Origin: an uncultured Candidatus Saccharibacteria bacterium
GTDB taxonomy: Bacteria > Patescibacteriota > Doudnabacteria > UBA920
Assembly: GCA_964416765.1 (NCBI GenBank)
Contig: CAYQEU010000001.1
Coordinates: forward strand, 212,480-276,479
DNA length: 64,000 nucleotides
Reading direction: 5' to 3'
Numbering within the stretch: position 1 is the stretch's first letter; each line of letters begins with the position of its first letter. The position numbers were made by a program, and so were the translations under genes. The notes under the pieces were generated by a model. The model did not search any database. It was not told the origin of the DNA and was given only the letters and a program-made list of their open reading frames with translations. Shown here one piece after another: positions 1 through 64,000 of this stretch.

Positions 1-53
1 GGGTAAAGGCTGGCATTTACGTCAGTATTTACTTTGGTTTCGGCTACTTCGTT

Positions 54-1175
54 GTGTCGAGACTTTACCGACACAAGGGATACGCGGGAATCGCCTTCAT
101 GTTTACCGTTGCCACCATCTGCGGCGCGTTCGGCTTATTCTGCCGCATCGCCGACAAGGAAGCTGACAACCTCGCCGCCCGTATCGGTTTGTACCGAACG
201 CAGGAGCAGGCAGACACCGACAAGCTTAACGCCAACGCGGCGACCAAGCTGGTCCGGGTTCTGACTACCACTCCGAAATACAAGCGGGCATCTGTCATTT
301 CTCCGTCGCTGTGGACTCGCTTGTTCGGAAGTTCGTCTTCCAACGGCAAGCCTATCGCGGCGAAACTCGTCCCCAAAGACGGCGAAACAATCCCCCCGGG
401 GATTTATCGGCGCGTGGACGACTTCACTTACAAATCCGGCAAGGACGGCGGTCTTTACCTCCATATTGCCATTCCCGATAAGTACGGGGTGGCAAATGAG
501 GAGGCGGAAGACTTTTACATTCCGTTCAACACTGAATTTGTCAGTCTCGACATTGGGAAGACGGACAAGGCTGGCACTACGGCGTCAACCGGTCCTCCCC
601 ATCTATTCAAATCCTATCCTCCGGATGGGCGGGGCTGGGTCGATGACCCGGGCAATTTTACCCCTTGCCCCGACATGATGACGCCGAAACCGGAAGTCAA
701 AGTGGGCGACGAACAGGCTACCCTGGTCGTCCCCGCGACTTACGAAAACGGCGTGCTCCTGTCGGACACCAGCACCGGCAAAAGGTTGCGCCTGCACCAG
801 GGCGACGTCTACTCCGTGGATGTTGACCCGCAGGCACAGGTGAAGTTTTCCAACTTCCATCCTTGCGCCAGTGCCGGGGGTTTGTCCATTTGGTACGACC
901 CTCAGTTAGACAGTCCCTTCAAACAGGGAGCGGGTGGACTCGAGTTCGCTTTCGACAAGTTCGACAGCGACCCCGATAACCGGTTCATGCCGGGCACCCA
1001 TTCCGAATTTGTCGCCTTAAGGGACGGCGATTTGCGCTTCAGGATAGTGGAACGGAAGGGGCACTACACGGACGACGACAGCGGTTACTATCCGGTAACC
1101 GTCAAAATAATCCGGCGTGCCTCCGAAGACAACAATCAGGGAGGAACCACAACTACCGTGGCCCAGTTGCGTTAA
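54..1175 (+). CDS. hypothetical membrane-anchored/secreted protein (GTG start in ORF track)
   Basis: 373-aa ORF with an N-terminal hydrophobic segment (IAFMFTVATICGAFGLF). No motif I recognise. Followed by a strong terminator. Confidence 0.45.
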   Translation: MSRLYRHKGYAGIAFMFTVATICGAFGLFCRIADKEADNLAARIGLYRTQEQADTDKLNANAATKLVRVLTTTPKYKRASVISPSLWTRLFGSSSSNGKPIAAKLVPKDGETIPPGIYRRVDDFTYKSGKDGGLYLHIAIPDKYGVANEEAEDFYIPFNTEFVSLDIGKTDKAGTTASTGPPHLFKSYPPDGRGWVDDPGNFTPCPDMMTPKPEVKVGDEQATLVVPATYENGVLLSDTSTGKRLRLHQGDVYSVDVDPQAQVKFSNFHPCASAGGLSIWYDPQLDSPFKQGAGGLEFAFDKFDSDPDNRFMPGTHSEFVALRDGDLRFRIVERKGHYTDDDSGYYPVTVKIIRRASEDNNQGGTTTTVAQLR

Positions 1176-1196
1176 AACTGGGCAAACGGATCGAGG

Positions 1197-1251
1197 ACGG
1201 CAGGAATCAATGGAAACATTGAAACCTGCCGTCTTTTTTATGCTAAAATTT
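1197..1251 (+). terminator. rho-independent terminator
   Basis: Stem gacggcagg...cctgccgtc followed by TTTTTT. Confidence 0.55.
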
Positions 1252-2785
1252 GAGTAACATGACCCATCTGCTAAAAGACTTTCGGTTCCAATTTGCCGTG
1301 TTTGCCATAGCCGTTATCGGCTTCTTTTCATTTATGCAGTTTGTGCCCTCGGCCGGTTTTTCCGATCCCGATGGGTATTATCATGCCGCCGCCGCGCGCC
1401 TTATTGCCGCCGGCAAGCTTCATGCCAGTTTTCCCTGGGCTTATTTTTCCACTTTGCGGGAACACTACGGCGACCAGCATTTCCTGTTCCACTTATTGAT
1501 GATCCCCATGAGCAGCCTGAAAGGGATGCACTTTTCCGTTGTGCTGTTCTCTTCATTAATGATTTTTGCTTTTGTCTGGTTGCTCCGGCGGCTGGGGGTG
1601 AAGTACCCCTTGCTGTGGGGAGGGTTTTTGGTTGTCAGTTCCATTGATTTCTTGTTCCGCATCAACGTTGTCAAAGCGAACACACTCTCTTTAATTTTGT
1701 TGTTCGGCACGGTGTGGCTCCTTATTAATAAGCGCCACCGCTGGCTGGCGCCCTTGTCAGCTCTGTTCGTTTGGACGTATGGTGGTTTTGTATTTTTGCC
1801 TTTGGTCGGGGGAGCATATGTGGCCGCAAAGCTTATCGCGGAGCGAAAGTTAAATTTATGGCCGTTGGTATACATTCTTTTGGGAATTGGTGTCGGATTG
1901 CTCCTGCACCCCCATTTCCCAAATTTAGCGGTTCACTTATATTATCAGTTGTTTGATTCGGGGATTTCCGCGGGTTTGAAAGTTCCGGTCGGGTCCGAGT
2001 GGTACCCGTATTCCGTGAATGATTTAGTTTCGGCCAACGGGCTAAACTTGCTGGCGTTCCTCGTAAGTACCGCGGTTTTGGCGGTGGAATTTACCAAGGT
2101 TAAAAGGGAGCACTCCGACGCAACCAATGCCGCGTTTTTGTGGTTTACCACCTTGGGGTTCCTGGCTTTGATGATCAGGAGCCGGCGCTTTGTGGAATAT
2201 TCGGTACCCTTTAATGTATTGTTTAGCAGTTACGTGGTGACAAAAGTCGTGAATCCGGAGTTTTGGGATACCACCAAGGAAGCCTTGAGATATTGGCACA
2301 TGAGATTTTTTACCGTTCTGTTGATATGGGTGCTGGTTTTGATCGGCGCTTTCAACGTTACCCGGGTTGAAGGGTGGTTGGCAGCTAGTACTGAAGCGGA
2401 AGCGTTGAAAGGTGCGGGGGACTGGCTGGCGGCTAACACTCAGCCTGGTGAAATCATTTTCAATACGAAGTGGGATGACTTGCCCCAATTGATGTACTTT
2501 GACCCGAATAATTACTATATTATTGGGTTGGATCCGACCTTTATGTACGCTTATGACCAGCACCTGTACCATAAGTGGCGACAGGTCGCGGACAACGACC
2601 CGGTGAAGTTTGGTAATTCCTACGCTGACATGCGCGATATAGTTAACAAAGATTTTAAATCCCATTACATAGTGCTGGAGAATGCCCGGGATGGAAAGTT
2701 AAAGTATTTCCTCGATGCCCACCGGAGTGAAGGGGCGAGCGAGGTCTACGAAGACGAGTTCTCGGCTATTTACGAAATAAATTAG
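1250..2785 (+). CDS. polytopic membrane protein, possibly a GT-C fold glycosyltransferase (ArnT/PMT-like)
   Basis: 511 aa with about 10-12 predicted TM helices in the first ~330 aa. Acidic motif SDPDGYYH in the first loop (DxD-like, as in GT-C enzymes). Soluble C-terminal domain. The functional call is tentative. Confidence 0.45.
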   Translation: MSNMTHLLKDFRFQFAVFAIAVIGFFSFMQFVPSAGFSDPDGYYHAAAARLIAAGKLHASFPWAYFSTLREHYGDQHFLFHLLMIPMSSLKGMHFSVVLFSSLMIFAFVWLLRRLGVKYPLLWGGFLVVSSIDFLFRINVVKANTLSLILLFGTVWLLINKRHRWLAPLSALFVWTYGGFVFLPLVGGAYVAAKLIAERKLNLWPLVYILLGIGVGLLLHPHFPNLAVHLYYQLFDSGISAGLKVPVGSEWYPYSVNDLVSANGLNLLAFLVSTAVLAVEFTKVKREHSDATNAAFLWFTTLGFLALMIRSRRFVEYSVPFNVLFSSYVVTKVVNPEFWDTTKEALRYWHMRFFTVLLIWVLVLIGAFNVTRVEGWLAASTEAEALKGAGDWLAANTQPGEIIFNTKWDDLPQLMYFDPNNYYIIGLDPTFMYAYDQHLYHKWRQVADNDPVKFGNSYADMRDIVNKDFKSHYIVLENARDGKLKYFLDAHRSEGASEVYEDEFSAIYEIN

Positions 2786-2798
2786 AATTTTCCCCAGC

Positions 2799-2827
2799 TT
2801 GGGATTTTGGCCATTTCGTGCTATAAT
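2799..2827 (+). promoter_or_regulatory. sigma70-like promoter (TTGGGA-17-TATAAT with TGC extended -10)
   Basis: ttgggattttggccatttcgtgcTATAAT. It lies inside the upstream end of the 2807 ORF, which argues for the later ATG start. Confidence 0.45.
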
Positions 2828-2875
2828 TTTCCTACTGTTAGAAAAGAGCCTAGAAACAGAAACAAAACCCAATTT

Positions 2876-3493
2876 ATGGACAAAACCTCGAATTTGGCTT
2901 TGATCATACAAATGATCGAAGCTGCTGAAAAGAACATCCAATCAGCCAAACAGCTGCTCCGAGAGGGCGCGACTGGGGCTGTTTCAACGCGTCCGGTTAA
3001 TAGCCAGGCTTTCATGGAGAAAGCCCGAACCCTCGGAATTACCGAACAGGGGAAGGTTATTGAAGGCGTGTTTGACGGCCAGAACATGGTTGGCCCTGAT
3101 GGCAAGCAATATCCGGTTCCGGCCAACTACGCTTCCAAGAGCAAACTTGTGGAGGGTGATGTATTGAAGCTCACTATTTCTGATGACGGATCCTTCATTT
3201 ACAAACAAATCGCCCCGGTAGAACGCCGGAAGATTTTGGGTATGTTAATCCAGGATGACAAAGGTGACTACCAGGTAGTTGCCGAAGGGAAGCCTTACAA
3301 GGTCCTGCTTGCTTCACTCACATACTTTAAAGCGGAAGCCGGCGATGAAGTTACGATTGTTTTGCCCCAAGAGGGCGACCCGCAATGGGCAGCTGTTGAA
3401 AATGTTATCAAAGCCGGTTCCAGTCCCGATGCGGAATTATCCGCTGACCATGGGATGGACCGCATGTCCCGCGAAGAAGAGGAAGAATTCTAA
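2876..3493 (+). CDS. hypothetical protein with acidic C-terminal tail (..SREEEEEF)
   Basis: The ORF track begins at TTG 2807 but that overlaps the promoter. The first ATG (MDKTSN..) is at 2876. No recognisable domain. Confidence 0.5.
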   Translation: MDKTSNLALIIQMIEAAEKNIQSAKQLLREGATGAVSTRPVNSQAFMEKARTLGITEQGKVIEGVFDGQNMVGPDGKQYPVPANYASKSKLVEGDVLKLTISDDGSFIYKQIAPVERRKILGMLIQDDKGDYQVVAEGKPYKVLLASLTYFKAEAGDEVTIVLPQEGDPQWAAVENVIKAGSSPDAELSADHGMDRMSREEEEEF

Positions 3494-3495
3494 AC

Positions 3496-4143
3496 ATGGG
3501 CACTATTGAACAAATTTTGGAGCGAAGGCCGGTAGTGTTGCAAATACTCCGGTTTATTGCCATTGGCGCGCTTAATACCACGCTCGATTTCATTATCTTC
3601 AACCTTCTTTCCAAGTCCTTAAACATTTACGCCGGCCGGGAATTGGGCTTTTTAACCATTGTCGGTTTTAGCGCCGCAATGGTTCAAAGTTATTTCTGGA
3701 ACCGCTATTGGACATTTGGAAGGGCGGGGGATATGAAAATGTCACCGGTAACCGAGTTTATCCGACTCATGATGGTGGGAGGCTTAGGAGCGGTCACGTT
3801 TGTGGCTGTACTTATTGGCGCTAAGTATGAAGTTTACCCCAGTTATTACCTCATCACTCTGGCAATTTTCCTGGGTGTGGAAATGATGTTGTGGCTTTTG
3901 TACGAATTGAAGAAGAAAGCCGACAGCCACGCCAACCACTTTATGGCTTTTGTCATCGTCAGTATTATTGGGTTGCTGATTAACGCCGCTATCGTGGGAT
4001 TAATGTCCAGCTATCTTTCCGGAACCCGGTTTGGGCTCAATCTCGACCTATTGAAAAATGAAGCCAAAATAGTTGCCACCGTGGCTTCCCTGATTTGGAA
4101 CTTCGTGGGTTACAAGCTATTTGTTTTCAGGAATAACCAGTAG
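3496..4143 (+). CDS. GtrA-family membrane protein (polysaccharide/lipid-linked sugar flippase-like)
   Basis: N-terminal LRFIAIGALNTTLDFIIFNLL is the GtrA signature. Four TM helices. About 215 aa. Confidence 0.65.
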   Translation: MGTIEQILERRPVVLQILRFIAIGALNTTLDFIIFNLLSKSLNIYAGRELGFLTIVGFSAAMVQSYFWNRYWTFGRAGDMKMSPVTEFIRLMMVGGLGAVTFVAVLIGAKYEVYPSYYLITLAIFLGVEMMLWLLYELKKKADSHANHFMAFVIVSIIGLLINAAIVGLMSSYLSGTRFGLNLDLLKNEAKIVATVASLIWNFVGYKLFVFRNNQ

Positions 4144-4169
4144 CTAAACCTGCCTTATTTAACGCTATA

Positions 4170-4198
4170 AAAAGCCCTATAAATGGGCTTCTTTTTAT
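4170..4198 (+). terminator. rho-independent terminator
   Basis: aaagccc tataaat gggctt followed by cttttta. Confidence 0.5.
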
Positions 4199-4212
4199 TG
4201 TATAATGCAATT

Positions 4213-5799
4213 ATGGCTGTATTTTATCGTACATATCGACCCCAAAAATTCTCCGAAGTTGTGGGACAGGCTCCTATTGTTTCCACTTTAAGGAACGCCG
4301 TTAAAAATGGCAGCGTGGCGCACGCGTATTTATTCACTGGAAGCCGGGGAGTGGGCAAAACTACCCTGGCGAGGCTTCTGGCCAAAGCGGTAAATTGCCC
4401 TAACGTTAAGGACGGGGAACCTTGCGGTACGTGCGAAGTTTGCCAGGCGATAAAGAATAATTTGTTCATTGATCTCGTGGAAATTGACGCCGCCTCCCAT
4501 ACCGGCGTGGATAATGTCCGTGAGCTTATCGAACATATTAAGTTCAAACCGACCTCAGCCAAGTACAAGGTGTTCATAATCGACGAAGTTCACATGCTTT
4601 CCAAAGCAGCTTTCAATGCTTTGCTGAAAACCCTGGAAGAACCTCCTGATCATGCTATTTTTGTTTTGGCCACAACCGACGTCCATAAAGTGCCGGCAAC
4701 TATTGTTTCGCGTACCCAGCGTTTTGATTTTTCCCGCATTACAACTTCTGACATCGTTGCCCAACTGGAAAAGGTAGTAAAAGCCGAAAAACTTAAAGTG
4801 GAGCCTCAGGTGTTGAGACTGATCGCCCGGCAAGCGGCTGGGGGTCTGCGCGACGCCCTGTCACTACTCAACAAAGTTGCCGCAAGCGGGGGGAAAGTTG
4901 GCTTACCGGAAGCGGAAACCCTTCTCGGCAGCGCTTCGCTCAACCACTCAGAAAAACTCGTGGATTTGATGGCAGAGGGCGACTCCAAAGCGATCCCGGC
5001 TTATTTTGAAGAACTGGAGCAAGCGGGAATCGATTTCGCCGTGTTTAACAAAAGCTTTTTGGAGTATCTTCGCGGGTTGTTGATTGCCAAAGTTACCGGC
5101 GATGTTCCGGCTGACTTTTTGCCTGAAGAAGCCTCGGTAATGGAAAACCAGGTGGCCAAAGTTAGTGCCGCACAGGTAATCCATTGGCTGCGCCTGTTTT
5201 TGCGATCATTTAAGGATTTGTCTTCAGTGCCAGAGCCAAGTTTGGCTTTGTTGCTGGCCGCCATGGAGGCGGTCATAAAGCCCGGGGTTATGACTGCGAC
5301 AGCTCAGCCAATTTCCACAGCCACACCAAAGGTAAGTCAGGCGGCCACAAAGTCTTCTGAGCAACAGACCTCTTCTTCTACTGCTCCTATTGCTCAGGCC
5401 ACGCGTACCGCACAGATTGATGATCCTATAGTCGAAGAAATCGTTGAGATAGATTATAAAGGCCAACCCTTTACTCTTGAAGAAGTTAAGGGTTTTTGGC
5501 CGGAAGTTTTAAACCGTCTCAAATTGATCAACAGTCCTTTGGCTACATTAATAAAGAATTCTCCAGTGGTTGAAGTCAGCGGACAGGAAATCTGTCTAAG
5601 TGTTAAGTTCCTATTCCATAAGGAGCACCTGGAAAGCAAGAAAATATACAGCTTAGTCACCAGTACTATTCAAGAGCTGGGTGGAAAGCCCTGCCGGCTC
5701 CGGATTTTGCTTAATGCTGAACCCCAAACGGAGGCTCCCACCGGGGTAGACGCTATAAGTGAGGTTTTGCGGGTTTTTGGTGGAGAACTAGTCGAATAA
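4213..5799 (+). CDS. dnaX: DNA polymerase III subunit gamma/tau
   Basis: YRPQKFSEVVGQ start motif, Walker A GSRGVGKTT, clamp-loader box IIDEVHML. TGTATAAT sits 7 nt upstream of ATG 4213, suggesting a leaderless or short-leader mRNA. The ORF track extends to 4183. Confidence 0.85.
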   Translation: MAVFYRTYRPQKFSEVVGQAPIVSTLRNAVKNGSVAHAYLFTGSRGVGKTTLARLLAKAVNCPNVKDGEPCGTCEVCQAIKNNLFIDLVEIDAASHTGVDNVRELIEHIKFKPTSAKYKVFIIDEVHMLSKAAFNALLKTLEEPPDHAIFVLATTDVHKVPATIVSRTQRFDFSRITTSDIVAQLEKVVKAEKLKVEPQVLRLIARQAAGGLRDALSLLNKVAASGGKVGLPEAETLLGSASLNHSEKLVDLMAEGDSKAIPAYFEELEQAGIDFAVFNKSFLEYLRGLLIAKVTGDVPADFLPEEASVMENQVAKVSAAQVIHWLRLFLRSFKDLSSVPEPSLALLLAAMEAVIKPGVMTATAQPISTATPKVSQAATKSSEQQTSSSTAPIAQATRTAQIDDPIVEEIVEIDYKGQPFTLEEVKGFWPEVLNRLKLINSPLATLIKNSPVVEVSGQEICLSVKFLFHKEHLESKKIYSLVTSTIQELGGKPCRLRILLNAEPQTEAPTGVDAISEVLRVFGGELVE

Positions 5800-5810
5800 T
5801 AAGCCAAAAA

Positions 5811-5820
5811 GTGCTATAAT
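5811..5820 (+). promoter_or_regulatory. extended -10 element (gTGCTATAAT)
   Basis: Same gTGCTATAAT string as at 2818-2827. Sits about 30 nt upstream of ATG 5852. Confidence 0.35.
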
Positions 5821-5851
5821 TTAGAGGTAAAAACCACTAAAAGAAACAAAA

Positions 5852-7384
5852 ATGGATATAAATAGCGTACCAAAAAAGTATCTCCTTGGCGCCATCGGCG
5901 TCCTGGTAGTTATTTTATTGTTAGTAACCCTGCTCCAACCTGGCAGTTTCCGCTACCAGGGAGGTAGCCCGACCGCGGATGACTTGGCCCGCAGCGCCCA
6001 AATTCAAAAAGAATACGCGGATTACCTGGCTTCCATCAAGCCTGATCCTGAGGCTAGCAAACAGCTGTTTTCTCAGGTCATAAGCCAAGACGAAGTCCAG
6101 AAAGACGTTGCTACCCAGCTGCAGGTAAACCAGAAGGTCACTATTCCGCAGGTACCGGATTCCCAGCTAACCCTGAGCAAGGAAAGCGGACAAGGCCCCA
6201 CGCAGCAGTTCTTTGAAGCATTGAAACCAATTGTCAGCCAGTTTACCGCGTTGACCGAACCGGCATCCCCGTCGTTGTTTACTGACGCTGATGCTGACCA
6301 GGTCGCCATAGAAACCAGCGCCGCTTTAGAAAGGATTTACAAAACACCGGTTCCAAAAGACGCCGTGGCCTACCAAAAAGCCCAGATCAACACTTTACAG
6401 CAATACCAGAGTCTGGCGCAGACTGCCAAAATTGCGCAGAATAACGCTGACTCAGCGCCGTGGCCCAAAGTATATAGCCAGTACGTTGTAATGAATGACC
6501 AGGTAGGCGTAATGAAATCGGAGTTCCAGCGTTTAGATAAACAGTATGGACTCACCGGAACTCGAGGCGTGTATGCTCAGCAAAGTTCCCACAATCCGCT
6601 TATCAAAAGTGCTGACGCGCAGTTTAGCGTAATTGTTACCGACGACATTTGGGCGAACATTGAAAAAGGGATTCGTGAGGGGATTGCGGCAGCGTTTGCC
6701 AAGTTCATGAACACATACTTGGATAAGCTGATTACCGACATCCAGAATAATTACTATGTTGCCAACTTCCTGTACTACACCGATGCGTTGGTGCGCGGAC
6801 AGTACGTCAATGATTATTTGAACAAGTATATCGCCGACCCGATTGACCGCGGCATTATTACGCGATTCATTCCGCAGTTCAGCTGTGCCAATAATAAACA
6901 GGATCTCGGTCCAATATTCGTAGCTAAGGCGCGGCAATATCTTGGGTTCGACCCGGCCACGATTGACCCGAACTCGTCCGACTTTTACACAAAAATTGCC
7001 CGGCTTCCTGACTTGTCCCCCGAACAGCAGGAGTTGGAATACCGCGATGCCGCCCAGGCTGCCATGGTTCAGGCTAACCAAGCCGCGATCATTGAACAGC
7101 TGACTCCGACAGGAACCAAACTGCCTCGCAGCGACGTTTTAGGGAAACAGATTACAACGACAGTCGCGTCGATTAATGCTTCCCTTCAAGCTTCGTTTAA
7201 CGCCAAACTGGGACTTGGTACGCAAAACACCCAGAGCGTCGTAAGCCAGCTTGTGTCGTCCACCATCCAGCAGTTTACTGATAAATACTTATTTAAGGGA
7301 GTAGTGCTGAAAGAACAAAATACTTGCATCCAAGTTCCGCAGTTGCAACCGATTATCCCAAGCGCCACCCCGACCACATTCTAA
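5852..7384 (+). CDS. hypothetical membrane-anchored protein
   Basis: N-terminal TM (LLGAIGVLVVILLLVTLL) then a Q/A-rich soluble region. No recognisable domain. Confidence 0.5.
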   Translation: MDINSVPKKYLLGAIGVLVVILLLVTLLQPGSFRYQGGSPTADDLARSAQIQKEYADYLASIKPDPEASKQLFSQVISQDEVQKDVATQLQVNQKVTIPQVPDSQLTLSKESGQGPTQQFFEALKPIVSQFTALTEPASPSLFTDADADQVAIETSAALERIYKTPVPKDAVAYQKAQINTLQQYQSLAQTAKIAQNNADSAPWPKVYSQYVVMNDQVGVMKSEFQRLDKQYGLTGTRGVYAQQSSHNPLIKSADAQFSVIVTDDIWANIEKGIREGIAAAFAKFMNTYLDKLITDIQNNYYVANFLYYTDALVRGQYVNDYLNKYIADPIDRGIITRFIPQFSCANNKQDLGPIFVAKARQYLGFDPATIDPNSSDFYTKIARLPDLSPEQQELEYRDAAQAAMVQANQAAIIEQLTPTGTKLPRSDVLGKQITTTVASINASLQASFNAKLGLGTQNTQSVVSQLVSSTIQQFTDKYLFKGVVLKEQNTCIQVPQLQPIIPSATPTTF

Positions 7385-7396
7385 AAGAACTAGCCT

Positions 7397-8641
7397 ATGG
7401 TAGAACAAAAAGACCAAGAACTAACCAACGAAACTTCAAGACCAGTTACAATTGCCCGGCACTCGCTGGGAATTGTAATATTACTGGCCATTTTAGGCGG
7501 CTTTTTTGGCGGCATCGCTTCAAATGCCTTTTTAGCCTCACGTCCGGAATGGGGAACCTTAAGCGGGAACGCAAACCAGACCGCGGCACAGAAAGTTGTA
7601 CTACAAGAGGATTCGGCTATTATCGACGTAGTGCAGCAAGCCAGCCCTTCCGTGGTTTCGGTTGTGATATCCAAAGACATTAACCAGTACCAACAGTACT
7701 CCAGTCCGTTTTCCGGCAGCCCGTTCAATTTTTTTGGGTTGGGAACCGGACAACAGCCTTCCAATAACACTCCTGACATTGAACAGGTTGGCGCTGGTAG
7801 CGGTTTTTTCGTCACCAGTGACGGGATGATACTGACTAACCGCCATGTGGTCGCCGACACTTCCGCCACTTACAGCGTGGTAACCAGTGATGGAAAAACC
7901 TACGACGCCAAAATTTTGGTGCGCGATACCATAAACGACCTGGCCCTCATTAAGATCGATATCCAGGGCGCACGGCCATTAACCTTTGCTGATTCCGACT
8001 CCATAAAGATAGGGCAGCAGGTACTGGCCATTGGCAATTCACTGGGGCAATACCAAAATACGGTTACCAGCGGAATCGTTTCCGGGATCGGGCGCACTTT
8101 GACCGCGGGGGGAGAAGGTGAAAGTGAACAGCTGGAAGGAGTCATCCAAACAGATGCCGCTATTAACCCGGGTAACTCCGGCGGGCCTTTGCTGAATTTG
8201 GCCGGCCAAGTCATCGGCATTAACACGGCGATTGACCAGGAAGGCCAGCTGGTTGGGTTTGCCATTCCCGCGCGGGACGCTCAAAAAGACGTGGAGAGCT
8301 ACCAAAAAACTGGCAAGCTTTCCCATCCTTTTCTAGGTGTGCGCTACGTGATGTTAAACGATCAGATTGCCAAACAGCAAAAAACTTCCCGTAACCAGGG
8401 CGCCCTGTTACTTGCTGGCGCGCAACGCGGCGACACCGCCGTGATATCAGGCAGCCCGGCTGACAAAGCAGGATTGAAAGAAGGCGATATTGTCATTCGG
8501 GTCAACGGCCATGACGTGAATACAAATAACACACTATCGAAAGAACTTAAGGATTATTCCGTGGGTGACAGGCTGCAACTAGCAATTGTACGTGATGGCA
8601 AAGAAATAACCGCCACAGTAACCTTAGAAGAAGCAAAATAA
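7397..8641 (+). CDS. htrA: HtrA/DegP-family serine protease with PDZ domain
   Basis: N-terminal TM. Trypsin-like catalytic motifs (TNRHVV, DLALIKI, GNSGGPL). C-terminal PDZ (GDIVIRVNG). Confidence 0.85.
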   Translation: MVEQKDQELTNETSRPVTIARHSLGIVILLAILGGFFGGIASNAFLASRPEWGTLSGNANQTAAQKVVLQEDSAIIDVVQQASPSVVSVVISKDINQYQQYSSPFSGSPFNFFGLGTGQQPSNNTPDIEQVGAGSGFFVTSDGMILTNRHVVADTSATYSVVTSDGKTYDAKILVRDTINDLALIKIDIQGARPLTFADSDSIKIGQQVLAIGNSLGQYQNTVTSGIVSGIGRTLTAGGEGESEQLEGVIQTDAAINPGNSGGPLLNLAGQVIGINTAIDQEGQLVGFAIPARDAQKDVESYQKTGKLSHPFLGVRYVMLNDQIAKQQKTSRNQGALLLAGAQRGDTAVISGSPADKAGLKEGDIVIRVNGHDVNTNNTLSKELKDYSVGDRLQLAIVRDGKEITATVTLEEAK

Positions 8642-9027
8642 TGGGAAAAGTGATGGGTCTGGATTATGGCACCAAACGGGTGGGAGTTGCTATATCGGAT
8701 GAATCAAGGACATTTGCCAGGGAAATCGGCATATGGCCCGCGGCGGAATTTTATCAGCATTTAAAGGGTTTCCTCGATGAAAATAATGATATTGATTCAA
8801 TCGCGATTGGCTTGCCGCTGAATATGTCCGGAGAGGACACTCACAAAACCCAGGAAGCAAGAAGTTTCGCCCACGAAGTACAAAACCGGACGGGCATAAA
8901 AACAGCATTAGTGGACGAACGCTTAACCTCTTCGATGGCCCGAAGTCTCCCAGGAGGCAACCATGATGTGGATTCGCTGGCCGCGCAATTAATTCTCCAA
9001 ACTTACTTAGACCAAAATAAAACATGA
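8641..9027 (+). CDS. ruvX: Holliday-junction resolvase-like RuvX/YqgF
   Basis: MGLDYGTKRVGVAISDE N-terminus is typical of YqgF. About 125 aa. Overlaps the htrA stop by 1 nt. Confidence 0.8.
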   Translation: MGKVMGLDYGTKRVGVAISDESRTFAREIGIWPAAEFYQHLKGFLDENNDIDSIAIGLPLNMSGEDTHKTQEARSFAHEVQNRTGIKTALVDERLTSSMARSLPGGNHDVDSLAAQLILQTYLDQNKT

Positions 9028-10025
9028 GTGAACTAAGACAAAATCCAATTACGAAACAATGGGTCTTGATTGCCCCAAAACGTTCCAAACGGCCGGAAGA
9101 TTTCAAAAGCGCTGTCGAACATGAAGATTTGCCTGAACTGGACCGGGCTTGTGTGTTCTGTCCCGGTAATGAAAGTTTAAACCCGGACCTATGCGATGAC
9201 GTGTGCCGTGTGCCCAACAACGGCAAGTGGGAAGTGCGGGTAATTAAAAATAAGTTTGAGGCTTTGGAAAAGACCGCGGTATACCGCCATAAGGAATTTT
9301 ATACTTCCCGTAGTGGTTATGGTGAGCATGAAATCGTCATCAACCGCCGCCACAACGAGCCGGTCGCGCTCCAGCCATTGAAGACCATCGACGCTACCCT
9401 GCAAACTTTTATCGAACGGATTAACGCCATGAAAGCGGATCCGAATTTGGCCTATGTGCAAGTGTTCCATAACCATAAGCATGAATCGGGGGCTACCGTG
9501 GTCCACCCACACTACCAAATTTTAGCGACCCCAATTGTCCCGCCGGATATACATTCGGAGATGCTTAACGCTTCACATTATTACCACGCCGAGAAAAGCT
9601 GTGTTTACTGCAACGTGGTGGCGGAAGAAATTGAAGTTAAAGACCGCCTGGTTTACCAGGACAAGAATTACGCGGTCATCGCCCCATACGCTTCCGAGCG
9701 CCCTTTCCAAATCAATATTTACCCCAAGACTCACCGCGCACGCTTTGAGGATATTAGTCAGGAAGAAATAAAAGGTTTAAGCGTGGTACTCAAAATGGTT
9801 CTCGGGCAAATGTACAACAAGCTTAATGACCCGGCGCTGAACTTTTATATCCACACCTTACCCATTCATCCTGGCCCCCAGGCCATGAATGAAGAGCGCA
9901 GCAGTCACTGGCACTTAACCATTTTGCCGCGTACTAATATTTGGGGTGGGTTTGAATACGCCACCGGTATTCCAATCGTACCGGTTAGCCCGGAGGTAGC
10001 GGCTAAATTTTTGAAAGGGGAATAA
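9024..10025 (+). CDS. galT: galactose-1-phosphate uridylyltransferase (GalT/HIT superfamily)
   Basis: Zn-binding CVFCPGNE and active-site HPHYQ (HxHxQ) motifs. Confidence 0.7.
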   Translation: MSELRQNPITKQWVLIAPKRSKRPEDFKSAVEHEDLPELDRACVFCPGNESLNPDLCDDVCRVPNNGKWEVRVIKNKFEALEKTAVYRHKEFYTSRSGYGEHEIVINRRHNEPVALQPLKTIDATLQTFIERINAMKADPNLAYVQVFHNHKHESGATVVHPHYQILATPIVPPDIHSEMLNASHYYHAEKSCVYCNVVAEEIEVKDRLVYQDKNYAVIAPYASERPFQINIYPKTHRARFEDISQEEIKGLSVVLKMVLGQMYNKLNDPALNFYIHTLPIHPGPQAMNEERSSHWHLTILPRTNIWGGFEYATGIPIVPVSPEVAAKFLKGE

Positions 10026-10026
10026 C

Positions 10027-10731
10027 ATGAAAAAGCTAATTATTGCCAACTGGAAAATGAATCCTGCGACGCTGAAGGAAGCCGAAAAGCTGGCAGGCAA
10101 AATTGACAAGAAACCCCTTAATAATGCGGTGTTGTGCCCACCGGCGGTATATCTGGCAAAAATTTCCTATCCAAATTTAGGCGCGCAGGATTGTTTCTGG
10201 AAACAGAAAGGCCCTTATACCGGGCAGACTTCTCCGGCGGCCCTAAAAAGCATGAAGGTCAAATACTGCATTGTCGGCCACAGTGAACGCCGTGCTCTCG
10301 GCGAAACAGATGAGGAGATCAACGGTAAAATATTGGCCCTGCAGGAAGAAGGCGTTATTCCGGTTCTGTGTATTGGCTACGGCACGACCATTGATGAGGA
10401 TGACATGGAAGTCATTGACGTACTGAAGAGTCAGCTGGACGCTGACCTTGTTGACGTGGATCCTAGTAAAGTTATAGTGGCGTACGAACCCGTTTGGGCG
10501 CTATCGAACGGTCCCGGCATGGCGAAGAAAACTCCCACGGGCGAGCACATCGAAAAAATTGCGTTATATATAAAAACCAAATACCGGGTGGCCAAAGTGC
10601 TGTACGGGGGTAGCGCCACAAGCGTGAACGCTACCCAAATACTTTCTGAACCTCACGTTGACGGGTTGTTAGTGGGTGGCGCCAGCCTGTTGCCTGAAGA
10701 TTTTAACAAAATCATTAATATCAAAATTTAA
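10027..10731 (+). CDS. tpiA: triosephosphate isomerase
   Basis: IIANWKMN, VGHSERR, YEPVWA and YGGS motifs. Confidence 0.85.
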   Translation: MKKLIIANWKMNPATLKEAEKLAGKIDKKPLNNAVLCPPAVYLAKISYPNLGAQDCFWKQKGPYTGQTSPAALKSMKVKYCIVGHSERRALGETDEEINGKILALQEEGVIPVLCIGYGTTIDEDDMEVIDVLKSQLDADLVDVDPSKVIVAYEPVWALSNGPGMAKKTPTGEHIEKIALYIKTKYRVAKVLYGGSATSVNATQILSEPHVDGLLVGGASLLPEDFNKIINIKI

Positions 10732-11180
10732 TGCTATACGTCGCGTCAGACCATGGCGGCTACCGGTTAAAGGAAAGCCTGAAAAAGTTTATGAAGGCTG
10801 AAGGCATCAAATTTTCGGATTTGGGGCCGGCCCGGTTTAAGAAAGACGATGATTATGTTGATTACGCCGCCCTTGTCGCCAGAAAAGTGTCGGCAAACCC
10901 CGAACGGGATTTAGGTTTGCTGATTTGCCGCAGCGGCCAGGGTGTTGCCATTGTTGCCAACAAGTTTAAAGGCGTGAGAGCGGCGTTGTGCTGGAATGTT
11001 GCCGAAGCAAAAATGAGCCGCCAAGACGACATGAGCAACGTAATATGCTTGCCCGCTGATTATATTAGCCCCGCGTCGGCGGAGCGAGTCTTGGACACTT
11101 GGCTGACAACTTTTTATTCCAAAGAGGAGCGGCATGTGCGGAGGGTGAATAAAATCAAGCAACTGGAGAAAGGGAAGTAA
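10731..11180 (+). CDS. rpiB: ribose-5-phosphate isomerase B
   Basis: RpiB/LacAB family (CRSGQGVAIVANKF). 149 aa. Confidence 0.8.
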   Translation: MLYVASDHGGYRLKESLKKFMKAEGIKFSDLGPARFKKDDDYVDYAALVARKVSANPERDLGLLICRSGQGVAIVANKFKGVRAALCWNVAEAKMSRQDDMSNVICLPADYISPASAERVLDTWLTTFYSKEERHVRRVNKIKQLEKGK

Positions 11181-11842
11181 TGTCGGTAATTGTTCCAGCC
11201 ATTCTTGAACAAACCCGCGAGGGGTTTGATGATAAGAATTTTATTATAGAGCGTATTAGCGGCGTGGAGCGAATCCATGTTGACTTTGCGGATGGCAAGT
11301 TTGTCCATTCTGAGACCCTAAAAGCTTCCGAGTTGGAAGGCCTCAACCCGGCTTTCAACTACGAGGCCCATTTGATGATTGCAGAGCCAGCTGACTTCTT
11401 AGATTACCAAATCGCGGGGTTTAAAACGGTTATTGTCCACTACGAAGCTTTTTCAAGCGAAGAGTCCATTGACCAAGCGGCGGTTGCCATCAAAAAACTG
11501 GGAATGCAGCCGGCCGTGGCCGTAAACCCAAACACTCCGGTGTCGGTGCTGCGTTATTTCGGCGACACTATCAGCAATTTTCTGGTTATGGGTGTCATTC
11601 CCGGAGCCCAGGGAAACCCATTTGTCCCAGAAACAGTTTCCCGCGTGGCGGAATTGAGGGCGTTATTGCCCCATGTTACAATAGAAGTAGACGGAGGGAT
11701 TAACTTCAGCAACGCAAAGGAAGTAATGGAGGCTGGAGCTGATTTGCTTGTGGTTGGTTCGGCGATTGTTAAAGCGGCTAGTCCGCAGGATGCCTACGCC
11801 GAAATCGAAACCACTCTTTTATCGGCCGAAACAAAAAATTGA
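11180..11842 (+). CDS. rpe: ribulose-phosphate 3-epimerase
   Basis: IVPAIL.., HVDFADGKFV and LVVGSAI motifs. 220 aa. Confidence 0.85.
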   Translation: MSVIVPAILEQTREGFDDKNFIIERISGVERIHVDFADGKFVHSETLKASELEGLNPAFNYEAHLMIAEPADFLDYQIAGFKTVIVHYEAFSSEESIDQAAVAIKKLGMQPAVAVNPNTPVSVLRYFGDTISNFLVMGVIPGAQGNPFVPETVSRVAELRALLPHVTIEVDGGINFSNAKEVMEAGADLLVVGSAIVKAASPQDAYAEIETTLLSAETKN

Positions 11843-12693
11843 TGCCCCAAATAAACATTAGTGAACTCGAATATAAAGCCAATGATATCCGCCAGGATAT
11901 TATTGACATGCTTGTCCAAGCTGGGAGCGGCCACTCCGCCGGGCCTTTAGATTTGGCCGAGGTATTCACCGCGCTATATTTTAATGTAATGAAACACGAC
12001 CCAACTCAGCCCAAGTGGGAGGCGCGGGACCGGCTAGTACTTTCATGCGGACATGTCTGTCCGGTGTTGTACGCGACTTTGGGCGAAGCCGGTTATTTTT
12101 CCAAAGAAGAGCTCAAAACACTCCGGAAGCTCGGTAGCCGGTTACAGGGTCATCCCCATAATTTAGCCTTGCCCGGTTTGGAAAGTTCTTCCGGCCCGCT
12201 GGCACAGGGTTCATCACAGGCGGTGGGCATGGCTTTGGCGCTGCGCCTCGATCGGTCCAGCTCGCGGGTATATTTGGTTATGTCTGATGGAGAACAGGAT
12301 GAAGGCCAGATTTGGGAAGCTGTCATGCTGGCGGGTAAAGAGAAGCTCCACAATCTTACGGCGATTATAGACCGCAACAACATCCAAATTGACGGTTACA
12401 CCGAAAATGTCATGCCACTTGAAGGCCTTAAAGCCAAGTACGAAGCTTTTAATTGGCATGTCATTGAAGTGGATGGGCACAACATCCGCGAGATCATTGA
12501 TGCTTGCAATGAAGCAAAAGCAATTTACGAAAAGCCGACCGTGATTATCGCACATACCATTCCCGGGAAAGGAGTTGATTTTATGGAAGGTAAATTTGAA
12601 TGGCACGGCAAACCGCCCAAGCCCGAAGAAGCAAAAGAGGCTTTGCATGAATTACGCACTTTAAGGGGCCAGATTAGGGGAGAGCACGAATGA
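11839..12693 (+). CDS. transketolase, N-terminal (thiamine-diphosphate-binding) subunit
   Basis: GSGHSAGPL.. and DGE..EG motifs. The enzyme is split into two genes, and this 4-nt-overlapped ORF is the N-terminal half. Confidence 0.85.
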   Translation: MMPQINISELEYKANDIRQDIIDMLVQAGSGHSAGPLDLAEVFTALYFNVMKHDPTQPKWEARDRLVLSCGHVCPVLYATLGEAGYFSKEELKTLRKLGSRLQGHPHNLALPGLESSSGPLAQGSSQAVGMALALRLDRSSSRVYLVMSDGEQDEGQIWEAVMLAGKEKLHNLTAIIDRNNIQIDGYTENVMPLEGLKAKYEAFNWHVIEVDGHNIREIIDACNEAKAIYEKPTVIIAHTIPGKGVDFMEGKFEWHGKPPKPEEAKEALHELRTLRGQIRGEHE

Positions 12694-13709
12694 TAAATGA
12701 ACACGCAAAATTAAACCCCGATATCGGAAAAGAAAACATTGAGCAAAAGCCCACGAGGGACGGTTTTGGCGATGCGTTAATGGAGCTTGGTGAACGGGAC
12801 GAAAAAGTCATGGCCCTAACGGGCGACTTGGCTGATTCAGTGCGCGTGGCCGAGTTCGCGAAAAAATATCCCGAACGGTTTATAGAATGCGGCGTGGCGG
12901 AGCAGAACATGATGGGTGTGGCCGCCGGGCTTGCTTTGGCCGGCAAGACGCCGTTCGTTTCTTCATATGCTGTTTTTTCTCCGGGCCGGTCTTGGGACCA
13001 GCTTCGGGTTTCGGTGGCTTATAGCCAGGCCAATGTAAAAGTGGCGGGAGCGCATACCGGAGTGTCCGTCGGGCCTGATGGCGCAACCCACCAGGCACTT
13101 GAAGATATCGCGATAACCCGCACTATTCCGAACCTGACCGTTATCGTTCCATGCGATTACTGGGAAACCAAGAAAGCGGCTTTGGCGCTGGGGGAAACCC
13201 AGGGACCCGCGTACTTCCGGTTTGGCCGCGAGAAAACCCCGGTGATTACCACCGAAGAGACCGTGTTCCAGGTGGGCAAAGCGGAAATATTCAAGGAAGG
13301 TACCCACGTGGCCTTAATTGGCTGCGGTCCGGTGCTATACAACGGGCTAATGGCCGCGCTGGAATTGGAACAGGAAGGCATCAGTGTTTTGGTAATAAAC
13401 AACCATACTATTAAACCCATTGATGTGGAAACCATTGTGTGGGCGGCTAAGCTAACCGGGGCCGTGGTAACGCTGGAGGAACACCAAGTCATGGGGGGAG
13501 CGGGAAGCGCGGTTATCGAAGTCTTAGCAAAGCATTACCCCGTGCCAGTTGAAATGGTGGGGATGCAGGACACGTTTGGCGAAAGCGGGGAACCCGATGA
13601 ATTGATTGCAAAGTACGGGATGCACAAGGAAAGTATCAAGGAGGCGATCAGAAAAGTTCTAAAACGCAAACCAGAAAAAACCACAGCTAAAAGAAAGGCA
13701 ACTAAATGA
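12690..13709 (+). CDS. transketolase, C-terminal (pyrimidine-binding) subunit
   Basis: Transketolase central and C-terminal domain motifs (FIECGVAEQNM). Confidence 0.85.
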   Translation: MINEHAKLNPDIGKENIEQKPTRDGFGDALMELGERDEKVMALTGDLADSVRVAEFAKKYPERFIECGVAEQNMMGVAAGLALAGKTPFVSSYAVFSPGRSWDQLRVSVAYSQANVKVAGAHTGVSVGPDGATHQALEDIAITRTIPNLTVIVPCDYWETKKAALALGETQGPAYFRFGREKTPVITTEETVFQVGKAEIFKEGTHVALIGCGPVLYNGLMAALELEQEGISVLVINNHTIKPIDVETIVWAAKLTGAVVTLEEHQVMGGAGSAVIEVLAKHYPVPVEMVGMQDTFGESGEPDELIAKYGMHKESIKEAIRKVLKRKPEKTTAKRKATK

Positions 13710-14728
13710 AACCCAAGCACGATATCATTTCCATAGGGGACCCAACCATAGATACTTTTTTGCTTATCCATGACATCAAAATCAAGAATGTCAAAGGCCA
13801 CAAGGAAGCAATAATCAGTTGGGGAGACAAACTCCCGGTAGACCAATACTACCGCACCGTGGCCGGCAACGCGGCAAACAACGCGGTTGGTTCCGCGCGG
13901 TTAGGCTTAAAAACCGCTTACTACACGGTACTAGCCCACGACACTGGAGGACGCGAAATCATCCACAAGATGAAAAAGGAAAAAGTGGATACTGAGTACA
14001 TTATGATAGATGACAAGCATCCCACCAATGCTTCAACGGTGCTTAGCTATCTCGGCGAAAGAACTATTTTCGTGTATCATGTCCACCGCAAATATAAATT
14101 GCCGAAATTGGCACCGAGTAGGTGGGTTTACCTGACCAGTATGGGGCAGGGGTTTGAAAAAATTTATAAAGATTTGGCTGCTTACCTTGATAGAAACCAG
14201 GTTAAATTAGGGTTTAACCCCGGAACTTTCCAGCTCCGCGCCGGAGTAAAAGTTAACGCGCCTATGTTGAAACGCACTGACCTGCTCTCGTTAAATAAAG
14301 AAGAGGCCCAAAGCTGGGTTGGTAATTTTAGCGACCCGGAAGAACTTTGCAAGCGCCTGCGAAAACTGGGCCCCAAAGCTATCGCCCTTACGGATGGACG
14401 CAAGGGAGCATATAGTTATAGTGACGAAGGGTTTTATTACATTCCCGAATTCCCCGGGCCGCGCATTGAGGCTACCGGTGCGGGGGATGCCTTTACGACC
14501 GCCTACATTGGCGCTTTGGCTCTGGGCAAAAAGCACTCTGAAGCATTACAATGGGGTCCAATTAATGGCGGGAGCGTGGTATTGCAAATCGGACCGCAAG
14601 CGGGATTGCTCAGCCAGTCCCAAATACATAACCGTCTGCGCAAACTAAAGACTTTCCGGTCAATCAGCATTGATTCACCAGAAATAAAAAAGAAAGTTGC
14701 AAAATTAGTAGCCAAGAAAAAGGACTAA
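13706..14728 (+). CDS. PfkB-family carbohydrate/nucleoside kinase (ribokinase-like)
   Basis: C-terminal GAGDAFTTAYIGAL signature and an N-terminal GG motif. Confidence 0.75.
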   Translation: MKPKHDIISIGDPTIDTFLLIHDIKIKNVKGHKEAIISWGDKLPVDQYYRTVAGNAANNAVGSARLGLKTAYYTVLAHDTGGREIIHKMKKEKVDTEYIMIDDKHPTNASTVLSYLGERTIFVYHVHRKYKLPKLAPSRWVYLTSMGQGFEKIYKDLAAYLDRNQVKLGFNPGTFQLRAGVKVNAPMLKRTDLLSLNKEEAQSWVGNFSDPEELCKRLRKLGPKAIALTDGRKGAYSYSDEGFYYIPEFPGPRIEATGAGDAFTTAYIGALALGKKHSEALQWGPINGGSVVLQIGPQAGLLSQSQIHNRLRKLKTFRSISIDSPEIKKKVAKLVAKKKD

Positions 14729-14729
14729 T

Positions 14730-14942
14730 ATGCCCATAGCCGGACAGAAAATGCATGACCCTAACATCCGATTGCGGCTCTTGCTGTTAGTGTTCGGCGG
14801 ATTGGTGGCCAGCGCCGCCCTATTGTACTGGCGTTCCGAGTATTTGGTGAGCCAGGAATACATTGATTTTCCGTCGAAAAAGCACATCACGATCCAGCAG
14901 CATTCGAACGTCCCCAAGGGTTACGAAGACTTATATAAATAA
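14730..14942 (+). CDS. small hypothetical membrane protein
   Basis: 70-aa ORF with one TM. It fills the gap between the kinase and gap, but coding status is uncertain. Confidence 0.25.
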   Translation: MPIAGQKMHDPNIRLRLLLLVFGGLVASAALLYWRSEYLVSQEYIDFPSKKHITIQQHSNVPKGYEDLYK

Positions 14943-14958
14943 TTAAAAACATAAAGAT

Positions 14959-15987
14959 ATGGCAGATAAAGTAAAATTAGCCATTAACGGCTTTGGCCGC
15001 ATTGGCCGCGAAGCTTTTAAGATCGCTTTGGACAAACCCGAAATCGAGGTAGTGGGCATCAATGACTTAACCTCACCGGCTGTTTTGGCGCAGCTTCTTA
15101 AGTTTGACAGCAACTACGGGCCTTACCACCGCGAAGTGTCAGCTGATGAAACCCATATTATAGTAGACGGCAAATCCTACGCCGTGACCGCGGAAAAAGA
15201 CCCGGCCGCTTTGCCGTGGGGCAAATTGGACGTTGACGTGGTTATTGAAAGCACAGGCCGGTTTACCGATCAGGAAAAAGCTTCCGCTCATTTGAAAGCC
15301 GGCGCTAAGAAAGTCATTATTTCAGCCCCGGCAAAAGATGAAGGCATTACCAAAACTTTTGTCCTAGGGGTGAACGAGCATGATTACAACGGGGAACAGA
15401 TTATCAGCAACGCCTCCTGCACCACCAACTGCATTACCCCGGTCGCCGCGGTATTGCATTCGACCTTTGGGATAGAAAAAATAATGATGACCACCATTCA
15501 CAGCTACACCGCGGAACAGAATTTGGTTGACGGTCCTCCTCCGGGCGGACACTCCAACGACATGCGCCGCGCCCGCGCGGCCGCGGTCAACATTGTTCCC
15601 ACCACGACCGGCGCCGCTATTTCCGCCGCCCAGGTAATCCCGGAACTTAAAGGGTTGTTTAACGGCCTTTCCATCCGCGTTCCAACCCCGGTCGGTTCCC
15701 TCTCCGACTTCGTCGCGTTGTTAAAAAAGAATGTCACCGTTGAAGAAGTTAACCAGGCGTTCATTAACGCCAGCCAGAACCCGATGTTCCTGGGGAAACT
15801 GGTGGTAACTGACGAACCGGTGGTATCGTCGGACATTGTGGGCAATCCGGCTTCGGCCATAGTTGACTTATCCCTGACCCAGGTGGTTGACGGCAACTTT
15901 GTGAAAATAGTCGCCTGGTACGATAACGAATGTGGTTATTCCAATCGTCTTGTCGAACAAGTAATCCTAGTTGGCCAGCACCAATAA
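14959..15987 (+). CDS. gap: glyceraldehyde-3-phosphate dehydrogenase
   Basis: INGFGRIGR, SNASCTTNC and WYDNE motifs. Confidence 0.9.
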   Translation: MADKVKLAINGFGRIGREAFKIALDKPEIEVVGINDLTSPAVLAQLLKFDSNYGPYHREVSADETHIIVDGKSYAVTAEKDPAALPWGKLDVDVVIESTGRFTDQEKASAHLKAGAKKVIISAPAKDEGITKTFVLGVNEHDYNGEQIISNASCTTNCITPVAAVLHSTFGIEKIMMTTIHSYTAEQNLVDGPPPGGHSNDMRRARAAAVNIVPTTTGAAISAAQVIPELKGLFNGLSIRVPTPVGSLSDFVALLKKNVTVEEVNQAFINASQNPMFLGKLVVTDEPVVSSDIVGNPASAIVDLSLTQVVDGNFVKIVAWYDNECGYSNRLVEQVILVGQHQ

Positions 15988-17228
15988 TGCCCATAAGATT
16001 CATTAAAAATTCCAGCAAGCTGAAGGACAAACGCGTGTTTTTGCGTTTGGATTTTAATGAAGAAGTTGACCATGGAAAACTCCTGGATGACTTTCGGCTC
16101 CGTTCCGTGGTCCCTACGGTTGAGCTGTTGTTAAAGCAAAACTGCCGGGTGATAATTGGCAGTCATATGGGGCGACCCGAAGGGAAGAAGGACAAGAAAT
16201 ATTCTTTACTCCCAGCGGCCCGCCACTTCGCCCAATTGCTCGGGAGACAGTTTGTGGAAAGTGGTGACCATATTCCCACTAACGCCGCGGGGAAGGCGGT
16301 TTTCTTTACCGGCGATATTACCGAGCATGAAATGCGCGAAAAAGTGGCTGGTGCCGAGGGGGCTGACCTAATCATTTTGGAAAACCTCCGTTTCTACAAA
16401 GGTGAGGAAGATAACGGGGTGTTGTTTTCGGAACAGTTGGCCAGTATGGCCGACGTTTACGTAAACGATGCTTTTGCCGTCTGTCACCGCAAAGCAGCGT
16501 CGGTAGCGGGGATAACCAAGTACCTGCCTTCATTTGGCGGGCTGCTTCTGGAAAAAGAAATAGCGGCCCTGAACCGCGTCATGAACAAACCTCAGTCGCC
16601 ATTTGTCCTGGTCATGGGAGGAATAAAAATTTCCGACAAGCAAAACACTTTGCAAAACCTTGGCCGCAAAGCGGATTACATCCTCCTCGGAGGCGGGCTG
16701 GCTAACCTGATGTTAAAGGCTCAAGGGTATGAAATTGGCTTGTCCAAAAGCGAAGACAATCCCCAGACGCGCAAAGTTGCTGACTTTATACTCAAAAATT
16801 TTAAGTCCAAAATAGTGTTGCCCCGTGACGTTGTGGTGGCAAAATCCCTGACCCGCAAATCCACGATAAAGGTGGTACCGGCCTACCAGGTCAAAAAAGA
16901 TGATATTATTTTTGATATCGGGCCGCAGGCTATTTTGGACTTCGCGGGCTACATAAAAAAAGCCAAAACCGTGGTATGGAACGGCCCGCTGGGCCATTTT
17001 GAAGTGAAGCCTTTCCACACTGCCACCATGGCGCTGGCTCGCGTACTCGGTGGCGTTGCCAGTCGTACCGCTTTTGGTGTTGTTGGCGGCGGTGAGACCG
17101 TGACGGCGGTGGAGAGGAGCCACCAGGCCCCGCACATTGACCATGTTTCCACCGGCGGCGGCGCTATGTTGGAATATTTGGCAGGCACTAAGCTTCCCGC
17201 GCTCCAGGCGTTGGAAGAAAGTAAATAG
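15987..17228 (+). CDS. pgk: phosphoglycerate kinase
   Basis: The PGK fold begins at ATG 15987 (MPIRFIK..RVFLRLDFN), overlapping the gap stop. The ORF track extends further upstream to 15930. Confidence 0.85.
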   Translation: MPIRFIKNSSKLKDKRVFLRLDFNEEVDHGKLLDDFRLRSVVPTVELLLKQNCRVIIGSHMGRPEGKKDKKYSLLPAARHFAQLLGRQFVESGDHIPTNAAGKAVFFTGDITEHEMREKVAGAEGADLIILENLRFYKGEEDNGVLFSEQLASMADVYVNDAFAVCHRKAASVAGITKYLPSFGGLLLEKEIAALNRVMNKPQSPFVLVMGGIKISDKQNTLQNLGRKADYILLGGGLANLMLKAQGYEIGLSKSEDNPQTRKVADFILKNFKSKIVLPRDVVVAKSLTRKSTIKVVPAYQVKKDDIIFDIGPQAILDFAGYIKKAKTVVWNGPLGHFEVKPFHTATMALARVLGGVASRTAFGVVGGGETVTAVERSHQAPHIDHVSTGGGAMLEYLAGTKLPALQALEESK

Positions 17229-18854
17229 ATGGAACAAAAAAAATATAAAAAAGTCGTTCTCGTGGTGCTCGATGGTTTTGGCGTGGCCTCTTACGGCCAT
17301 GGCAATGCCATCGCGCAGGCACGCCCCGAAGTCCTTGATTACATCGTGGGACATTACCCAAGCATAACACTGCAGGCTTCCGGCCCTTTGGTCGGCTTGC
17401 CTTGGGGTGAAATGGGGAATTCAGAAGTGGGACACTTAAATATTGGCGCTGGCCGCATTGTAGGCCAAGACTTGGGCCGCATTAATTCTGATATCCAAAC
17501 GCGGCAATTCTTCCAAAACCAGGCGTTTTTAGCGGCCTGTGAACACGTTAAAGAACACGGCTCCCGTCTCCATTTGGCCGGCATGATTTCCGGGGGAAAC
17601 GTACACAGTTCCGATGAGCATCTGTACGCGCTGCTTGCGTTGGCGGCGGAACAGGGGATAAAGGAAGTTTACATACACATGTTTACCGATGGGCGTGATA
17701 CCGGGGAGAAAGTCGCCCTGGATAGCATCAGCAAATTGAACCAAAAGATTGGCGAAATAGGGGTGGGGAGAGTCGCCAGCATCGCCGGGCGGTTTTACGC
17801 CATGGACCGAGGCAAGCACTGGGACCAAACCGAAATGACTTACCAAGCCATGGTAAATGGCATTGGTGTGGCCGCTTACAGTCCGGAGGACGCGATTTTG
17901 GATTCCTACAACCACGCTGTTTATGATGAAATGATCCGTCCGACTGTGATTGTCACCGACCCTGAAGAGTCCGGGGCCATGAAGCCAGTCGGGAAGATAG
18001 AAGAACATGATTCCGTGATCTTTTTCAATTTCCGGCAAGACCGGGCCACCCAGTTGGTACAAGCTTTTGTGAGCCCTGAAGTAATGAATTTGTCTTCGCA
18101 CCACGAAGCACCAGCAGACTTATGCATCGTCACCATGACCGAGTATTATTTCGGTCTCCCGGTAAAAATCGCCTACCCGACCCAGCCACTTGTTAACAAC
18201 TTATCCGAAGTCCTTTCCAAAGCGGGCTTAACCCAGTACCATATCGCAGAAAGCGAAAAATACGCGCACGTTACTTCCTTTTTTAACGGCGGCGTGAGCG
18301 ACCCCATGCCCGGGGAAGAACACCACATTGTGAAAAGCCCGGCTGACAACTCCAACAACTACTTTGACCATCCCGAGATGTCGGGCATGGAAATAACGGA
18401 TATCCTCGTGGACAAGATCCAGCATTCTGACATGAATTTCCTGCTGGCAAACTACGCGAATGGCGATATGGTTGGTCATACCGGCAACCTCGAAGCAGCC
18501 ATCAAAGCGGTAAAGTACCTGGACCGGTTTTTGGAAAAAGTCATGGAAGCATCTTTAGCTGCTGAGGCGGCCCTGATAATAACCGCTGACCACGGCAACG
18601 TGGAGCAAATGATAAATATCAAGACCGGCCAAATCGACAAGGACCACACTACCAACCCGGTGCCGTTCCTTTTGGTGGCCAGGGAATTTTGTTATGAAAC
18701 CCCGAAAAGCCGGGATTATCTATCATTGTCCTCCAGGGTTCCAGAAGGGGTAATCAGTGACATCGCTCCCACTATACTGGCACTTATGGGGCTTCCAAAA
18801 CCGCCGGAAATGACGGGAATTAACCTTCTTGAGACGTTGGAAACCGCTTCCTGA
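17229..18854 (+). CDS. gpmI: 2,3-bisphosphoglycerate-independent phosphoglycerate mutase
   Basis: VVLVVLDGFG, SEVGHLN and ADHGN motifs. 541 aa. Confidence 0.85.
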   Translation: MEQKKYKKVVLVVLDGFGVASYGHGNAIAQARPEVLDYIVGHYPSITLQASGPLVGLPWGEMGNSEVGHLNIGAGRIVGQDLGRINSDIQTRQFFQNQAFLAACEHVKEHGSRLHLAGMISGGNVHSSDEHLYALLALAAEQGIKEVYIHMFTDGRDTGEKVALDSISKLNQKIGEIGVGRVASIAGRFYAMDRGKHWDQTEMTYQAMVNGIGVAAYSPEDAILDSYNHAVYDEMIRPTVIVTDPEESGAMKPVGKIEEHDSVIFFNFRQDRATQLVQAFVSPEVMNLSSHHEAPADLCIVTMTEYYFGLPVKIAYPTQPLVNNLSEVLSKAGLTQYHIAESEKYAHVTSFFNGGVSDPMPGEEHHIVKSPADNSNNYFDHPEMSGMEITDILVDKIQHSDMNFLLANYANGDMVGHTGNLEAAIKAVKYLDRFLEKVMEASLAAEAALIITADHGNVEQMINIKTGQIDKDHTTNPVPFLLVAREFCYETPKSRDYLSLSSRVPEGVISDIAPTILALMGLPKPPEMTGINLLETLETAS

Positions 18855-18871
18855 ACATGGTAGAATGAGGA

Positions 18872-20620
18872 ATGGCTAAACAATGGCTAATTTCTCCTGA
18901 AGTACCTTCTGAATACACAGAACAGTTCCCCGAACAGAACCGTTTAGTTTTGCAGTTGCTCCACAATCGCGGCATTCCAGCCGTAAAGGTGGAGCATTTT
19001 TTGCAACCGGAATATGGAAACCTGTACAGCCCATTCCTGTTCCAGGAGATGGAAAAGGCCGTGGACCGGATTTGGGAAGCTATCGAGAAAAAACAGTCCA
19101 TTGTTATTTATAGTGATTACGACGCTGACGCGGTTACGGCCAACGCGCTATTACACCAAACTTTCCGCTATCTCGGCGTAGAGGTAAAGAGCTATATCCC
19201 GGACCGGTTTAGCGAGGGGTACGGTTTGAACGTTGATGCTTTCCGGCGGCTAAAGGAACAGGGCGCGGAAGTGGTCATTACCGTTGACTGCGGCACCAAC
19301 TCGGTGGCCGAAGCGAAGTTTTGCGCGGAAAATGGAATTGACTTGATCATTACCGACCACCATGAAATAACCGGGGATACACCCGAAGCTTACGCCTTGA
19401 TAAACCCAAAGAACCCTGCCGACTTGTATCCTGACAGCCAGATTACAGGCGTGGGAGTGGCTTATAAACTCGCCGCAGCGCTACTGTCCAACCAAGTTAA
19501 AGTTACCGCGGCAAAAAATATCCCTGAAGAAGAATACGTGCCGGAATGGGACAAGTGGTTGCTTGATTTAGTCGCTATCGGGACCGTGGCTGACGTGCAC
19601 TCCCTCCTGGGCGAAAACCGGATCTTGGTAAAGTTTGGGCTGAGGGTTTTATCCAAGACAAAATGGATCGGCCTGCGTCAGCTTATGGAAAACGCGGGGT
19701 TGGATTACGCTCATGAAAAAATGGATACCCGGACGATTGGGTTTTCCATCGCCCCACGCATCAACGCCGCCGGACGCATGGAGCACGCTGATCTCGCATT
19801 GCAATTGCTTATAACGGAAGATTTTGCCGAAGCTATTGAGCTTTCAAACCGGCTCGAAGAAATAAACCGTCGTCGGAAGGATATGACCGCGCGCATTGTT
19901 TCCGAAGCCAAAACCGAGGCTGAGTTAATTTTAGACCGCCGCGTGCTAATGCTGGCCAACCCCAACTGGCCGAAAGGTTTGGTGGGAATAGTGGCGGGCA
20001 AACTCGCCGACCAGTACAAGAAGCCGGTTTTAGTGCTGGAAAAAGGGGATAGCGAGTCCACCGGCTCGGCCCGCAGCGCCGGTGATTTTGATATCGTGGA
20101 GTGCCTTAAAGTCCATTCCCACTTATTGGTTAAATTCGGCGGGCACAAGCAGGCGGCCGGGCTGACCTTGAAGTCAGAAAATTTGGAAATATTTTACCAG
20201 GAAATTTTACGGTTCGCCGAAAACCGCCCAGAAGCCGAAAACAAGCAGGACATTTTGCAGCTTGAAGCCGAGTTAAAGCCGGAAGAGTTAACGATGGAAA
20301 CCGCGGAAGATATTGCCCGGCTGGAGCCCTATGGGGCCGAAAATCCGGTACCCGCGTTCATGGTCAAAGACGCCGTGGTGGTGAATTTCCGTTTGGTTGG
20401 AGCGGGCCAAAAACATATTCAGCTAAACGTGCGGGTCGGGGAAATGACCTTGGACTGCATCGGGTTCAACCTGGGTTACCTGGCACCCCGGATTGCCGCG
20501 GGAATGAAACTGGAATTGGCCGGTGAACTGATTACTGATTCATGGCAGGGAATAAAGAGACTAAAGTTAAAATTAATTGATGTTAAAATAATCGAAAATG
20601 TCGAAACAGTTAACAATTAA
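18872..20620 (+). CDS. recJ: single-stranded-DNA-specific exonuclease RecJ
   Basis: DHH-family motifs (IYSDYDADAVTA, ITDHHE) and a DHHA1 domain. Confidence 0.8.
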   Translation: MAKQWLISPEVPSEYTEQFPEQNRLVLQLLHNRGIPAVKVEHFLQPEYGNLYSPFLFQEMEKAVDRIWEAIEKKQSIVIYSDYDADAVTANALLHQTFRYLGVEVKSYIPDRFSEGYGLNVDAFRRLKEQGAEVVITVDCGTNSVAEAKFCAENGIDLIITDHHEITGDTPEAYALINPKNPADLYPDSQITGVGVAYKLAAALLSNQVKVTAAKNIPEEEYVPEWDKWLLDLVAIGTVADVHSLLGENRILVKFGLRVLSKTKWIGLRQLMENAGLDYAHEKMDTRTIGFSIAPRINAAGRMEHADLALQLLITEDFAEAIELSNRLEEINRRRKDMTARIVSEAKTEAELILDRRVLMLANPNWPKGLVGIVAGKLADQYKKPVLVLEKGDSESTGSARSAGDFDIVECLKVHSHLLVKFGGHKQAAGLTLKSENLEIFYQEILRFAENRPEAENKQDILQLEAELKPEELTMETAEDIARLEPYGAENPVPAFMVKDAVVVNFRLVGAGQKHIQLNVRVGEMTLDCIGFNLGYLAPRIAAGMKLELAGELITDSWQGIKRLKLKLIDVKIIENVETVNN

Positions 20621-21005
20621 CACTGACGGGGGAGCTCGCGGTAACCCCGGCCCCGCCGCCATTGGCGTGGTTATCCGCGACGAGGTCGGAGAAGTAATTT
20701 TTGAGCACGGGAGTTACATTGGCGAGACGACCAATAACATTGCCGAGTACAGTGCTTTGATTAAAGCGCTGGAAACCGCCCGTGACCTTGGCGCCGACGA
20801 AGTTAAAATTAACATGGATTCCGAGCTGATAGTCAAACAGATGCTCGGCCAGTATAAAATAAAGCAGCCAGCTCTGCAGGAACTGGCCGCGCAAGTCATA
20901 AAATTATTGAAAAACTTTTCCCGGTACAGTTTTAGCCACGTGCGCCGTGAATTCAATAAGGACGCTGACGCCATGGTAAACCAGGCGCTCGACGCCCGTA
21001 TGTAA
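20598..21005 (+). CDS. rnhA: ribonuclease HI
   Basis: INTDGGARGNPGPAAIGVV, TNNIAEY and a C-terminal D carboxylate. 135 aa. Confidence 0.75.
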   Translation: MSKQLTINTDGGARGNPGPAAIGVVIRDEVGEVIFEHGSYIGETTNNIAEYSALIKALETARDLGADEVKINMDSELIVKQMLGQYKIKQPALQELAAQVIKLLKNFSRYSFSHVRREFNKDADAMVNQALDARM

Positions 21006-22286
21006 TTACTTCAGCTGGAAAAACTTTAGTGTGGTACCATCAAGGAAATACACCAGATTGTGCCCGGGGTCACTGGTGTATTTTTTTATTTCGCCCGGGT
21101 TGGCTAATACATAAGTGTTGACGTGGTCCCGGGTATCCACTTCAGCCGCTTCAATTTTGTTTCCATTGGCGAACAGGACGAAACCGAGGTCGGCAATACC
21201 TTGCGGTAAAGACAAGCTGCCGGCGTCGCGCAGGATAAGCTGGGAGGCTCCTTTGCTGAAATCATAATCATACAATTCAAACCCCGTGGTATAAGCCAGC
21301 GCGGGAGCTCCCGCGTCAAATCCAACCTGTGTTACGCCGCCTTGGATTTCATCAAGGCTGTCGTTTACCCGGTAGAGAACATGGTCGGCCAGCAGGAAAA
21401 TTTCCTTGGAACGCGCCACGTACAACTCACTGGTTTGGAAAGCCGGAATATTATCCAACAGTACTTGAGTTTGGTCAGGGCTGTACAGGGGGCTGATAAC
21501 CAGCTGGGAGCCATTACCACTTGTTTGGACACGATACAGAGACCCTTGTTGGAAAGTGAACGCGCTAACCGAGGTCCCCACTTGGATGCGTTTGCCATTA
21601 CTAATTTCCGTTCGGTAAAGAGTGCCTTTTTCCAGGCTGTACAAAGAATCGTCCGGTCCAAAAGTGTAAGCGGTGTTGGCTTGCAAAGGGAGGGCGATAA
21701 GGGTTAAATCCGCGGCTTTATACAAGAGGCTTTTGCCGCCGCAACTCAACAACACATAATTTTGGGTTGGGCTGGCTGATAAGCTCACGCACGCCGAAGA
21801 TAGCTTGATTGTCTTCACGGCTTCGGTATGGCCGAATTTGGTTTGGACCAGGGAGGAATCGGTTAGATAGAGAGTGTAGTCACTGCCGGCAAAATAGTCC
21901 CGGACCTTGGCGCTGACAATTACCGGTGCGGCGTCATTGCGGATGAGGTGGAGCTCCTGCAGGTTGGCGCTGGCCCAGGTTACCTGGCCCGCCTTTAGCT
22001 GGAGGCGCTTGGACCAGTCAAAGTAGCCTTCCTTTTTCACCGTAACCAGATAATCTTTTGCTTTGAGGAAGCGGAGCGTCGCCGGAGTGGTGCCCTGCTC
22101 TTCACCGTCCAAATAAATCTTGGCTTTGGAAGGGAGAGTGCGTACGGACAGCAAACCCGTGGCGGACAGCTGGTCAGTGTTCCAGTCATAACTAATACCG
22201 CTCACGTAAAGCACGATGAGCGGGGACACTATTCCGAAGACAAGAAAGCCCAAGGCAATAAAAAGGTAACGGGTGCGTCGCTTCAT
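21006..22286 (-). CDS. membrane-anchored PEGA-domain protein
   Basis: N-terminal TM followed by a PEGA-like segment (KAKIYLDGEEQGTTPATL..KEGYFDW). Confidence 0.5.
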   Translation of the reverse strand: MKRRTRYLFIALGFLVFGIVSPLIVLYVSGISYDWNTDQLSATGLLSVRTLPSKAKIYLDGEEQGTTPATLRFLKAKDYLVTVKKEGYFDWSKRLQLKAGQVTWASANLQELHLIRNDAAPVIVSAKVRDYFAGSDYTLYLTDSSLVQTKFGHTEAVKTIKLSSACVSLSASPTQNYVLLSCGGKSLLYKAADLTLIALPLQANTAYTFGPDDSLYSLEKGTLYRTEISNGKRIQVGTSVSAFTFQQGSLYRVQTSGNGSQLVISPLYSPDQTQVLLDNIPAFQTSELYVARSKEIFLLADHVLYRVNDSLDEIQGGVTQVGFDAGAPALAYTTGFELYDYDFSKGASQLILRDAGSLSLPQGIADLGFVLFANGNKIEAAEVDTRDHVNTYVLANPGEIKKYTSDPGHNLVYFLDGTTLKFFQLK

Positions 22287-22364
22287 AAATCACCTTAATT
22301 TTAAGCGGTTTCCGGCACTTTTACAAGGCTGACAGAGGGGGACATTCTTGATATAATATACTGT

Positions 22365-23372
22365 ATGTTTCAAGCAAAAATCGGCATTGATTTAGGTACT
22401 GCCAACACTTTAGTCCATCTCCCGAAAAAGGGGATTGTAATAAATGAACCCACCGTGGTAGCGATTTCCCTAGAGGACAACCGTATTTTGGCCGTGGGGC
22501 AGGAAGCTAAAGAAATGCTCGGTCGCACCCCAGAAACCATTGTCGCCAATCGTCCCATGAAAGACGGTGTTATTGCCGACTACCGGGTTACCGAGGCCAT
22601 GCTTCGCTATTTTATCAACAAAGCGTTGGGGCGCGTCCGCTTTTTCCGTCCTGAAGTCATGATTTCCGTTCCGGGGGGCATTACTTCCACGGAACGACGC
22701 GCCGTTATTGAAGCGGCCCAGGCCGCCGGGGCCCGTTCCGCTTTTGTAATTAAGGAAACAGTTGCTTCCGCCATTGGCGCCGGCATTCCCATTTCTTCAG
22801 CCTCGGGGAATTTAATTATCGATATGGGAGGCGGCACGACTGACGTTGCCGTGCTATCGCTTGGCGGTATTGTAAATTCAACCTCCGTGCGCGTCGCGGG
22901 AAACCGTCTTGACCAGGCTATTGTGGATTATGTCCGCCGTAAACATGGCTTGGCTATTGGCGACCGCACCGCCGAAGAAATCAAAATAACCATTGGATCC
23001 GCCATGCTCATGCCGGAAGAGGAAGTCATGGAAGTAAAGGGGCGCGACATGATTACCGGCTTACCCAAGACCGTGAATGTCTCTACGAACGACGTGGTTG
23101 AAGCCATCCAGGAAGAACTGAAGGAAATTGTAAAAGCCGTAAAAGTTGTCTTGCAAGATACTCCGCCCGAACTCGCCAGCGATATTATTGATAAAGGGAT
23201 GATTATGACCGGCGGTACCGCCCAGCTCCGTAACCTCGACCACTACATTGCCCAGGAAGTGGGGGTTCCCTGTTACGTGGCGGAAGACCCTCTCTTATGC
23301 GTGGCGCGTGGGACCGGGGTAGCACTCGATAACCTCGATAGCTACAAAAAGAGTATATTAAGCATCAAATAA
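22365..23372 (+). CDS. mreB: rod-shape-determining protein MreB
   Basis: IGIDLGTANTLV. Actin-fold phosphate 1/2 and adenosine motifs. Confidence 0.85.
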   Translation: MFQAKIGIDLGTANTLVHLPKKGIVINEPTVVAISLEDNRILAVGQEAKEMLGRTPETIVANRPMKDGVIADYRVTEAMLRYFINKALGRVRFFRPEVMISVPGGITSTERRAVIEAAQAAGARSAFVIKETVASAIGAGIPISSASGNLIIDMGGGTTDVAVLSLGGIVNSTSVRVAGNRLDQAIVDYVRRKHGLAIGDRTAEEIKITIGSAMLMPEEEVMEVKGRDMITGLPKTVNVSTNDVVEAIQEELKEIVKAVKVVLQDTPPELASDIIDKGMIMTGGTAQLRNLDHYIAQEVGVPCYVAEDPLLCVARGTGVALDNLDSYKKSILSIK

Positions 23373-23375
23373 CAC

Positions 23376-23400
23376 CGGCCCTCTGGCCGGTTTTATTTTT
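23376..23400 (+). terminator. rho-independent terminator after mreB
   Basis: ccggcc ctct ggccgg followed by TTTTATTTTT. Confidence 0.6.
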
Positions 23401-23430
23401 GCCGCTCGCCCGATTATTTAGGCAAGAAGA

Positions 23431-23468
23431 AAACCGCAGGACTACGAATGTAGAACTGCGGTTTTCGG
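23431..23468. terminator. bidirectional hairpin terminator
   Basis: aaaaccgcag (14-nt loop) ctgcggtttt is a perfect 10-bp inverted repeat with A and T flanks. It serves the minus-strand ORF ending at 23490. Confidence 0.5.
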
Positions 23469-23489
23469 TGTGGTAAGGCTTGTGAATGC

Positions 23490-24053
23490 TTACGCGTTGG
23501 CTTGTTTCCGGTAGGGGTTCGGATGAACCTGTTCCAGGAGCGGCTGCTCCAACTCCAGCGCGTGCTGGTTTTTGCTTTTGCCCCAAGGAACCTTGAGGAA
23601 AAAGTTGATAGCCTGGCGCGCGGTAGGTGAGCCAGCCTTTATACTGGCGAGCGGCATAGGGAGCCGGTGGAACCATTTGGATTCCTCGGACTCCTCCATT
23701 TTCCGGTTGTAGTAAACCGGCCGGCCATTGCGGGTGGGGAACTCAAGATAGTCAGAGTTTGAGCTAAACTTGAGAGCCGCTTTGATGCGGCGGCACCTGC
23801 AACGGTAGATGTCTTCAGGACGAAGCTGGGGAGGAACCTCACCGAGGTCGATGAGGGTGTAGCCCGGTTTGACGTCGCCATCTGAGGCGAACTTCTGGGC
23901 TTGGTCCGTTGAATATGCCAGTACTACATAGGTGGCGGCGTAGTCGGGTCCGTTGATGTACGCCTCCGCTACGTGGAAGAGGTAGCAGCGTAGAGGTTTA
24001 CGTTCTGATTCTGTCTTGCGCGGAATCCTTGCCGGCGTTACTTTCTTTCTCAT
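23490..24053 (-). CDS. hypothetical protein (orphan, no recognisable domain)
   Basis: 187 aa. AGGAG lies 9 nt upstream of ATG 24053. It sits alone in a roughly 900-bp non-coding-looking gap. Confidence 0.4.
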   Translation of the reverse strand: MRKKVTPARIPRKTESERKPLRCYLFHVAEAYINGPDYAATYVVLAYSTDQAQKFASDGDVKPGYTLIDLGEVPPQLRPEDIYRCRCRRIKAALKFSSNSDYLEFPTRNGRPVYYNRKMEESEESKWFHRLPMPLASIKAGSPTARQAINFFLKVPWGKSKNQHALELEQPLLEQVHPNPYRKQANA

Positions 24054-24274
24054 GATATTGTTGCTCCTGTGTCTGAGGTAAGGGGTGTAAATGGATAAGC
24101 GGAAACAAAGCTATAGCCTTCGAATCCTCCATTTTCGTTGTCGCAATTATATCACAAAATCGGGTTTCTGTCAATGTTCCCAGTTTATTAACATTGTCCC
24201 GCAGATAAGCGATTTGTTAGATAGGCAAAAGTGTTTTATAATTTACATAGAATAAAAACTGAGAGAAACAAAAA

Positions 24275-24925
24275 ATGAAAAAGAAGTTTTACGTTTTTTT
24301 ATGCATGCTCCTCGGAGTAACTTTGTTCCTGATTATCCAACGCGCGCTGTTGGCGATTTATCTTATTTTTGCCGGCAGTAACTCCGGATTGATTTTTTTT
24401 GATCCATTACAGCTTCAGGTAATGACTTGGACAACCACTGCGATTGCCGTGGTTATTGGTTTGTTCTATGGCAACTACCTTGGACACCACTGGTGGCCGC
24501 TCGTCTATGGCGAGGATGATGTCCGGGCGCTCCGCGGTTTGGATATGGAAGAACCGGAAGAGGATACCCAGCGCTCAGTCACCATCAAACCGGTCCGGAC
24601 CCCTTCGGCGAAAGTCCGTTTGCGCAGTGAAACCCGCGACCAGGGCTGGGATTTTGATGACTTGATTAATTATGACGCGCCGGCTGTGGAAAGCTTGTCC
24701 GGTGCCAGCGCCCCCACTGTTATCTCCGCGGTTACTTTAGGAGAGGGAACTGAGACCAAGAAGCGCGGAGTGAGCAAAGCAAAAACTACCAAGACTAAAA
24801 CGGCCGCTAAGCCTTCCGTTAAACCTGGCACAAAGTCTGCTGCTAAATCCACAATTAAAAAACCGGCAGCGAAAAAGCCGGCCGCCAAGAAAACCGCGGT
24901 CCGCAAGACCAAACCAATCTCTTAG
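24275..24925 (+). CDS. membrane protein with histone-H1-like Lys/Ala/Pro-rich C-terminal tail
   Basis: Two or three N-terminal TM helices. C-terminal ..KTKTAAKPSVKPGTKSAAKSTIKKPAAKKPAAKKTAVRK. Confidence 0.5.
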   Translation: MKKKFYVFLCMLLGVTLFLIIQRALLAIYLIFAGSNSGLIFFDPLQLQVMTWTTTAIAVVIGLFYGNYLGHHWWPLVYGEDDVRALRGLDMEEPEEDTQRSVTIKPVRTPSAKVRLRSETRDQGWDFDDLINYDAPAVESLSGASAPTVISAVTLGEGTETKKRGVSKAKTTKTKTAAKPSVKPGTKSAAKSTIKKPAAKKPAAKKTAVRKTKPIS

Positions 24926-24927
24926 CC

Positions 24928-25284
24928 ATGACCGCTAAAAGTTTCCTTCTTTCCACCATTGGTCTGCTGCTGTTGCTGTGGGTGTATAAGATTTTCATGA
25001 TCAGCTATTTTGACCTGAGCGGCTGGGTCATGCCTATTGTCTACGCGCTTGGTATTATTGTTTTGACCATGTCCATGGTACGCCGGGCGGGGAAGCTTAA
25101 TACTTTTGAAGTTATCGTCGGGCTGATTTGGTGGACCGTCCTGGTCCTCCTCTGGGATTTTCTCTTTCTGACCGCTATAGTCGGTTACGGAATGTATTAC
25201 CATATCTATTTTTGGGTGGGTTATTTCGTGATGATGCTCACCATAATGGTTTTCCACAAGCGCGCCCCGTTGGATAAAAAATAG
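24928..25284 (+). CDS. small polytopic membrane protein
   Basis: 118 aa with 3-4 TM helices. Starts 3 nt after the upstream gene. Confidence 0.4.
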   Translation: MTAKSFLLSTIGLLLLLWVYKIFMISYFDLSGWVMPIVYALGIIVLTMSMVRRAGKLNTFEVIVGLIWWTVLVLLWDFLFLTAIVGYGMYYHIYFWVGYFVMMLTIMVFHKRAPLDKK

Positions 25285-25296
25285 GCGTTGACTACG

Positions 25297-25314
25297 GGTA
25301 TACGATCGTATACC
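25297..25314. promoter_or_regulatory. 18-bp perfect palindrome GGTATACGATCGTATACC overlapping the dinB promoter (candidate operator)
   Basis: Perfect inverted repeat between TTGACT (25288-25293) and the ATG at 25323. CATAAT -10 at 25314-25319. Confidence 0.4.
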
Positions 25315-25322
25315 ATAATAGC

Positions 25323-26648
25323 ATGGCTGTTTTTACCCCTAAAGTCATCATGCATATCGACATGAATAGTTATTTCGCCTCCTGCGAACAGCAGGAGAAT
25401 TTGGCGTGGCGGGGCCACCCCGTGGGGGTGTGCGAGCATTTGGGCGGAATTATTATTGCCGCCAGCATTGAAGCAAAGCGTTGGGGGATAAAGACAGGGA
25501 CGCCGGTTTGGGAAGCGCGGAAAATCTACCCGAAGATTATTTTGACCCCCACGCACCCTGATGTGTACCGCAAGTACACCCGGCGGTTCATGAAAGTTTT
25601 GGAGGATTATACGGAGCGCGTGGAGAAATACAGCATTGATGAAGCTTTTGTCGACTTAACTAAAGCGTGCAACATCCGCCAGCCGGTTTCCGCCGCCAGC
25701 GGGAAACTAAAAAAAGTTGACCCATGGCGGGAAGCCGAAAAGATCGCCAGGGAAATCAAGCGCCGCATCACGGCTGAGGTTGGTGATTGGCTGAAAGTTT
25801 CCGTGGGAATAGGGGATAATAAGCTGGTCGCTAAAATCGCTTCAGACCTGGAAAAGCCCAACGGCCTGGTGGTGGTGCGTCCGGAGGATAGAGACAAGCT
25901 GTATGACCGGCTCAAGCTGACTGATATTCCGGGAATTGCCAGGCGCATGGAACGCCGGCTGAAACACCTCGGCATTAACAGCCTCAAGGAGCTGCGCGAC
26001 TACCCGCTATCAAAGCTGGTGGCGTACTTTGGCATTATGGGTTACCACTTGCATAACATGGGCCAGTTACGGGGCAGCTGGAAGGAAGGGTTTACGCCGG
26101 TCGAGGAAGATCCGTTAAAGTCCATTGGCCACGTTTATACCGTGCCGCGGCAGTGGCGCCAGAGGCGGGTGTTTGAACCTGTGTTGTACAAGCTCGCGGA
26201 AATGGTGGCGGCGCGCCTGCGGGTTAACGGTTTGTTTGGAAACGTCTTGTCGGTGCATCTCCATGATTCGGAGCGCAACTGCGCCGGCCGCAGCCATAAA
26301 CTGGGCTATTACATCAATGACGGTCGGGAAATCTTTATGGAGGCCATGGCGCTGTTGAAATCATCGCCAATTTCATGGGAGGAGGTCACCCGGGAAATTT
26401 ATTTGGTGGGGATTACTGTTTCGGGCCTGCGTCCTTATTTTGGCCAGCAGAGCCTGTTTCCGGAAGCCGCTCGGGCGGAGCGGCTGACCAAAGCCCTGGA
26501 TAAAATTAACGACAAGTATGAGGACTTTACCGTGGCGCGTATTCCGGCATGGCAGGCGCGGGACATAATCCGCGATTCCATTGGGTTTGGGCGCATGAAA
26601 GAATTTCAAACCAGCCACGTGCGGGGCTCACACGGAAGGTTTTCTTAA
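25323..26648 (+). CDS. dinB: DNA polymerase IV (Y-family translesion polymerase)
   Basis: MHIDMNSYFASCEQ (catalytic D), SIDEAFVDL, and little-finger/HhH regions. The start may alternatively be M10 at 25350. Confidence 0.8.
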   Translation: MAVFTPKVIMHIDMNSYFASCEQQENLAWRGHPVGVCEHLGGIIIAASIEAKRWGIKTGTPVWEARKIYPKIILTPTHPDVYRKYTRRFMKVLEDYTERVEKYSIDEAFVDLTKACNIRQPVSAASGKLKKVDPWREAEKIAREIKRRITAEVGDWLKVSVGIGDNKLVAKIASDLEKPNGLVVVRPEDRDKLYDRLKLTDIPGIARRMERRLKHLGINSLKELRDYPLSKLVAYFGIMGYHLHNMGQLRGSWKEGFTPVEEDPLKSIGHVYTVPRQWRQRRVFEPVLYKLAEMVAARLRVNGLFGNVLSVHLHDSERNCAGRSHKLGYYINDGREIFMEAMALLKSSPISWEEVTREIYLVGITVSGLRPYFGQQSLFPEAARAERLTKALDKINDKYEDFTVARIPAWQARDIIRDSIGFGRMKEFQTSHVRGSHGRFS

Positions 26649-26668
26649 TTTTTCTTTTGGCCGCCAAA

Positions 26669-26680
26669 TGTGGTATAATA
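26669..26680 (+). promoter_or_regulatory. extended -10 promoter element TGTGGTATAATA
   Basis: TGnTATAAT lies about 22 nt upstream of ATG 26702. Confidence 0.4.
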
Positions 26681-26701
26681 AAGGCACATTTTTCGGTTGA
26701 A

Positions 26702-27034
26702 ATGATACCAATACAAAAATACAAAAATTTCTTTTCTGATTTGATCCGCCGCCACATGCTAATTCTGGGCCCTAATATTGCCCGGGATGTAGCGACACGC
26801 ACGGTAGGGCTGGTGGTTAACCAAAGCGGGGAAGTTCAGGATATTAAAGGGGACCCTCTTTTGGTACTCAAAGACCTGCTTGCCGGATATCGGAATTTGT
26901 CTGATCCCGTAACCCAGCTGGTGGCTTACCAGCTTCTCGAACAGTATCCCGGCATCAAAACCGAATACAATGACCCGATTACGCAAATTGACTTAACCTG
27001 CGCCCTTAACGACAAGAAGGAGACCGCCGCATGA
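26702..27034 (+). CDS. hypothetical protein
   Basis: The ORF track begins at 26549 inside dinB. A promoter at 26669-26680 and an ATG at 26702 (MIPIQKY..) give a 110-aa product that overlaps the histidine kinase start by 4 nt. Confidence 0.4.
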   Translation: MIPIQKYKNFFSDLIRRHMLILGPNIARDVATRTVGLVVNQSGEVQDIKGDPLLVLKDLLAGYRNLSDPVTQLVAYQLLEQYPGIKTEYNDPITQIDLTCALNDKKETAA

Positions 27035-28698
27035 TAGCCAGCATACTGCTGTTTATTGACTTCCTGTTACTCGGGGCGGTTTTTTATTTTTACATCAAGC
27101 GCATGCTGCGCGAGCGCGCCCGTTTGGAAGGCGCCGCGTCCCAGGGGTTGGAATTGCAGCAGAAGGTATACCAAATCCAGATTTTGCGGGAAATCAGCGG
27201 GCGTATTGGCTACTCACTCGACACCAGCAAAATTACCGAAATCATAACCAATAGCATTGGGAGCTTACTGGATTACGATACGGTGTCGTACGTTTTGTTT
27301 GATGACCCGGAAAATATCCTATTCAAGACCCATGTGCACCAGTCGGTGAACCGCATGTTTTTGGAAGAAGTGAAAACCCACATGATCCAGTCGGTCGTGT
27401 CAATCTGCGGTAATGAGTTGGACCTCAAGAAAGCCGACGAGCAGATTACCGGAACTATTTTAGACGACAACCTAAAAGGGCGGGTGGAATCTTACGTTAA
27501 TATCCCTGTTATTATTGGCAATCGGTTTTTGGGCCTGCTTAATGTTTCTTCGCAAAAGCCCAGCCTGTACGACCAGGAACAAGCCGCTATTTTGTATACA
27601 ATCACCAACGAAGCTGGGGCCGCTGTGTCACAGCTCGAATCGGTGTTGGAAAACGAACAGGGGAAACTGCGCGGCGTCATCTATTCCATGGCTGACGGGG
27701 TAATTATGGCCGATATGCATAACCAGCTCATGGTTTCGAACCCGGCGGTAAAAACCTTGCTTTCCATTCCGGCTAACCGTGAGATTAGTATGTTCGACGT
27801 GGTGGACGCGCTGGCGGGCAAAGTGGACCTGCGCACCAAGATAGAAGAGGCGATTTCCAAAGACGCGTCCATAAAAATCCCGGAATTATTCTTACGGGAC
27901 AAGGCACTGGAGCTCACCATAACCCCGGCTAAAGACCAGCAGGGAGAAATGATGGGTGTTTCCGTAATTTTGCATGACGTGACCGCCAATAAATCTCTCG
28001 AAAAATTGCGCCAGGAATTTACCGCCATGATGGTGCACGAACTGCGCGCGCCGCTTACCGCCGTGCGCTGGTCCAGCGAATCGCTCCTGAAAAGCATTGA
28101 TAACCCCGACCATGCCGCGGAAGTCCAGAAAATCAAGGATGGTGTTACGACTATTGAAAGCGCGGCGGGCAACATGCTTGACCTGGTAAACGACCTCTTA
28201 GATGTCGCCAAGATTGAAGCGGGCAAATTTGACCTCAATCTCCAGGAATATGACCTTGTTGAAGCCATAAAGGAATCAGTTAAGACTTTTGAAGCGCAGG
28301 CGGAGATGAAACACCTTAAGCTTAGCCTCATCTCGCTGGACAAATGCCGGCTTAAATTCGACAAAGTTCGCATTTCGCAGGTCATGGACAACCTGATCAG
28401 CAATGCGATAAAATACACTGACAGCGGAGAAATCGCGGTAAACGTGGCTTTGGACCAAGAAGCCAAGCAAGCCGTGGTATCTATTAAGGATTCCGGGCTC
28501 GGCGTGAGTAGGGAAGACCTGAACCAGCTGTTTTCCAAATTCAAGCAGCTTACCGCCACCGACCGTTCCCGAAAGGGTACCGGTCTCGGGTTGGTGGTTA
28601 GCAAAGGTATAGTAGAGGCGCATGGGGGGAAGATCTGGGCCGAGAGTCCCGGTGAGAACATGGGCAGTACCTTTTCTTTCTCTATTCCAATTAAATAA
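27031..28698 (+). CDS. sensor histidine kinase (TM, GAF-like, PAS-like, HisKA, HATPase_c)
   Basis: H-box HELRAPLTAV. N, G1 and G2 boxes (NLISNAIKYT, DSGLGV, GTGLGL). Confidence 0.8.
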   Translation: MIASILLFIDFLLLGAVFYFYIKRMLRERARLEGAASQGLELQQKVYQIQILREISGRIGYSLDTSKITEIITNSIGSLLDYDTVSYVLFDDPENILFKTHVHQSVNRMFLEEVKTHMIQSVVSICGNELDLKKADEQITGTILDDNLKGRVESYVNIPVIIGNRFLGLLNVSSQKPSLYDQEQAAILYTITNEAGAAVSQLESVLENEQGKLRGVIYSMADGVIMADMHNQLMVSNPAVKTLLSIPANREISMFDVVDALAGKVDLRTKIEEAISKDASIKIPELFLRDKALELTITPAKDQQGEMMGVSVILHDVTANKSLEKLRQEFTAMMVHELRAPLTAVRWSSESLLKSIDNPDHAAEVQKIKDGVTTIESAAGNMLDLVNDLLDVAKIEAGKFDLNLQEYDLVEAIKESVKTFEAQAEMKHLKLSLISLDKCRLKFDKVRISQVMDNLISNAIKYTDSGEIAVNVALDQEAKQAVVSIKDSGLGVSREDLNQLFSKFKQLTATDRSRKGTGLGLVVSKGIVEAHGGKIWAESPGENMGSTFSFSIPIK

Positions 28699-28710
28699 CC
28701 AAATTAACCT

Positions 28711-29100
28711 ATGCCTATGCCAAAAATCGTAATCGCGGAAGATGACCAGTTAATTAACACTTCGCTGGTGCAGGGTTTTCAGGACGCCGGTTTTGAGGTA
28801 ACCTCCGCCCCCGATGGGGAAGTTGCGGTTGCCAAAATTAAGGAAGTAAAACCCGACGTTGCGGTTTTGGATATCATGATGCCCAAACTCGACGGGATTG
28901 GCGTGATCTGGGAAATGAAAGCAGACCCGGACACCGAAAAGATTCCCGCCGTGGTTTTGACCAACTTAAGCGACGCGGAGACAGTCAGTAAAATTTTGGA
29001 AGCCGGAGCAGCGGACTACCTGCTGAAAAGCGACCAGTCGATTGACCAGGTTGTCCAAAAAGTGCGCGAAGTGCTCGACCGACAGGTGAAAATTGGATAA
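28711..29100 (+). CDS. stand-alone response-regulator receiver domain (CheY-like)
   Basis: EDD.., phospho-acceptor in VLDIMMPKLDG, and conserved T and K positions. 129 aa with no output domain. Confidence 0.8.
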   Translation: MPMPKIVIAEDDQLINTSLVQGFQDAGFEVTSAPDGEVAVAKIKEVKPDVAVLDIMMPKLDGIGVIWEMKADPDTEKIPAVVLTNLSDAETVSKILEAGAADYLLKSDQSIDQVVQKVREVLDRQVKIG

Positions 29101-29103
29101 CGC

Positions 29104-29571
29104 ATGGCCAAGCACAAGCTTTCAGTCATAGCCCATAACATTCGCTCCTTACATAACGTGGGAGCGATTTTTCGCACGGCTGATAGTCTGGGCGTGGCCA
29201 AAGTATACTTGTCCGGATATACGGGAGCTCCGCCTGACCCCCGGCTGGCTAAAGTGGCGCTGGGCGCGGAAAATTTTGTCCCTTGGGAAAAGCACAAGTC
29301 CGCGGTGAGGTTGATTAAGAAATTGAAAGTCAATAATCCAAAGCTAACAATTGCGGCGTTAGAGAATAACATTCCCCGCAAAACGGTTTTGCTGGACCGG
29401 TATAATCCAAAATCCGAAATGGTCTTAATAGTGGGAGAGGAAACCAAAGGCATACCCAAAAACATTTTGGAACTTTGTGACGTAATCCTGGAGATTCCCA
29501 TGAAAGGCCACAAGGAAAGCTTGAACGTTTCCGTCGCGTTTGGGATTGCCGCGTACACTCTCTTGAACTGA
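29104..29571 (+). CDS. SpoU/TrmH-family RNA 2'-O-methyltransferase (TrmL-like)
   Basis: RNVGAIFRTA, LVVGEETKGI and a C-terminal SPOUT knot. 155 aa. Confidence 0.75.
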   Translation: MAKHKLSVIAHNIRSLHNVGAIFRTADSLGVAKVYLSGYTGAPPDPRLAKVALGAENFVPWEKHKSAVRLIKKLKVNNPKLTIAALENNIPRKTVLLDRYNPKSEMVLIVGEETKGIPKNILELCDVILEIPMKGHKESLNVSVAFGIAAYTLLN

Positions 29572-29682
29572 TAATTTGCCAAATTTGCCGAAAAGTTGTC
29601 CTGTGACGTAATTTAACCGGCTTTGTTACAAGTAAGATTCACCCCCTTGTGGATTACTCTTCCGTCAGGATCTTCCCGGCTC

Positions 29683-29716
29683 AAAACTGCCCATAAATAT
29701 AGGCAGTTTTTTCTTT
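29683..29716 (+). terminator. rho-independent terminator
   Basis: aaaactgcc cataaatat aggcagtttt followed by ttcttt. Confidence 0.6.
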
Positions 29717-29735
29717 ATGAAACGTTTCCCAAACC

Positions 29736-29764
29736 TTTGACCTGACCCATGAAGTGGAGTATAA
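29736..29764 (+). promoter_or_regulatory. mraZ promoter (TTGACC-17-TATAAT)
   Basis: Near-consensus -35 and -10 elements with 17-nt spacing. About 90 nt upstream of mraZ. Confidence 0.55.
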
Positions 29765-29781
29765 TTCACTTGTGATGGCAA

Positions 29782-29808
29782 AAAGTGGATAAAAGTGGGG
29801 ATAAGTGG
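29782..29808 (+). promoter_or_regulatory. MraZ operator: three AAGTGG(A/G) direct repeats at 10-bp periodicity (a fourth at 29751)
   Basis: AAGTGGata AAAGTGGgga tAAGTGGgaa, immediately downstream of the -10. Confidence 0.5.
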
Positions 29809-29853
29809 GAAACCCAAAAGATCCTTTAAAACGCCGGAATACACCAAGAAATT

Positions 29854-30285
29854 ATGTTTATCGGAGAATTCACAGCAACAATTGATGAAAAGGGAAGAAT
29901 TTCCATTCCGGCCAAGTTCCGCTCCCAACTTAAGTCCCAGGTAGTCGTCACTCGCGGTCTGGATAATTCACTGTTTCTGTATACATTAGACGAGTGGAAG
30001 AAGCTTGCGGAAAAATTGGCCAGTCTCCCAATTTCTACTGCCAATACCCGAGCTTTTTCCCGTCTGATGCTTGCAGGAGCCATGGATTGCGATATCGACA
30101 AGCAAGGCCGCATTGTGTTGCCTGCGTACCTGAAAGAGTTTGCCAAAATCAAAAAGCGCTTGGTGTTTGCCGGTCTTTATAACCGGGTGGAAGTCTGGAG
30201 TGAAGAGCTCTGGGAAAAATACAAGGCGCAGACTGAAAAGCAGAGCAATTCAATTGCTGAACAGTTAGGCAGTTTAGGAGTATAA
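29854..30285 (+). CDS. mraZ: transcriptional regulator MraZ
   Basis: MFIGEFTATIDEKGRISIPAKFR. Duplicated MraZ domain. 143 aa. Confidence 0.85.
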   Translation: MFIGEFTATIDEKGRISIPAKFRSQLKSQVVVTRGLDNSLFLYTLDEWKKLAEKLASLPISTANTRAFSRLMLAGAMDCDIDKQGRIVLPAYLKEFAKIKKRLVFAGLYNRVEVWSEELWEKYKAQTEKQSNSIAEQLGSLGV

Positions 30286-30287
30286 CG

Positions 30288-31232
30288 ATGGCTTATCGCC
30301 ACGTGCCAGTTCTTTTAAATGAAGCTTTGGGCTATCTGGAACCGCAGCCGGGCCAGAATTTCGTTGACGCCACGCTTGGCGGCGGGGGATATACCAGAGC
30401 AATTTTGGAAAAAGTTTTTCCCGCCGGAAAAGTCTTAGCGATTGACCTCGACCCGGACGCGCGAGAAAACTTTGCGAATACAATCTCTGGAAAAAAATAC
30501 GCCAAGAATGTAGTGGTGGCGCCGGGAAATTTCCGCGACATCGACCACATTTTGCGCAACCACAAGTTCCATGACATATCCGGGATTGTGGCCGACCTGG
30601 GCCTGAGCTCCCATTTAATAGATGAAGCCGGCCGGGGAATTTCCTTCCAAAAAGATGAGCCATTAGACATGCGGTTTGACCCGTCAGGACCAACTGACGC
30701 GAAGTTTATTTTGAATAACTCTTCGCTTGACGAGCTAACCCGTATTTTTAAGGAATATGGCGAAGACCCCGCGGCACGCGGCATCGCGAAAGCGATTGTG
30801 GTGGGGCGGGAAGAAAAGCGTTTGGCAAGCGCGCAGGATTTGGTGGAGGCGATCACGCGAGGGTTGCCCAAGCCAAGAAAGCATTTATGGCAGCAGTCGG
30901 CACGCCGGATTTTCCAGGCGGTTCGCATGGCTGTAAACCATGAGCTGGAAAGTTTGGAAAGTTTTTTGCCCAAGGCGTTTGATTTGCTCAATCCCGGCGG
31001 CAAAATGGTCATTGTTTCTTTCCACTCGCTGGAAGACAGGGTAGTCAAACAGTTTTTCGCCGGGTTGGCCAAAGGCTGTATCTGCCCCCCGGATTTTCCC
31101 TACTGCCAATGCGGCAGGAATCCGAGAGGAAAGATTTTGACGAAAAAACCCGTCACCGCCAGCGAGAAAGAACAGCAAGATAATTCACGAAGCATACCCG
31201 CCAAATTAAGGGCAATACAAAAAATCAATTAG
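30288..31232 (+). CDS. rsmH: 16S rRNA (cytosine1402-N4)-methyltransferase RsmH
   Basis: HVPVLLNEALGYL, DATLGGGG, and its position after mraZ. Confidence 0.85.
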   Translation: MAYRHVPVLLNEALGYLEPQPGQNFVDATLGGGGYTRAILEKVFPAGKVLAIDLDPDARENFANTISGKKYAKNVVVAPGNFRDIDHILRNHKFHDISGIVADLGLSSHLIDEAGRGISFQKDEPLDMRFDPSGPTDAKFILNNSSLDELTRIFKEYGEDPAARGIAKAIVVGREEKRLASAQDLVEAITRGLPKPRKHLWQQSARRIFQAVRMAVNHELESLESFLPKAFDLLNPGGKMVIVSFHSLEDRVVKQFFAGLAKGCICPPDFPYCQCGRNPRGKILTKKPVTASEKEQQDNSRSIPAKLRAIQKIN

Positions 31233-31257
31233 TAAATCGAAATAAAAACAAACAAAA

Positions 31258-31722
31258 ATGTTCAAATCCTTCGAAAAGTCCCGGGCAATGGGCCCGGCCA
31301 TCTCTGTTCGCTTTAATAACGGTTCCCGCACATATTCCCGTCCTTCTTACGTCAAAACCAGCCGCTCTTCGGGCCGTAACGCCCGCCACAGATGGCTATC
31401 TTCCCTAAAAGCATTGGCAACCCCAGCCGGCGACTTCAAACAGTACGCGGTTTATGGGTTAATGGGATTGCTTGGTGTCTTGGTGATTTCGCATGTTTTG
31501 CTGATCAATGGCGCTTCCGCCAACGGTTACGAAATGCGCAAAATCCAGAACGCCATTGCCCAGCAAACTGAAATCGAACAAAATTTAGAACTTAAAACAG
31601 CGCAAATGGCTTCCCTTAATTCGGTTGACCAGGCCGCCGCCATGAACAGACTAGTAACGGTCACAAACCAGGAATTCCTCGCTCCAGCCACACTCACGGC
31701 CTACCGCACTGCTTCGAAATAA
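31258..31722 (+). CDS. ftsL: FtsL-like cell-division protein (positional call)
   Basis: Single TM then a coiled-coil segment, sitting between rsmH and ftsI. It has an unusually long N-terminal basic extension. Confidence 0.45.
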   Translation: MFKSFEKSRAMGPAISVRFNNGSRTYSRPSYVKTSRSSGRNARHRWLSSLKALATPAGDFKQYAVYGLMGLLGVLVISHVLLINGASANGYEMRKIQNAIAQQTEIEQNLELKTAQMASLNSVDQAAAMNRLVTVTNQEFLAPATLTAYRTASK

Positions 31723-31730
31723 AATTTACC

Positions 31731-33488
31731 ATGGTTAAAAAAGCCCTCAGAAAGCCCACCAACCAACCAGACACAACCCAGAAAAGAATGGTCACTTTGA
31801 CTGTTCTTTTGTTTTTAGCATTTTTGGTAATTGTCGGGCGTCTGTTCCAGCTTCAAGTGGTGTCCGGCAGTGATTACCGCAGCCTGGCCCAGGACCAGTA
31901 TACCCTGGTAAAGAAACTTACTCCGGTGCGCGGAGAAATAAAAATCATGGACCACTTCTCGGGACAGCCTTATACGGTAGCCACATCATTGGATAAGGAC
32001 CTCGCTTACGCGGTACCGGAATCAATCACCGACCAGCAGGCTTTTGCTAAAACCGTAAGTGAAATTTTAGGAATGACTGTTGACGACGTAATGTCGAAAA
32101 TATCCGACCGCAGTAAAAAATATGTGGTGTTAAGGCACGAACTCTCTGATGAGGAGGAAAGCAAATTAAAAGCGCTTAAGTTGACCGGGCTTAACTTTGA
32201 CCCGGAAACCGTGCGATTCTATCCAGAGAACGCCTTCCTGAGCCAGGTGCTGGGCTATGTCGGGTATGCTGACACTGAGAAAACAGGACGTTACGGCTTG
32301 GAACAATATTTTAATACTCAGTTGGCCGGTTCTCCTGGCTCCATTGACCAGGAGAAGGACGCCAGCGGCGTGTGGATTTTTGGCGGCAAGAGGGATGTGA
32401 CCCCCGCGCAGAACGGTCAAACCCTGGTGCTGACAATTGATAAAAACATCCAGTTCCAAACCGAGAGCATTTTGAAAGAGGCGGTAACCGAGCACGGAGC
32501 AGATAGCGGTTCCGTCATTGTAATGGACCCGAAAACCGGGGCCATTCTTGCCATGGCTACTTACCCTTCCTTTGACCCAAACCAGTATTCCAAAGCAAAA
32601 AGTCCCCAGGTTTACAGTAACCAGCCAACCGTGGGGAGCTATGAACCAGGATCCATCTTTAAGCCCATCACTATGGCCATGGCCGTTAATGAAGGTAAGG
32701 TGGGGCCGAATACTACTTACGTAGACACCGGGGAAATCAATGTAGATGGTTTCAAAATCCAAAACTCAGACCATAAAGCGCACGGCACTCAAACCATGAG
32801 CCAGGTCTTGGAAGAATCTCTGAACACCGGCGCGATTTTTGCCAAGGACCAGATTGGCAACAAATTATTCACCGACTATGTCCGCCGGTTCGGTTTTGGA
32901 AAGGATACCGGCATTGAACTTCCGGAAGCGGCGGGAAACTTGAGTGGTTTGAATACAAACGTGGAAGTTAACTTTGACACAGCTACTTTTGGCCAGGGGA
33001 TTAACGTTACCCCGATCCAACTGATGCAGGCCTACAGCGCTTTTGCTAACGGCGGCAAAATGATGAAGCCGTTTATTGTGGGTTCAACAATAGATTACAA
33101 AGGCAAGTCCACGGTTACGGTTCCTCAAGTCGTGGGCCAGCCAATTAGCTCGCAGACCGCGAGCGCCATATCCGCCATGCTGGTTAACGTAGTGGAACTT
33201 GGCCACGGCAAAAAAGCCGGCGTAAAAGGTTATTATGTCGGGGGCAAGACCGGGACAGCACAGGTACCGCGTGAAGACGGGAAAGGGTATGACCCCAATG
33301 ATAACATTGGTTCGTTTATTGGCTACGCGCCCATTGAGGACCCCAAGTTTATCGCCATCGTGCGGGTAAATCACCCGCGTGACGTGCAGTTCGCGGAAAG
33401 TTCCGCCGCCCCTGCTTTCGGCAAGATCGCGCAGTTCTTGCTGAATTACTTTAACGTCCAGCCCACGCGTCCCATAACCGGTAAATAA
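31731..33488 (+). CDS. ftsI: penicillin-binding protein (class B transpeptidase, FtsI/PBP2-like)
   Basis: N-terminal TM, dimerisation domain, and transpeptidase motifs SIFKP, SLN and KTGTA. Confidence 0.8.
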   Translation: MVKKALRKPTNQPDTTQKRMVTLTVLLFLAFLVIVGRLFQLQVVSGSDYRSLAQDQYTLVKKLTPVRGEIKIMDHFSGQPYTVATSLDKDLAYAVPESITDQQAFAKTVSEILGMTVDDVMSKISDRSKKYVVLRHELSDEEESKLKALKLTGLNFDPETVRFYPENAFLSQVLGYVGYADTEKTGRYGLEQYFNTQLAGSPGSIDQEKDASGVWIFGGKRDVTPAQNGQTLVLTIDKNIQFQTESILKEAVTEHGADSGSVIVMDPKTGAILAMATYPSFDPNQYSKAKSPQVYSNQPTVGSYEPGSIFKPITMAMAVNEGKVGPNTTYVDTGEINVDGFKIQNSDHKAHGTQTMSQVLEESLNTGAIFAKDQIGNKLFTDYVRRFGFGKDTGIELPEAAGNLSGLNTNVEVNFDTATFGQGINVTPIQLMQAYSAFANGGKMMKPFIVGSTIDYKGKSTVTVPQVVGQPISSQTASAISAMLVNVVELGHGKKAGVKGYYVGGKTGTAQVPREDGKGYDPNDNIGSFIGYAPIEDPKFIAIVRVNHPRDVQFAESSAAPAFGKIAQFLLNYFNVQPTRPITGK

Positions 33489-33497
33489 AAAAGCCAG

Positions 33498-33755
33498 CTA
33501 GTGCTGGCTTGGATCTTTGCAATTTTCGTGGTGGTGGTGGGGAAACTCTTTTTTCCCCCAGTGGACTTCGTTCCAGATGCGTTCATGAACGAAGTAAAGG
33601 AAGGTGCTGGCAACATTGGAGATACCGACGAACCCGATCGTGAGCTTAAAGTTGCCGGTAATTAGGTAGATAAGGGTGGCATCGGAAACCAGGATAATGC
33701 CGCGGTAGGTGAGGGCTTTGACAATCGAACGAGAATGGTTTTCTTGGAAGGCCAT
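33498..33755 (-). CDS. small membrane protein (DUF2061-like)
   Basis: 85 aa with two TM helices. Tentative resemblance to DUF2061 (..TYRGIILVSDATLIYLITG..). Confidence 0.35.
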   Translation of the reverse strand: MAFQENHSRSIVKALTYRGIILVSDATLIYLITGNFKLTIGFVGISNVASTFLYFVHERIWNEVHWGKKEFPHHHHENCKDPSQH

Positions 33756-33832
33756 TAAGTTGTGATTTTACTTTATTTTCTTTTTTGCGGATAACCTTTA
33801 GATATTATATTCTACAAATAGAATACAGACAA

Positions 33833-36052
33833 ATGGAGAAATTATGGCGCACAATTAAAAAGGGTTTTCTGTATCTGGCCGGATTTGTAGCTTTCGGCTT
33901 TTTCGGCATTTTCGTCTTTCTCGCCATCATATCCACAGTAGTTATCTGGCATTACACCAGCGGATTGCCCAGCTATGACGCGGTGGTGAAAAGAAACGTG
34001 GTTGAATCGAGCAAGATCTATTCCCGTGACGGAACACTCCTCTATGAATTTCACGGCGAAGTAAAACGCACGCGCGTTGACCTCGGCCAAATTTCTCCCT
34101 ACCTCCAACAGGCCACAGTGGCCATTGAGGACAAGGATTTCTACAAACACGGGGCAGTTTCCATCACGGGCATTATCCGCGCGGCGCTGGTCAACTACCA
34201 GTCTGGTTCCGTCACTCAGGGGGGCAGTACCATTACCCAGCAGTATGTTAAAAATGCCTTGCTTAGTTCGGACCGTTCGTTTGGCCGCAAAATTTCCGAA
34301 GTCTTTTTGGCATATAAGATCGAATCACACTTGAGCAAAACCGAAATTTTAAACCTATACCTTAACGAGATCCCTTACGGACGCAACGCGTATGGAGCTG
34401 AAGCAGCCAGCGAAGCGTATTTCGACAAATCAGCTAAAGACCTGACTCTGGAGGAAAGCGCTTATCTGGCCGCGTTGCCGCAGGCGCCCAGTTTACTTAG
34501 TCCCACCGGTTCCAATCCCCAGTTGTTGGAAACCCGCAAGAACACCGTGCTAGAAATCATGAAAGAGCAGGGCTACATTAACGACCAGCAATTTGAGGAA
34601 GCTCGGGATGGGGAAGTGGCTTTCAAAGACCCGCACACCACGCTCATTGCCCCTTATTTTGTTTCTTACATCCAGAATTACCTGACCCAGAAATACGGCA
34701 ACCAGTTTTTGCGCGAAGGGGGATTGAAAGTATACACCACCTTGGACTTAAAACTTCAGGCTTTGGCGGAAAAGGCCGTGGCTGATGGCGTGGCTAGAAA
34801 CGAAAAAGAAAACAACGCGCACAATGCCGCGCTAGTTGCCATGGAGCCTGGCACAGGCAAGATTTTAGCCATGGTAGGCGGCAAGGACTATTGGGGCGCG
34901 CCCGTGCCCAAGGGGTGCAACCCCGGTACCACGGGAAGGAATAGCTGTACTTTTGAACCCCACGTAAACGCCGCGGCGTCGCAGCGACAGCCGGGATCCT
35001 CATTCAAACCTTACGTTTATGTTACTGCGTTCGGCCGGGAGTTTGCTTATAACCCCCAGTCTACCGTCGTGGACTCGCCAACCAGTTTTGGCAATTACAC
35101 GCCGCGCAATTATGACGGCGGCTACCATGGTACGGTAACCATGCGGCAGGCTCTAGCCGGCAGTTTGAACGTTCCTGCTGTTAAGGTCCTGGCTTTGGTC
35201 GGGGTTGATAAAGCCACGAACACCGCGCATGGCCTCGGCATTACCTCGCCGCTAAAGGATTGCGGGCTGACTTTGGTTTTGGGCGGCTGTGAGGTGCGCC
35301 TGGTGGACCATGTTGCCGGCTATGCTTCCATTGCCAATGGTGGCAAGGCAAATCCAGCCACGCCATTTTTGAAAATTATCGATAAGGACAACAAAGTTCT
35401 GGAAGAATACCAACCTCAGAACAAGCAGGTGGTAGATCCGGCGGCGGCCTATGAATTACTGAGCATCATGACTGATAATGACGCCAGGACATACATTTTC
35501 GGCAAGAACTCGCCGCTGTACTTCCCGGACCGGATTGTGGCCGCTAAAACCGGCACCACTAACGCCTGGAAAGACGGGTGGACCCTCATGTGCACCCCAC
35601 AATTATGTTCGGGGGTGTGGACGGGCAATGACAATGGTCAGCTGATGAGGCAGGGGGCTGACGGTGTCTTTACCGCCGCTCCCATAGCGCACCAGTTCAT
35701 GGAACAGGCGCTCCAGGGCGAGCTGTCCCAGCAATTCCCGGTTCCCTCGGATATTGTCCAAATTAACTACAATAAAAACACTAACCGACCCGCCGGTTCC
35801 AATGATAAGAACGTGAAAGTGATGTCGTTTGCGTATTATGCCTTGCCCAAGGATATCCAGCAGCTGGCCAGTCCCGGCAGTTCACAACTGAGGATTAAGC
35901 CCAAAGCTACCGTCCCGTCCGGGGGCGCGGGCAATACTAACAGCCCCACAAATACGAATGTCCCGCCGGCTAATACCTCGCCGCCAGGCAATACTCCGGC
36001 AGACTCGCCGGTCACCTCAATTTTTACCCCTTCCATCAAAAAAGAGAACTAA
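33833..36052 (+). CDS. class A penicillin-binding protein (PBP1A; glycosyltransferase + transpeptidase)
   Basis: GT51 motifs (IEDKDFYKHGAV, GGSTITQQ), transpeptidase SGSSFKP and KTGTT. Pro/Thr/Asn-rich C-terminal tail. The ORF track begins at TTG 33785 and the first ATG is 33833. Confidence 0.8.
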   Translation: MEKLWRTIKKGFLYLAGFVAFGFFGIFVFLAIISTVVIWHYTSGLPSYDAVVKRNVVESSKIYSRDGTLLYEFHGEVKRTRVDLGQISPYLQQATVAIEDKDFYKHGAVSITGIIRAALVNYQSGSVTQGGSTITQQYVKNALLSSDRSFGRKISEVFLAYKIESHLSKTEILNLYLNEIPYGRNAYGAEAASEAYFDKSAKDLTLEESAYLAALPQAPSLLSPTGSNPQLLETRKNTVLEIMKEQGYINDQQFEEARDGEVAFKDPHTTLIAPYFVSYIQNYLTQKYGNQFLREGGLKVYTTLDLKLQALAEKAVADGVARNEKENNAHNAALVAMEPGTGKILAMVGGKDYWGAPVPKGCNPGTTGRNSCTFEPHVNAAASQRQPGSSFKPYVYVTAFGREFAYNPQSTVVDSPTSFGNYTPRNYDGGYHGTVTMRQALAGSLNVPAVKVLALVGVDKATNTAHGLGITSPLKDCGLTLVLGGCEVRLVDHVAGYASIANGGKANPATPFLKIIDKDNKVLEEYQPQNKQVVDPAAAYELLSIMTDNDARTYIFGKNSPLYFPDRIVAAKTGTTNAWKDGWTLMCTPQLCSGVWTGNDNGQLMRQGADGVFTAAPIAHQFMEQALQGELSQQFPVPSDIVQINYNKNTNRPAGSNDKNVKVMSFAYYALPKDIQQLASPGSSQLRIKPKATVPSGGAGNTNSPTNTNVPPANTSPPGNTPADSPVTSIFTPSIKKEN

Positions 36053-36068
36053 TTTAGTTCTCTTTTTG
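36041..36068. terminator. bidirectional terminator between PBP1A and msrA
   Basis: agagaactaatttagttctct followed by ttttt. It overlaps the PBP1A stop. Confidence 0.5.
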
Positions 36069-36605
36069 GTATTCGGGTTTTACGTCAGCCTTGAAATCTT
36101 TGTATAGCTTGGTAATTTTGGGATCGATTACCAGGCGGCAATATCCAGCGGTCCGGTTCCGTTCATAATAGTCCTTGTGTTCCGGCTCCGCGGGATAGAA
36201 ATTTTCATATGGAGTTATTTCGGTGACTATTGGGTCCGGGTATTTGCCGCTTTCCGCGAGCTCCGCTTTGGACTGTTCCGCTACCTGTTGTTGTTCCGGA
36301 CTGTGATAAAAGATAGCCGAACGGTACTGGGTCCCTTCGTCATAACCCTGCCGGTTCAGCGTGGTGGGGTCATGGGTGGCCCAAAATACTTCCAGTAACT
36401 TTTTGTATGAAATCACGCCGGGGTCAAACTCAATTTGCAGGCACTCTGCGTGGCCGCTGGCACCAGAGCTGACTTGGAAATAGCTTGGAGAGGGGATAGT
36501 GCCTCCGGAGTATCCGGGCGTGACTTTGCTGACTCCATTAAGGCGGCGGAACACTGCTTCGGTGCACCAAAAACAGCCGTTGGCTAAAGTCGCGGTTTCT
36601 GTCAT
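36054..36605 (-). CDS. msrA: peptide-methionine (S)-S-oxide reductase MsrA
   Basis: N-terminal GCFWC catalytic motif. Confidence 0.85.
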   Translation of the reverse strand: MTETATLANGCFWCTEAVFRRLNGVSKVTPGYSGGTIPSPSYFQVSSGASGHAECLQIEFDPGVISYKKLLEVFWATHDPTTLNRQGYDEGTQYRSAIFYHSPEQQQVAEQSKAELAESGKYPDPIVTEITPYENFYPAEPEHKDYYERNRTAGYCRLVIDPKITKLYKDFKADVKPEYQKEN

Positions 36606-37015
36606 TCCGTTGCCTCGTTTTTTTTCATAACCAGGCAGGAGCCATTAATGCAGAAATGCTGGCCGGTTTGCGTTTCCTGGTCATCATCAAACAAATGGCC
36701 GAGGTGGCTGCTACACTGGGCGCAGCGGACCTCAGTCCGGTGCATGCCCATGCTGTCATCCGGTATCATTTCGACGCTCCCCGGGATGGCTTGGTCAAAG
36801 CTGGGCCATCCGACCAAGCCGGGAATAGAAGTATCGAACTTCGCATCTGATTTAAACAGTACATTGCCGCAAACCGCGCACGCAAACATCCCTTTTTCCG
36901 TGTTGTTGAGGATTTCACTGCTGAACGGTGCTTCGGTACCGCCCTCCCGCAATATTTTATACTGTTCGGGGGTGAGCTTGTTTTTTAATTCATCTTCATC
37001 AATTTGTATTTTCAT
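36602..37015 (-). CDS. msrB: peptide-methionine (R)-S-oxide reductase MsrB
   Basis: Two CxxC Zn motifs and the catalytic RCAQCSSHLGHLF. Confidence 0.85.
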   Translation of the reverse strand: MKIQIDEDELKNKLTPEQYKILREGGTEAPFSSEILNNTEKGMFACAVCGNVLFKSDAKFDTSIPGLVGWPSFDQAIPGSVEMIPDDSMGMHRTEVRCAQCSSHLGHLFDDDQETQTGQHFCINGSCLVMKKNEATE

Positions 37016-37071
37016 AAAGCCCTTTCTTTAATGGTTTAATTGTGGAATACTAAGAGGCTCCCGTCAAGGAC

Positions 37072-37114
37072 TTGACAAAACTAGTTAGATGGCTAATAAT
37101 TAGGTAACTAACTA
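37072..37114 (+). promoter_or_regulatory. marR promoter (TTGACA-17-AATAAT) with an embedded inverted repeat TAGTTAG..CTAACTA (candidate MarR operator)
   Basis: Consensus -35 TTGACA at 37072-37077. The palindrome arms at 37083-37089 and 37108-37114 flank the -10. Confidence 0.4.
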
Positions 37115-37124
37115 ATTTATCCTC

Positions 37125-37565
37125 ATGAGCGGGGCGAACTATACGGATAACGAAAATTTAAGGAAGTTGCTGTTCCATTTGTCGAAAAAGTGCAAACTAG
37201 ACATGGAACGCCGCTTTCTGAGCGCAAAAATCGGGATCACCCCTTTCCAGTATGCCGCTTTGGTAGTACTGAATAAACAACCGACTACATTAAATGAGTT
37301 GGCTCGCGCCTTGCTCATCCAGCCGCCTTCCTTGGTTCCCGCCGTCGAGCACCTGGCCCAAGCCGGCTTGATTGAAAAATCAGCCGACATAAGCGACCGC
37401 CGCAAAATCCAATTGACCGTTACTCCGGAAGGCAAGGAATTACTAAAGAAGAAACTCTTTGAGGGGTCGGGCGATAAGTTAAACAGCGCTTTCCACGCTC
37501 TGGAAAAAACCAAACAGAAACAGCTCGTTAACCTATTAGAAGAATTAAACGATAACTTGAACTAA
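37125..37565 (+). CDS. MarR-family transcriptional regulator
   Basis: Winged-helix region ..LNELARALLIQPPSLVPAVEHLAQAGLIEKSADISDRRK... Confidence 0.75.
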   Translation: MSGANYTDNENLRKLLFHLSKKCKLDMERRFLSAKIGITPFQYAALVVLNKQPTTLNELARALLIQPPSLVPAVEHLAQAGLIEKSADISDRRKIQLTVTPEGKELLKKKLFEGSGDKLNSAFHALEKTKQKQLVNLLEELNDNLN

Positions 37566-37569
37566 CTAT

Positions 37570-40011
37570 ATGACACCAGAAGTTACTCCAATGGAAAACC
37601 CCAACTCTGCCGCGACTGAGCACATACCTCACGACCAGCAAACCGGATTCCGCAAATGGCTGCCGTTGGTAGTCTTGGCTTTGGCCCTGGCTATCATAAT
37701 CATTGATACCACTATTTTAAACGTATCACTGCGCACTATTATTAATGACCTCCATACTAATATTAAGAGCATTCAGTGGGTCATTACCGCGTACGCGTTG
37801 ATGCTAGCCGCGTTTACCATTACTGGCGGACGCTTGGGCGACCTGTTCGGCCGCAAAAAGACTTTCATGATCGGTGCTGTGGTTTTTGCCATCGGGTCTT
37901 TGCTTACTGCAATAGCCCACAGCGTCGGAACCATTATTGTTGGTAACGCCATCATTGAAGGGATCGGCGCCTGTTTGATGATGCCTGCGACAGCTTCTTT
38001 GCTGCTCGCCAATTACCGGGGGCGTGACCGCGCCATTGCCTTTGGCGTATGGGGCGGCATTGCCGCTGCTTCCGCCGCTTTGGGTCCGATCGCCGGAGGC
38101 TGGCTTACCGACAACTTTTCCTGGCGCTGGGCTTTCCTTATCAACATTGGCGTCGCCGCCATTTTGATTCTCGGTGCAACTATTATTCGCGAATCCCGCG
38201 ACCAAAAGGAAAAACCGGAACTGGACATTACTGGCATTATCCTGTCGTCTTTGGGGCTGCTAACCCTGGTGTATGGCTTTATTGAAGCTTCAACTTATGG
38301 CTGGCTGCATGCCAAGGAACAGTTGGTATTATTCCACCATACCTTAAACCTGGGGAATTTTTCCGTCACCCCGATATTTGTAGCTTTGGGTTTGGTGATT
38401 CTCGGCCTGTTTGCCCTTTGGGAAAAGCGCGTCATGAGCCGGGGACACACGCCTTTAGTTTCGTTGAACTTGTTTAAAAACCGCCAGTTCCTGGTTGGAT
38501 CCCTTATAACCTCAATTATGACCATCGGGATGGCTGGATTAACTTTTTCCATTCCCGTGTTCCTGCAGGGCGTGCGCAACCTAAGCCCGTTTGATACCGG
38601 GCTGGCCATGCTTCCGATGCCGTTGGCCATTTTCGTTTCCGCACCACTGTCTTCTTTCCTGGTTAAGTTCCTGAAGCCAAAACGGATGGTTCAGGCAGCT
38701 TTGATCATTGCCAGCACCGGTTTCCTTATCCTTCACTATAGTCTGAAGGTGGACGCTACCGTGTGGTCATTGGCACCGGGATTTGCCATCTTCGGGTTTG
38801 GCATGGGGTTCATGTTCGCCCAGCTTTCCAACCTGACTTTGTCCGCGGTTGACGTGCACGAAGCGGGAGAAGCTTCTGGTGTAAACAATACTTTCCGCCA
38901 ATTGGGCCAGAGTTTGGGTTCAGCAATTTTAGGCGCAATTTTGATTTCTTCCCTGGGCACCAATTTAGTTTCAGGTGTTAACAACAGCTCGGTCATTCCT
39001 GAGCCGGCCAAAGTGGCCATTGCGGAGAACATGCGCCGCCAGTCCGACAGTATTGAATTTGGGGGACAAAACGCAAGTGCCGCCAACGCCCCCGAATTTA
39101 TCGTCAATGAAATTACTAACGTGGTCCACCAGGCCACCACTGATGCCAGCCGTGAGGTAACTATTTATGGCGTCGCGTTCTTGTTGTTGGCTTTTATAAT
39201 TTCATTCGGGTTAGAAAATGGCCCTGCCGGAGGACATAACCCTGAAAAAGCTGATGATAGCCCGGAGGCCGAAGCCGTAGTCGCTACTGAAGGGTCGGGA
39301 TCCGAAGAAACAGAACCGGAAGAAGTGGATAACCAGCCTGAGCCAATTACCGCCCAGCGGGGCGTTTCCGCCGGAAAAGCAGGAGCATTGGTTCTCGCCG
39401 GGGTTGTTGTTGCCGGTGCTGCCGCGGGAACAGCAGGATATTATTATGGTAAGAACAAAGGTGTCGCGCCTATTGTGGTACAGCAAAACATTCAGCAGCC
39501 GCAAGTTGCGGGCACTGCGGAGTGGACGCCATTGTTCAACCCGACCGTTCCGCCAACTTCGGTGGACGGGGGATATGCATCAACTGCAAATAATGCCACG
39601 AATTCTTCCAGTGACCAGAGGGTCGCCGGTGCCACCACGGAAACCCCGGTGGCTGCCGTTACCTACACGGACGCGAATGTTAGATTTACCATGAACATGC
39701 CCGCTGATTGGAAAACCGTTTCCAAGAGCAGTGAAGTTACTATAAACACTCCCGACCATCACGCTTACAGCATCCAATCCTATTCCACCGGGAGCGGCCA
39801 GGATGACCAGGCGGGACTACAGGCTTTCCTTAACCGCCAGTCTAACTTAAAGAATATCGAACCCACCACCTTTAATGGCTACAAGGGTTACAGCTTCGAT
39901 GTAGCGGGGTATTATAAAAAAGGTTATGCCATTTTATCCGGCGGCCGGTTGTACTATATATTAGGCACAGTTTTAACTGATCCCGAATTAGCAAGCTTTA
40001 AAACGATGTAA
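37570..40011 (+). CDS. MFS transporter (DHA2/EmrB-QacA-like, 14 TM) fused to a C-terminal ~280-aa extension containing an extra TM and a soluble domain
   Basis: MFS signature GGRLGDLFGRKK. 14 helices in the first ~530 aa, then an acidic linker, one further TM (ALVLAGVVVAGAAAG) and a beta-rich C-terminal domain. Confidence 0.75.
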   Translation: MTPEVTPMENPNSAATEHIPHDQQTGFRKWLPLVVLALALAIIIIDTTILNVSLRTIINDLHTNIKSIQWVITAYALMLAAFTITGGRLGDLFGRKKTFMIGAVVFAIGSLLTAIAHSVGTIIVGNAIIEGIGACLMMPATASLLLANYRGRDRAIAFGVWGGIAAASAALGPIAGGWLTDNFSWRWAFLINIGVAAILILGATIIRESRDQKEKPELDITGIILSSLGLLTLVYGFIEASTYGWLHAKEQLVLFHHTLNLGNFSVTPIFVALGLVILGLFALWEKRVMSRGHTPLVSLNLFKNRQFLVGSLITSIMTIGMAGLTFSIPVFLQGVRNLSPFDTGLAMLPMPLAIFVSAPLSSFLVKFLKPKRMVQAALIIASTGFLILHYSLKVDATVWSLAPGFAIFGFGMGFMFAQLSNLTLSAVDVHEAGEASGVNNTFRQLGQSLGSAILGAILISSLGTNLVSGVNNSSVIPEPAKVAIAENMRRQSDSIEFGGQNASAANAPEFIVNEITNVVHQATTDASREVTIYGVAFLLLAFIISFGLENGPAGGHNPEKADDSPEAEAVVATEGSGSEETEPEEVDNQPEPITAQRGVSAGKAGALVLAGVVVAGAAAGTAGYYYGKNKGVAPIVVQQNIQQPQVAGTAEWTPLFNPTVPPTSVDGGYASTANNATNSSSDQRVAGATTETPVAAVTYTDANVRFTMNMPADWKTVSKSSEVTINTPDHHAYSIQSYSTGSGQDDQAGLQAFLNRQSNLKNIEPTTFNGYKGYSFDVAGYYKKGYAILSGGRLYYILGTVLTDPELASFKTM

Positions 40012-40047
40012 AAAAACGCCCCTAAGGGCGTTTTTATTTTTTCAGGT
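40012..40047. terminator. bidirectional rho-independent terminator
   Basis: aaaaaacgcccctaagggcgttttt followed by atttttt. Confidence 0.6.
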
Positions 40048-40573
40048 ATTTTAGCAGTACTAAAGCGCTTCGTTCTTCGCTCATGCTGCCGTCAAGACAC
40101 ATTTGTTCAGCTTGTTCCCGGGATACCCATTCCATGGCAATGTCTTCACCTTCTTCGAGGTTTTGCGCTTGCTGTTCAGAGTTATTAACCACAAAATAGA
40201 ACAAGTCCCACACTACGGTGGCGCCGCAAACAGATTTGTGGAAGAAAGACAGGTCAGTAATTTTCAGGCCCGCTTCCTCCGAGGCTTCCTTAATAGCGGC
40301 AGCTTTGGCGGCTTGAGCGATGTCTACTCCGCCGGCCAGCGCGGCGTTGTATTCTTCCAACGAATCATAAACTTTTCCGCCGGGTAGACGGTAATCGTAT
40401 GTTTGCAGTTCGTGACGGAATTCTTTTGACAGCAAAACCCCATCATCTTTGGGAATGATCAGCCGCACGCCCGGCGACCGGCGCGCGTATTCAAACGTTT
40501 TGGATTTACCGCCGAGGTCGACTTCCTGCTCGACTACTTCGATAATGCGACCCTGATATGTGATTTTTTCCAT
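40034..40573 (-). CDS. NUDIX hydrolase (ADP-ribose pyrophosphatase-like)
   Basis: Nudix box GGKVYDSLEEY..AAIKEASEEAGL. Confidence 0.7.
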   Translation of the reverse strand: MEKITYQGRIIEVVEQEVDLGGKSKTFEYARRSPGVRLIIPKDDGVLLSKEFRHELQTYDYRLPGGKVYDSLEEYNAALAGGVDIAQAAKAAAIKEASEEAGLKITDLSFFHKSVCGATVVWDLFYFVVNNSEQQAQNLEEGEDIAMEWVSREQAEQMCLDGSMSEERSALVLLKYLKK

Positions 40574-40574
40574 A

Positions 40575-41042
40575 TTACTGTTTTAATTCTGCCAGCGCGG
40601 CCTTGGCATACTGGATTTCCGCGGGGCCAATTGGCCCTTCAATGTGGTCGAGTTCTTCTTCGGTGAACCAACGGCACTCTACTTCAGCTTCATCTTCTTC
40701 CAGTGTTATATGGTCAGACTTGGCCCGGGCAAAATACAGTAGGTTTACGTGTTCATGGTCTTGGTTGATGTTATGCCGGGACAGGAACCGGGGAGGAATG
40801 AGTTCCTTGTAGCCTGGGATTTCCACGTAGATTTGGTTCTTTGGCGGCACCAGCTCAATATCCAATCCTACTTCTTCTTTTACTTCCCGGATTGCGGCCT
40901 GATTCGGATCTTCGTGCGGTTCTATGTGGCCGCCAATTCCGAGCCAGAGACCGTATTTGTCGTGGGTGCGAAGCAATACTTTGTTGTTGTAAACCACCAT
41001 GACGCCGACGGTGAAATCTATTTTATCGTGGATATGGGACAT
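40575..41042 (-). CDS. NUDIX hydrolase
   Basis: Nudix box GGHIEPHEDPNQAAIREVKEEVGLD. Confidence 0.75.
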   Translation of the reverse strand: MSHIHDKIDFTVGVMVVYNNKVLLRTHDKYGLWLGIGGHIEPHEDPNQAAIREVKEEVGLDIELVPPKNQIYVEIPGYKELIPPRFLSRHNINQDHEHVNLLYFARAKSDHITLEEDEAEVECRWFTEEELDHIEGPIGPAEIQYAKAALAELKQ

Positions 41043-42133
41043 TATTTATAGCCGGTTAAAAGTTTACTTTCACGTTTGAATCGGGCAATAGCGAGTTCAA
41101 TGAGTTTGTCGATTAGCTTGGGGTAGGAGAGTCCGGATGCCTGCCATAGCTTGGGATACATGCTGATTTTGGTAAAGCCGGGGATGGTGTTAACTTCGTT
41201 CACATATACCTTCCCTTTAGCGGTCATGAATACGTCAACGCGCGACATCCCCTCGAGGTTTAATACCTTAAAGGTTTTCAGCGCGAGTTCCTGGATTTCT
41301 TTCATTTTTGCTTTGGTTAGCCGCGCGGGAATTTCCAACCCCGCGCCATCTTCGTCTATATACTTGGCTTCGTAGGAATAAAATTCATGGTGCGGGAGAA
41401 TCTCGCCAACTACGGAAGCCTTGGGGTTTTCGTTGCCCAAGACCGCGCATTCGAGTTCACGGCCCTTAATAAATTCCTCAACAATAATTTTAGTGTCGAA
41501 TTGGAACGCTTCTTTAATGGCCTTTTTGAATTCGGCTTCATTATGGGCCTTGCGCACACCAATGGACGAGCCCATATTGGCGGGTTTTATAAATACCGGC
41601 ATTTTGAGGGAGGATTTTACTTTCTTAAAGTCAATCTTATCGGCAAAGGTAAAGGTAAAAGATTTGGCGGTATTGATCCCCGCTTCCTTCAGTAACCGCT
41701 TCATTACGTCTTTGTCCATGCCCACTGCTGACCCTAAGACTCCTGGCCCCACGAATGGAATCCCGGCCAGCTTTAATAGTCCCTGCATTGTGCCATCTTC
41801 ACCCAAGGGGCCATGGAGTACAGGGAATACGACGTCAATCTTTCCGGCGCTGCCTCTCTCTAAAGTCACTAATTCGCTTGAGCTGTCGGCGCGCATGACC
41901 GCGGTATTGTTCGCCTTATTCAGTTTTATAAGGTTGGGGTCGTTACCGTTCAAAAGGAAGTTAGCCTCGCTCTTATGCCAAACGCCTTTTTTGTCGATGC
42001 CGATTAATACGGGTTCATACTTGGTTTTGTCCAGGGCATCAATAACGTTTTTGGCGGATTGCAGGGAAACTTCGTGCTCGGCGGACTTGCCGCCGAAAAT
42101 AATACCGACTCTAATTTTTTTCTTTGCGCTCAT
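41042..42133 (-). CDS. ddl: D-alanine--D-alanine ligase
   Basis: VFPVLHGPLGEDGTMQG.. and ATP-grasp motifs. 363 aa. Confidence 0.85.
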   Translation of the reverse strand: MSAKKKIRVGIIFGGKSAEHEVSLQSAKNVIDALDKTKYEPVLIGIDKKGVWHKSEANFLLNGNDPNLIKLNKANNTAVMRADSSSELVTLERGSAGKIDVVFPVLHGPLGEDGTMQGLLKLAGIPFVGPGVLGSAVGMDKDVMKRLLKEAGINTAKSFTFTFADKIDFKKVKSSLKMPVFIKPANMGSSIGVRKAHNEAEFKKAIKEAFQFDTKIIVEEFIKGRELECAVLGNENPKASVVGEILPHHEFYSYEAKYIDEDGAGLEIPARLTKAKMKEIQELALKTFKVLNLEGMSRVDVFMTAKGKVYVNEVNTIPGFTKISMYPKLWQASGLSYPKLIDKLIELAIARFKRESKLLTGYK

Positions 42134-42135
42134 TG

Positions 42136-42990
42136 TTATGGTAATTGGTTAGTATCTATGCCGTTGTTACGGTAATTTTCATTTAAGCCGTCCAAGGCGG
42201 CCATGTCTTCTTCTGTGATGTCAAAATTAAAGACATCAATGTTTTCCTTAATGCGTTGTTGGTGGGTTGATTTGGGAAGAGGGATACATCCGTGCTGCAT
42301 GCTCCAGCGAATCAAAACTTGCGCGTTGCTTTTGCTGTACTTTTGGGCAATCGCCGTAATCCTCTCATCACCAATGCGGGAACCGTGAATGAGTGGGCAA
42401 TATGCTTGAAGCAATATGTTCTGGGAAGCACAGTAATCCAGCAGGTCTTTTTGGTATAGAAAAGGGTGGAATTCAACTTGATTTACCGCGGGGGTTATTG
42501 TGGCGTATTCTTTCATTTCTTCCAAATGCTTTATGGCATAGTTGGATACGCCTATAGCTTTGGCTTTTCCGGCGGCATAAATTTCTTCCATGGCTTTCCA
42601 GCTTTCTTTCCGTTTGGGCTGCACACTTTGGATTAATTCCCCAACCGGCCAGACCGGGATTGGCCAATGCACCAGGTAGAGATCCGCATAATCAAGGCCG
42701 AGTTTACTTAGTGATTCATCTATGGCTGCGTGGGCGCTCTCGTATCCCTGGTCCGCGTTCCATAGTTTTGTCGTTATGAACAGTTCCTCTCTGGGAATTC
42801 CCGATTTCTTTATGGCTCGTCCGACTCCTTCTTCATTGCCGTAAATTTTCGCGGTATCAATCAACCGGTAGCCAGCTTCAAGCGCCCACAGCACTGCCTG
42901 CTCCACGTCGGTCCCATCGCTGACTTTCCAGGTACCCAGACCAAGGTGGGGAATACTGACGCCATTATTTAAAGTTAGGGTTTTTTCCAT
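42136..42990 (-). CDS. aldo/keto reductase (2,5-diketo-D-gluconate reductase-like)
   Basis: LGLGTWK, IDTAKIYGNE and LYLVHWP motifs. Confidence 0.8.
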   Translation of the reverse strand: MEKTLTLNNGVSIPHLGLGTWKVSDGTDVEQAVLWALEAGYRLIDTAKIYGNEEGVGRAIKKSGIPREELFITTKLWNADQGYESAHAAIDESLSKLGLDYADLYLVHWPIPVWPVGELIQSVQPKRKESWKAMEEIYAAGKAKAIGVSNYAIKHLEEMKEYATITPAVNQVEFHPFLYQKDLLDYCASQNILLQAYCPLIHGSRIGDERITAIAQKYSKSNAQVLIRWSMQHGCIPLPKSTHQQRIKENIDVFNFDITEEDMAALDGLNENYRNNGIDTNQLP

Positions 42991-43001
42991 ATGTTTAGCG
43001 T

Positions 43002-43586
43002 TTACTTCTTGTTCCAGGCGCGCGCCAGCTGGTTTATTAGTTCACCAAGACCTGTTTTGTCTACGGTGGAAAAGGGAATAACCGGATAAGGGGCCGCCGC
43101 CTCCGATACCAGCTTGATTTGTTTTGCTTGTTCGCCGCGCTTGAGTTTATCAATCTTATTAGCCAAAACAATTACGTTTTTACTGCTCTGGGACAGGTCA
43201 GCGAGCATCTCTCGGTCGAGGTCAGTAAGGCCAACCTTAGCGTCCACTATTAACACGACCGCGCCCTGGGAAACTTCCGATTCAAACAGATACCAGTCGA
43301 TGAGTTCACGTAAAATTTCGCGGTTCTCTTTGGAGCCGCGGGCAAAGCCGTAACCGGGAAGGTCAACCAGGTAAAACTGCTTGTTTATTAGAAAAAGGTT
43401 TATTACTTTAGTATGCCCCGGGGTGGGGCTGGAGCGTGCCAAATCTTTTTGCTGGGCCAGAACATTGATGACGCTGGATTTGCCAACGTTGGAGCGGCCA
43501 ATAAAAGCGACCTGGGGGGTGCCGTCATAAAGGACATCGTCGTCTCCAACCAGGCTTTTAATGAATTTTGCGGAAGTTATTTTCAT
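43002..43586 (-). CDS. engB: ribosome-biogenesis GTPase YsxC/EngB
   Basis: G1 VAFIGRSNVGKSS, G3 DLPGYG, and NKIDK. Confidence 0.8.
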   Translation of the reverse strand: MKITSAKFIKSLVGDDDVLYDGTPQVAFIGRSNVGKSSVINVLAQQKDLARSSPTPGHTKVINLFLINKQFYLVDLPGYGFARGSKENREILRELIDWYLFESEVSQGAVVLIVDAKVGLTDLDREMLADLSQSSKNVIVLANKIDKLKRGEQAKQIKLVSEAAAPYPVIPFSTVDKTGLGELINQLARAWNKK

Positions 43587-43604
43587 GCTCTTTTATAGTA
43601 CCAA

Positions 43605-43634
43605 AAAACCGCCCGGTAATATAGGGCGGTTTTG
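43605..43634. terminator. hairpin terminator downstream of the 43649 minus-strand gene
   Basis: aaaaaccgccc ggtaatata gggcggtttt. Confidence 0.5.
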
Positions 43635-43648
43635 CTTGTTTAAAGGAT

Positions 43649-44467
43649 TTACCGGTCGGAATTGGAGTTAATTGGGAAATTGGCGTTGCCTCTTGCGTTA
43701 ACATTTCCGCTGCTGGAGGCCTTAAAGCCAGCTAGCAGCTTCACTATTTTACCGGCATCCTGCCGGGCTGTTTTCAGGTCGGCGACCGCTGTTTTAATCT
43801 TTGCCCGGGCATCCTTCAAAGCTTGGGCATTGGTTTGCGCGACTGTTTTATCACCATTATCCGGTTGTAATCCAGAAACCAGATCAATGGCAGCCTGAGC
43901 CTGGGTATTGGCATCGAGTATCTTGCTGTGCATTTCCGCCATAAGAGCTACTGCTGAGCTGGTGTCGTTTCCGTCTGTCTTAGCCTGGTCTAAGCGGGCT
44001 TGCAATTTGGTTTCGAACGAGGTCATAAGGCTGACTATATTCAACACACGGTCCGCGGCTGCTTCAATGCGGCCTTGGGGCAAAACCAGCATGTAAATTC
44101 GGTAGCCCTTGGTAAGTGACTGGGAATCTTCCCTGATCGCCGCGATATCTGTTTCCCCTCCTACTTTTGTTTTCAGCTGGTTCATGTCCGTAATGGATAC
44201 CTGGATAGAAGCCGTTAGGGAGGTTTTTTCCGGGGCTGACAGCCGTTTCATTTCGTTGATCCTCGCGGTCAACTCATTCATTGCTTTGATTCGGTTGTCA
44301 ATTTGGGTGGTTGTCTTGGTCCGCAAAGCTTCGGCGGCAGTGTCAGTCCCGACGCGGGTATTGCTTTGTTTGCTTACGGTCATGGCTTGGGCACCAAACG
44401 CTGGTAGCGTCACCGCACTAATAGCAAGGATAGTGAGGGCGGCGGAAAAGAAATTTAGTTTTTTCAT
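43649..44467 (-). CDS. hypothetical secreted protein (signal peptide, alpha-helical/coiled-coil)
   Basis: N-terminal signal peptide MKKLNFFSAALTILAISAVTLPAFGA, then Ala/Thr/Lys/Gln-rich helical sequence. Confidence 0.45.
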   Translation of the reverse strand: MKKLNFFSAALTILAISAVTLPAFGAQAMTVSKQSNTRVGTDTAAEALRTKTTTQIDNRIKAMNELTARINEMKRLSAPEKTSLTASIQVSITDMNQLKTKVGGETDIAAIREDSQSLTKGYRIYMLVLPQGRIEAAADRVLNIVSLMTSFETKLQARLDQAKTDGNDTSSAVALMAEMHSKILDANTQAQAAIDLVSGLQPDNGDKTVAQTNAQALKDARAKIKTAVADLKTARQDAGKIVKLLAGFKASSSGNVNARGNANFPINSNSDR

Positions 44468-44484
44468 GTTATTGGAAAAGTTAA

Positions 44485-44784
44485 TTACTGGGGATTAGCG
44501 CTTTGGTCCATTTGGTTTGCGTCGTTTCCCAAATTATTCATCTGGTTATCTATATTATTGAGGTCGGTATCCAGAGAAGAATTTGAGTTGTCTGAATTGG
44601 TAGTTTCGGAATTAGCGTTACCGTTTGTTGCTTCACTATTGTAATTTGCGGAATTATCCACGGTATTCGCTTCGTAATTGTTGGCGTTATTGGTATAGGA
44701 ATTACGGGCCAGCGCATACCACACCGCTCCGATTAGCAATATGATCACTACTAAGATGCTGGCTATTTTGGCGTTTTTTGACAT
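44485..44784 (-). CDS. small membrane-anchored Asn/Ser-rich low-complexity protein
   Basis: One TM, then an N-, S- and D-rich low-complexity sequence. Co-directional with the upstream gene. Confidence 0.35.
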   Translation of the reverse strand: MSKNAKIASILVVIILLIGAVWYALARNSYTNNANNYEANTVDNSANYNSEATNGNANSETTNSDNSNSSLDTDLNNIDNQMNNLGNDANQMDQSANPQ

Positions 44785-45053
44785 AGGGAAAGTTTATTTA
44801 ATGCTAAGCCATAGGGCGGCGTACCACCCTACTAAGTATACACCCAATCCGTCATTTATATCGCTCGCCACACAGGGCAAGTTTCGTATTAATGTGCCAC
44901 AATGCGTCTTCATGATTCTTCATTAAATCTTTATCTGGCTTACTCGAGTTATAGCCACTTTAGTTAAGCGGTAAAAAAACCGACACCTTTTGGGGACTAT
45001 TCCGTTTATTAATACAACTACAAATTAACGCATCAATGAAGGAGGTGAAAAAT

Positions 45054-45152
45054 ATGCCAAAGGATAATGGAGGTCAGTTCCAGGAGGGAAGTGACCGTGC
45101 TCGTGAAGCCGGTCAAAAGGGGGGTCAAAGCAGCAGTGGGGGTAATCAATAA
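45054..45152 (+). CDS. KGG-repeat stress-induced small protein (32 aa), not in the ORF track
   Basis: RBS aAGGAGGTGa 6 nt upstream. MPKDNGGQFQEGSDRAREAGQKGGQSSSGGNQ matches the KGG stress-induced repeat family (YciG/YmdF-like). Confidence 0.5.
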   Translation: MPKDNGGQFQEGSDRAREAGQKGGQSSSGGNQ

Positions 45153-45187
45153 GTTTTAACTTAATCTATATGAGGAGGTGAGTATAT

Positions 45188-45274
45188 ATGGCACGAGGAA
45201 ACCAAGATTCAAAACGTGATTCCCAAGGGGGAAATCGCAAACAAGGGGACAGTTCCCACGATAGTAATAGATAA
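45188..45274 (+). CDS. second small hydrophilic protein (28 aa), KGG-like, not in the ORF track
   Basis: RBS GAGGAGGTGa upstream. MARGNQDSKRDSQGGNRKQGDSSHDSNR sits in tandem with the previous gene. Confidence 0.4.
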   Translation: MARGNQDSKRDSQGGNRKQGDSSHDSNR

Positions 45275-45314
45275 ACATTCCGCACGGCATTAATGCAAAA
45301 ATACGATCTTTTTT

Positions 45315-45343
45315 ACTCTGCAAAATATAAACTATTTTGCAGA
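45315..45343. repeat. perfect 12-bp-arm palindrome CTCTGCAAAATA-taaac-TATTTTGCAGAG
   Basis: Read directly from the sequence. The same CTCTGCAA..TTGCAGAG core recurs at 63235-63252. Confidence 0.5.
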
Positions 45344-45625
45344 GAATAAAGGCTCGTATAAAGATAAATATATGAGAAAAAACTTAAGTATAACAGTGGC
45401 GGATGTACGACGGGGCATGAAATCCAAACTCACCAGCTTAAAGCAAATTAGGGTGGATTGTTCAAGGCAGTTGAGGAGCTTTGGGCTGGGACTAAGGCTC
45501 CGGGTCAAAAACAGGTCTGTTAGGTCTGATATAGTGCCCCGGCACGGGCTAAGCAAGATATTCCGTTAGGATATAGAAAAGGCAGCCGACGTTAATGGTC
45601 GCTGCCTTTCCGCTGTTTATCACTG

Positions 45626-45784
45626 TTACTCTGCGTTGTCTTCCTTGCACCCGACTACGCTGCCGCAATCCTTACAGGAAGTAATCTCCCTGTCCATCGG
45701 TGCTCCGCATCCTGATGCGGAATTTGAACGCCAAGTAAAAGTATTATTATGGTCGCAATCTTCTGGTGCTAGCTTCTCAACCAT
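45626..45784 (-). CDS. Cys-rich small protein (52 aa; four Cys pairs, Zn-ribbon-like)
   Basis: GGGAGGAG RBS precedes the internal ATG (MVEKLAPEDCDHNN..CGAP..CKDCGSVVGC..). The ORF track extends to 45829 without an RBS. Confidence 0.4.
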   Translation of the reverse strand: MVEKLAPEDCDHNNTFTWRSNSASGCGAPMDREITSCKDCGSVVGCKEDNAE

Positions 45785-45826
45785 GGTCTCCTCCCGAATA
45801 TAAAATTGACTGCGAGTTAAGTATAC

Positions 45827-45854
45827 CAAAAAACCGCCTTTTAGGCGGTTTTTA
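45827..45854. terminator. hairpin terminator aaaaaccgcc-tttta-ggcggttttt
   Basis: Perfect stem with A and T flanks. It is downstream of the 45857 minus-strand gene. Confidence 0.55.
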
Positions 45855-45856
45855 TG

Positions 45857-46153
45857 TTAACCCCGGAAATTCCTCATTCGGTCGTTAAATTGGCGGCGGC
45901 GGAACTCTTCGTCCAGTTCTTCGGTGCTTTTTTGCGGCTGAACTTCTTGCTCTTGTTTCTGCATGAATTTTTCCGTCAGCTTGTCTATTGCTACTCTGTC
46001 GTCGTTTTCGGAGCTTTCTTCTTTACCGGATTCTTCTCCTGTCTGTTCATCAGTACTCTGTTCATGGCGCCTTTGTATATCTAAGTCAGTTTCGGGGATG
46101 CTGTCTACCGGCGGGATGGAGTGGCTTTCAAATGAGATTTTATTTTCTGGCAT
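45857..46153 (-). CDS. acidic hypothetical protein
   Basis: 98 aa, Glu/Asp/Gln-rich, immediately upstream of the CPBP protease gene. Confidence 0.35.
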   Translation of the reverse strand: MPENKISFESHSIPPVDSIPETDLDIQRRHEQSTDEQTGEESGKEESSENDDRVAIDKLTEKFMQKQEQEVQPQKSTEELDEEFRRRQFNDRMRNFRG

Positions 46154-46157
46154 TTAG

Positions 46158-46895
46158 TTAAGATATTAAATGAAGCAAGAAAGGAATGAGAACAAACATT
46201 GTCAGGTCAGCGGTGGCATGAGAAAACATGGCCGACGGCAATCCTTTTTTCCAGTACAGCCAGCCGAAGACCAATCCGCCCAAACCGTTCAAGACGATAG
46301 CACGGACGACCACCAAGGGGGTAATGGCGGCGAGCGCAGCAGTCGCCGGTAAATGGCCCAGGCCAAAGAGTATTGCCGCCAGTACTATTGATGCCCACAT
46401 TAAGCCAGTGTGATTTTTAGGTTCGGCGACGCCGCCAATTTTCGCAAATATCCAAACGAATAGCGATACAAAGAATAATCTCATAAGCAACTCTTCAACA
46501 ATCCCGCCGTACAAAGGGACTATGAGCATTTTCCAGGTATCAATTTTTACTGATTCTATGGTTAGGTTGGGAAGAAACCGGCTGAAAGCATGGTCACCCA
46601 CGGTGATGAGCACCGCCGCTAGTACTCCAAGAGCAACAGATATCGCAATTGTCTTGGTTTTGGTTTCATTATTATGAACTAAGTCGGTGGAAAGTCCCGT
46701 AGCGCGCGCCGCTCTGAGGCCAAAGAATACTGCGACCGCTAGAATTACACTAGTTTGCACCAGGATTAGCAACACTATGACCGGAAGAGGAAAAGGCGCG
46801 TTTTTTAGGGAAGACTCTAATAGGGACAGGATATAAGGAATTCCTGCCGCGGTTCCAAGAAGCCCTAAAAGCAAATAGCCAAAAAATCTTTTCAT
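46158..46895 (-). CDS. CPBP-family intramembrane metalloprotease (CAAX protease/Abi-like)
   Basis: EELLMRLFF (EExxxR) and FGLGHL motifs. Six to seven TM helices. Confidence 0.7.
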   Translation of the reverse strand: MKRFFGYLLLGLLGTAAGIPYILSLLESSLKNAPFPLPVIVLLILVQTSVILAVAVFFGLRAARATGLSTDLVHNNETKTKTIAISVALGVLAAVLITVGDHAFSRFLPNLTIESVKIDTWKMLIVPLYGGIVEELLMRLFFVSLFVWIFAKIGGVAEPKNHTGLMWASIVLAAILFGLGHLPATAALAAITPLVVVRAIVLNGLGGLVFGWLYWKKGLPSAMFSHATADLTMFVLIPFLLHLIS

Positions 46896-47092
46896 AATTT
46901 AGTATAACAAAAAACCGCCATTGTAGGCGATTGAGTGGTGGGTGGGGTCTTGGCTGGCCTCCTCGGTCGCGGAAAACCCAAACTACAATATCCATAGGCT
47001 TTCCCAGCCGAAATTATTATACCAATTTTGACCCTCCTCGGACAGGCCAAAATGAGACAAATAAGACACTATAAAAAGGGGTGCTCAGTGTC

Positions 47093-47602
47093 TCATTTAT
47101 AAACGCATAAGTCCATTACTATTGGGTTAACAACCAAATAAATCTGCCACAACAAGAGAATTGAAAATATTAAAAATAGGGTTACAAAAATCAGTTTTTC
47201 TTTTGACCAACGTTCTTTAGCGATGACTGGATATTTTTGTTTAATAATTTCATGGAACTTGCGGAAGAAGGCCACAAGAATATAGGCAAATCCTAAAAAC
47301 AACAAACTTTTTAGTGCCTGATTGCCGGATGTAGTGTGCGGGACTCCGCAGTAAGATTGGGCAAGAAAAATTAAGAGTGATATTTCCGCAGCAACAAAGA
47401 ATAAGGCCCTTAGTACCACAAATCCGGCCATAAACATTATTATGGCGAGCAATGCTATCAATACCACCCCTTCAGTAATTCCTAGAGCTGCAAGGAAATG
47501 GCTTCCAAAATAACGATACCCAAGAAAAAATAGGCCAGTAATCACTAACGAAAAAGCGGCAGGTAGTATATTTTCTTTGCGAAGCAAAAGCTTTATATTC
47601 AT
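47093..47602 (-). CDS. small polytopic membrane protein (operon gene 5)
   Basis: 169 aa with four TM helices. The start overlaps the upstream stop (ATGA). Confidence 0.5.
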   Translation of the reverse strand: MNIKLLLRKENILPAAFSLVITGLFFLGYRYFGSHFLAALGITEGVVLIALLAIIMFMAGFVVLRALFFVAAEISLLIFLAQSYCGVPHTTSGNQALKSLLFLGFAYILVAFFRKFHEIIKQKYPVIAKERWSKEKLIFVTLFLIFSILLLWQIYLVVNPIVMDLCVYK

Positions 47603-48687
47603 AAAAGGTTATTCTTGAGTTTAACATTTTTCTTATCAGCCTGGACGTATTTTAATAAATCCTCCTCCCGCTCCAAGCCCCTGATCCGACCAGATACAAA
47701 GCCAAGGCGATAATCTATTCCTTCACTCATTAAACGCCAATTAGAGCCTTGTAGAGCTTTTTGGATGGCATTCTTCAAGTCTTTCTTACTGGTGTATTCA
47801 TCTCTGCCTTCTTTACTGTCGACGGCAGTAAAACCGACAACAACATCCTTAGTCATCTGAGGCGGCTGAAATTGCATACTAGTATATCCAGCGGCCTCAA
47901 ATACTGGGGCTAGAATTTTCTGGACTTCACCGAACGGTAGCTTTTTTATTTTGGCTATCGCATCGTATAAATCTTTATTTTTATCTCTTTCTTCCCACTC
48001 TTTGGCAAGCCTGCCCATTTCCATCAAGCGATGATATTCTTCAACGGCTTTATCTCCCTTTTCTTTATCAAAACAAAACCGCTTGCGGTCTTCTTCATAG
48101 TGCTCGTCAGGCTTTTCTTCTTTAATATGCAAGTCTAGAGTTTCGACCTCGGCATTGCCGCAACTATCACAGTTGTAAGTTATGGTAATAACTTCTCCGT
48201 TTCTTTCATCTTGGGAAGACATCTCGTGCTGACACTTTAAACACAAGTGAGGCTTAGTTATATATTCTTCGTTGTCCTCATAAAAAGCCCGTCTAGGCAG
48301 GCACTTATTCGGACAATCGTAGAAGAATAGAACCCGCTCAGATTCACCCTTGATGTCAAGGTGTTTGCTTGTACTACTCATCCCGGAGCCGCATTTCAGG
48401 CATTTTACTCCTCTGGGGGCAATAGCGTTCTCTTCGTGTTCATCTCTGCGACGATCGCGCTCCATCCATTCCCGAATAGTTTCTGGCTTGCGCATATATC
48501 GCTCGGCGCATTCGTAATACAGAGTTAGCTGATGGACAACGTATTGGGCATGCTTTTTATCCTTTTCTTGTCCTTCGTATCTGGACATATCCTGATTTAA
48601 CACAGCATCTTCCGATATTCTACATCGGCTGACAGTTATGGAGTCATAGAGGTCGCTATAATAAATTTCGTCTTTAAGATGCTTCAT
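47599..48687 (-). CDS. hypothetical protein with duplicated C4 zinc-ribbon (operon gene 4)
   Basis: Two paralogous segments: CLKCGSGMSS..(~22 aa)..YDCPNKC and CLKCQHEMSS..(~20 aa)..YNCDSCGN. No catalytic motif recognised. Confidence 0.5.
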   Translation of the reverse strand: MKHLKDEIYYSDLYDSITVSRCRISEDAVLNQDMSRYEGQEKDKKHAQYVVHQLTLYYECAERYMRKPETIREWMERDRRRDEHEENAIAPRGVKCLKCGSGMSSTSKHLDIKGESERVLFFYDCPNKCLPRRAFYEDNEEYITKPHLCLKCQHEMSSQDERNGEVITITYNCDSCGNAEVETLDLHIKEEKPDEHYEEDRKRFCFDKEKGDKAVEEYHRLMEMGRLAKEWEERDKNKDLYDAIAKIKKLPFGEVQKILAPVFEAAGYTSMQFQPPQMTKDVVVGFTAVDSKEGRDEYTSKKDLKNAIQKALQGSNWRLMSEGIDYRLGFVSGRIRGLEREEDLLKYVQADKKNVKLKNNLL

Positions 48688-49829
48688 ACTTTTACATCCT
48701 GCACTTCAATGTTATCACCAAAAAATTCTTGGACAAGTTCGTTATATCGATAGAAGTCTCCTAAGATTTTCATTGCAAGCTCGAGATCTAAACTACCATC
48801 TATTCTAAATAATTTAATTTTACTACATTTTATCTTTGTGTCTTCGGCTCCCGAGCTCCATTTATAAGCTACTCTTCTATTATGTTCTTCGGAAGTGTAG
48901 ACCATTACAGCAGGATCAAAGTGTACAAATTTTTCTATATTTTTATTCCAAAGCATATGAACATACTTATGGAGAATATATTTGTTAGACTTAGCTGGTA
49001 TAATTTCTTCTATCTCAATTGATTTCATACCATCTTTAGTATTACTAATATAAAATTCGGTCCTTATTAGCGAATAGGCGAAGTCTAGTAATGGGTCTTC
49101 TGTGCTTCTTGTGTGAATAGTCACTCCCTTAAAATTAGGGTCGTTCATTCTTCCAATACTAAATTTAGGACCAAACCAATGATCCATTTCTATAAGCTCA
49201 CTAACCTGTAATGTACGTGAAATCCTTATAGGATCCAAAGCTAAACTTAGTTCTAAATTTTTATTTTGAGACACTTCTCGCAAGTAGGCAGTTATCTCAG
49301 TGAAATTGACAGAATGGTATCTACGTAGATAAGGATGGTAGTAAATCCTATACATGTTTTTATATATAATATACTGATTTTCTAAACGAAAGTCGGGAGT
49401 TATTTTTACCAATCCATATCTATCAAATTTTAAATCTGTTATAACATCAGACAAGTTAGATTTTCTTATATCCTTGAAAATAAAATCTTCCTTTTTTGGA
49501 TAAAGACTCCAAAGATCGCTCTCAATTAAATGGCAAGCATATACATCGGGAGAATAATTGCTTTTGCTCACCATGAAGTGAACGACAGGGTTATTTATTT
49601 TCAAAAAATCTTCAACCGCCTCAGTAGTAAGTATGCCGACCTGGGCTCTATACATTTCGATTAAGCATCGTAAATTATAACCAATATCTGATTGGGCTTC
49701 CATATAACGATATATCATCAACGGAAAGATGTTTTCATTAGCCAATTCTTTACACAAAATCAAAAGATAATGCTCAGCTGAGCTGAGCATCTTTTTATCA
49801 TTATCGAATATAAATTTAGCAATATTCAT
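48684..49829 (-). CDS. hypothetical protein (operon gene 3)
   Basis: 381 aa, Tyr/Lys-rich and AT-biased codon usage. No recognisable domain. 4-nt overlap with gene 4. Confidence 0.5.
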   Translation of the reverse strand: MNIAKFIFDNDKKMLSSAEHYLLILCKELANENIFPLMIYRYMEAQSDIGYNLRCLIEMYRAQVGILTTEAVEDFLKINNPVVHFMVSKSNYSPDVYACHLIESDLWSLYPKKEDFIFKDIRKSNLSDVITDLKFDRYGLVKITPDFRLENQYIIYKNMYRIYYHPYLRRYHSVNFTEITAYLREVSQNKNLELSLALDPIRISRTLQVSELIEMDHWFGPKFSIGRMNDPNFKGVTIHTRSTEDPLLDFAYSLIRTEFYISNTKDGMKSIEIEEIIPAKSNKYILHKYVHMLWNKNIEKFVHFDPAVMVYTSEEHNRRVAYKWSSGAEDTKIKCSKIKLFRIDGSLDLELAMKILGDFYRYNELVQEFFGDNIEVQDVKV

Positions 49830-49837
49830 TTTAGCAA

Positions 49838-51196
49838 TTAAAAAGGTATATCATCTACAGAAACTTCTTTTTCAACTACCGGCATTAGGTCTTCTGCCTC
49901 TAGCCCCTCTAGCAACAAATTTGTATCTGCCTGTGGCAATTCTTGGACTGTTTTTAACTTTTTCTCAATAGTTCTAGATTTTTTAGCCGCATCTTCAATA
50001 GTATTACTTGCTTCACTCAACTTCTTTTGCGTTTTTTCTAAGATATCTCCAAATCTTCCAAACTCTGTCTTTACAGCTCCCAAAATTGACCAAACTTCTC
50101 CAGAACGTTTTTGAATAGCCAAAGTTCTAAAGCCCATTTGCAAACTATTTAACAGCGCACCTAAAGTCAAAGGGCTAGTAACTATTACTCTGCATTCTCG
50201 CTGGAGCATCTCGCATAATCCCGGCCTTCTGGCAACTTCTGCGTATAAGCTTTCATAAGGTAAAAATAGTATGCCGAAATCAGTGGTATGAGGAGGATTA
50301 ATATACTTATCTCTTATGGATCGTGCCTCTGTTTTGATTCTGATTTCTAGTTGTTTAGAAGCTGCTTCCACTAAATCGGCATCTGCATTTTCATAAGCTT
50401 CTACGAGTCTTTGATAATCTTCTTGCGGAAATTTAGCATCAATAGGCAACCAAATTGGTTGCTTTGAATCATCGGGTCCAGGCAGTTTAATAGCAAATTC
50501 AACACGTTCGTTGCTTCTAGGTTTAGTAGCAACATTTTTATCATATTGCTCAGGATTTAAAATTTGTTCCAAAAGCGAACCTAACTGAACTTCACCCCAT
50601 ATACCCCTAGTTTTTACGTTTGTTAAAACTTTCTTTAAGTCTCCAACACCTAAAGCAAGGTTCTGCATTTCTCCCAAACCTTTATGGACCAATTCCAATC
50701 TGTCGCTTACTAATTTAAATGAGTCTCCAAGTCTGCGTTCTAAGGTAGCGTGCAATTTTTCGTCTACGGTCGCACGCATTTTTTCTAACTTTTCCTCATT
50801 GCCTTTTTGTAGTGAATCTAGCTTTTTCTCAACCACATCTTTTACTTGATCCAGCTTCTTTTCACTCTTATCTGTCAGTCCGGTAATTGTTTTGGATAGA
50901 GCATCAAAGTTCTTATTTTGAGCTTCCGCAAATTCAAAATTTCTTTTATCTACCGAGTCTCCAAAAGTTTTAATGGTATTTGCTAATTCTTCTCTCGTTA
51001 TTTTATTGTTATTCGCTAGCTCGGTCCTATTAGTAGAAAACTCTTCTTTGACCGTTTTTTCGATGCGCTCGATAGTCTTATCAATGCTTGCATTAATACT
51101 TTGCTCAGGGTCAGTATTTTTACTTGCGTTTTTTATGACCAAATAAATAATAAGCCCTTCTAGCAAAACGGTAATAACAAGTAAAATAAGTATCAT
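49838..51196 (-). CDS. rmuC: RmuC-family DNA recombination protein (operon gene 2)
   Basis: N-terminal TM, long coiled coil, and the RmuC signature RGIWGEVQLGSLLEQIL (compare E. coli RmuC ..GNWGEVQLERvLE..). Confidence 0.7.
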   Translation of the reverse strand: MILILLVITVLLEGLIIYLVIKNASKNTDPEQSINASIDKTIERIEKTVKEEFSTNRTELANNNKITREELANTIKTFGDSVDKRNFEFAEAQNKNFDALSKTITGLTDKSEKKLDQVKDVVEKKLDSLQKGNEEKLEKMRATVDEKLHATLERRLGDSFKLVSDRLELVHKGLGEMQNLALGVGDLKKVLTNVKTRGIWGEVQLGSLLEQILNPEQYDKNVATKPRSNERVEFAIKLPGPDDSKQPIWLPIDAKFPQEDYQRLVEAYENADADLVEAASKQLEIRIKTEARSIRDKYINPPHTTDFGILFLPYESLYAEVARRPGLCEMLQRECRVIVTSPLTLGALLNSLQMGFRTLAIQKRSGEVWSILGAVKTEFGRFGDILEKTQKKLSEASNTIEDAAKKSRTIEKKLKTVQELPQADTNLLLEGLEAEDLMPVVEKEVSVDDIPF

Positions 51197-51222
51197 ATAT
51201 TTAACTTAATTAGTTTGAAAGA

Positions 51223-54200
51223 TTAAAGAATAGGTTTAATATTCATTTCATCCAATTTTTTCCATAAACTATCCAGAGCTTTTTCCTTGTTTCGATAAAA
51301 AGCACTACCCGTAACACGCCAGAACTCCCAGCCAGCTCTGCGTAATTGCCTTTCTCTTACTTGATCTTCTTCCCAATTCTCTAAAGTATGATATTGGTCA
51401 CCATCGCATTCTACCGCCAATCTAGATTCTTCACCCTGAACAACTAAATCAATTCTATACCCAATTACCGGATATTCAGGTAAGACCTGATATCCTTTAT
51501 CAATCAATAAGTTGCCAACATCAACGGAAAATTGAGAAGCCCTACCAGCGTCAAATTCTTTCTTAAGTGCTTCACGTCCAGCATGCAGTTCTTCTTTCTT
51601 TGGGTCATAGAACCAGTTCAATATCTTATATCTCCAATCATTTTGATTACCCAATGATTCCAAAGGTAAGGAATGGAATAAGAACATCTGATCACGAGCT
51701 CTCGAGGCGGCAACGTTAAATCTACGTTTTGCGTCTTCATTAGTTAACGGTGCTACCGTATCATTTTTGTCATTCGGATTTAAGGCGCGAACCATAGACA
51801 ATAGCATTACATCACGCTCATCGCCTTGAAACTTATAAGCATCACCACACTGAATCTGTCTTTCTTCAATTTCTTTTTCAGTAAGTACGCCTTGAACTAC
51901 GAGATTTCTTATTAACTTTTCAATGTATTTAGCCTGATCTTCAGCTAACAGAGAGATTATTCCAAAAGTGCACAATCGGCCATCGGGACGTTTCTGATAT
52001 TTTGGGTCTTTAAGACACTCCACTAATTTGTTTATAATTGCTTCTGCTTCGGGCTCGTTAACTTTGTTATTAGTATTTTGGTAGCCTTTTTCAATAAACA
52101 CCGGAACCAGTGCAGGCTTTAGTAAGCCCTTAGGATTAGGATAACGCAATGGTTTAAGCTTGCCCTCGTAAATATGGTGATTACTAAATGCAATGATTTC
52201 AGGAACGCATCGGAAGTGTTCATTAAGCTGAATAATATTAGATAGTCTAATTTTGGCTAAATCAAACAAACTAGAAGTAATGGAAAAGCTATCTTTGAAT
52301 GGAATATCAAATAAAAATCTAGAAATTAGCTCAAATATCCTTTCCTGATCTTGAAATATACCTGCGGGGCTTATTTGCTCAGGATCACCTACTACCAAGA
52401 GCTTCTTGCCTAAATACCCAATTGTTAAACCTCGGATATCGCATTGACTTGCTTCATCAAATATCACCACATCAAATAAACCAGGTTTAGGTTCTGCAAA
52501 CATTTGCGCCGCCCGATGCAAAGGCATGATCCAGACAGGTACAGCATTCTTGGCTTCTTTTAGAGCCTCTTGAGCTGCTCTTAAATGTGTAACCGCATAT
52601 TTGCCAGTACCTTTTCCATATTTTTTCATTTCATGCGACCAAGCCATTAAAGCGTCGCGCTGCGGTTTTGTAACCTTATCAATCTGTCTTTGCCAGGCGA
52701 GAACAGTAACCAGTTCTGAATTTAACTGGTATTCCTTTTTCGTAAGTCGTTCAAATCTATTTTGCAATTCGTCAATATCAATATGATCATGGATAGTATC
52801 CAACCATGATTCTAGTCTTGCTATTTTCCATGCCAGTTCTAAATTTTTAGGATAATTTAATTTTTTATGATGTTCTGCAAGTTCTTTTAGGTCAGAAAAA
52901 AGGTTGGGAGCAACTTTAGAAATTCTTGAAGAAATCTCCTTAAGCTTTATGGATTGATTTCTATTCTCATGAATAATGTTCAATTCTTCAAAGGATGCTT
53001 TCCATCCAGATGAACTCCTTTTTTGCAGAGCATCAATTAAGTTTTTAACTATCGGGTGCTTAGTTTTATCATTTACGGAATCTTGTAATTTTAGGGTCCA
53101 TCCGGAAAACAATTTTTCTAACTCGATAAGTTCAAATTTTGCTACTGTGGAAGTAATGATAGCTATGATCCTTTCTATATCAGTAGGACTGGTAAAAGAT
53201 AAGTCCGATAGTTCTTTCGTTTTCTGGCAAAAAGAGTTTATGCTAGCGTATTCATCGGTATAATTTACTATTCTATGCAGACTGGCACATAGTACTTCAA
53301 GTTTTACGATATCTACCAATATATCAAAATCGGGAGATGATTTAAGACCGGAAAAACTCTGTTCAAGTAAAAGTTCAATTTCCTTTTGTGCTTTGATGGC
53401 CTGTACGTAATGGCGGAACAGTTCAACACTTTCCTTTTCAGTAGGTGCACTTCCATTCACCGTGTAAGTTTCTAAGACTTTTTTAGCGATTGAGGGTAAG
53501 AGGATTTTATTTAAAGTAGTTATCTTTCCTCCATTTTTAACTTTTTCAAGTAAAGCATTTACTGCCTTATTTAGATCATTAATAGAAAGTTGCGTTTTAC
53601 CCTCAACTTCGTGACCTAATAAGGCATTGTGACAAGTGCCGATTAAACTTATTTTTTCGGAAATTTTCTCAATTACTGTCCGCCATTTTTCCTTTTCGTG
53701 AGTACTCGAAGCACAAAGATTAAAAATTTCTAACTCATATCCCTCACGAATCGAGTTTAGTAATTTCTTAGCATCTAGCAATTTATTCCATACGCTGGTT
53801 AATTCTGCTGGTTCAAATTCCAGGTTTTTATGATTGAATACTTCGCTAGAGGTTTGAGCTTTATTAGAAAGATCCCTATACGAAGCAAAGGCTTGTAATA
53901 CAGCTTCTTCGTCAGGTAACGTAGATAGCGGGGGTAATTCGTATTTATATAAATCTCTATCCTCTCGGGTTAAATGAGATAATAGTTCATGGCACGCAAC
54001 TATATCTTGATCCGTAAAATCAAGCTCTATCTTAAAATCTATATTATCAGTGAACCAATCAATATCGCCAGTTTTCCTATGTTTATTTACCAGCTGCGCC
54101 GCGTCAATTGGTTTAATGACTTCGTTACCAATATTTATTTCTGCAGTTGAGTCAGTGAGAATATAATGTCGTATCTGATTGGCTAGGTCTGCCTTTTCTG

Positions 54201-55842
54201 CTCGAACATCTTTTAGCTCCTTTCTAAAACGTTCCGCACGTTCCTCGCTAAATTTTGTGTGCCGCTCTCCTAAGTTTGAGCTTATTTCGCTAATTGATTG
54301 CTGGAGAACATCATCTCTCTTTGCAGTTTGGTGAAGTTGAGACACTGCCAAGCTACGAATATTTTCTGGTAGCTTATCTCTTAATACTTCTAGAGCCTTA
54401 CTTGTTTGGGAGGTAACTAAAACCGTCTTACCTTGCGCTAAGAAGCGGGATATTAGATTGGCAATCGTATGACTTTTACCAGTTCCGGGTGGACCTTTAA
54501 CTACAACACCATAATTTGAATCTAAACGTTCGGCAATTCTTTTTTGTTCATCATTCCACGGCAATGGGAAAAAGAGTTCTGATTCAGTAATTGACTTTTG
54601 TGCGGATCCGTCGGAAGATCCACTTTTGGTCTGTTCTTCATAGTCCCCAATAAGATCTTTGATAAACTCGGTGGGCTCAATATCACTTTGTTCTATATCT
54701 CTACGAATAAGTCCGGCGTATTTCGACCACAAGTCATTATTACGCTTACGTGCAAAAATAACTGGGGCATTCCAAATGGCTGGTACTTCTGTCAGCTCAG
54801 GAGCAGTTACCATTTGGTCAGTAAATTTATCTTCGCTATCGGTTGATATGTAATTGATTAGTGTTCTGCTTTGAGTTTTCAGAGATTGCAGATGCCAGAA
54901 ATCGAAAGGATTTGCATTAATTGCATCGGTCCAAGCAATAAGATCCATTTCCGCAGGATTATCCATTTCATACAGAGGAGACGTTTCTACAAATCCTCTA
55001 AACATCGTATCTGCAGAAATCTCAATGACTCGCTTGGAAGCATCAAAGTCAATTGTTAATGGAGTTAGGAAAACAGGAGCGTATATTGCACCCACAGACT
55101 TACTTTGCCACGTAAGAAGACCTTGACCCAACAGAAGCTCATAACTATCACCTTCATTTTTTAGCAATAGTCTTAGCGCATATAATTGATCGTATAAGAG
55201 GTTTGCTTTATAAACCTTTTTAACCTTATTTGCCCAAGGCTCCCAATCGTTTTTAATATAACCCTTTAATAATTTCTCGAGCTCAGGATGATCATTCCAA
55301 TGATCTTCTAGGTACTGAAGTTCAATATGCTCTGGTAAACTCTGTGGGTTGACGGTAACCCAATCTTCCAATATTTTAGGAATTCTTTGACCCTGCTCAT
55401 AGCTCTTTTTAAAATTTTTAAATTCGCTGATCCTATTTTTGTCTTGATCAAAACTTATTTGGCGATCTATTTTTTCTTTAGGCTTTGGCTGTGTAAGTGG
55501 TGTAACTTCTTCAATCCATTCTTCTAAAGCTTTTGGTAATACTGGCGCGCTCTTGATGTTCTTTTTCTCTACACGTAACCAAGCAGCAGACGAAGGGAGA
55601 ACCTCGGTATTACTTTCAGTTTCAAACGGCCTAATAGATAAGTTCTCCACATCTAATGGAAAATCAGCCAACCACCATGGAGATGGTGGGGTTGCAACAT
55701 TTCTAAAATCTCGGACTACTGCATCATCAAGAGATAAAGCCTTTTCTAAGTAAGTAAATAATCTTACTATCTTATTTCCCTGATCACTTATACTTTTAAC
55801 AGTAGGACCTTTTTGTTCTGTAAGAGGTACCTTATCGGACAT
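51223..55842 (-). CDS. 1539-aa SF1 helicase (Upf1/DNA2-like AAA_11/AAA_12) with N-terminal DUF4011-like region and C-terminal DUF559/Vsr-like PD-(D/E)xK endonuclease domain
   Basis: Walker A VVKGPPGTGKSHTIANL. Motif II VVIFDEASQ. Motif III LLVVGDPEQ. Motif VI FNVAASRARDQMFLFHS. C-terminal IGYRIDLVVQGEESRLAVECDGDQYH resembles the DUF559/Vsr nuclease module. Confidence 0.8.
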   Translation of the reverse strand: MSDKVPLTEQKGPTVKSISDQGNKIVRLFTYLEKALSLDDAVVRDFRNVATPPSPWWLADFPLDVENLSIRPFETESNTEVLPSSAAWLRVEKKNIKSAPVLPKALEEWIEEVTPLTQPKPKEKIDRQISFDQDKNRISEFKNFKKSYEQGQRIPKILEDWVTVNPQSLPEHIELQYLEDHWNDHPELEKLLKGYIKNDWEPWANKVKKVYKANLLYDQLYALRLLLKNEGDSYELLLGQGLLTWQSKSVGAIYAPVFLTPLTIDFDASKRVIEISADTMFRGFVETSPLYEMDNPAEMDLIAWTDAINANPFDFWHLQSLKTQSRTLINYISTDSEDKFTDQMVTAPELTEVPAIWNAPVIFARKRNNDLWSKYAGLIRRDIEQSDIEPTEFIKDLIGDYEEQTKSGSSDGSAQKSITESELFFPLPWNDEQKRIAERLDSNYGVVVKGPPGTGKSHTIANLISRFLAQGKTVLVTSQTSKALEVLRDKLPENIRSLAVSQLHQTAKRDDVLQQSISEISSNLGERHTKFSEERAERFRKELKDVRAEKADLANQIRHYILTDSTAEINIGNEVIKPIDAAQLVNKHRKTGDIDWFTDNIDFKIELDFTDQDIVACHELLSHLTREDRDLYKYELPPLSTLPDEEAVLQAFASYRDLSNKAQTSSEVFNHKNLEFEPAELTSVWNKLLDAKKLLNSIREGYELEIFNLCASSTHEKEKWRTVIEKISEKISLIGTCHNALLGHEVEGKTQLSINDLNKAVNALLEKVKNGGKITTLNKILLPSIAKKVLETYTVNGSAPTEKESVELFRHYVQAIKAQKEIELLLEQSFSGLKSSPDFDILVDIVKLEVLCASLHRIVNYTDEYASINSFCQKTKELSDLSFTSPTDIERIIAIITSTVAKFELIELEKLFSGWTLKLQDSVNDKTKHPIVKNLIDALQKRSSSGWKASFEELNIIHENRNQSIKLKEISSRISKVAPNLFSDLKELAEHHKKLNYPKNLELAWKIARLESWLDTIHDHIDIDELQNRFERLTKKEYQLNSELVTVLAWQRQIDKVTKPQRDALMAWSHEMKKYGKGTGKYAVTHLRAAQEALKEAKNAVPVWIMPLHRAAQMFAEPKPGLFDVVIFDEASQCDIRGLTIGYLGKKLLVVGDPEQISPAGIFQDQERIFELISRFLFDIPFKDSFSITSSLFDLAKIRLSNIIQLNEHFRCVPEIIAFSNHHIYEGKLKPLRYPNPKGLLKPALVPVFIEKGYQNTNNKVNEPEAEAIINKLVECLKDPKYQKRPDGRLCTFGIISLLAEDQAKYIEKLIRNLVVQGVLTEKEIEERQIQCGDAYKFQGDERDVMLLSMVRALNPNDKNDTVAPLTNEDAKRRFNVAASRARDQMFLFHSLPLESLGNQNDWRYKILNWFYDPKKEELHAGREALKKEFDAGRASQFSVDVGNLLIDKGYQVLPEYPVIGYRIDLVVQGEESRLAVECDGDQYHTLENWEEDQVRERQLRRAGWEFWRVTGSAFYRNKEKALDSLWKKLDEMNIKPIL

Positions 55843-55952
55843 AACGAATTTTGCGTTGGTAAATATGCCTTATTTTAGCATTTTTTATTCAATGTTTACA
55901 AAGGATAGACGTTCATAATCTATCCAAAAAGAATTTAGATTTTCTTTAACTT

Positions 55953-56594
55953 TTATTTATTTACGACCCATTCAGCTGGTAGATAACCAGAAAGACCTAC
56001 TTTATCTTTATCAACGTCGTTAACTCCAGCGAGAATCCTCACTCTTCGGTACGGAAAACTTTTATCAATGAGCTGTACTTTTGATCCGTTGCCTACACAA
56101 AATGCACCGGGAATTTCTAAAAGGCCTAGAAAATCTTTGGCTGCAAGAGCCTTGCCGATAGCTTCAGCGTCATCTTTAGTTTTACCAAGACAGATATTTT
56201 GATCAGTGCCGTCGTATCCCGGAATACGAAGATAACCTTGATCACCAACTTTCATACTTTCCCAATCCCCACCGGTTGCAGCGGTAGTAGCAGGTTGATT
56301 ACCATTTTGAATTTCTGCGGACTTTTGTCGGGCACTATCTTTTGAGCTGCTGGCTATACCAATAACAATTGGCAGTCCAAACAATAAAAGTAGTGCGGTT
56401 AATACTTTATGCCTGCTGAACCAGTTTCTTAAATCACTCTGACACTGGGGACACTTCTTGGCCGTGGCATTGATTTCTGATTTGCAATGCGGACACACCT
56501 TAGTTGCTTGCATTCTTGTAGCATGGTCTTTCCGGCAAACGGATAAACAAAAGGGGCTACCCGCTTGCCTGACAGCCCCTTTCGGAACTGCCAA
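55953..56594 (-). CDS. Zn-ribbon membrane protein (N-terminal CPHC..CPQC, one TM, extracytoplasmic domain)
   Basis: CPHCKSEINATAKKCPQCQ then a TM (VLTALLLLFGLPIVIGIA). The start is ambiguous between M1 at 56594 and M28 at 56513. Confidence 0.45.
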   Translation of the reverse strand: MAVPKGAVRQAGSPFCLSVCRKDHATRMQATKVCPHCKSEINATAKKCPQCQSDLRNWFSRHKVLTALLLLFGLPIVIGIASSSKDSARQKSAEIQNGNQPATTAATGGDWESMKVGDQGYLRIPGYDGTDQNICLGKTKDDAEAIGKALAAKDFLGLLEIPGAFCVGNGSKVQLIDKSFPYRRVRILAGVNDVDKDKVGLSGYLPAEWVVNK

Positions 56595-57057
56595 CCAACC
56601 TTTCGGCTGGTGACCATGCTACTGGAAGCAAGACGGATAGCCGCCTTCATGTAGCATGGTTCTTGCGCCATACCTCGCATTTCTACGAGGGTTAGGACAT
56701 TAATTTGTTAAGCTAATTATACGATATTTTGACGATTCCGTATAATCCCGTCCATCCTATACTATTCCCCTGATTTTGCGAAGTCCCAAGTTATCAACAA
56801 GTTTTCTTGCGTTTCCAAAGGCTTTATGGTAATTTTTAAATACAAATTAATACATGCGAGGTTCTGCCCGGTTTCGCTCAGATTTTCCCGGAAGTAGTAC
56901 GCACCTATCACTGCGGTACTTCCAGACTCAGGATTCATAGACCCATGTTGGGGTACAACACCTTTTGGTGTCGTACTTCCACGTCCGTGGCCTCAAAGAA
57001 GTAACCGACCCAAAGGGGTCGGATTTTTGTTAATAGGCCGCGAGAAAGAAAAAATAT

Positions 57058-58341
57058 ATGGCAACGAATAAGTTGCAAATCCAGCAAGTTAGTATTGGAC
57101 TGCTTAAGCCCGCGCTTTATAACCCGAGGAAACACACGCCTCAGGCTATGGAGCAATTAAAAGCATCGATTAAGAGGTTCGGGTTAGTCGATCCCATTAT
57201 CGCCAATGGTGCTGCAAGCAGAAAGAATATTGTCATAGGAGGACACTTTAGACTGAAAGCTGCTAAAGAACTTGGATATAAACAAGTTCCGGTAGTTTAC
57301 TTAAACATTCCAAATGTTAAAAAAGAAACTGAATTAAATCTTCGGCTCAACCGCAATACGGGAGAATGGGATTTCGAGCTACTCAAGTCCTTCGATATGG
57401 ATCTGCTGCTGGATGTCGGCTTTGATGATACCAACCTTTCAAGTATTTGGAATGATACGCTGCAAACTGAGGATGATGAATTCGACGTTGAAAAAGAATT
57501 AAAGAAAACCAAGAAACCGAAAACCAAACCGGGCGAAATCTACCAGCTCGGCAGCCATAGATTAATCTGCGGCGATTCAACAAACGTAGATGTTGTAAAA
57601 ATCTTACTTGGCAAAAATCAGGCTGACATGGTTTACTGCGATCCGCCTTTCAATATTTCTCTGGACTACGACAAAGGCATCGGCAACAATGTTGGCAAAT
57701 ACGGCGGAATTCATACCAATGATAACCGGACGGATTTGGAATATCGCAAGTTCCTCAAAGCAACAATGGAAAATGGCTTAGCAGTTTCCAAGAAAAATTT
57801 ACACATATTCTACTTCTCCGACGAAACCTACATCGGTATGATCCAATCTTTATTTGCAGAATTAGGCCTGCAAAATCGTAGGGTTTGTATGTGGGTAAAG
57901 AATAACCAAAACCCTACACCGCAAATTGCTTTCAACAAGGTCTATGAACCAGTAACCTATGCGACCCGAGGCAATCCATACCTCGCTAAGATCGTGACTA
58001 ATCTTAACGAGATTTTGAATAAGGAGGTAGGTACTGGCAACCGTGTCCATGACGATATTTTAGACCTCTTTAATATCTGGCTCGCCAAGCGCAAAGCCGG
58101 ACAAGATTACAACCACCCAACCGAGAAACCGCCAACGCTTCATGAGAAAGCTTTGCGCCGTTGCACTAAACCTGGCAATTTAGTCTTAGATTTATTCGGC
58201 GGTAGTGGATCAACTTTGGTTGCGTGCGAGCAGCTCAAGCGCAAGTGCTTCTTGGTAGAATTCGAACCGATCTTTTGCGATCTGATTATTAAGCGTTTTG
58301 AAAAGCTAACGGGCATTAAAGCCAAGAAGTATGAAAACTAA
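57058..58341 (+). CDS. ParB-like nuclease domain fused to DNA N6-adenine/N4-cytosine methyltransferase (beta-class)
   Basis: ParB/Srx box IVIGGHFRLKAAKELG. MTase motif IV VYCDPPFN precedes motif I DLFGGSGST. Confidence 0.8.
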   Translation: MATNKLQIQQVSIGLLKPALYNPRKHTPQAMEQLKASIKRFGLVDPIIANGAASRKNIVIGGHFRLKAAKELGYKQVPVVYLNIPNVKKETELNLRLNRNTGEWDFELLKSFDMDLLLDVGFDDTNLSSIWNDTLQTEDDEFDVEKELKKTKKPKTKPGEIYQLGSHRLICGDSTNVDVVKILLGKNQADMVYCDPPFNISLDYDKGIGNNVGKYGGIHTNDNRTDLEYRKFLKATMENGLAVSKKNLHIFYFSDETYIGMIQSLFAELGLQNRRVCMWVKNNQNPTPQIAFNKVYEPVTYATRGNPYLAKIVTNLNEILNKEVGTGNRVHDDILDLFNIWLAKRKAGQDYNHPTEKPPTLHEKALRRCTKPGNLVLDLFGGSGSTLVACEQLKRKCFLVEFEPIFCDLIIKRFEKLTGIKAKKYEN

Positions 58342-58747
58342 GCAGCAAAAACAACTGCTTCTAGAGCAGCTCAAGAAAACGCCAATTGTTCAGGTTGCCT
58401 GTGAAAAGACTGGGGTCGGCAGGGCAACCTACTATCGCTGGATGAAAGATGATAAAGCCTTTGCCAAAGAGGCCGAAGAAGCCTTGCAAGCTGGAAGTCT
58501 CATGGTCAACGATATGGCTGAAAGCCAGCTTATGGCAGCCATTCGGGATAAAAATATGACGGCAATTATCTTTTGGCTGAAACACCATCATCCGACCTAC
58601 GGCACGAGAATAGAAATAAACGGACACTTAAAAACTTCTTTTGAAGAATTAACACCAGAGCAAGAAGCCTTAGTCCGTAAGGCTTTGAGGCTCGCAGCCT
58701 TGGATACTAATACCTATGATAATGGAAACACAAAACATACTCCCTGA
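58331..58747 (+). CDS. terminase small subunit-like HTH protein
   Basis: N-terminal HTH (VACEKTGVGRATYYRW). 138 aa. Overlaps the TerL start. Confidence 0.45.
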   Translation: MKTKQQKQLLLEQLKKTPIVQVACEKTGVGRATYYRWMKDDKAFAKEAEEALQAGSLMVNDMAESQLMAAIRDKNMTAIIFWLKHHHPTYGTRIEINGHLKTSFEELTPEQEALVRKALRLAALDTNTYDNGNTKHTP

Positions 58748-60233
58748 CCTCATTACTAAGATCATCAAGGACAAAGCAGTCAGAATTCAGGTAACTACAC
58801 AAAGCCACTTTTGGTTTTTCAACGTCTACTTTAGCGATTACGTAAGATATCAGACTGCCCCTTTCCAGCGAGAAATGTTTGCACTGAGCGAAGACGAAAC
58901 GATAAAAAATTTGGTTGTAGTGGCATTTCGCGGGTCTGGCAAAACCACCATATTTAATCAATCGTATCCGCTTTGGGCGATCCTCGGAAAACAACAGAAG
59001 AAATTCGTTCTTATACTTGCCGAGACTATGAATCAAGCCCGGCAAATATTAAAAAATATCAAGGAAGTTTTAGAAACCAATGACTTGCTTCGCAGAGACT
59101 TAGGGCCGTTCACTGAGGAGGAAACGAGGAACTCATCTACCATTAACTTCCTCAATTACAAAGCCAAAATTATGGTTGCTTCCAAAGAAAGCAGCATTCG
59201 CGGTATTAAGCACGGAGCACATCGGCCAGATTTGATCATCCTCGACGATATTGAAGATATTAATTCTGTTAAAACCCGCGAATCGAGAAACAACACATAT
59301 ACCTGGCTGACTGGAGATGTAATGCCGCTCGGCGACCCAAAGACTCGCCTGATCTTTATTGGTAATCTTCTGCATGAAGACTCACTCTTAATGCGGCTTA
59401 AAAATGGCATAGATGAAGGTAAGCTACGGGGTCAATATCGGCTATACCCTTTGGTGCAAGATGACAAAATTTTATGGCCCGGCATGTACCCAACAATGGA
59501 CGATATCGAGCAGTTGAGATTAAGCCAGGGAAACGAAATTGCATTCCAACGCGAGTACATGCTTAGAATTATTCCGGATGAAGACTGGGTAGTACAACCT
59601 GAGTGGATACAATACTACGACGTACTGCCAGACAGCAAATACCATGACTACACCTGTATTGGCATCGACCTTGCTATTTCAGAAAAAGAAGCTGCTGATT
59701 ATACTGCCATGGTACCGGCATTGGTAACCGGCAACAGAGATAATTTGAAAGTTTTTATCTTGCCCATGATTATTAACAAACGGCTAACGTTCTTAGAAAC
59801 ACAGGAGGAAGCAAAAAATCTCTCTATGGGTATTGGGAGCGGCAGGCGTGCAAAAATCTATGTCGAAGATGTTGCGTATCAGCGGGCATTCATCCAAGCG
59901 ATACACGCTGCCGGATTTCCTGTAAAAGGCGTTTCAGTGCACGGCCAAGACAAACGCGCAAGGCTTAATGCCAATGTATACCTTGTCCAAGCTGGCAAAG
60001 TTTTCTTTCCGACAAAAGGTGCAGAACTTCTAATCCAGCAACTCGTTCATTTTGGCGTGGAAAAGCATGATGACTTAGCAGACGCTTTTGGCATACTGCT
60101 ATCCAAAATCATTGAGGAAGATAACAAGGGAGGTATGGTCATAACTGGAACTTCGTACAGAAACCGATCGGACTGGAATACGCTCAACAGCAGGCAAAAA
60201 CATATGTTACAGGAAAGACACGGGGGTTATTAG
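58716..60233 (+). CDS. phage terminase large subunit (Terminase_6-like)
   Basis: ATPase P-loop VVAFRGSGKTT. Walker B LIILDDIEDI. C-terminal RNaseH-like nuclease acidic residues (VEDVAY.., HDDLADAF). Confidence 0.75.
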   Translation: MIMETQNILPDLITKIIKDKAVRIQVTTQSHFWFFNVYFSDYVRYQTAPFQREMFALSEDETIKNLVVVAFRGSGKTTIFNQSYPLWAILGKQQKKFVLILAETMNQARQILKNIKEVLETNDLLRRDLGPFTEEETRNSSTINFLNYKAKIMVASKESSIRGIKHGAHRPDLIILDDIEDINSVKTRESRNNTYTWLTGDVMPLGDPKTRLIFIGNLLHEDSLLMRLKNGIDEGKLRGQYRLYPLVQDDKILWPGMYPTMDDIEQLRLSQGNEIAFQREYMLRIIPDEDWVVQPEWIQYYDVLPDSKYHDYTCIGIDLAISEKEAADYTAMVPALVTGNRDNLKVFILPMIINKRLTFLETQEEAKNLSMGIGSGRRAKIYVEDVAYQRAFIQAIHAAGFPVKGVSVHGQDKRARLNANVYLVQAGKVFFPTKGAELLIQQLVHFGVEKHDDLADAFGILLSKIIEEDNKGGMVITGTSYRNRSDWNTLNSRQKHMLQERHGGY

Positions 60234-60415
60234 AGCCTAAAAAGTTACCAACAGGGCGTCCTGGACGCATCAAGAGGGTTCTGGCATCAATATACCGTAA
60301 GGAAAATTAACAATTCTTGCGGTAAGACCGCTGACAATAAGGCAAAACAGCGGATAGAGCGTGTAATATCACCTTTCCTAAACCTTTTTAGGCATGGAAG
60401 CAAAACCTTCCAGAG

Positions 60416-61723
60416 ATGCGCCGCAAGCCCAAAACAATGGAATTAGTACCAACCCAAACCAAATATTGCCTGTATGCTCGTAAGAGTACTGAGGACTCTT
60501 CCGAAAAACAGGCTTTGTCCATAGATTCTCAGGTCAAAGAAATGCTGGCTATTGCCGAGCGCGAAAATCTAGATGTCATAGACATTCGCCGCGAAGCCCA
60601 TTCGGCTAAGGATTCAGGACAGCGGCCAGTATTCCGCGAGCTATTATCGGATATTCGAAGCGGCAGGTTTAATGGTATTTTGACGTGGGCGCCGGATCGA
60701 CTGAGCCGTAATGCCGGAGACTTAGGGTCGGTGGTCGATTTAATGGATGAGAAGCTGCTAGTGGAAATAAAGACGTACGGCCAAACATTTAAGAATTCAC
60801 CGAACGAAAAGTTTTTACTGATGATTCTTTGCAGTCAAGCGAAACTAGAAAACGATAACAAGAGTATTAATGTAAAAAGAGGTTTGAGGACAAGATGCGA
60901 AATGGGATTATGGCCAGCCCCTGCGCCCATGGGTTACTTAAACGAAAAGAAAGTTGATAGAAAAGGCTATTTGATAATTGATCAAGAGCGTGCGCCAATT
61001 ATCAAACAAATGTTTGAAAAAGTAGCTTACGAAAAATGGAGCGGCCGCAAACTTTATCATTGGCTGAAGTTCGACCTTAATTTTAAAACTCCATTAGGCA
61101 ATAAAGGGTTAACCTTAAGCAATATTTACATAATTCTTCAAAATACTTTTTATTATGGCGATTTTGAGTTTCCCAGAAAAAGCGGTATCTGGTACAAAGG
61201 CAAGCACGAACCAATAATTAGTAAGGAACTGTTTGGCTTAGTTCAAGAACAAGTCAGGACGAATGTTATAAGGGTGGAAGACAAAGAATTTGCTTTTACA
61301 AAACTAATGACCTGCGGTTTATGCGGTTCGGGTGTTTCAGCTGATGAGAAATTCAAGAAGCAGAAAAACGGAAATATTCACCGCTATATCTATTACGGCT
61401 GCACGAAATCCCGAGACAAACACTGCAAAAGTGGGTATATTTCTGAAGATGATTTAATCACACAACTAGAAAAACTAGTGGATAAAGTTGACTTCAGCGA
61501 AGCAGATATTAAAGAGAAAATAAAGCATGAGGTAACGCGCTTCAAAAAGTTCCAGCAGTATGTAATTGGCGCAAAAGAAAAAATAGTTATCGGGAATATT
61601 GATATTCAAAACTATACGAAGTTTATTTTTAGGGAGGGTAGCAATACCGAGAAACGTGAACTGCTTACTTGTTTTAAAAACGATATACAAATTAATAGCA
61701 AGGAGGTTATCTTAGTCCAATAA
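60416..61723 (+). CDS. large serine recombinase (integrase/resolvase family)
   Basis: Catalytic motif YARKSTEDS..Q, recombinase domain, and Zn-ribbon CGLCGSG..YYGC. 435 aa. Confidence 0.8.
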   Translation: MRRKPKTMELVPTQTKYCLYARKSTEDSSEKQALSIDSQVKEMLAIAERENLDVIDIRREAHSAKDSGQRPVFRELLSDIRSGRFNGILTWAPDRLSRNAGDLGSVVDLMDEKLLVEIKTYGQTFKNSPNEKFLLMILCSQAKLENDNKSINVKRGLRTRCEMGLWPAPAPMGYLNEKKVDRKGYLIIDQERAPIIKQMFEKVAYEKWSGRKLYHWLKFDLNFKTPLGNKGLTLSNIYIILQNTFYYGDFEFPRKSGIWYKGKHEPIISKELFGLVQEQVRTNVIRVEDKEFAFTKLMTCGLCGSGVSADEKFKKQKNGNIHRYIYYGCTKSRDKHCKSGYISEDDLITQLEKLVDKVDFSEADIKEKIKHEVTRFKKFQQYVIGAKEKIVIGNIDIQNYTKFIFREGSNTEKRELLTCFKNDIQINSKEVILVQ

Positions 61724-61755
61724 GCGCATTATATTTTATAATCAACTACCTAATC

Positions 61756-62664
61756 TCATTCAATTTTTCTACCATCTCTCACCCCCAAAATATGGGGCCA
61801 CTCCATCCCGTCTTTTATCGTCCAATATAAGGATGGGTGACCGTTTAAATGTTTAAACCTTAATTCGCAGTCGGTAAGCGTTTTAGTCCTTCTGCGAATA
61901 AGGTAAGCATTAAGCCATCGCTTAGCAGCCGGCATTGACTGAAAACTTTTAATAGATTTAAGTCTCGCTTGTAAATGGGAATTATAGAGCTCGACTAAGT
62001 TTGTATCTCTCGGACAGTCTTTAATGGTTAGGTACTGAAACAGAATATCTCTGCGATCGTTAATTTCAAAAATTATATCCCTGACTTTTTGGTCGTCTTT
62101 GCCATAGCGATCAAGCACATACCGCATGGCACCAGTAATTGCCATATCCGTCTGCGCTTCCAAGAATACCCTATTCCTAAGGCTTGCAAAGAATTGATGA
62201 TAGGTGTCTTCCGTCCTTACCCGAAGAAAACGTCTTAGATTTTCTAAAAAGTGATTTTGGCAAAGTTGTATCTTAGCAAACGGATACGCCTTGGCCAGTG
62301 CTGACTTAACCGTCATTCGATCATCGCACACCACCACCTTGAGTGGATAACCACACTTCTTCAACTGTCGAAATATTTCAGTGAACGCTAAATGACTTTC
62401 AGACTTTGCCAACACCCCGACCGGGATATCATGGGTAAGGTAATCAATACCATAAATGAACGGTATCTTCTGGTTTTGATCTGCGACCTTCACAAACTTA
62501 CCGTCTAACACCAAAATACCAGAGAACTTTCGTGGGTCACAAAACTGTTCAGTTAGGGCAGTATTGTCAGGTAAGGTATTGAGTTGAGATACAACGTGAA
62601 CATACGCATCGGACCCTGATATATTATACTCGTCACCCAGTTTTCTAAAAGGTACACCATCCAC
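61756..62664 (-). mobile_element. IS256/Mutator-like DDE transposase, C-terminal ~300 aa. The N-terminal ~130 aa appears to sit in another frame at 62704-63090, so the gene is probably frameshifted or a pseudogene
   Basis: D (LVLDGKF), D (VVCDDRM) and the signature C-terminal TNLVELYNSHLQARLKSIKSF (TNxxExxN). The catalytic region begins near residue 50 of this ORF. Confidence 0.45.
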
Positions 62665-63184
62665 GTATTGGGATCCACAAAATCGGTGGTCTGGCGCCGT
62701 GATTTATCGAGAATGACTTATGACATGACTTACAAAAATATCGCTTCCGGCTTCCTTCGCTGCCGCGCTTAATAGTTCGCTTGCTACCACAGAGCAAGCA
62801 TTTTGGGTTCTTTTTTTTAACATTGCTGAGGCTAACTTAATTATTAAATTTCCCATAATTATAACAAAAATCCGGTCGAGTGTCGATGCTTTCCGCATTG
62901 CATTGTGTTGAAGATAACGTTCACGTTTGAGTGCTTGGACCGGCAATCGGCTTGACAACCAGTAAGGTGCGGAAAAAATTTCATCTAAGAAAGTATTATA
63001 TTTTGTTAGCAATTTCAAAAAGTAGAAATTAGATACATACAGTAAACACAATATGTTTAAGGTATATATCTGAATTTTACAAACGATCACTAGTCAAACC
63101 ACGATTTTGTCGCTCATCTGTGAGCGGCTTTTTAATTTGACGCACGAAAATTTAAACGGAAAGCGGATCCGTCCGTCCATGACA

Positions 63185-63214
63185 TTGCATGTAAATATGG
63201 AGTGCTGGTATAAT
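63185..63214 (+). promoter_or_regulatory. sigma70-like promoter TTGCAT-18-TGgTATAAT
   Basis: Near-consensus -35 with an extended -10, pointing rightward into the structured non-coding region. Confidence 0.5.
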
Positions 63215-63220
63215 ATTCAG

Positions 63221-63525
63221 TAGAAAAGCCTAAACTCTGCAATTTTGCAGAGCATGGCATTATCCTCAGCAACAGAGACGGCTCTCCGACCGCCACTCGT
63301 TGCTGAGGTGCCCAATCGCAAGGTTGGGAGACGGTACCCGAAAGGGTGCCGCCGGTAGGTAGGGGGGCCCTTTTTGAATCCCTGCCTACCAAAATAACCT
63401 CAGCAACAACCAACGAAATAAAAAGTAAACATGGCCGCAAAGGGCTCCCCCTCCATTTTCGGTCAATACTGCTTATAAAACAAAAGGTTGCTACTGCTGA
63501 GACTGCTGCTCAGCAGTTTTATTTT
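63221..63525 (+). ncRNA. candidate structured non-coding RNA of ~300 nt, unidentified family
   Basis: Sits between the promoter and a terminator (ctgctgag-actgctg-ctcagcag + TTTTATTTT, 63494-63525). Contains a 5' palindrome (63235-63252), mutually exclusive helices built from three CCTCAGCAAC or GTTGCTGAGG elements, a GAAA-tetraloop hairpin whose G.U pair only works on the + strand (63333-63350), and GC-rich stems. Confidence 0.45.
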
Positions 63526-64000
63526 GTCTAGCCAATTCTGCGTTCTCTTTCCAAACACTATACTTTTCCACCAAAGTTTGTCGGAGCTCATACGTATTAC
63601 CGTGGCTTAGAAGCCCTAAATATGACTGCAAAGTTTCATTTCTTGGATTCTGCTTCACTCTACGGAAAGCTCTTCGTTCTGTACTTTTCCGTACGATTCT
63701 ATGAGTGGGAAAATGAACCCAGCCTAGAAAATCAACACCGGAAGCGAGAGGTTTAATAAATAACTTATCCGGATGTAAAGACAGATGCAAGTTTGTTTCT
63801 AAATAAGTAGAAATGTTGGGAATCAAATTTTCTAAATAAGAGCGATCGTGATGGAATATTACAAAATCATCTGCATAGCGGATACAATGCTGGACTTTCA
63901 GTTTCCGCTTCAAAAACTGATCGAATTCATTCATGTAAACATTCACTAAAAGCTGCGAGGTCAGGTTACCAAGCGGCAAACCTATATTGGGCCTGCCTTG
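63491..64000 (-). CDS. reverse transcriptase, partial (N-terminus beyond window end), with diversity-generating-retroelement-type motifs
   Basis: The frame stays open to the window edge: ..QGRPNIGLPLGNLTSQLLVNVYMNEFD (RT motif 4 with SQ rather than the SP seen in group II and retron RTs) then IRYADDFVIF (motif 5 YxDD). The ORF track starts at 63979 only because the frame runs off the window. Confidence 0.8.
   Translation of the reverse strand, partial: QGRPNIGLPLGNLTSQLLVNVYMNEFDQFLKRKLKVQHCIRYADDFVIFHHDRSYLENLIPNISTYLETNLHLSLHPDKLFIKPLASGVDFLGWVHFPTHRIVRKSTERRAFRRVKQNPRNETLQSYLGLLSHGNTYELRQTLVEKYSVWKENAELARQNKTAEQQSQQ

Follow-up and report, generated by a model that had tools for sequence, protein, structure and literature searches.

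A helicase-nuclease and RmuC gene block in a Patescibacteria genome is probably mosaic cargo of a compact integrative element

A block of five minus-strand genes (p1 to p5) in an uncultured Candidatus Saccharibacteria genome, previously proposed to form a single undescribed defence system, is probably a stack of independently acquired mobile genes, carried by a compact integrative element in its variable cargo slot. This element, widespread among the ultra-small Patescibacteria, would be phage-derived or satellite-like and is presumably mobile. Its proposed order is serine integrase - TerL - TerS - ParB/DNA methylase - (LOOT RNA leader) - [cargo slot] - p4; cargo would enter between p4 and the promoter region of the divergent methylase and would thereby be co-transcribed with p4.

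All five genes were found in the ORF list of the 64,000-nucleotide stretch analysed here (the window) at exactly the predicted coordinates, spaced from p1 to p5 by 26 nt, 8 nt and two 4-nt overlaps. The close packing described in the initial annotation thus stood, but the array is longer than the five genes it listed, with a sixth gene and a LOOT RNA upstream on the same strand. This sixth gene, the first of the array (55953..56513, minus strand; ORF listed to 56594, likely start Met at 56513), encodes a zinc-ribbon and transmembrane protein whose homologues sit elsewhere in the same element in two loci (L029 and L058). Consensus matching placed the sole promoter-like and the sole terminator-like sites at the array ends, namely TTGTAA-18-TAAAAT with a TG just 5′ of p1 (55872..55901, minus strand) and a hairpin with a T-run 160 nt 3′ of p5 (46913..46932, minus strand). 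Judged by this operon-like packing and its overlapping stops and starts, the five genes may be functionally coupled. The block is also AT-rich as previously described, with a GC content of 0.33-0.40 over 47-56 kb versus 0.498 for bases 1-43600 of the chromosome. Per-gene values were unequal, p4 (0.425) resembling the backbone genes (0.42-0.44) and the cargo genes p1, p2, p3 and p5 ranging from 0.32 to 0.37. This split sets p4 apart from the other four and thus argues against one dedicated five-gene system.

The terminase, recombinase and methyltransferase neighbours reported earlier were recovered by phrog and Pfam matches, all on the plus strand. The backbone comprises a ParB-N-terminal / N6_N4 DNA methyltransferase divergent from the array (57058..58341; Pfam; phrog_498, 4e-102), a small terminase-like HTH protein (TerS, 58331..58747; phrog_4044, 8e-09), a large terminase (TerL, 58716..60233; phrog_38, 3.2e-82) and a large serine recombinase/integrase (60416..61723; Pfam Resolvase, Recombinase and Zn_ribbon_recom; phrog_95, 1e-65) that probably marks the element end. 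In the fetched loci, homologues of the methylase (49), TerS (37), TerL (22) and integrase (31) were found within 10 kb of p4 homologues, with integrases up to 78% identical. The order <REC <terL <terS <MT cargo> P4> was recurrent, the compact integrase-TerS-TerL layout was present in more than 20 loci, and five copies of the element were found on IMG/VR contigs. An unsystematic look over 10 kb turned up no capsid genes. The integrase, the TerS-like protein and TerL would suit a PICI-like satellite.

The gene p4 (47599..48687, minus strand) encodes a 362-aa protein and forms the 3′ flank of the cargo slot. The internally duplicated C4 zinc ribbon attributed to it was confirmed as two CxxC...CxxC modules whose cysteines are invariant across 24 homologues. 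We found more than 435 homologues, nearly all in Patescibacteria, and 307 confirmed contig stretches with relatives among one-genome-per-species Patescibacteria assemblies; in at least 4 genomes the gene is present twice. By contrast with this conserved flank, the slot is hypervariable, with 58 different protein clusters immediately upstream of p4 in 76 loci. It holds CBASS, Hachiman, Shedu, type I or IIG RM, KAP NTPases or unknowns; the closest relative (L007/L011) carries patatin and CD-NTase genes (CBASS) at this same site, close to ddl. Elsewhere ClpP/ResIII/KAP NTPase genes occur, and slot proteins include HamB (2e-69), type IIG RM (1e-240), PDC-S06 (1e-98), RelA/SpoT-PDC-S33, PDC-M36A, Shedu, Schlafen/PDC-S19, caspase and Macro; in total, 104 slot proteins matched 513 PADLOC models. 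Together with the backbone linkage, this variability bears out the earlier view of the region as a defence-cargo setting on a mobile element.

These comparisons largely refute, at the level of gene content, the notion that all five (or six) genes constitute one undescribed defence system, the zinc-ribbon protein and the membrane protein acting in it as sensors or effectors, a notion which we regard as the least probable account of the locus. Tight co-directional packing with 4-nt overlaps would suit such a system, as would the single leader RNA and terminator-like site that bracket the array. However, the five-gene combination was repeated in none of the approximately 100 loci examined, neither p1 nor p3 has a homologue in any of the 80 genome loci that contain relatives of p4, and RmuC appears in those loci once, non-adjacent to p4. 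The diversity upstream of p4, the unequal GC contents and the single, differently placed homologue of p5 (see below) also count against it.

Whether p4 is more than a passive flank was also considered, since it could serve as a universal accessory (regulator, sensor or activity gate) of any upstream cargo. The last gene of the co-directional row is always p4. Of its upstream neighbours in 76 loci, 61 point the same way, most of them spaced from it by -4 to +40 nt, and it usually lies a few nucleotides from very different defence genes. Its conservation is strong (37 invariant residues in 24 sequences 41-63% identical to p4), and LdgA and DdgA provide a precedent for Patescibacteria-restricted defence proteins of unknown fold (PMC12366544). 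Furthermore, the AF2 model (pLDDT 89) confidently predicts a multi-domain protein of novel fold that includes two zinc ribbons; structure searches returned only generic ferredoxin-like or helical matches. Against an accessory role, methylase and p4 are directly divergent with zero cargo in nine loci, no PADLOC or NCBIfam defence model matched p4, and its GC content and linkage track the backbone. Pairwise divergence of p4 correlated little with that of methylase, TerL or integrase (Spearman 0.01-0.23), but the backbone genes were mutually uncorrelated too, so this comparison favours neither reading. We consider the accessory role unlikely, and p4 appears to be the element's own conserved flank gene and not part of a defence system.

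The largest cargo gene, p1 (51223..55842, minus strand; cargo module A), encodes a 1539-aa protein, an Upf1-like SF1 helicase whose C-terminus carries a Vsr-like (MTES_1575/DUF559) PD-(D/E)XK nuclease. The helicase and nuclease assignments made earlier agree with its Pfam matches (AAA_11, AAA_12, MTES_1575 at 5.9e-28, DUF559 at 3.4e-4), whereas the DUF4011-like N-terminus found no Pfam match at E<=0.01. The motifs are intact (Walker A GPPGTGKS at 450, DEASQ at 1129, IDLVV...ECDG at 1464-1481), and Sen1 was the sole match in a PDB sequence search. The best PADLOC match was PDC-S37 (PDLC05009; 4.7e-67, 224.8 bits), aligning residues 384-1533 with profile positions 248-1341 of 1550. The suggested Hhe class describes the same kind of defence candidate, and p1 has the SF1 helicase core and C-terminal Vsr/DUF559-type nuclease by which Hhe is recognised. 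Class membership itself did not hold: PADLOC Hhe matched at 6e-36, NCBIfam Hhe (NF042953) scored 153.4 bits against a curated equivalog cut-off of 2000, and the two models cover only residues 1002-1534 and 1101-1534. Similarly, NCBIfam ProA (NF058533) reached 257.6 bits against a curated equivalog cut-off of 1500, in a partial alignment of residues 386-1533 with profile positions 604-1706 of 1903. Mokosh (MkoA/MkoC) was rejected, as matches to p1 were confined to the helicase region and Pfam finds no PLD domain in p1-p5.

With Hhe, ProA and PDC-S37 (PDLC02194, PDLC05009; NF042953, NF058533), p1 shares a large helicase of SF1 (AAA_11/AAA_12) in which a long insert separates motifs I and II, the C-terminal Vsr/DUF559-type nuclease, a setting of mobile elements and defence islands, and homologues that mostly stand alone or beside RM, BREX or Abi genes. 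It differs from them in that the models start only at about residue 384, DUF4011 was not detected and scores fall far under the cut-offs. Moreover, p1 belongs to a distinct, Patescibacteria-centred subfamily with members 62-73% identical, in which a second nuclease gene often lies downstream.

This last feature emerged from the neighbourhoods of close p1 homologues, about a dozen in number. In five of seven informative contexts, counting this locus, the next gene lies 2-26 nt on and encodes another PD-(D/E)XK-type nuclease. Here, the RmuC gene p2 starts 26 nt after p1; elsewhere the follower encodes a DUF2779 (L108, 19 nt; L113, 14 nt) or DUF2130 nuclease (L095/96 and L097). One explanation is that p1 and p2, possibly with p3, constitute one dedicated multi-nuclease defence system unrelated to p4 and p5, in which p1 would sense or translocate on foreign DNA and hand over to, or activate, an exchangeable PD-(D/E)XK nuclease (RmuC, DUF2130 or DUF2779). 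RmuC and DUF2130 both belong to the PD-(D/E)XK superfamily (PMC3424549), although profile comparison did not recover a link between them, and the DUF2779 protein matches Cas4 models. A Variovorax plasmid encodes a 35%-identical helicase followed 640 nt on by a (split) rmuC, Pseudomonas type I RM and DISARM loci contain embedded RmuC-like ShdA genes, and RmuC is tied to p3 in L005. On the other hand, no second nuclease follows the close homologues in L109/L112 and L093/94, partners are also missing from Sphingobium, Acinetobacter, Fusobacteria and Deinococcus relatives, and some islands have RmuC or DUF2779 without p1 (L026, L025, L030, L101/102). Since defence islands are rich in nucleases, the adjacency may be due to chance. 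We view a dedicated p1-p2 system as a serious but minority possibility, which overlaps with mosaic cargo without mutual exclusion. Within the mosaic reading, the view that p1 recruited p2 as an exchangeable second nuclease, rather than that p2 is a fully independent module, falls somewhat short of even chances.

The gene p2 (49838..51196, minus strand) encodes a 452-aa protein with an N-terminal hydrophobic anchor (MILILLVITVLLEGLIIYLVI), a coiled coil and the RmuC nuclease domain named in the initial annotation (Pfam RmuC 7.6e-74, residues 135-424), including PIDAKFP at residue 251. In PADLOC, its only defence-type match was RTasRmuC (RT-associated RmuC, 7.3e-12), the others being weak coiled-coil matches to ZorA. 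Pairing with p1 as a second nuclease is one reading of p2, and an independent Shield-like module is the other. In Shield, reported only from Pseudomonas, a membrane-bound RmuC nuclease (ShdA) suffices for defence (PMC10270631). The layout of p2 is that of ShdA (membrane anchor at the N-terminus, coiled coil, RmuC nuclease domain), in a defence or mobile-element context with uncharacterised accessory-like genes downstream. Unlike Shield, it lies outside Pseudomonas and is preceded by a helicase-nuclease, and the likeness is one of architecture, also common to housekeeping RmuC. That p2 and p1 act in host-chromosome recombination or repair, with no defence role, would accord with the wide distribution of recombination-associated RmuC proteins of the same TM/coiled-coil/nuclease layout, and with the unusual conservation of p1 homologues across many lineages (62-73% over 1500 aa). 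Yet both genes have low GC and lie within an integrase/terminase element, the syntenic slot of the closest relative holds CBASS instead, and p1 homologues adjoin integrases, DarTG, type IIG RM and AbiU2, making a housekeeping function very improbable.

The 381-aa product of p3 (48684..49829, minus strand) is one of a large family of uncharacterised proteins, and the gene is a mobile accessory or is associated with defence. Seven contexts of close homologues place it behind CBASS, behind RmuC-Mrr or alone, and it would thus travel behind different defence systems. In L005, an RmuC gene with a product 85% identical to p2 lies two genes upstream of the p3 homologue, an arrangement that hints at a p2-p3 link and counts against full independence. 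None of p3, p4 or p5 was found beside p1 homologues (62-73% identical) in 11 further loci. The small membrane protein p5 (169 aa; 47093..47602, minus strand), previously given four TM segments, is indeed multi-pass, with about 4-5 hydrophobic helices. Only one of the 80 p4 loci holds a homologue (L033), there upstream of p4, and multi-TM proteins are downstream neighbours of p4 in only 10 of 76 loci. By gene neighbourhood, p5 therefore appears to have no conserved partner, p4 included, and would be variable cargo in its own right, just past p4 on its downstream side and outside the slot.

Two full-length LOOT RNAs (RF03000) were detected by covariance model above the gathering score of 46.4 bits. 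Copy a (56571..56698, minus strand, 59.9 bits), the leader of the cargo array, separates it from the methylase gene, and copy b lies downstream of the integrase, past an inserted transposase (63227..63350, plus strand, 58.2 bits). Sister loci carry homologous LOOT RNAs at equivalent positions, including after the integrase as for copy b (L036 and L041), and 11 copies show compensatory changes in 15 of 18 pairs. No function for LOOT RNA was found in the literature, the main text of PMC5737381 being silent on the motif. Here, its position is fixed within one element family, at the 5′ end of arrays that it leads and that run divergently from the integrase or methylase.

Conserved flanks around a genome-variable, defence-rich slot, as found here, also characterise prophage and satellite hotspots (P2/P4 hotspots, PICI accessory regions), which likewise carry integrase and packaging genes, and core defence hotspots such as P. 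aeruginosa cDHS1 (PMC10250203). The present element differs from these in its phylum, its unrelated backbone genes and its uncharacterised flank gene p4 and LOOT RNA leader. In mosaic cargo of this kind, p1 would be capable of acting alone, using ATP to translocate along invading DNA and then cleaving it, and membrane-anchored p2 would contribute Shield-like DNA degradation.

The five minus-strand open reading frames reported in the initial annotation were recovered at exactly the same coordinates (47093-55842). They encode, in order, a helicase-nuclease (p1, 51223-55842, 1539 aa), an RmuC protein (p2, 49838-51196, 452 aa), a 381-aa protein (p3, 48684-49829), a zinc-ribbon protein (p4, 47599-48687, 362 aa), and a small membrane protein (p5, 47093-47602, 169 aa), with successive spacings of 26 nt, 8 nt, and two 4-nt overlaps. 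The AT richness described for this block was also confirmed, its GC content being 0.33-0.40 across 47-56 kb versus 0.498 for bases 1-43600. The co-directional array extends beyond these genes, as a zinc-ribbon/TM protein gene (55953-56513, minus strand; likely start at Met28 of the listed ORF) and a LOOT RNA (Rfam motif RF03000) precede them on the same strand. A promoter-like site directly 5' of p1 and a terminator-like hairpin 160 nt 3' of p5 were both recognized by consensus match only. Per-gene GC content separated p4 (0.425), which equals the methylase, TerS, TerL, and upstream zinc-ribbon genes (0.42-0.44), from a lower set formed by p1 (0.374), p2 (0.368), p3 (0.323), and p5 (0.367).

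Housekeeping genes (EngB, aldo-keto reductase, Ddl, NUDIX, MFS transporter, and PBP1) occupy the region left of ~44 kb. On the right side, divergent from the array, are genes for a ParB-N6/N4 methylase (phrog_498, 4e-102), a small-terminase-like HTH protein, a large terminase (phrog_38, 3e-82), a large serine integrase (phrog_95, 1e-65), and a Mutator-family transposase with a reverse-transcriptase fragment. The Mutator/IS256-family transposase, two small ORFs, and the reverse-transcriptase fragment (61756-62664, 62704-63440, and 63491-63979, minus strand) are placed between the integrase and a second LOOT copy, and this stretch looks like a later insertion into the end of the element. Low GC content carries on up to the end of the window. 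No tRNA was found within the window in a scan for att sites, and a megablast of the block against E. coli genomes gave no match.

The initial annotation had interpreted the block as a candidate five-gene defense system, and the distribution of p4 bears directly on this claim. More than 435 full-length p4 homologues were found at ~40-64% identity, almost all in Patescibacteria. Scanning one genome per species confirmed 307 stretches, of which the best 80 were fetched with 10-kb flanks and compared with the window proteins by tblastn. Homologues of the methylase were detected in 49 of these loci, of the TerS-like protein in 37, of the integrase in 31 (up to 78% identical), and of TerL in 22. The same search returned no homologue of p1, none of p3 (0/80), a single RmuC homologue that was not adjacent to p4 (1/80), and a single p5 homologue, located upstream of p4 and thus in a position different from that in the window. 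Mapping of gene order revealed a recurring arrangement in which the integrase, TerL, TerS, and methylase genes run in one direction and, divergently, zero to six co-directional genes are followed by p4. The gene 5' of p4 was co-directional in 61/76 loci, typically at -4 to +40 nt, and upstream neighbors fell into 58 different protein clusters. Downstream neighbors also varied, with 69 different clusters among 75 loci, and in nine loci without cargo the methylase and p4 genes were directly divergent.

From this linkage, the varied neighbors, and a GC content like that of the backbone, it follows that p4 is a mobile-element backbone gene that forms the conserved 3' boundary of a hypervariable slot, not part of a particular defense system. 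At least four genomes carry two p4 copies, and five copies reside on IMG/VR contigs; none was found in GenBank phages. Pairwise co-divergence of p4 and the backbone was uninformative, as the backbone genes were uncorrelated with each other too. We also considered whether p4 is regularly paired with p5 or some other membrane protein and rejected this, since a membrane protein was encoded 3' of p4 in only 10/76 loci. The confident p4 model (pLDDT 89) combines a helical hairpin at the N-terminus and a ferredoxin-like domain at the C-terminus with two zinc ribbons and a helical linker; its structure matches were generic and partial only, and p4 may serve in regulation, as a recombination directionality factor, or in replication. 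Some contigs carrying the element (L016, L023, L024, L036, and L040) are labeled as Gammaproteobacteria, Bdellovibrionales, or Methanoregula MAGs. Because the p4 element is otherwise strictly Patescibacterial, these look like binning or labeling errors.

Examination of the cargo in other copies indicates that the slot is a hotspot for defense genes. In the closest relative, L007/L011, the element is located ~5 kb from ddl, a distance similar to that in the window, and a LexA-like regulator, a patatin, and a SMODS CD-NTase (CBASS) lie directly 5' of p4. Other copies carry a methylase/ClpP/ResIII nuclease/KAP NTPase set, type I restriction-modification (RM) genes, Hachiman HamB (2e-69), a type IIG enzyme (1e-240), PDC-S06/AAA_13 (1e-98), a RelA/SpoT protein, PDC-M36A, Shedu, Schlafen/PDC-S19, a caspase, or a Macro domain. 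Overall, the 104 proteins encoded at positions -1 and -2 from p4 matched 513 PADLOC models at E ≤ 1e-5. Several recurrent slot proteins of 800-1220 aa encoded directly before p4 had no Pfam or PADLOC match and are candidates for undescribed defense genes (L041 7565-9970, L036 5936-8932, L081 5698-9360, and L083 6461-8920). In three loci (L063 6047-7537, L046, and L070), exonuclease VII large-subunit genes lie in the interval from the methylase to p4, paired with ORFs of 60-80 aa that presumably encode the small subunit; not all slot content is obviously defensive. The slot is of the same kind as the hotspots of P2/P4 and PICI elements, but it occurs in a different phylum and its flanks are unrelated.

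We then turned to the cargo of the window. Pfam domains supported the earlier description of p1 as an SF1 helicase with a DUF559/Vsr-like nuclease C-terminus: AAA_11 (430-559), AAA_12 (1190-1388), and a C-terminal MTES_1575/DUF559 nuclease (1438-1530), with the motifs GPPGTGKS (Walker A) at 450, DEASQ at 1129, and IDLVV...ECDG at 1464-1481. The Upf1-like helicase Sen1 was its only sequence relative in the PDB. The best PADLOC defense models were PDC-S37 (4.7e-67) and Hhe (6e-36), and the MkoC/MkoA matches covered the helicase part only. Against the NCBIfam models, p1 scored 257.6 bits for ProA (cut-off 1500) and 153.4 bits for Hhe (cut-off 2000). The proposed DUF4011-like N-terminus found no support, because alignments to the defense models begin at residue 384 or beyond and Pfam gave no DUF4011 match at E ≤ 0.01. 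Judged by its domains, p1 is best described as a helicase-nuclease of the Hhe/ProA/PDC-S37 kind, all single-gene defense candidates; literature searches found no paper describing PDC-S37 or ProA.

More than 3000 proteins of the p1 family were scored, and the top 120 relatives were 62-73% identical over their full length, the few taxon-named members among them being Levybacteria and Woesebacteria. p3, p4, and p5 were absent near close p1 homologues in 11/11 further loci, where neighbors include serine and tyrosine integrases, DarT-Macro, a type IIG enzyme, and HEPN-AbiU2. No p1 was found in viral contigs. More distant plasmid relatives occur as single genes beside RM/AbiE or BREX, and a Variovorax plasmid encodes a 35%-identical helicase followed by a split rmuC. 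In L109 (10617-16218), a 70%-identical homologue is convergent to another methylase-methylase-TerS-TerL module, so p1 is linked with the element family in more than one place. In another Patescibacteria contig, L092 (10-5176), a p1 homologue follows an Eco57I-like type IIG enzyme gene and a DarT/Macro (DarG-like) pair, forming a typical defense island.

A PD-(D/E)XK-type nuclease is encoded downstream of p1 or its homologue in five of seven informative contexts, namely RmuC in the window (gap of 26 nt), DUF2779 in L108 (19 nt) and L113 (14 nt), DUF2130 in L095/96 (2 nt), and a 162-aa gene then DUF2130 in L097, with none in L109/L112 or L093/94. RmuC and DUF2130 both belong to the PD-(D/E)XK family list (PMC3424549), and the DUF2779 protein matched Cas4 models; profile comparison of RmuC and DUF2130, using three-sequence alignments, gave no signal. 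This recurrence must be weighed against the presence of such nucleases without p1 in the same islands, and a functional p1-p2 pair is therefore plausible on gene order but tentative, with the odds somewhat against it. p2 itself is a full-length RmuC (7.6e-74) preceded by a hydrophobic N-terminus and a coiled coil. In the Shield system of Pseudomonas, ShdA, a membrane-anchored RmuC nuclease, is enough alone for phage protection (PMC10270631). Its accessory genes are located 3' of it, and related genes have been found within DISARM and type I RM loci (PMC10270631; PMC11090510). p2 has the architecture of ShdA, and housekeeping RmuC has the same layout. In L026 (3296-6100), an RmuC 53% identical to p2 is found alongside a 192-aa protein, then a DUF2779 nuclease, without p1; homologues of the 192-aa protein come after p4 in L011 and L012.

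Like p4 and p5, p3 had no match in Pfam, PADLOC, NCBIfam, or PHROGs. A word-indexed search found only nine relatives of p3; searching exhaustively with a profile recovered 1164 representative clusters at E ≤ 1e-3 and 353 at E ≤ 1e-30, some of them with proteins of ~690-700 aa. The family members P0364, P0373, and P0382 (640-700 aa) carry an extra C-terminal half for which no PDB sequence match was found. Close homologues were encoded directly 3' of a CD-NTase/Cap15 CBASS pair, after RmuC and an Mrr-like nuclease, adjoining a serine recombinase and an HpaII RM system, beside an HTH gene, and, on a P. aeruginosa plasmid, alone and surrounded by IS elements. p3 behaves as an independently mobile gene riding behind different defense systems. 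Its AF2 model (pLDDT 80, pTM 0.78) gave no informative PDB match, and its conserved His, Asp, Glu, and Arg residues would fit an enzyme. A relationship between p3 and p4 was rejected (profile comparison probability 0.35%), as was a shared partner among the ~795-aa proteins adjoining p3 homologues in L001 and L004, which belong to different clusters.

Two LOOT RNAs scored above the gathering threshold in the window, at 56571-56698 (minus strand) and 63227-63350 (plus strand). An nhmmer search with these copies returned nothing, and a covariance model built from them was used instead, identifying copies in 14 sister loci (including L011 6067-6191, L062 4493-4623, L040 4879-5014, and L036 52-178). 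Every copy lies 50-100 nt 5' of a co-directional ORF, and these ORFs diverge from the methylase or integrase or come after the integrase. Compensatory changes affected 15/18 pairs across 11 copies, indicating strong covariation. From this position and covariation, LOOT appears to be a 5' leader that belongs to the element family. PMC5737381 does not discuss the motif in its main text.

Between p5 and the housekeeping genes, a second run of small ORFs of no recognized family and a CAAX-protease-like gene (44485-46895, minus strand) had no homologues in any fetched locus. At the same place ~5 kb from ddl, L007/L011 (11076-15632) carries different small genes (NYN, glyoxalase/Ble, and DUF5678). 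This stretch could represent the other arm of the element or a further variable region.

Taken together, these results uphold the five ORFs and their coordinates and argue against a dedicated five-gene system, given that the fetched p4 loci lack p1 and p3, that p4 follows so many unrelated clusters, and that p1 homologues occur without p3-p5. The best-supported reading is that cargo modules form a mosaic within the variable slot of an integrase/terminase element of Patescibacteria, with p4 as the conserved flank of that element. The modules would be the helicase-nuclease, perhaps with an exchangeable second nuclease, the rider gene p3, and the small membrane protein p5, their activities and mechanisms being those predicted from domain content and context. 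A broader reading makes the window one copy of an undescribed phage-satellite-like element family serving as the main defense-gene shuttle across Patescibacteria, with a slot bounded by the LOOT leader and p4, one or both of which actively control or enable the cargo, and with p1 and a swappable nuclease (RmuC, DUF2130, or DUF2779) forming a new two-gene defense design; as a whole, we consider it unlikely. The interest lies less in the proposed system than in the element and its slot, in the p4 and p3 families, and in the association with LOOT.

Patescibacteria genomes have so far yielded few identified defense systems, and a single phage of the group has been described (PMC12366544). The same study covers LdgA and DdgA, two defense proteins confined to Patescibacteria. 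A recurrent slot recognizable by its p4 flank, methylase/terminase/integrase backbone, and LOOT leader offers a direct way to harvest the defense repertoire of this phylum, including several large proteins without known domains. As far as we found, it also provides the first genomic context for the orphan LOOT RNA, and it points to a design open to testing, in which a helicase-nuclease would work with an exchangeable second nuclease. More generally, operon-like packing within a hotspot does not make a system.

Follow-up and report, generated by a model that had tools for sequence, protein, structure and literature searches.

The right-hand part of the stretch of DNA analysed here (the window; 64,000 nt) carries an integrated island that belongs to a large, CPR-wide family, in which a packaging module and a serine integrase are combined with swappable anti-phage cargo and virus-particle genes are absent. 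We consider it likely that this island is a satellite-like integrative element with its own terminase and borrowed capsids, one unit extending from position 46,958 to beyond 64,000. No description of the family was found in the literature searched.

The first 33 kb of the window hold housekeeping genes (MreB, PGK, GAPDH, PBP and others), and 33-47 kb is host DNA syntenic with relatives; the Ddl protein encoded in the window has its nearest matches in Patescibacteria. GC content falls from 0.495 (1-46,957) to 0.396 (46,958-64,000), and 1-kb windows of host (mean 0.496, sd 0.026) and island (mean 0.395) clearly differ (Mann-Whitney p=1.8e-9). A first-pass annotation of this DNA had seen a sharp compositional change from ~47.1 kb; sliding-window GC bears out the change itself, while its position is 46,958. 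The island span given there (47093-61723) has to be redrawn at both ends, as sequence comparison places the left edge at 46,958, directly after a tRNA remnant, and the right edge beyond 64,000. The left end comprises:

46950..46957, − strand: tRNA-Gln(UUG) 3'-end remnant (ttggctgg on the + strand), at the left, recombinase-distal junction
46958..47047, + strand: island left-end segment, opening with the box CCTCCTCGGTCGCGG, which appears again as CCTCCTCGG at 47033
47015..47108, + strand: conserved backbone end motif, core 47051-47079 AATGAGACAAATAAGACACTATAAAAAGG

In an alignment with a related contig, identity stops after the last 7 nt of tRNA-Gln, which are all that the window keeps of this gene. 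Three loci without the island (L007, L008 and L014), ~85% identical in nucleotide sequence and syntenic to window positions 33,000-46,957, have the CAAX protease, tRNA-Gln and UPRTase genes adjacent; in L007, an intact tRNA-Gln(ttg) lies between the other two. A different genome (L176) has the identical tRNA-Gln junction, GACCGAGGAGG meeting CCAGCCAAG, in reverse complement, at a related island end. At the level of sequence, these comparisons show insertion into the 3' end of tRNA-Gln(UUG) in the chromosome of a small-genome Patescibacteria (CPR) bacterium. Comparison with related genomes lacking the island had been suggested in the first-pass annotation; the att direct repeats that it suggested looking for at the island edges do not exist in the window, the real target being the tRNA-Gln 3' end.

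The left-end segment is ~75 nt long, shows scattered tRNA-like identity and is homologous to the island end of L176. Other loci also have CTCGG(G)TC boxes close to each end of the island. The CTCGGTC boxes of the two ends are in direct orientation, whereas serine integrases would be expected to use inverted half-sites. The core of the end motif consists of two AATGAGACA-type 9-mers, with an inverted TGTCTCA following at 47089-47095. Searches with blastn-short and nhmmer found this motif in 22 other island loci, on the + strand every time, and in no phage locus. In 21/22 loci it lies upstream of the cassette described below, past variable cargo, which places the cargo inside the element. The motif could serve as a pac site, an operator or an accessory site for recombination.

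Right of 61,723, GC remains low, and the sequence contains pieces of an IS256-family transposase, another LOOT RNA and part of a reverse-transcriptase gene. Since no sequence up to 64,000 matches the DNA flanking the empty site, the island runs off the window. With the right end (tRNA body, attR) thus outside, it is by extrapolation from relatives that the full >17 kb is taken as one element and that virion genes are taken to be lacking past 64,000 as well.

The core of the island consists of a co-oriented cassette followed by a recombinase gene:

57058..58341, + strand: ParB_N–N6/N4 DNA methyltransferase fusion (ParB-MTase; ParB_N+N6_N4_Mtase in Pfam, PHROG), first cassette gene
58331..58747, + strand: TerS-like HTH protein (phrog_4044 8e-9, PF13022)
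58716..60233, + strand: TerL, large terminase subunit (phrog_38 3e-82), ATPase and nuclease motifs intact
60416..61723, + strand: large serine recombinase (Resolvase+Recombinase+Zn_ribbon_recom; phrog_95 1e-65)

The order ParB-MTase–(MTase)–TerS–TerL recurs in ~135 loci, with hosts that are almost all Patescibacteria. We surveyed the best 80 GTDB species loci and ~45 IMG/VR loci, representing at least 80 species genomes, with flanks of up to 10 kb; the cassette order is the same in all, and most also have the recombinase. Among the TerL loci, ParB-MTase is present in 91/94 and the TerS-like gene, whose reading frame here overlaps the genes on both sides, in 94/94; a serine recombinase lies near the cassette in 68 of these first 94 loci. 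The core is conserved and under purifying selection (pS 0.59-0.89 versus pN 0.04-0.21). ParB-MTase has a DPPF motif at residue 195 and a dN/dS of 0.03 relative to L006, and the Walker A/B and nuclease acidic residues of TerL are invariant (36 sequences). In an NJ tree, drawn without support values, 127 island TerLs form one clade apart from 23 portal-linked phage TerLs.

Virion genes are consistently missing. None is detectable in the 64-kb window, where six-frame searches with the portal and capsid proteins from the closest genuine phages gave zero matches, in agreement with the first-pass report of no portal, capsid or tail genes. The relatives with TerL identities of 83, 81, 71, 59 and 57% all have MTase–TerS–TerL and no portal. 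No head or tail family is among the top PHROGs or Pfams of 518 neighbour-protein clusters, and portal and MCP queries match phage loci only, never an island locus. As a positive control, phages with 34-42% TerL identity carry portal, protease and MCP right after TerL.

Across the family, a fixed backbone emerges: end motif, variable cargo, often an S24 repressor of the LexA/CI type or else a small membrane protein preceded by LOOT, then the co-oriented cassette, large serine recombinase and target tRNA. The S24 repressor, present in 20 family loci, is absent from the window's island. Cargo varies greatly among loci and includes type III and IIG R-M, CBASS, SNF2 helicases and helicase-nucleases. 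Some contigs have tandem or double cassettes, and one member (L026) was assembled as a 17,290-bp circle with one ORF spanning the junction.

The recombinase presumably integrates and excises the island at the tRNA site. Its best NCBIfam match is CcrB (1.2e-33, far under cut-off), and the first tRNA downstream of the recombinase faces it, in convergent orientation, in 16/16 loci. tRNA targeting is unusual for serine integrases, so there may be a tyrosine integrase past the window end at this locus.

Upstream of the cassette, and again near the window end, lie RNA elements and a small gene:

55953..56513, − strand: Zn-ribbon single-pass membrane protein (Zn-ribbon profile matches)
56571..56698, − strand: LOOT RNA copy 1 (Rfam RF03000; 59.9 bits, gathering score 46.4)
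56845..57032, + strand: structured leader directly upstream of the cassette, with an intrinsic terminator at its end
63227..63350, + strand: LOOT RNA copy 2 (58.2 bits, gathering score 46.4), inverted relative to copy 1

The membrane-protein gene probably starts at ATG 56513 (MQATKVCPHC...), leaving 57 nt to LOOT copy 1; an alternative start at TTG 56594 is disfavoured, as the spacing of ATG 56513 to LOOT fits other loci. Homologues of the protein occupy the same position in L001, L005, L006, L026, L042, L062 and L095, as does LOOT copy 1 in the first four of these. The two LOOT copies show compensatory differences, and the ORF list holds no credible ORF downstream of copy 2. Both RNAs, like the end motif, are part of the island backbone. 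In the leader (MFE -59.3 kcal/mol, z=-2.64; no Rfam match), a terminator scan identified 57005-57022 plus the T run, and all but one of ~180 columns match L006, compared with ~78% identity for the flanking genes.

Two further features flank LOOT copy 2:

61756..63090, − strand: IS256/Mutator-family transposase, split (61756-62664, 62704-63090; PF00872 4e-11, NF033543 2e-18)
63491..64000, − strand: reverse transcriptase, C-terminal part, cut by the window end (RVT_1 1.8e-9)

In L051, L056, L058 and L059, LOOT follows the recombinase by 35-55 nt; here, the transposase is probably a secondary insertion between the two, and no clear IS terminal repeats were found around its fragments. The reverse-transcriptase fragment is island cargo, with generic RT/UG-type PADLOC matches and homologues near the cassette in 5 other loci.

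The main cargo is a five-gene operon:

51223..55842, − strand: SF1 helicase (AAA_11/AAA_12) with C-terminal MTES_1575/DUF559 endonuclease, 1539 aa, heading the operon
49838..51196, − strand: RmuC-family protein, nuclease-type, with coiled-coil N-terminus (PF02646 7.6e-74)
48684..49829, − strand: protein without assigned function, 381 aa, with a homologue in the circular element L026
47599..48687, − strand: CPR-specific Zn-ribbon protein, 362 aa, a semi-conserved island gene
47093..47602, − strand: protein without assigned function, 169 aa, last gene of the operon

With these, every gene listed in the first-pass annotation (TerS-like, TerL, ParB-MTase, serine recombinase, Zn-ribbon membrane protein and operon) was recovered. 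The helicase-nuclease matches PADLOC PDC-S37 (4.7e-67) and NCBIfam ProA-like (2e-76) and Hhe-like (5e-45) models. It resembles these defence proteins in joining a giant SF1 helicase to a nuclease of Vsr/MTES_1575 type at the C-terminus; it differs in that its NCBIfam scores are far under the curated cut-offs (258 bits versus 1500; 153 versus 2000) and that it heads an operon with RmuC and three unknown proteins. We infer that the operon is a defence system, an Hhe/ProA/PDC-S37-like candidate. The RmuC protein matches PADLOC RTasRmuC (7e-12). Neither the 169-aa nor the 381-aa protein has a Pfam, PHROG, PADLOC, NCBIfam or PDB match. For the 362-aa protein, >435 homologues were found, none with a Pfam domain; all those with an organism in the source name are from Patescibacteria lineages. 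Its AlphaFold model (pLDDT 90) has no significant PDB fold match. Homologues of several cargo genes adjoin the cassette elsewhere: the helicase-nuclease in L049, L061, L076, L085 and L112; the 362-aa gene in L051, L060, L061, L066, L094, L122 and L176; and the 169-aa gene in L047, L083 and L137.

As a satellite, the island would be integrated and excised at the tRNA by its recombinase. After induction, its TerS and TerL would single out island DNA for packaging into procapsids of a helper phage from the related portal-bearing CPR phage lineage. Pre-methylation by the methyltransferase(s) could allow this DNA to survive restriction in the next host, and the cargo (the Hhe/ProA-like helicase-nuclease, RmuC and three unknown proteins) would protect the carrier cell. 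Both the packaging into borrowed capsids and the induction step are inferred. Against this reading, known satellites usually have a replication module, and none is recognisable in the window or in the conserved family core. A satellite TerL must also dock on a foreign portal, and one conserved TerL clade across the phylum sits uneasily with diverse helpers.

Other readings place the same genes in different roles. The terminase, MTase and recombinase might be leftovers of a temperate phage whose structural genes were deleted, the helicase operon being a moron or later insertion. The core genes are indeed phage-derived, the real phages with 34-42% TerL identity also have ParB-MTase upstream of TerL, and the IS fragments at 61.7-63.1 kb do represent some decay. 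However, the same gene set and edges occur in ~135 loci, no island locus has kept a portal or MCP, and one member is a 17.3-kb circle. Independent decay would not be expected to leave the same 4-5 intact genes in every locus surveyed, nor a monophyletic TerL under purifying selection, and a decayed prophage, which the first-pass annotation had entertained, is largely refuted and now scarcely credible. A stacking of separate acquisitions (helicase operon, cassette, IS/RT region) at a tRNA hot spot would account for the heterogeneous GC (0.372 in the cargo operon, 0.422 in the cassette), the mosaic identity to L006 (ParB-MTase 93% aa, TerL 71%), the IS insertion here and the tandem elements elsewhere. 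Yet both the tRNA junction and the end motif of the backbone are external to the cargo operon, and L176 has the same 362-aa gene at its junction end, the cassette at the opposite side and different cargo between. This layout indicates that cargo is swapped within a single frame, not that elements were placed next to each other, and makes stacking very improbable.

The MTase–TerS–TerL cassette could itself be an anti-phage module, either R-M-like or acting by packaging interference, with the terminase nuclease cutting or hijacking the concatemers of invading phages and the MTases shielding self DNA. Its carrier would be a defence island that is mobilised by the recombinase and spreads in some other way. 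The nuclease/ATPase is invariably accompanied by one or two MTases, defence genes surround the cassette, and satellites such as SaPI and PLE are known to interfere with helper packaging. Such a function has no precedent, however; PADLOC has no match for TerS or TerL, related phages normally have ParB-MTase with TerS/TerL in this arrangement and use it for packaging, and the island would be left without any transfer route. We regard this proposal as improbable. Finally, the cassette may be a domesticated packaging engine, with TerS/TerL initiating packaging in situ at the island, in the manner of gene transfer agents or lateral transduction. The island plus adjacent chromosome would then travel in helper capsids, chiefly spreading defence genes, and the recombinase would merely anchor or rearrange the locus. 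The absence of a replication module and the fixed orientation of the end motif, pointing into the island, are consistent with this idea, as is lateral transduction of defence islands, documented in other bacteria (PMC12829572). Instead, the polymorphic insertion, the variety of tRNAs targeted, the existence of tandem copies and one circular form indicate an autonomous excising element, and GTA-type capsid genes are absent; in-situ packaging is thus unlikely, if conceivable.

The satellite reading with helicase-nuclease cargo, also put forward in the first-pass annotation, is therefore the one we favour, although "PICI-like" is an analogy and not membership, because the island does not have the gene sets that define PICI, cfPICI, P4 and PLE. 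Like a cfPICI, it is an integrated satellite encoding TerS and TerL that would package its own DNA and borrow part of a helper virion, and defence cargo is often carried. The 11 cfPICI core genes include capsid, protease, portal, head-tail adaptor/connector and HNH (PMC10085698), all absent here; the island also lacks AlpA and primase, has a large serine recombinase as its presumed integrase, and resides in Patescibacteria rather than Proteobacteria or Firmicutes. PICIs/SaPIs are likewise site-specifically integrated islands of ~12-20 kb with their own small terminase subunit and accessory/defence genes, without structural and lysis genes, and have a repressor, as do relatives of our island (S24, 20 loci). 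PICIs, however, depend on the TerL of the helper and possess capsid-morphogenesis genes, a primase-replicase and regulators of the Stl or AlpA type (PMC10085698), whereas the island encodes TerL, has no replication module and counts one or two MTases among its core genes.

PLE integrates in VCR repeats, not tRNA, and is confined to Vibrio cholerae and phage ICP1; it encodes a replication initiator of its own and lacks TerL. It is nevertheless a satellite with anti-phage activity and large-serine-recombinase integration/excision (PMC6002521). SCC elements (Ccr, e.g. SCCmec) similarly use large serine recombinases to move cargo into the 3' end of a conserved gene and lack transfer machinery of their own; unlike the island, they have no terminase/MTase module, target rlmH rather than tRNA and are found in staphylococci. 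The CPR temperate Caudoviricetes (L148-L174) have ParB-MTase upstream of a TerL that is 30-49% identical to island TerLs; they differ in that their TerL is immediately followed by genes for portal, protease and major head protein and belongs to a separate clade. These phages are the source lineage of the packaging module.

The base composition of the window changes sharply near 47.1 kb, as the first-pass annotation had noticed. In a sliding profile, GC is 0.495 at 1-46,957 and 0.396 at 46,958-64,000; 1-kb windows of host DNA have a GC of 0.496 ± 0.026 (minimum 0.441), and those of the island reach at most 0.445 (Mann-Whitney p = 1.8e-9). GC is also uneven inside the island, with values of 0.372 in the minus-strand operon (47.1-55.8 kb) and 0.422 in the terminase cassette. 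The first 33 kb of the window are taken up by housekeeping genes (MreB, glycolysis and pentose-phosphate enzymes, RsmH, MraZ, PBPs), and 33-47 kb is host DNA syntenic with related contigs. The Ddl protein is nearest to Doudna-, Zambryski- and 'Patescibacteria group' proteins, and the host is, on sequence grounds, a Patescibacterium.

Through the flanking GTPase protein of the window, we reached contigs that are ~85% identical in DNA to, and collinear with, window 33,000-46,957. Comparison with relatives that lack the island, as had been proposed at the outset, revealed an empty site in three of these contigs (L007, L008 and L014), where a CAAX protease gene is directly followed by tRNA-Gln(UUG) and a UPRTase gene. 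Identity with the window ends after the final 7-8 nt of tRNA-Gln (ttggctgg, 46,950-46,957), and the first island base is 46,958. The other side of the empty site has no match anywhere in 47-64 kb of the window, and the elements 3' of the large serine recombinase (LSR), namely a split IS256-family transposase, the second of two LOOT RNAs (Rfam RF03000) and a truncated reverse transcriptase, are all of low GC; hence, the island must extend beyond the window. A genomic island at a tRNA gene is recognized by its absence from related genomes and by a junction in the 3' end of the tRNA, and both are seen here. The island first proposed is therefore real, with a left edge 135 bp to the left of where it had been drawn and a right edge past the window. 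The att direct repeats suggested for its edges were sought and not recovered: direct or inverted repeats joining 46,880-47,150 with 60,200-64,000 amount to chance 10-mers. At locus L176, from another genome, the island end reads GACCGAGGAGG joined to CCAGCCAAG. Reverse-complemented, this sequence is identical to the window junction, and the host flank beyond it differs from that of the window; the recombination is thus site-specific. Within the host region, ~960 bp (44864-45824) have no counterpart in the related contigs (17 bp in L007). This stretch, with a GC of 0.433, short ORFs only and a weak, sub-threshold Rfam match to P9 (45743-45853), is possibly a small separate insertion.

The features of the island within the window are as follows.

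47,015-47,108, non-coding: end motif of ~90 nt, with a core of two AATGAGACA-type repeats plus TATAAAAAGG, and an inverted TGTCTCA
47,093-55,842, minus strand (cargo operon): SF1 helicase with C-terminal MTES_1575 nuclease, 1539 aa
Same operon: RmuC
Three ORFs without any family match
Zn-ribbon membrane protein
56,571-56,698, minus strand: LOOT copy 1, 59.9 bits
56845-57032, plus strand: structured leader of ~180 nt with an intrinsic terminator, just 5' of the ParB-MTase start
57058-60233 (cassette): ParB_N–N6/N4 methyltransferase (ParB-MTase)
Same cassette: TerS-like HTH protein
Same cassette: TerL (phrog_38, 3e-82)
60416-61723, plus strand: LSR (PF00239 7e-20, PF07508 5e-14, PF13408 8e-9)
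61756-63090, minus strand: IS256/Mutator-family transposase, split into 302-aa and 128-aa ORFs
63,227-63,350, plus strand: LOOT copy 2, 58.2 bits
63491-64000, minus strand: reverse transcriptase, C-terminal 162 aa only

Domain and family matches confirmed every gene named in the first-pass annotation. The recombinase combines the Resolvase catalytic, Recombinase and Zn-ribbon/coiled-coil domains that characterize an LSR. The transposase copy, around which no clear IS256 terminal inverted repeats were found, probably parts the LSR from LOOT copy 2, since the two are neighbours in L051, L056, L058 and L059. A compact (~368-aa) reverse transcriptase also lies near the cassette in L067 (1425-2531) and four other loci; the best PADLOC matches of the window protein are generic RT and UG-type, and it may be defence-associated. 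With portal and capsid proteins of the nearest phages as queries, the six-frame translated window gave no match. Likewise, PHROGs, Pfam and portal/MCP queries detected no portal, major capsid, tail or lysis genes in the window or in ~135 island loci, and the reported absence of portal, capsid and tail genes from the window holds.

We then asked how widely this arrangement occurs. The window TerL is only ~25% identical to those of deposited phages (tblastn; N4-like and others), and thus has no close cultured relative; in metagenomes, its relatives number in the thousands. Scans of viral, genome and metagenome collections with the single TerL sequence gave no match, and the family loci come from alignment-based TerL profile scans. 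Eight independent neighbourhoods, with TerLs 83%-52% identical, all carry a (ParB-)MTase (in some cases two MTases), then TerS and TerL, followed by an LSR, host genes or defence genes and never by a portal. With one genome per species, the profile scan yielded at least 433 TerL-positive stretches, and there are >3,600 TerL clusters, a figure that lumps island and phage copies together. The best 80 of these stretches are almost all from Patescibacteria (Kuenen-, Dojka-, Falkow-, Sacchari-, Peri- and Paceibacteria, Morani-, Woese- and Gracilibacteria, and others), some automated 'Gammaproteobacteria' host labels looking unreliable. Gene order is constant across 94 TerL loci, every one of which has TerS, 91 an MTase and 68 an LSR; the LSR is the immediate next gene in 30 of 80 loci. 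IMG/VR contributed ~45 further cassette loci, and verified examples of the island type come from at least 80 species genomes. The window locus belongs to a large family of islands that is specific to one major radiation of bacteria, and the family is apparently new to the literature: a full-text search, of incomplete coverage such that an earlier description is possible, found no account of this architecture in CPR bacteria. Tandem full-length TerL paralogues lie between TerS and LSR in L033, L043, L096, L107, L115, L116, L117, L121 and L149. Between the window and L006, another island, the ParB-MTase protein is 93% identical and TerL only 71%, and relatives L001 and L005 rank the two in reverse. 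These mosaic identities point to recombination within the cassette.

The first-pass annotation had weighed a phage satellite or PICI-like element against a decayed prophage. Phage loci in IMG/VR with TerLs 34-42% identical to that of the window have portal, protease and major-head genes directly 3' of TerL. When these phage proteins were used as queries, portal/MCP homologues turned up in 24 phage loci and in no cassette locus; with the positive control working in the phages and virion genes absent from the island as far as it lies in the window, a complete tailed prophage was rejected. In a neighbour-joining tree of TerL, all 127 island sequences form one pure clade and 23 portal-linked sequences another, the tree being rooted on a Delftia phage and without support values, and pairwise identities overlapping between the groups. 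A defective prophage should show pseudogenes or relaxed selection among its remaining phage genes. Here the ORFs are intact; the Walker A/B and nuclease acidic residues of TerL are invariant in 36 sequences including the window; and comparison of the window with L006, L001 and L005 gives pN of 0.04-0.21 against pS of 0.59-0.89, a range in which synonymous sites are saturated (ParB-MTase dN/dS 0.03). Invariant catalytic residues and pN well below pS exclude random prophage decay, and the 'decayed prophage' reading was abandoned in favour of a conserved family under purifying selection, with intact motifs and no virion genes. We also considered an intervening element of the sporulation 'skin' type, which is at odds with a Patescibacterium as host and a tRNA as target.

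The islands vary widely in their cargo. Neighbouring ORFs (728) fall into 518 clusters, among the most recurrent of which are an S24 repressor (LexA/CI-type) divergent from the MTase (20 loci) and a protein of 280 aa without known function (18 loci); SNF2 helicases, a P-type ATPase, type IIG R-M, reverse transcriptase and a 362-aa protein also recur. Relatives carry type III R-M (L001), type IIG R-M (L016, L046), HKD-SNF2, DrmD-like helicases and CBASS. The window's own helicase, RmuC and 381-, 362- and 169-aa genes each recur near the cassette elsewhere, in varying combinations. Because the conserved end motif lies outside the cargo operon, the cargo is framed by backbone on both sides and is thus part of the element, exchanged within it, in agreement with the initial view of the helicase-nuclease module as island cargo. 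Against the NCBIfam equivalogs, the helicase scores 258 bits for ProA (cut-off 1500) and 153 for Hhe (cut-off 2000), the alignment covering the helicase and nuclease parts only and not extending to the DUF4011 N-terminal region or the whole-protein score that membership entails. It is therefore related to the Hhe/ProA defence families and not a member; it is also related to PDC-S37. The 362-aa Cys-rich protein (47599-48687, minus strand) is one of >435 family members, and every homologue with a named source comes from Patescibacteria. Its model (pLDDT 90) shows a helical hairpin, a Cys-rich β domain and a ferredoxin-like C-terminus, and has no significant fold match in the PDB. This protein often occupies the recombinase-distal island end whatever the cargo, as in L176 (10001-11092), where CBASS is carried.

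Several non-coding elements are shared as well. The end motif recurs in 22 other loci, in constant orientation and never in phages, and its GAGACA repeats are ~90-97% conserved over 30 nt, when proteins of the same elements are only ~50% identical. CTCGG(G)TC boxes lie near both island ends in direct orientation (46958-47047 at the left end of the island). Motif and boxes are candidates for a pac site, an operator or an accessory recombination site. The two LOOT copies exceed the gathering threshold of the RF03000 covariance model (46.4 bits), are inverted, flank the cassette and differ by compensatory changes; LOOT in five relatives scores 58-93 bits. A model built from seven copies gave 29 matches in 28 other island loci (L001, L005, L006, L017, L026 and 23 more). 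LOOT very often adjoins the LSR. It usually precedes a same-strand start codon by 50-90 nt, a spacing from which we moved the start of the Zn-ribbon gene in the window to ATG 56,513, and the gene that follows mostly encodes a small Zn-ribbon or membrane-anchored protein, occasionally a nuclease-like one. From this pattern, LOOT looks like a cis-acting leader for the cargo ('moron') genes of the islands. A DNA recombination site resembling integron attC was considered and set aside, as GNRA-type loops, compensatory stem changes and the constant 50-90 nt spacing fit a transcribed leader. The structured leader upstream of the ParB-MTase was seen in two elements only, the window and L006, which differ there at one position, with neighbouring genes ~78% identical. 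It folds better than shuffled sequences (z=-2.6), has no match in Rfam, and is possibly a new regulatory RNA or attenuator.

Evidence on mobility comes from the position of tRNA genes and from one circular relative. When 60 loci were scanned, the first tRNA downstream of the LSR was encoded on the other strand, its 3' end pointing toward the LSR, in 16 of 16 cases, at 0.1-9 kb (Ser, Gln, Glu and Asp tRNAs); three inverted arrangements mirror the pattern. No tRNA gene was found in the 64-kb window, and by the facing pattern the tRNA-Gln of this island has to be on the minus strand and right of the LSR. L026 (JAFGMD010000010.1, a Candidatus Falkowbacteria MAG) is 17,334 bp long with a 44-bp terminal direct repeat. 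When it is circularized (17.3 kb), a 412-codon ORF for an RHS-core-like toxin with signal peptide runs intact across the junction. It holds the Zn-ribbon gene, LOOT, the cassette, two tandem LSRs and unknown genes, with no housekeeping gene recognized by Pfam, and is likely an episomal or excised family member. Such a circle, here in a relative, corresponds to the excised forms for which the first-pass annotation had proposed to look. An attP was sought in the boxes near tRNA ends, in the junctions of L071, L053 and L020 and in circular L026, and none could be defined: an LSR of the integrase type is expected to have an attP/attB pair with inverted half-sites around a 2-nt crossover, whereas the left junction falls within the last 7-8 nt of tRNA-Gln, the boxes are direct and not inverted half-sites, and the right junction lies past 64,000. 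There are also contigs with two cassettes. In L053 (700-5400), an apparent mini-element (end motif, LSR, tRNA-Arg(tct)) precedes another copy of this tRNA and a full cassette, which may reflect integration in tandem accompanied by duplication of the tRNA.

With its integrase, complete packaging enzyme and one or two MTases, the element lacks capsid, tail, lysis and recognizable replication genes. A satellite-like island is the most economical model. The LSR would excise and integrate the island at the tRNA, with the attP circle predicted to join the island right end to CCTCCTCGGTC; TerS/TerL would pack island DNA into helper procapsids, the helper plausibly coming from the sister phage lineage; the MTase(s) would protect transferred DNA; and the defence cargo would pay for carriage. 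Inferred island sizes are ~12.7 kb (L071), 17.3 kb (L026) and ~17.5 kb (L051), and related phage contigs are 34-60 kb, a ratio typical of satellites. Regulation varies, many members having the S24 (SOS-type) repressor and the window and L006 the structured leader instead. Weak points of the model are that there is no replication module and that a foreign portal must accept the island TerL. We are highly confident that this is a conserved mobile island family in tRNA genes. For packaging in borrowed capsids, which draws indirect support from intact TerS/TerL, the lack of capsid genes and the circular form, we see the balance as roughly even, and the explanation as a whole, with both layers, strikes us as moderately probable. 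More tentatively, and with doubts that slightly outweigh our belief, ancient, phylum-wide, capsid-less, terminase-bearing satellites might be the main defence vehicle in Patescibacteria, with a tRNA-targeting LSR clade, self-packaging without a replication module and LOOT-headed, outward-facing cargo. Were this joint reading true, the orphan LOOT RNA would be a satellite-encoded regulatory leader.

CPR bacteria (Patescibacteria) represent a large part of bacterial diversity, with genomes of <1 Mb and few CRISPR systems, and to our knowledge little has been learned of their mobile elements and gene exchange. The island family offers a concrete route for the horizontal spread of defence systems in this group, and the ParB-MTase–TerS–TerL–recombinase series a practical marker for new defence genes in CPR genomes. 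The orphan LOOT RNA gains a genomic home, and serine integrases with short conserved tRNA targets could serve as genome-engineering tools. Many capsid-less islands are already filed as viral contigs in IMG/VR (L104-L147), presumably because of the TerL hallmark. Their listing probably gives rise to false 'CPR phage' calls and is a warning for virus-mining pipelines.

How does the island compare with known satellites? Core-gene definitions are available for four families, PICI, cfPICI, P4-like and PLE (PMC10085698). The PICI core comprises an integrase, an Stl/AlpA-type regulator, a primase-replicase, a capsid-morphogenesis gene and TerS, with no TerL (PMC10085698). The island shares only the integrase, of serine type, and TerS; it lacks matches to a primase, AlpA/Stl or capsid morphogenesis and does have TerL, which places it outside the PICIs. 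Thus, of the initial 'satellite or PICI-like' proposal, the satellite-like part is supported, and 'PICI-like' holds as an analogy and not as membership. Like cfPICIs, the island encodes both TerS and TerL. However, the cfPICI core includes its own capsid, protease, portal, head-tail adaptor/connector and HNH genes (PMC10085698), whereas the island has no head, portal or connector genes and so falls outside this definition too. Nor is it P4-like, as none of psu, delta, sid, alpA, epsilon and the alpha primase, the core of that family (PMC10085698), has a PHROG/Pfam match among island proteins. PLEs, defined by ~25 conserved proteins and RepA in Vibrio cholerae (PMC10085698), share only a large serine recombinase integrase with the island, whose host is a Patescibacterium and whose proteins lack matching annotations (the distinction being drawn by annotation). 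If its DNA is indeed packaged in helper capsids, the island would add to the known ways of pirating a phage a fifth architecture, one that brings the motor along and steals the shell. SCC elements are likewise cargo cassettes moved by an LSR at the 3' end of a conserved gene; to this plan, the island adds a packaging motor.

What the first reader, a model, noticed from the sequence alone, without database searches (positions are those of the whole stretch)
51223..55842. Giant Upf1-like helicase fused to a DUF559/Vsr-type endonuclease
All SF1 helicase motifs are present (GPPGTGKSHT, DEASQ, VVGDPEQ, VAASRARD). The last ~100 aa carry the acidic IDLVV..AVECDGDQYH signature of the DUF559/very-short-patch-repair-like nuclease fold. 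The ~440-aa N-terminal region resembles the DUF4011 extension. This architecture is an NTP-driven translocase delivering a nuclease, as in several anti-phage effectors.
Basis: partly seen in the sequence, partly recalled or inferred. Interest (0 to 1): 0.7.

Follow-up and report, generated by a model that had tools for sequence, protein, structure and literature searches.

The report
Mobile-island helicase fused to Vsr-type nuclease
A 1,539-residue protein joining an Upf1-type motor to a Vsr-type DNA-cutting domain sits on a horizontally acquired island. It belongs to a large uncharacterised sister family of known anti-phage helicase-nucleases, so it is a plausible but fairly ordinary defence gene with a few unusual details.

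Summary

- **Helicase:** the core is Upf1-like SF1. Pfam finds AAA_11 and AAA_12, and Foldseek's top hits are Senataxin, Upf1, Dna2 and IGHMBP2.
- **Nuclease:** the last ~95 residues match Pfam REase_MTES_1575 (E=6e-28), a Vsr-family nuclease. DUF559 just passes its cut-off. The equivalents of Vsr D51 and H69 (D1465, H1485) are invariant in 45 homologues.
- **Family placement:** the protein scores far below NCBI's cut-offs for Hhe (153 vs 2000 bits) and ProA (258 vs 1500). It represents a distinct family with thousands of generically named members.
- **Context:** the gene lies in a 36-38% GC island inside a ~50% GC chromosome. A serine recombinase, a ParB-methylase and terminase-like genes lie nearby and recur in related loci.
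- **Downstream gene:** in 11 of 17 close relatives the next same-strand gene encodes a predicted nuclease from a varying family; here it is RmuC.

Defence function is inferred, not shown. Verdict: new variant of a known kind, moderate interest.

The parts
51223..55842 (-). Whole helicase-nuclease ORF, 1,539 aa
   Evidence: ORF list and translation; full-length homologues at 62-73% identity.
54643..55842 (-). N-terminal domain (res 1-~400): family-specific, mixed alpha/beta with a 48-residue helix (186-233). No Pfam model and no solved structural relative.
54163..54567 (-). Helicase domain 1A, first part (res 426-560): Walker A GPPGTGKS and motif Ia
   Evidence: AAA_11, AAA_30 and AAA_19 hits at 430-559. 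K456 is invariant.
52543..54162 (-). All-helical insertion of ~540 residues (res 561-1100) splitting domain 1A. It is the least conserved part; its last 100 residues are better conserved.
   Evidence: DSSP of the model shows only long helices. Mean identity to homologues is 0.20 for 561-1000 and 0.41 for 1001-1100. No credible Pfam hit (only three chance-level matches at E 0.06-0.22).
51643..52542 (-). Helicase 1A second part plus domain 2A (res 1101-1400): motifs II DEASQ, III GDPEQ, IV HFRC, V QGDERD, VI VAASRAR
   Evidence: AAA_12 at 1190-1388. Foldseek matches to Upf1, Sen1, Dna2 and IGHMBP2. The motif residues checked are invariant.
51247..51534 (-). C-terminal Vsr/DUF559-family nuclease domain (res 1437-1532) with the D1465...E1478-C-D1480-G-D1482...H1485 signature
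   Evidence: Pfam MTES_1575 E=6e-28 and DUF559 above its cut-off. The model has an alpha-beta-beta-beta-alpha-beta core. Profile hits 3hrl. hhalign register with Vsr D51/H69. It is the most conserved region, at 0.60 identity.
55872..55901 (-). Promoter-like site (TTGTAA-18-TAAAAT, with an extended -10 TG) 30 nt upstream of the ATG
   Evidence: Consensus scan only; not evidence of function.
49838..51196 (-). RmuC-family predicted nuclease (452 aa: N-terminal hydrophobic helix, coiled coil, RmuC domain), 26 bp downstream on the same strand. It is either a partner or a separate Shield-like defence gene.
   Evidence: Pfam RmuC E=8e-74. No terminator-like site lies between the two genes. The downstream nuclease position recurs in relatives.
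47093..49829 (-). Three tightly packed downstream ORFs (381 aa, 362 aa with CxxC pairs, 169 aa membrane) with an 8-bp gap and 4-bp overlaps. They may share an operon with RmuC and the helicase.
   Evidence: Coordinates. No Pfam, PADLOC or NCBIfam hit. No homologue in any related locus. A terminator-like site lies at 46913-46932.
57058..61723 (+). Mobile-element module next to the gene: ParB_N-N6/N4 methyltransferase, small 138-aa ORF, terminase-large-like ORF, large serine recombinase
   Evidence: Homologues of these genes flank helicase relatives in L004, L008, L020, L026, L120, L121, L123 and L124.

Best explanation
The gene encodes a single-chain, ATP-driven SF1B (Upf1-like) translocase/helicase covalently coupled to a Vsr/DUF559-family (REase_MTES_1575) Mg-dependent endonuclease. 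It is cargo of a horizontally acquired, serine-recombinase-type integrative element.

Its most likely role is defence against invading DNA (phage or plasmid), in the manner of the validated helicase-Vsr proteins Hhe and ProA. The proposed sequence of events is:
1. The family-specific N-terminal domain and the long helical insertion keep the enzyme inactive or confer target recognition.
2. Once engaged, the motor tracks along nucleic acid.
3. The C-terminal nuclease then nicks or cuts the DNA.

Shown here: the domain composition, intact catalytic motifs in both enzymatic modules, purifying selection on them, the mobile-island location and the cross-phylum spread. Inferred: the defence role, the direction of translocation, the substrate and the regulatory role of the N-terminal domain and insertion.
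For: - **Domains:** Pfam AAA_11, AAA_12 and MTES_1575.
- **Structure:** matches to Senataxin, Upf1, Dna2 and IGHMBP2.
- **Nuclease active site:** the residues align with Vsr D51/H69 and are invariant.
- **Conservation:** the nuclease is the most conserved region, at 0.60 identity across 45 homologues.
- **Nearest curated models:** all are anti-phage: PADLOC PDC-S37 4.7e-67, Hhe 6e-36, MkoC and MkoA; NCBIfam ProA 2e-76 and Hhe 5e-45.
- **Experimental precedent:** Hhe protects against lambda, T3, T7 and PhiV-1, and a point mutation (E1731A) at its putative nuclease active site abolishes protection.
- **Island:** 36-38% GC against a ~50% GC chromosome that carries dnaX, recJ, PBP genes and ddl.
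- **Horizontal spread:** relatives at 58-73% identity occur in Levybacteria, Woesebacteria, Omnitrophota and Bacteriovoracaceae, and a 36% relative in Paceibacteria. About 30% relatives lie on 510 plasmid records.
- **Neighbours in related loci:** serine recombinases, ParB-methylases, AbiEii, HEPN_AbiU2, a LexA-like repressor, a type I restriction R subunit and PDC-S02.
Against: - No experiment exists for this family.
- The protein scores far below the curated cut-offs for Hhe (153 vs 2000 bits) and ProA (258 vs 1500).
- The PDC-S37 match covers only profile positions 248-1341 of 1550.
- Its N-terminal 385 residues are unrelated to any of these models.
- Full-length identity of 62-73% among members from very different lineages is high for a defence protein. 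It could instead reflect an element-intrinsic function.
- The steady linkage to ParB-methylase, terminase-like and recombinase genes fits a role in the element's own life cycle equally well.
- The closest structural relatives (Senataxin, Upf1, IGHMBP2) act on RNA, so the substrate is uncertain.
Confidence: 0.6

Rival explanations
1. The helicase-nuclease is only the constant half of a two-gene (or larger) cassette. The gene immediately downstream supplies a second, interchangeable nuclease effector: RmuC here, and DUF2130, DUF2779/Cas4-like, PDDEXK_1 or YhcG elsewhere. The two act together, for example with the helicase as sensor/translocase and the partner as the main DNA degrader. This refines the defence reading rather than excluding it.
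For: - In 17 independent loci of the close clade (>=58% identity), 11 have a same-strand predicted nuclease gene within -4 to +116 bp of the helicase stop. These are RmuC (window), DUF2130 (L013, L014, L119), DUF2779 (L007, L018, L123, L124), PDDEXK_1/Cas4-like (L010, L012) and DUF1016/YhcG_C (L122).
- In the 10 Pfam-annotated loci, 7 of 10 downstream neighbours are nucleases against 1 of 10 upstream neighbours (Fisher p=0.02).
- RmuC, DUF2130 and Vsr/DUF559 all belong to the PD-(D/E)XK superfamily.
- An RmuC at 48% identity also lies 2.6 kb from a distant helicase relative (L098).
- No terminator-like site lies between the helicase and RmuC.
Against: - 6 of 17 loci lack such a neighbour.
- The partner families are not homologous to each other beyond the fold.
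- RmuC alone is a sufficient defence protein in Shield, whose accessory genes lie downstream of it. That matches RmuC plus the two orphan ORFs here.
- The YhcG neighbour is itself a stand-alone PADLOC candidate, PDC-S02.
- Defence genes cluster anyway, so adjacency may reflect an insertion hotspot.
Confidence: 0.35
2. The protein serves the mobile element itself, in replication, packaging, processing of the excised element or competition with rival elements, rather than defending the host.
For: - It recurs with large serine recombinase, ParB_N-methyltransferase, a small HTH ORF (homologous to the window's 138-aa ORF; possibly a small terminase) and terminase-large-like genes across relatives from 36% to 70% identity.
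- Sequence conservation is high.
- tRNA genes lie next to several elements.
- 25 relatives occur on IMG/VR viral contigs.
Against: - Gene order and the side of the helicase on which these genes sit vary between loci.
- Several close relatives have no recombinase or methylase within the 5-10 kb flanks examined (L119, L122, L001).
- No full-length relative exists in 50,697 deposited phage genomes.
- The nearest characterised homologues are defence proteins.
Confidence: 0.15
3. It acts on RNA or RNA:DNA hybrids (R-loops, transcripts of invaders) like Senataxin or Upf1, with the nuclease cutting the DNA strand of hybrids.
For: The top structural matches are the RNA or R-loop helicases SETX/Sen1, Upf1 and IGHMBP2. 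PADLOC also hits the Mokosh helicases MkoA and MkoC.
Against: Dna2, a DNA helicase-nuclease, matches equally well. The Upf1-like core does not discriminate between substrates. The Vsr/DUF559 fold is a DNA endonuclease in every characterised case.
Confidence: 0.1
4. It is a housekeeping DNA-repair enzyme: a Vsr-like mismatch nickase coupled to a repair helicase.
For: The Vsr-fold nuclease and an SF1 helicase are both classical repair modules. JGI's automatic name for relatives is 'very-short-patch-repair endonuclease'.
Against: The gene sits in a low-GC island with mobile-element genes. Its distribution is patchy and cross-phylum, and includes plasmids. Vsr F62 and H64 are replaced by E1478 and D1480, the DUF559-type site. 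No cytosine methylase partner of the Dcm type lies adjacent.
Confidence: 0.05

Closest known systems
Hhe (Gao et al. 2020 single-gene anti-phage system; NCBIfam NF042953; PADLOC PDLC02194)
   Same: It is a giant single polypeptide with an SF1 AAA_11/AAA_12 helicase followed by a Vsr-family nuclease. The homology from residue ~1000 to the C-terminus is significant (E 5e-45 and 6e-36). A point mutation at Hhe's putative nuclease active site abolishes its anti-phage activity.
   Different: The score is 153 bits against a 2000-bit cut-off. There is no DUF4011 N-terminal domain and no DUF3320/wHTH tail. The N-terminal 1,000 residues do not align to the Hhe model.
ProA anti-phage protein (NCBIfam NF058533)
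   Same: This is the best curated full-length-type match: residues 386-1533 align to profile positions 604-1706 of 1903, E=2e-76. The helicase-insertion-nuclease order is the same.
   Different: The score is 258 bits against a 1500-bit cut-off. The first ~600 and last ~200 profile positions have no counterpart. I could not find the source paper, so ProA's mechanism is unknown to me.
PADLOC candidate PDC-S37
   Same: This is the best PADLOC hit (E=4.7e-67, residues 384-1533). It is listed as a single-gene candidate system.
   Different: Only profile positions 248-1341 of 1550 are matched, and the N-terminal domain is not covered. PDC-S37 is a prediction with no publication that I could find.
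MTES_1575-type proteins (Anantharaman et al. 2013, PMC3710099)
   Same: They define the REase_MTES_1575 'novel Vsr REase' domain and note its fusion to SF-I helicases in conflict systems. The nuclease domain here is a clear member (E=6e-28).
   Different: The prototype also carries HEPN, transglutaminase and two wHTH domains, all absent here.
E. coli Vsr and the DUF559 structure 3hrl
   Same: They share the fold and the core catalytic Asp and His: D1465 aligns with D51 and H1485 with H69.
   Different: The sequence similarity is weak (hhalign E=0.0024, probability 12%). Acidic E1478 and D1480 replace Vsr F62 and H64. This nuclease is not a stand-alone mismatch enzyme.
Dna2, AddAB/RecBCD, and Mokosh MkoA/MkoC
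   Same: All couple a helicase to a nuclease. Dna2 is an Upf1-like SF1B helicase fused to a PD-(D/E)xK nuclease and is among the top structural hits.
   Different: In Dna2 the nuclease is N-terminal and of the RecB type. Mokosh uses a PLD nuclease (from my own knowledge). The similarity is confined to the helicase core.
Shield (ShdA RmuC-domain defence, PMC10270631), for the neighbouring gene
   Same: The downstream gene has an N-terminal hydrophobic helix plus an RmuC domain and is followed by domain-less ORFs. This resembles ShdA with its downstream accessory genes.
   Different: Shield was reported only in Pseudomonas. PADLOC matched only an RT-associated RmuC model.

Membership tests
Hhe anti-phage protein | Reaches the NCBIfam equivalog cut-off (2000 bits) over the full length | tested here: not met
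   153.4 bits; only residues ~1002-1534 align.
Hhe anti-phage protein | N-terminal DUF4011 domain | tested here: not met
   No Pfam hit in residues 1-441 at E<=1. None of 27 family representatives hits DUF4011.
Hhe anti-phage protein | SF1 helicase followed by a Vsr-family nuclease | tested here: met
   AAA_11, AAA_12 and MTES_1575.
ProA anti-phage protein (NF058533) | Reaches the equivalog cut-off (1500 bits) | tested here: not met
   257.6 bits, profile positions 604-1706 of 1903. The same holds for seven of the nine relatives tested, at 207-278 bits; the close relative P0001 scores 257.0 and the most distant one, L110, only 88.
PADLOC PDC-S37 | Full-length match to the PDC-S37 HMM | tested here: inconclusive
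   E=4.7e-67, but only profile positions 248-1341 of 1550 are matched. No curated cut-off is given.
Upf1-like (SF1B) helicases | Motifs I, Ia, II, III, IV, V and VI present and conserved | tested here: met
   GPPGTGKS, DEASQ, GDPEQ, HFRC, QGDERD and VAASRAR. The motif residues checked are invariant, apart from S457 at 87%.
Upf1-like (SF1B) helicases | RecA-like 1A/2A core superposes on Upf1-family structures | tested here: met
   Foldseek E 2e-11 to 6e-08 to SETX, Upf1, Dna2, Sen1, IGHMBP2 and ZNFX1. The model has pLDDT 79.
Upf1-like (SF1B) helicases | 5'-to-3' ATP-dependent translocation | not testable with these tools
   Requires biochemistry.
Vsr / DUF559 / REase_MTES_1575 branch of PD-(D/E)xK nucleases | Passes the Pfam gathering cut-offs | tested here: met
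   MTES_1575 scores 97.2 bits against 38.2. DUF559 scores 20.9 (23.0 for the C-terminal fragment) against 20.6.
Vsr / DUF559 / REase_MTES_1575 branch of PD-(D/E)xK nucleases | Catalytic Asp (Vsr D51) and His (Vsr H69) equivalents conserved | tested here: met
   hhalign places D1465 on D51 and H1485 on H69 (E=0.0024, low probability). The 3hrl alignment gives the same register. Both residues are 100% conserved in 45 homologues.
Vsr / DUF559 / REase_MTES_1575 branch of PD-(D/E)xK nucleases | Alpha-beta-beta-beta-alpha-beta core fold | tested here: met
   DSSP of the model gives H1437-1448, E1452-1459, E1462-1469, E1474-1480, H1487-1502, E1507-1511. No stand-alone structural superposition of the domain could be run.
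Vsr / DUF559 / REase_MTES_1575 branch of PD-(D/E)xK nucleases | Metal-dependent endonuclease activity | not testable with these tools
   Requires biochemistry.
Anti-phage defence system (general) | Protects a host against phage when expressed | not testable with these tools
   No member of this family has been tested, as far as my searches show.
Anti-phage defence system (general) | Located in variable, mobile or defence-rich neighbourhoods | tested here: met
   Low-GC island. Recombinase, ParB-methylase, AbiEii, HEPN_AbiU2, restriction and PDC-S02 neighbours occur in related loci.
Shield (for the neighbouring RmuC gene) | ShdA-type protein: N-terminal transmembrane helix plus RmuC domain | tested here: inconclusive
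   RmuC domain E=8e-74 and a hydrophobic N-terminus. No ShdA sequence was available for comparison.

The most novel reading that the evidence does not exclude
The helicase-Vsr protein may be the invariant core of an undescribed modular defence cassette. Its second gene would be a swappable nuclease (RmuC, DUF2130, DUF2779/Cas4-like, PDDEXK_1 or YhcG). Its N-terminal domain, which has no solved structural relative, would be a new sensor module. The cassette would be spread across CPR and other phyla by a family of serine-recombinase/ParB-methylase elements that also carry LOOT RNA leaders.
Probability: 0.25. Interest if true: 0.6.

Novelty: new variant of a known kind. Interest (0 to 1): 0.4.

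Why it matters
Helicase-nuclease fusions are an established class of prokaryotic immune effector. This family nevertheless has thousands of members, including cultured Bacillaceae and many candidate-phyla bacteria, and all carry only generic names such as 'AAA domain-containing protein'. No curated defence model captures it.

Showing that the family protects cells would close an annotation gap. It would also give a tractable system for asking how a Upf1-like motor is gated by an unknown N-terminal domain and a 540-residue helical insertion.

The recurrent but family-variable nuclease gene downstream, if functional, would be a clear case of effector swapping around a fixed helicase-nuclease core.

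Tried and rejected
- **DUF4011 identity of the N-terminus: rejected.** There is no Pfam hit at E<=1 and none in 27 relatives. A plasmid 'DUF3320 domain-containing' relative fetched as a possible DUF4011 reference also lacked it, so no profile-profile or structural test against a real DUF4011 could be made.
- **Single-sequence PDB search with the nuclease domain:** nothing significant. Only the family profile reached 3hrl weakly.
- **Exact-sequence look-up of the protein:** not on record.
- **Genome-collection scan:** only 6 loci, and the host genome was not among them.
- **Upstream 213-aa zinc-ribbon ORF:** I tested whether it is a split-off version of the N-terminal zinc-ribbon extension seen in ~1,600-aa homologues. 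It looks unrelated (by eye, no formal comparison): a Zn-ribbon plus transmembrane protein sitting behind a LOOT RNA.
- **Homology between RmuC and DUF2130 partners:** none by BLASTP.
- **Literature for ProA and PDC-S37:** none found.
- **Full prophage:** considered and not supported. Only terminase-like and ParB-methylase genes are present, followed directly by a recombinase.

Full report
**1. Observation**

Window 51223..55842 on the minus strand is a single ATG-initiated ORF of 1,539 codons.
- GPPGTGKSHT at residues 450-459
- DEASQ at 1129-1133
- VVGDPEQ at 1150-1156
- VAASRARD at 1377-1384
- IDLVV...AVECDGDQYH at 1464-1485

The ORF is real. A search of 5.8 billion proteins returned more than 3,000 matches at E<=1e-10, and the best 120 are 62-73% identical over 98-100% of the length (one truncated entry, P0110, covers 91%).

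**2. Anatomy**

*Domain hits.* Pfam finds REase_MTES_1575 at 1438-1530 (E=5.9e-28, 97 bits against a 38-bit cut-off). It finds AAA_12 at 1190-1388 and AAA_11/AAA_30/AAA_19 at 430-559. DUF559 is marginal, at 20.9 bits against 20.6, rising to 23.0 when only the C-terminal third is scanned.

*Helicase core.* An AlphaFold model of residues 381-1539, built on 46 sequences, has mean pLDDT 79. Foldseek against PDB ranks Senataxin, Upf1, Dna2, Sen1, IGHMBP2, ZNFX1, Aquarius and nsp13 first, at E from 2e-11 to 1e-06. The core is therefore a Upf1-like SF1B helicase.

*Helical insertion.* Helicase domain 1A is interrupted between motif Ia and motif II by about 540 residues (561-1100). The model shows these as long helices only. 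This is the least conserved part of the protein, at 0.20 mean identity.

*Nuclease domain.*
- The model has the alpha-beta-beta-beta-alpha-beta order of the restriction-endonuclease fold.
- A profile of 15 family nuclease domains finds the DUF559 crystal structure 3hrl as its best PDB sequence hit (E=0.054, correct register).
- hhalign against E. coli Vsr gives a weak alignment (E=0.0024, probability 12%). It places D1465 on Vsr D51, C1479 on T63, D1480 on H64 and H1485 on H69.
- D1465, E1478, C1479 and H1485 are invariant, and D1480 and D1482 are 98% conserved, in 45 homologues. Thirty-five of those share only about 30% overall identity with the window protein.
- The nuclease is the best conserved region of all, at 0.60 identity.
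- Walker A K456, the DE of motif II, Q1133 and the motif V and VI arginines are also invariant.

Both enzymatic modules thus look active and under selection.

**3. The N-terminal region is not DUF4011**

- Residues 1-441 give no Pfam hit even at E<=1.
- An exhaustive HMMER search of 1.84 billion cluster representatives with residues 1-430 found 671 clusters at E<=0.001. In all but a few of the long (1,400-1,900 aa) hits the domain lies within the first ~450 residues.
- Of 27 diverse full-length representatives, none hits DUF4011, while 26 hit MTES_1575 and all 27 hit AAA_11 and AAA_12.
- The NCBI Hhe model, which includes DUF4011, aligns only from residue ~1002. The ProA model aligns from residue 386.
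- The N-terminal domain models confidently (pLDDT 83.7, pTM 0.71).
- The viral model library gives one marginal hit to another 'AAA domain protein'.

At sequence level the DUF4011 claim is refuted. At fold level it could not be tested, because no DUF4011 reference was obtained and the AlphaFold database library was unavailable.

**4. Relation to known systems**

The nearest curated models are all anti-phage:
- PADLOC PDC-S37: E=4.7e-67, residues 384-1533 against profile positions 248-1341 of 1550
- PADLOC Hhe (6e-36), MkoC and MkoA
- NCBIfam ProA: 257.6 bits against a 1500-bit cut-off
- NCBIfam Hhe: 153.4 bits against a 2000-bit cut-off

Seven of the nine relatives tested score similarly below threshold against ProA (207-278 bits), from the close relative P0001 to 28% identity; the most distant one, L110, which lacks the nuclease domain, scores only 88. 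This is therefore a separate family, not a divergent member of Hhe or ProA.

The helicase-plus-Vsr-REase architecture itself was described in 2013, when the MTES_1575 REase was defined (PMC3710099). Hhe is reported to protect against lambda, T3, T7 and PhiV-1, and a point mutation (E1731A) at its putative nuclease active site abolishes protection (bioRxiv 10.1101/2022.06.16.496414).

Members of the wider family carry variable tails after the nuclease: DUF3320, Mrr_N, GreA/GreB C-terminal domain, sigma-70 region 4 or Z-alpha. The window protein ends nine residues after the nuclease domain.

Sources name the family only 'AAA domain-containing protein' or, from JGI's pipeline, 'very-short-patch-repair endonuclease'.

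**5. Genomic context**

*The island.* Positions 1-44 kb encode housekeeping proteins (DnaX, RecJ, phosphoglycerate mutase, PBPs, Ddl, DinB) at about 50% GC. From about 45 kb the GC content falls, reaching 36-38% across 48-56 kb.

*Genes around the helicase.*
- Downstream on the same strand lie RmuC (26-bp gap), two orphan ORFs and a small membrane ORF. They are separated by an 8-bp gap and two 4-bp overlaps.
- No terminator-like site occurs before 46.9 kb.
- Upstream and divergent are a ParB_N-N6/N4 methyltransferase, a 138-aa ORF, a terminase-large-like ORF and a large serine recombinase.

*The same genes recur next to helicase relatives.*
- L008 (helicase 70% identical) has the methylase (62% identity), the 138-aa ORF (60%) and two terminase-like genes (53%).
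- L004 (Paceibacteria, helicase 36%) has two recombinases (69% and 51%), the methylase and the small ORF.
- L020 and L026 have recombinases at 61-67% identity.
- L120, L121, L123 and L124 have recombinase and/or ParB-methylase genes.

*Distribution.* Close relatives (58-73% identity) occur in Levybacteria, Woesebacteria, Omnitrophota and Bacteriovoracaceae assemblies, and a 36% relative in Paceibacteria. More distant ones occur in Bacillaceae, on 510 plasmid records and on 25 IMG/VR contigs. No full-length relative exists in deposited phage genomes.

The gene is thus cargo of a horizontally moving element family.

**6. A recurrent downstream nuclease gene**

I counted 17 independent loci of the close clade that have downstream sequence. 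In 11, the next same-strand gene starts between -4 and +116 bp of the helicase stop and encodes a predicted nuclease:

| Partner family | Loci |
|---|---|
| RmuC | window |
| DUF2130 | L013, L014, L119 |
| DUF2779 (N-terminus hits Cas4 models; domain overlaps an RNase_H_2 hit) | L007, L018, L123, L124 |
| PDDEXK_1 / Cas4-like | L010, L012 |
| DUF1016 / YhcG_C | L122 |

In the ten loci with Pfam-annotated neighbours, 7 of 10 downstream neighbours are nucleases against 1 of 10 upstream neighbours (Fisher p=0.02). RmuC, DUF2130 and Vsr/DUF559 are all listed as PD-(D/E)XK families (PMC3424549).

This pattern suggests a two-gene cassette with a swappable effector. It is not decisive, for four reasons:
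- Six loci lack such a gene.
- The YhcG neighbour is itself the stand-alone PADLOC candidate PDC-S02.
- RmuC-domain proteins are sufficient defence effectors in the Shield system.
- Shield's accessory genes lie downstream of shdA (PMC10270631). That is the arrangement of RmuC and the two orphan ORFs here.

**7. Mechanism**

The best-supported reading is a single-chain, ATP-driven SF1B translocase that delivers a Vsr-type endonuclease to invading DNA. It would be carried as defence cargo by an integrative element. The N-terminal domain and the helical insertion would act as recognition or autoinhibitory modules.

- *Shown:* domain identities, intact and conserved catalytic residues, island location and horizontal spread.
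- *Inferred:* the defence role, substrate, polarity and regulation.

The rivals are:
- a two-gene system with the downstream nuclease (a refinement of the main reading)
- a function for the element itself
- an RNA or R-loop substrate, as suggested by the Senataxin and Upf1 structural hits
- housekeeping repair, which is unlikely given the island and the patchy distribution

**8. Novelty and verdict**

The kind of protein (helicase fused to a Vsr-family nuclease, used in conflict systems) is known and experimentally validated in Hhe. This protein fails the membership tests for Hhe and ProA. It has a different N-terminal domain with no solved structural relative, and it lacks the usual wHTH tail. 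It belongs to a very large family that no curated model names.

The most novel reading still open is the modular helicase-plus-swappable-nuclease cassette. I give it about 25% probability.

**9. Noticed on the way**

Two Rfam LOOT RNAs in the window, and LOOT copies in five related loci, each sit at a fixed distance upstream of a small membrane-protein gene. This may be of more interest than the finding itself. See the list of things noticed in passing.

Noticed in passing
window 56571-56698 (-) and 63227-63350 (+); also L004 18800-18924, L007 3399-3519, L008 7664-7790, L120 9106-9233, L123 12237-12354: Rfam LOOT RNA (RF03000, classed as an sRNA of unknown function) scores above its gathering cut-off twice in the window. 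The two copies are in inverted orientation and flank the ParB-methylase/terminase-like/recombinase block. LOOT also occurs in 5 of 17 other close-clade loci, but in none of 8 distant-clade loci covering 147 kb.
   Followed up: partly
window 56513 (start of the Zn-ribbon/TM ORF) relative to the LOOT end at 56571; the same in L004, L007, L008, L120, L123: In 6 of 7 LOOT copies an ATG ORF starts 44-62 nt (five of them at 54-62 nt) downstream on the same strand. It encodes a small membrane protein, often with an N-terminal CxxC...CxxC zinc ribbon. LOOT has a TATAAT upstream and ends in a GC hairpin plus U-tract. This looks like a cis-acting leader/attenuator or a fixed sRNA-membrane-protein module rather than a free-standing sRNA.
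   Followed up: partly
window 47093-51196 (-): RmuC (transmembrane helix, coiled coil, RmuC domain) is followed by two tightly packed ORFs (381 aa and 362 aa) with no hit in Pfam, PADLOC or NCBIfam and no homologue in any related locus. A 169-aa membrane ORF follows. The layout resembles Shield (ShdA plus downstream accessory genes), which has so far been reported only in Pseudomonas.
   Followed up: partly
window 57058-61723 (+); L008 12617-18218; L004 15798-21142: A conserved block of ParB_N-N6/N4 methyltransferase, a ~130-190-aa ORF (its L008 homologue carries an HTH_Tnp_1_2 hit) and a terminase-large-like gene (duplicated in L008) travels with large serine recombinases, without other phage structural genes nearby. 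It may be a satellite-like or degraded prophage element.
   Followed up: partly
window ~45000-64000: Low-GC island (36-44% GC) within a ~50% GC chromosome that carries dnaX, recJ, PBP genes, ddl and dinB. No tRNA gene lies in the window, and the right-hand end of the island is beyond the window.
   Followed up: partly
L092-L098 and L100 (IMG/VR contigs): In a distant clade of the helicase family (29% identity; L095, the one member scanned, has a GreA/GreB C-terminal-like tail), a 104-139-aa ORF abuts the helicase start (4-nt overlap in seven loci, 3-nt gap in L098) and is conserved in eight loci. This is a different possible two-gene arrangement.
   Followed up: no
L024 12456-13973; compare PMC10250203: One relative (38% identity) is followed by a B12-binding radical SAM gene. 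[quoted passage not shown]
   Followed up: no
L002 17774-17872 (-); L016 7094-7897: A DUF3800-V RNA motif lies near one helicase relative, and a DUF3800 protein gene lies directly downstream of another.
   Followed up: no
P0005, P0067, P0110 and other ~1,600-aa homologues: Many close homologues carry an extra ~70-90-residue N-terminal extension with a CxxC...CxxC zinc ribbon. The window protein lacks it.
   Followed up: no
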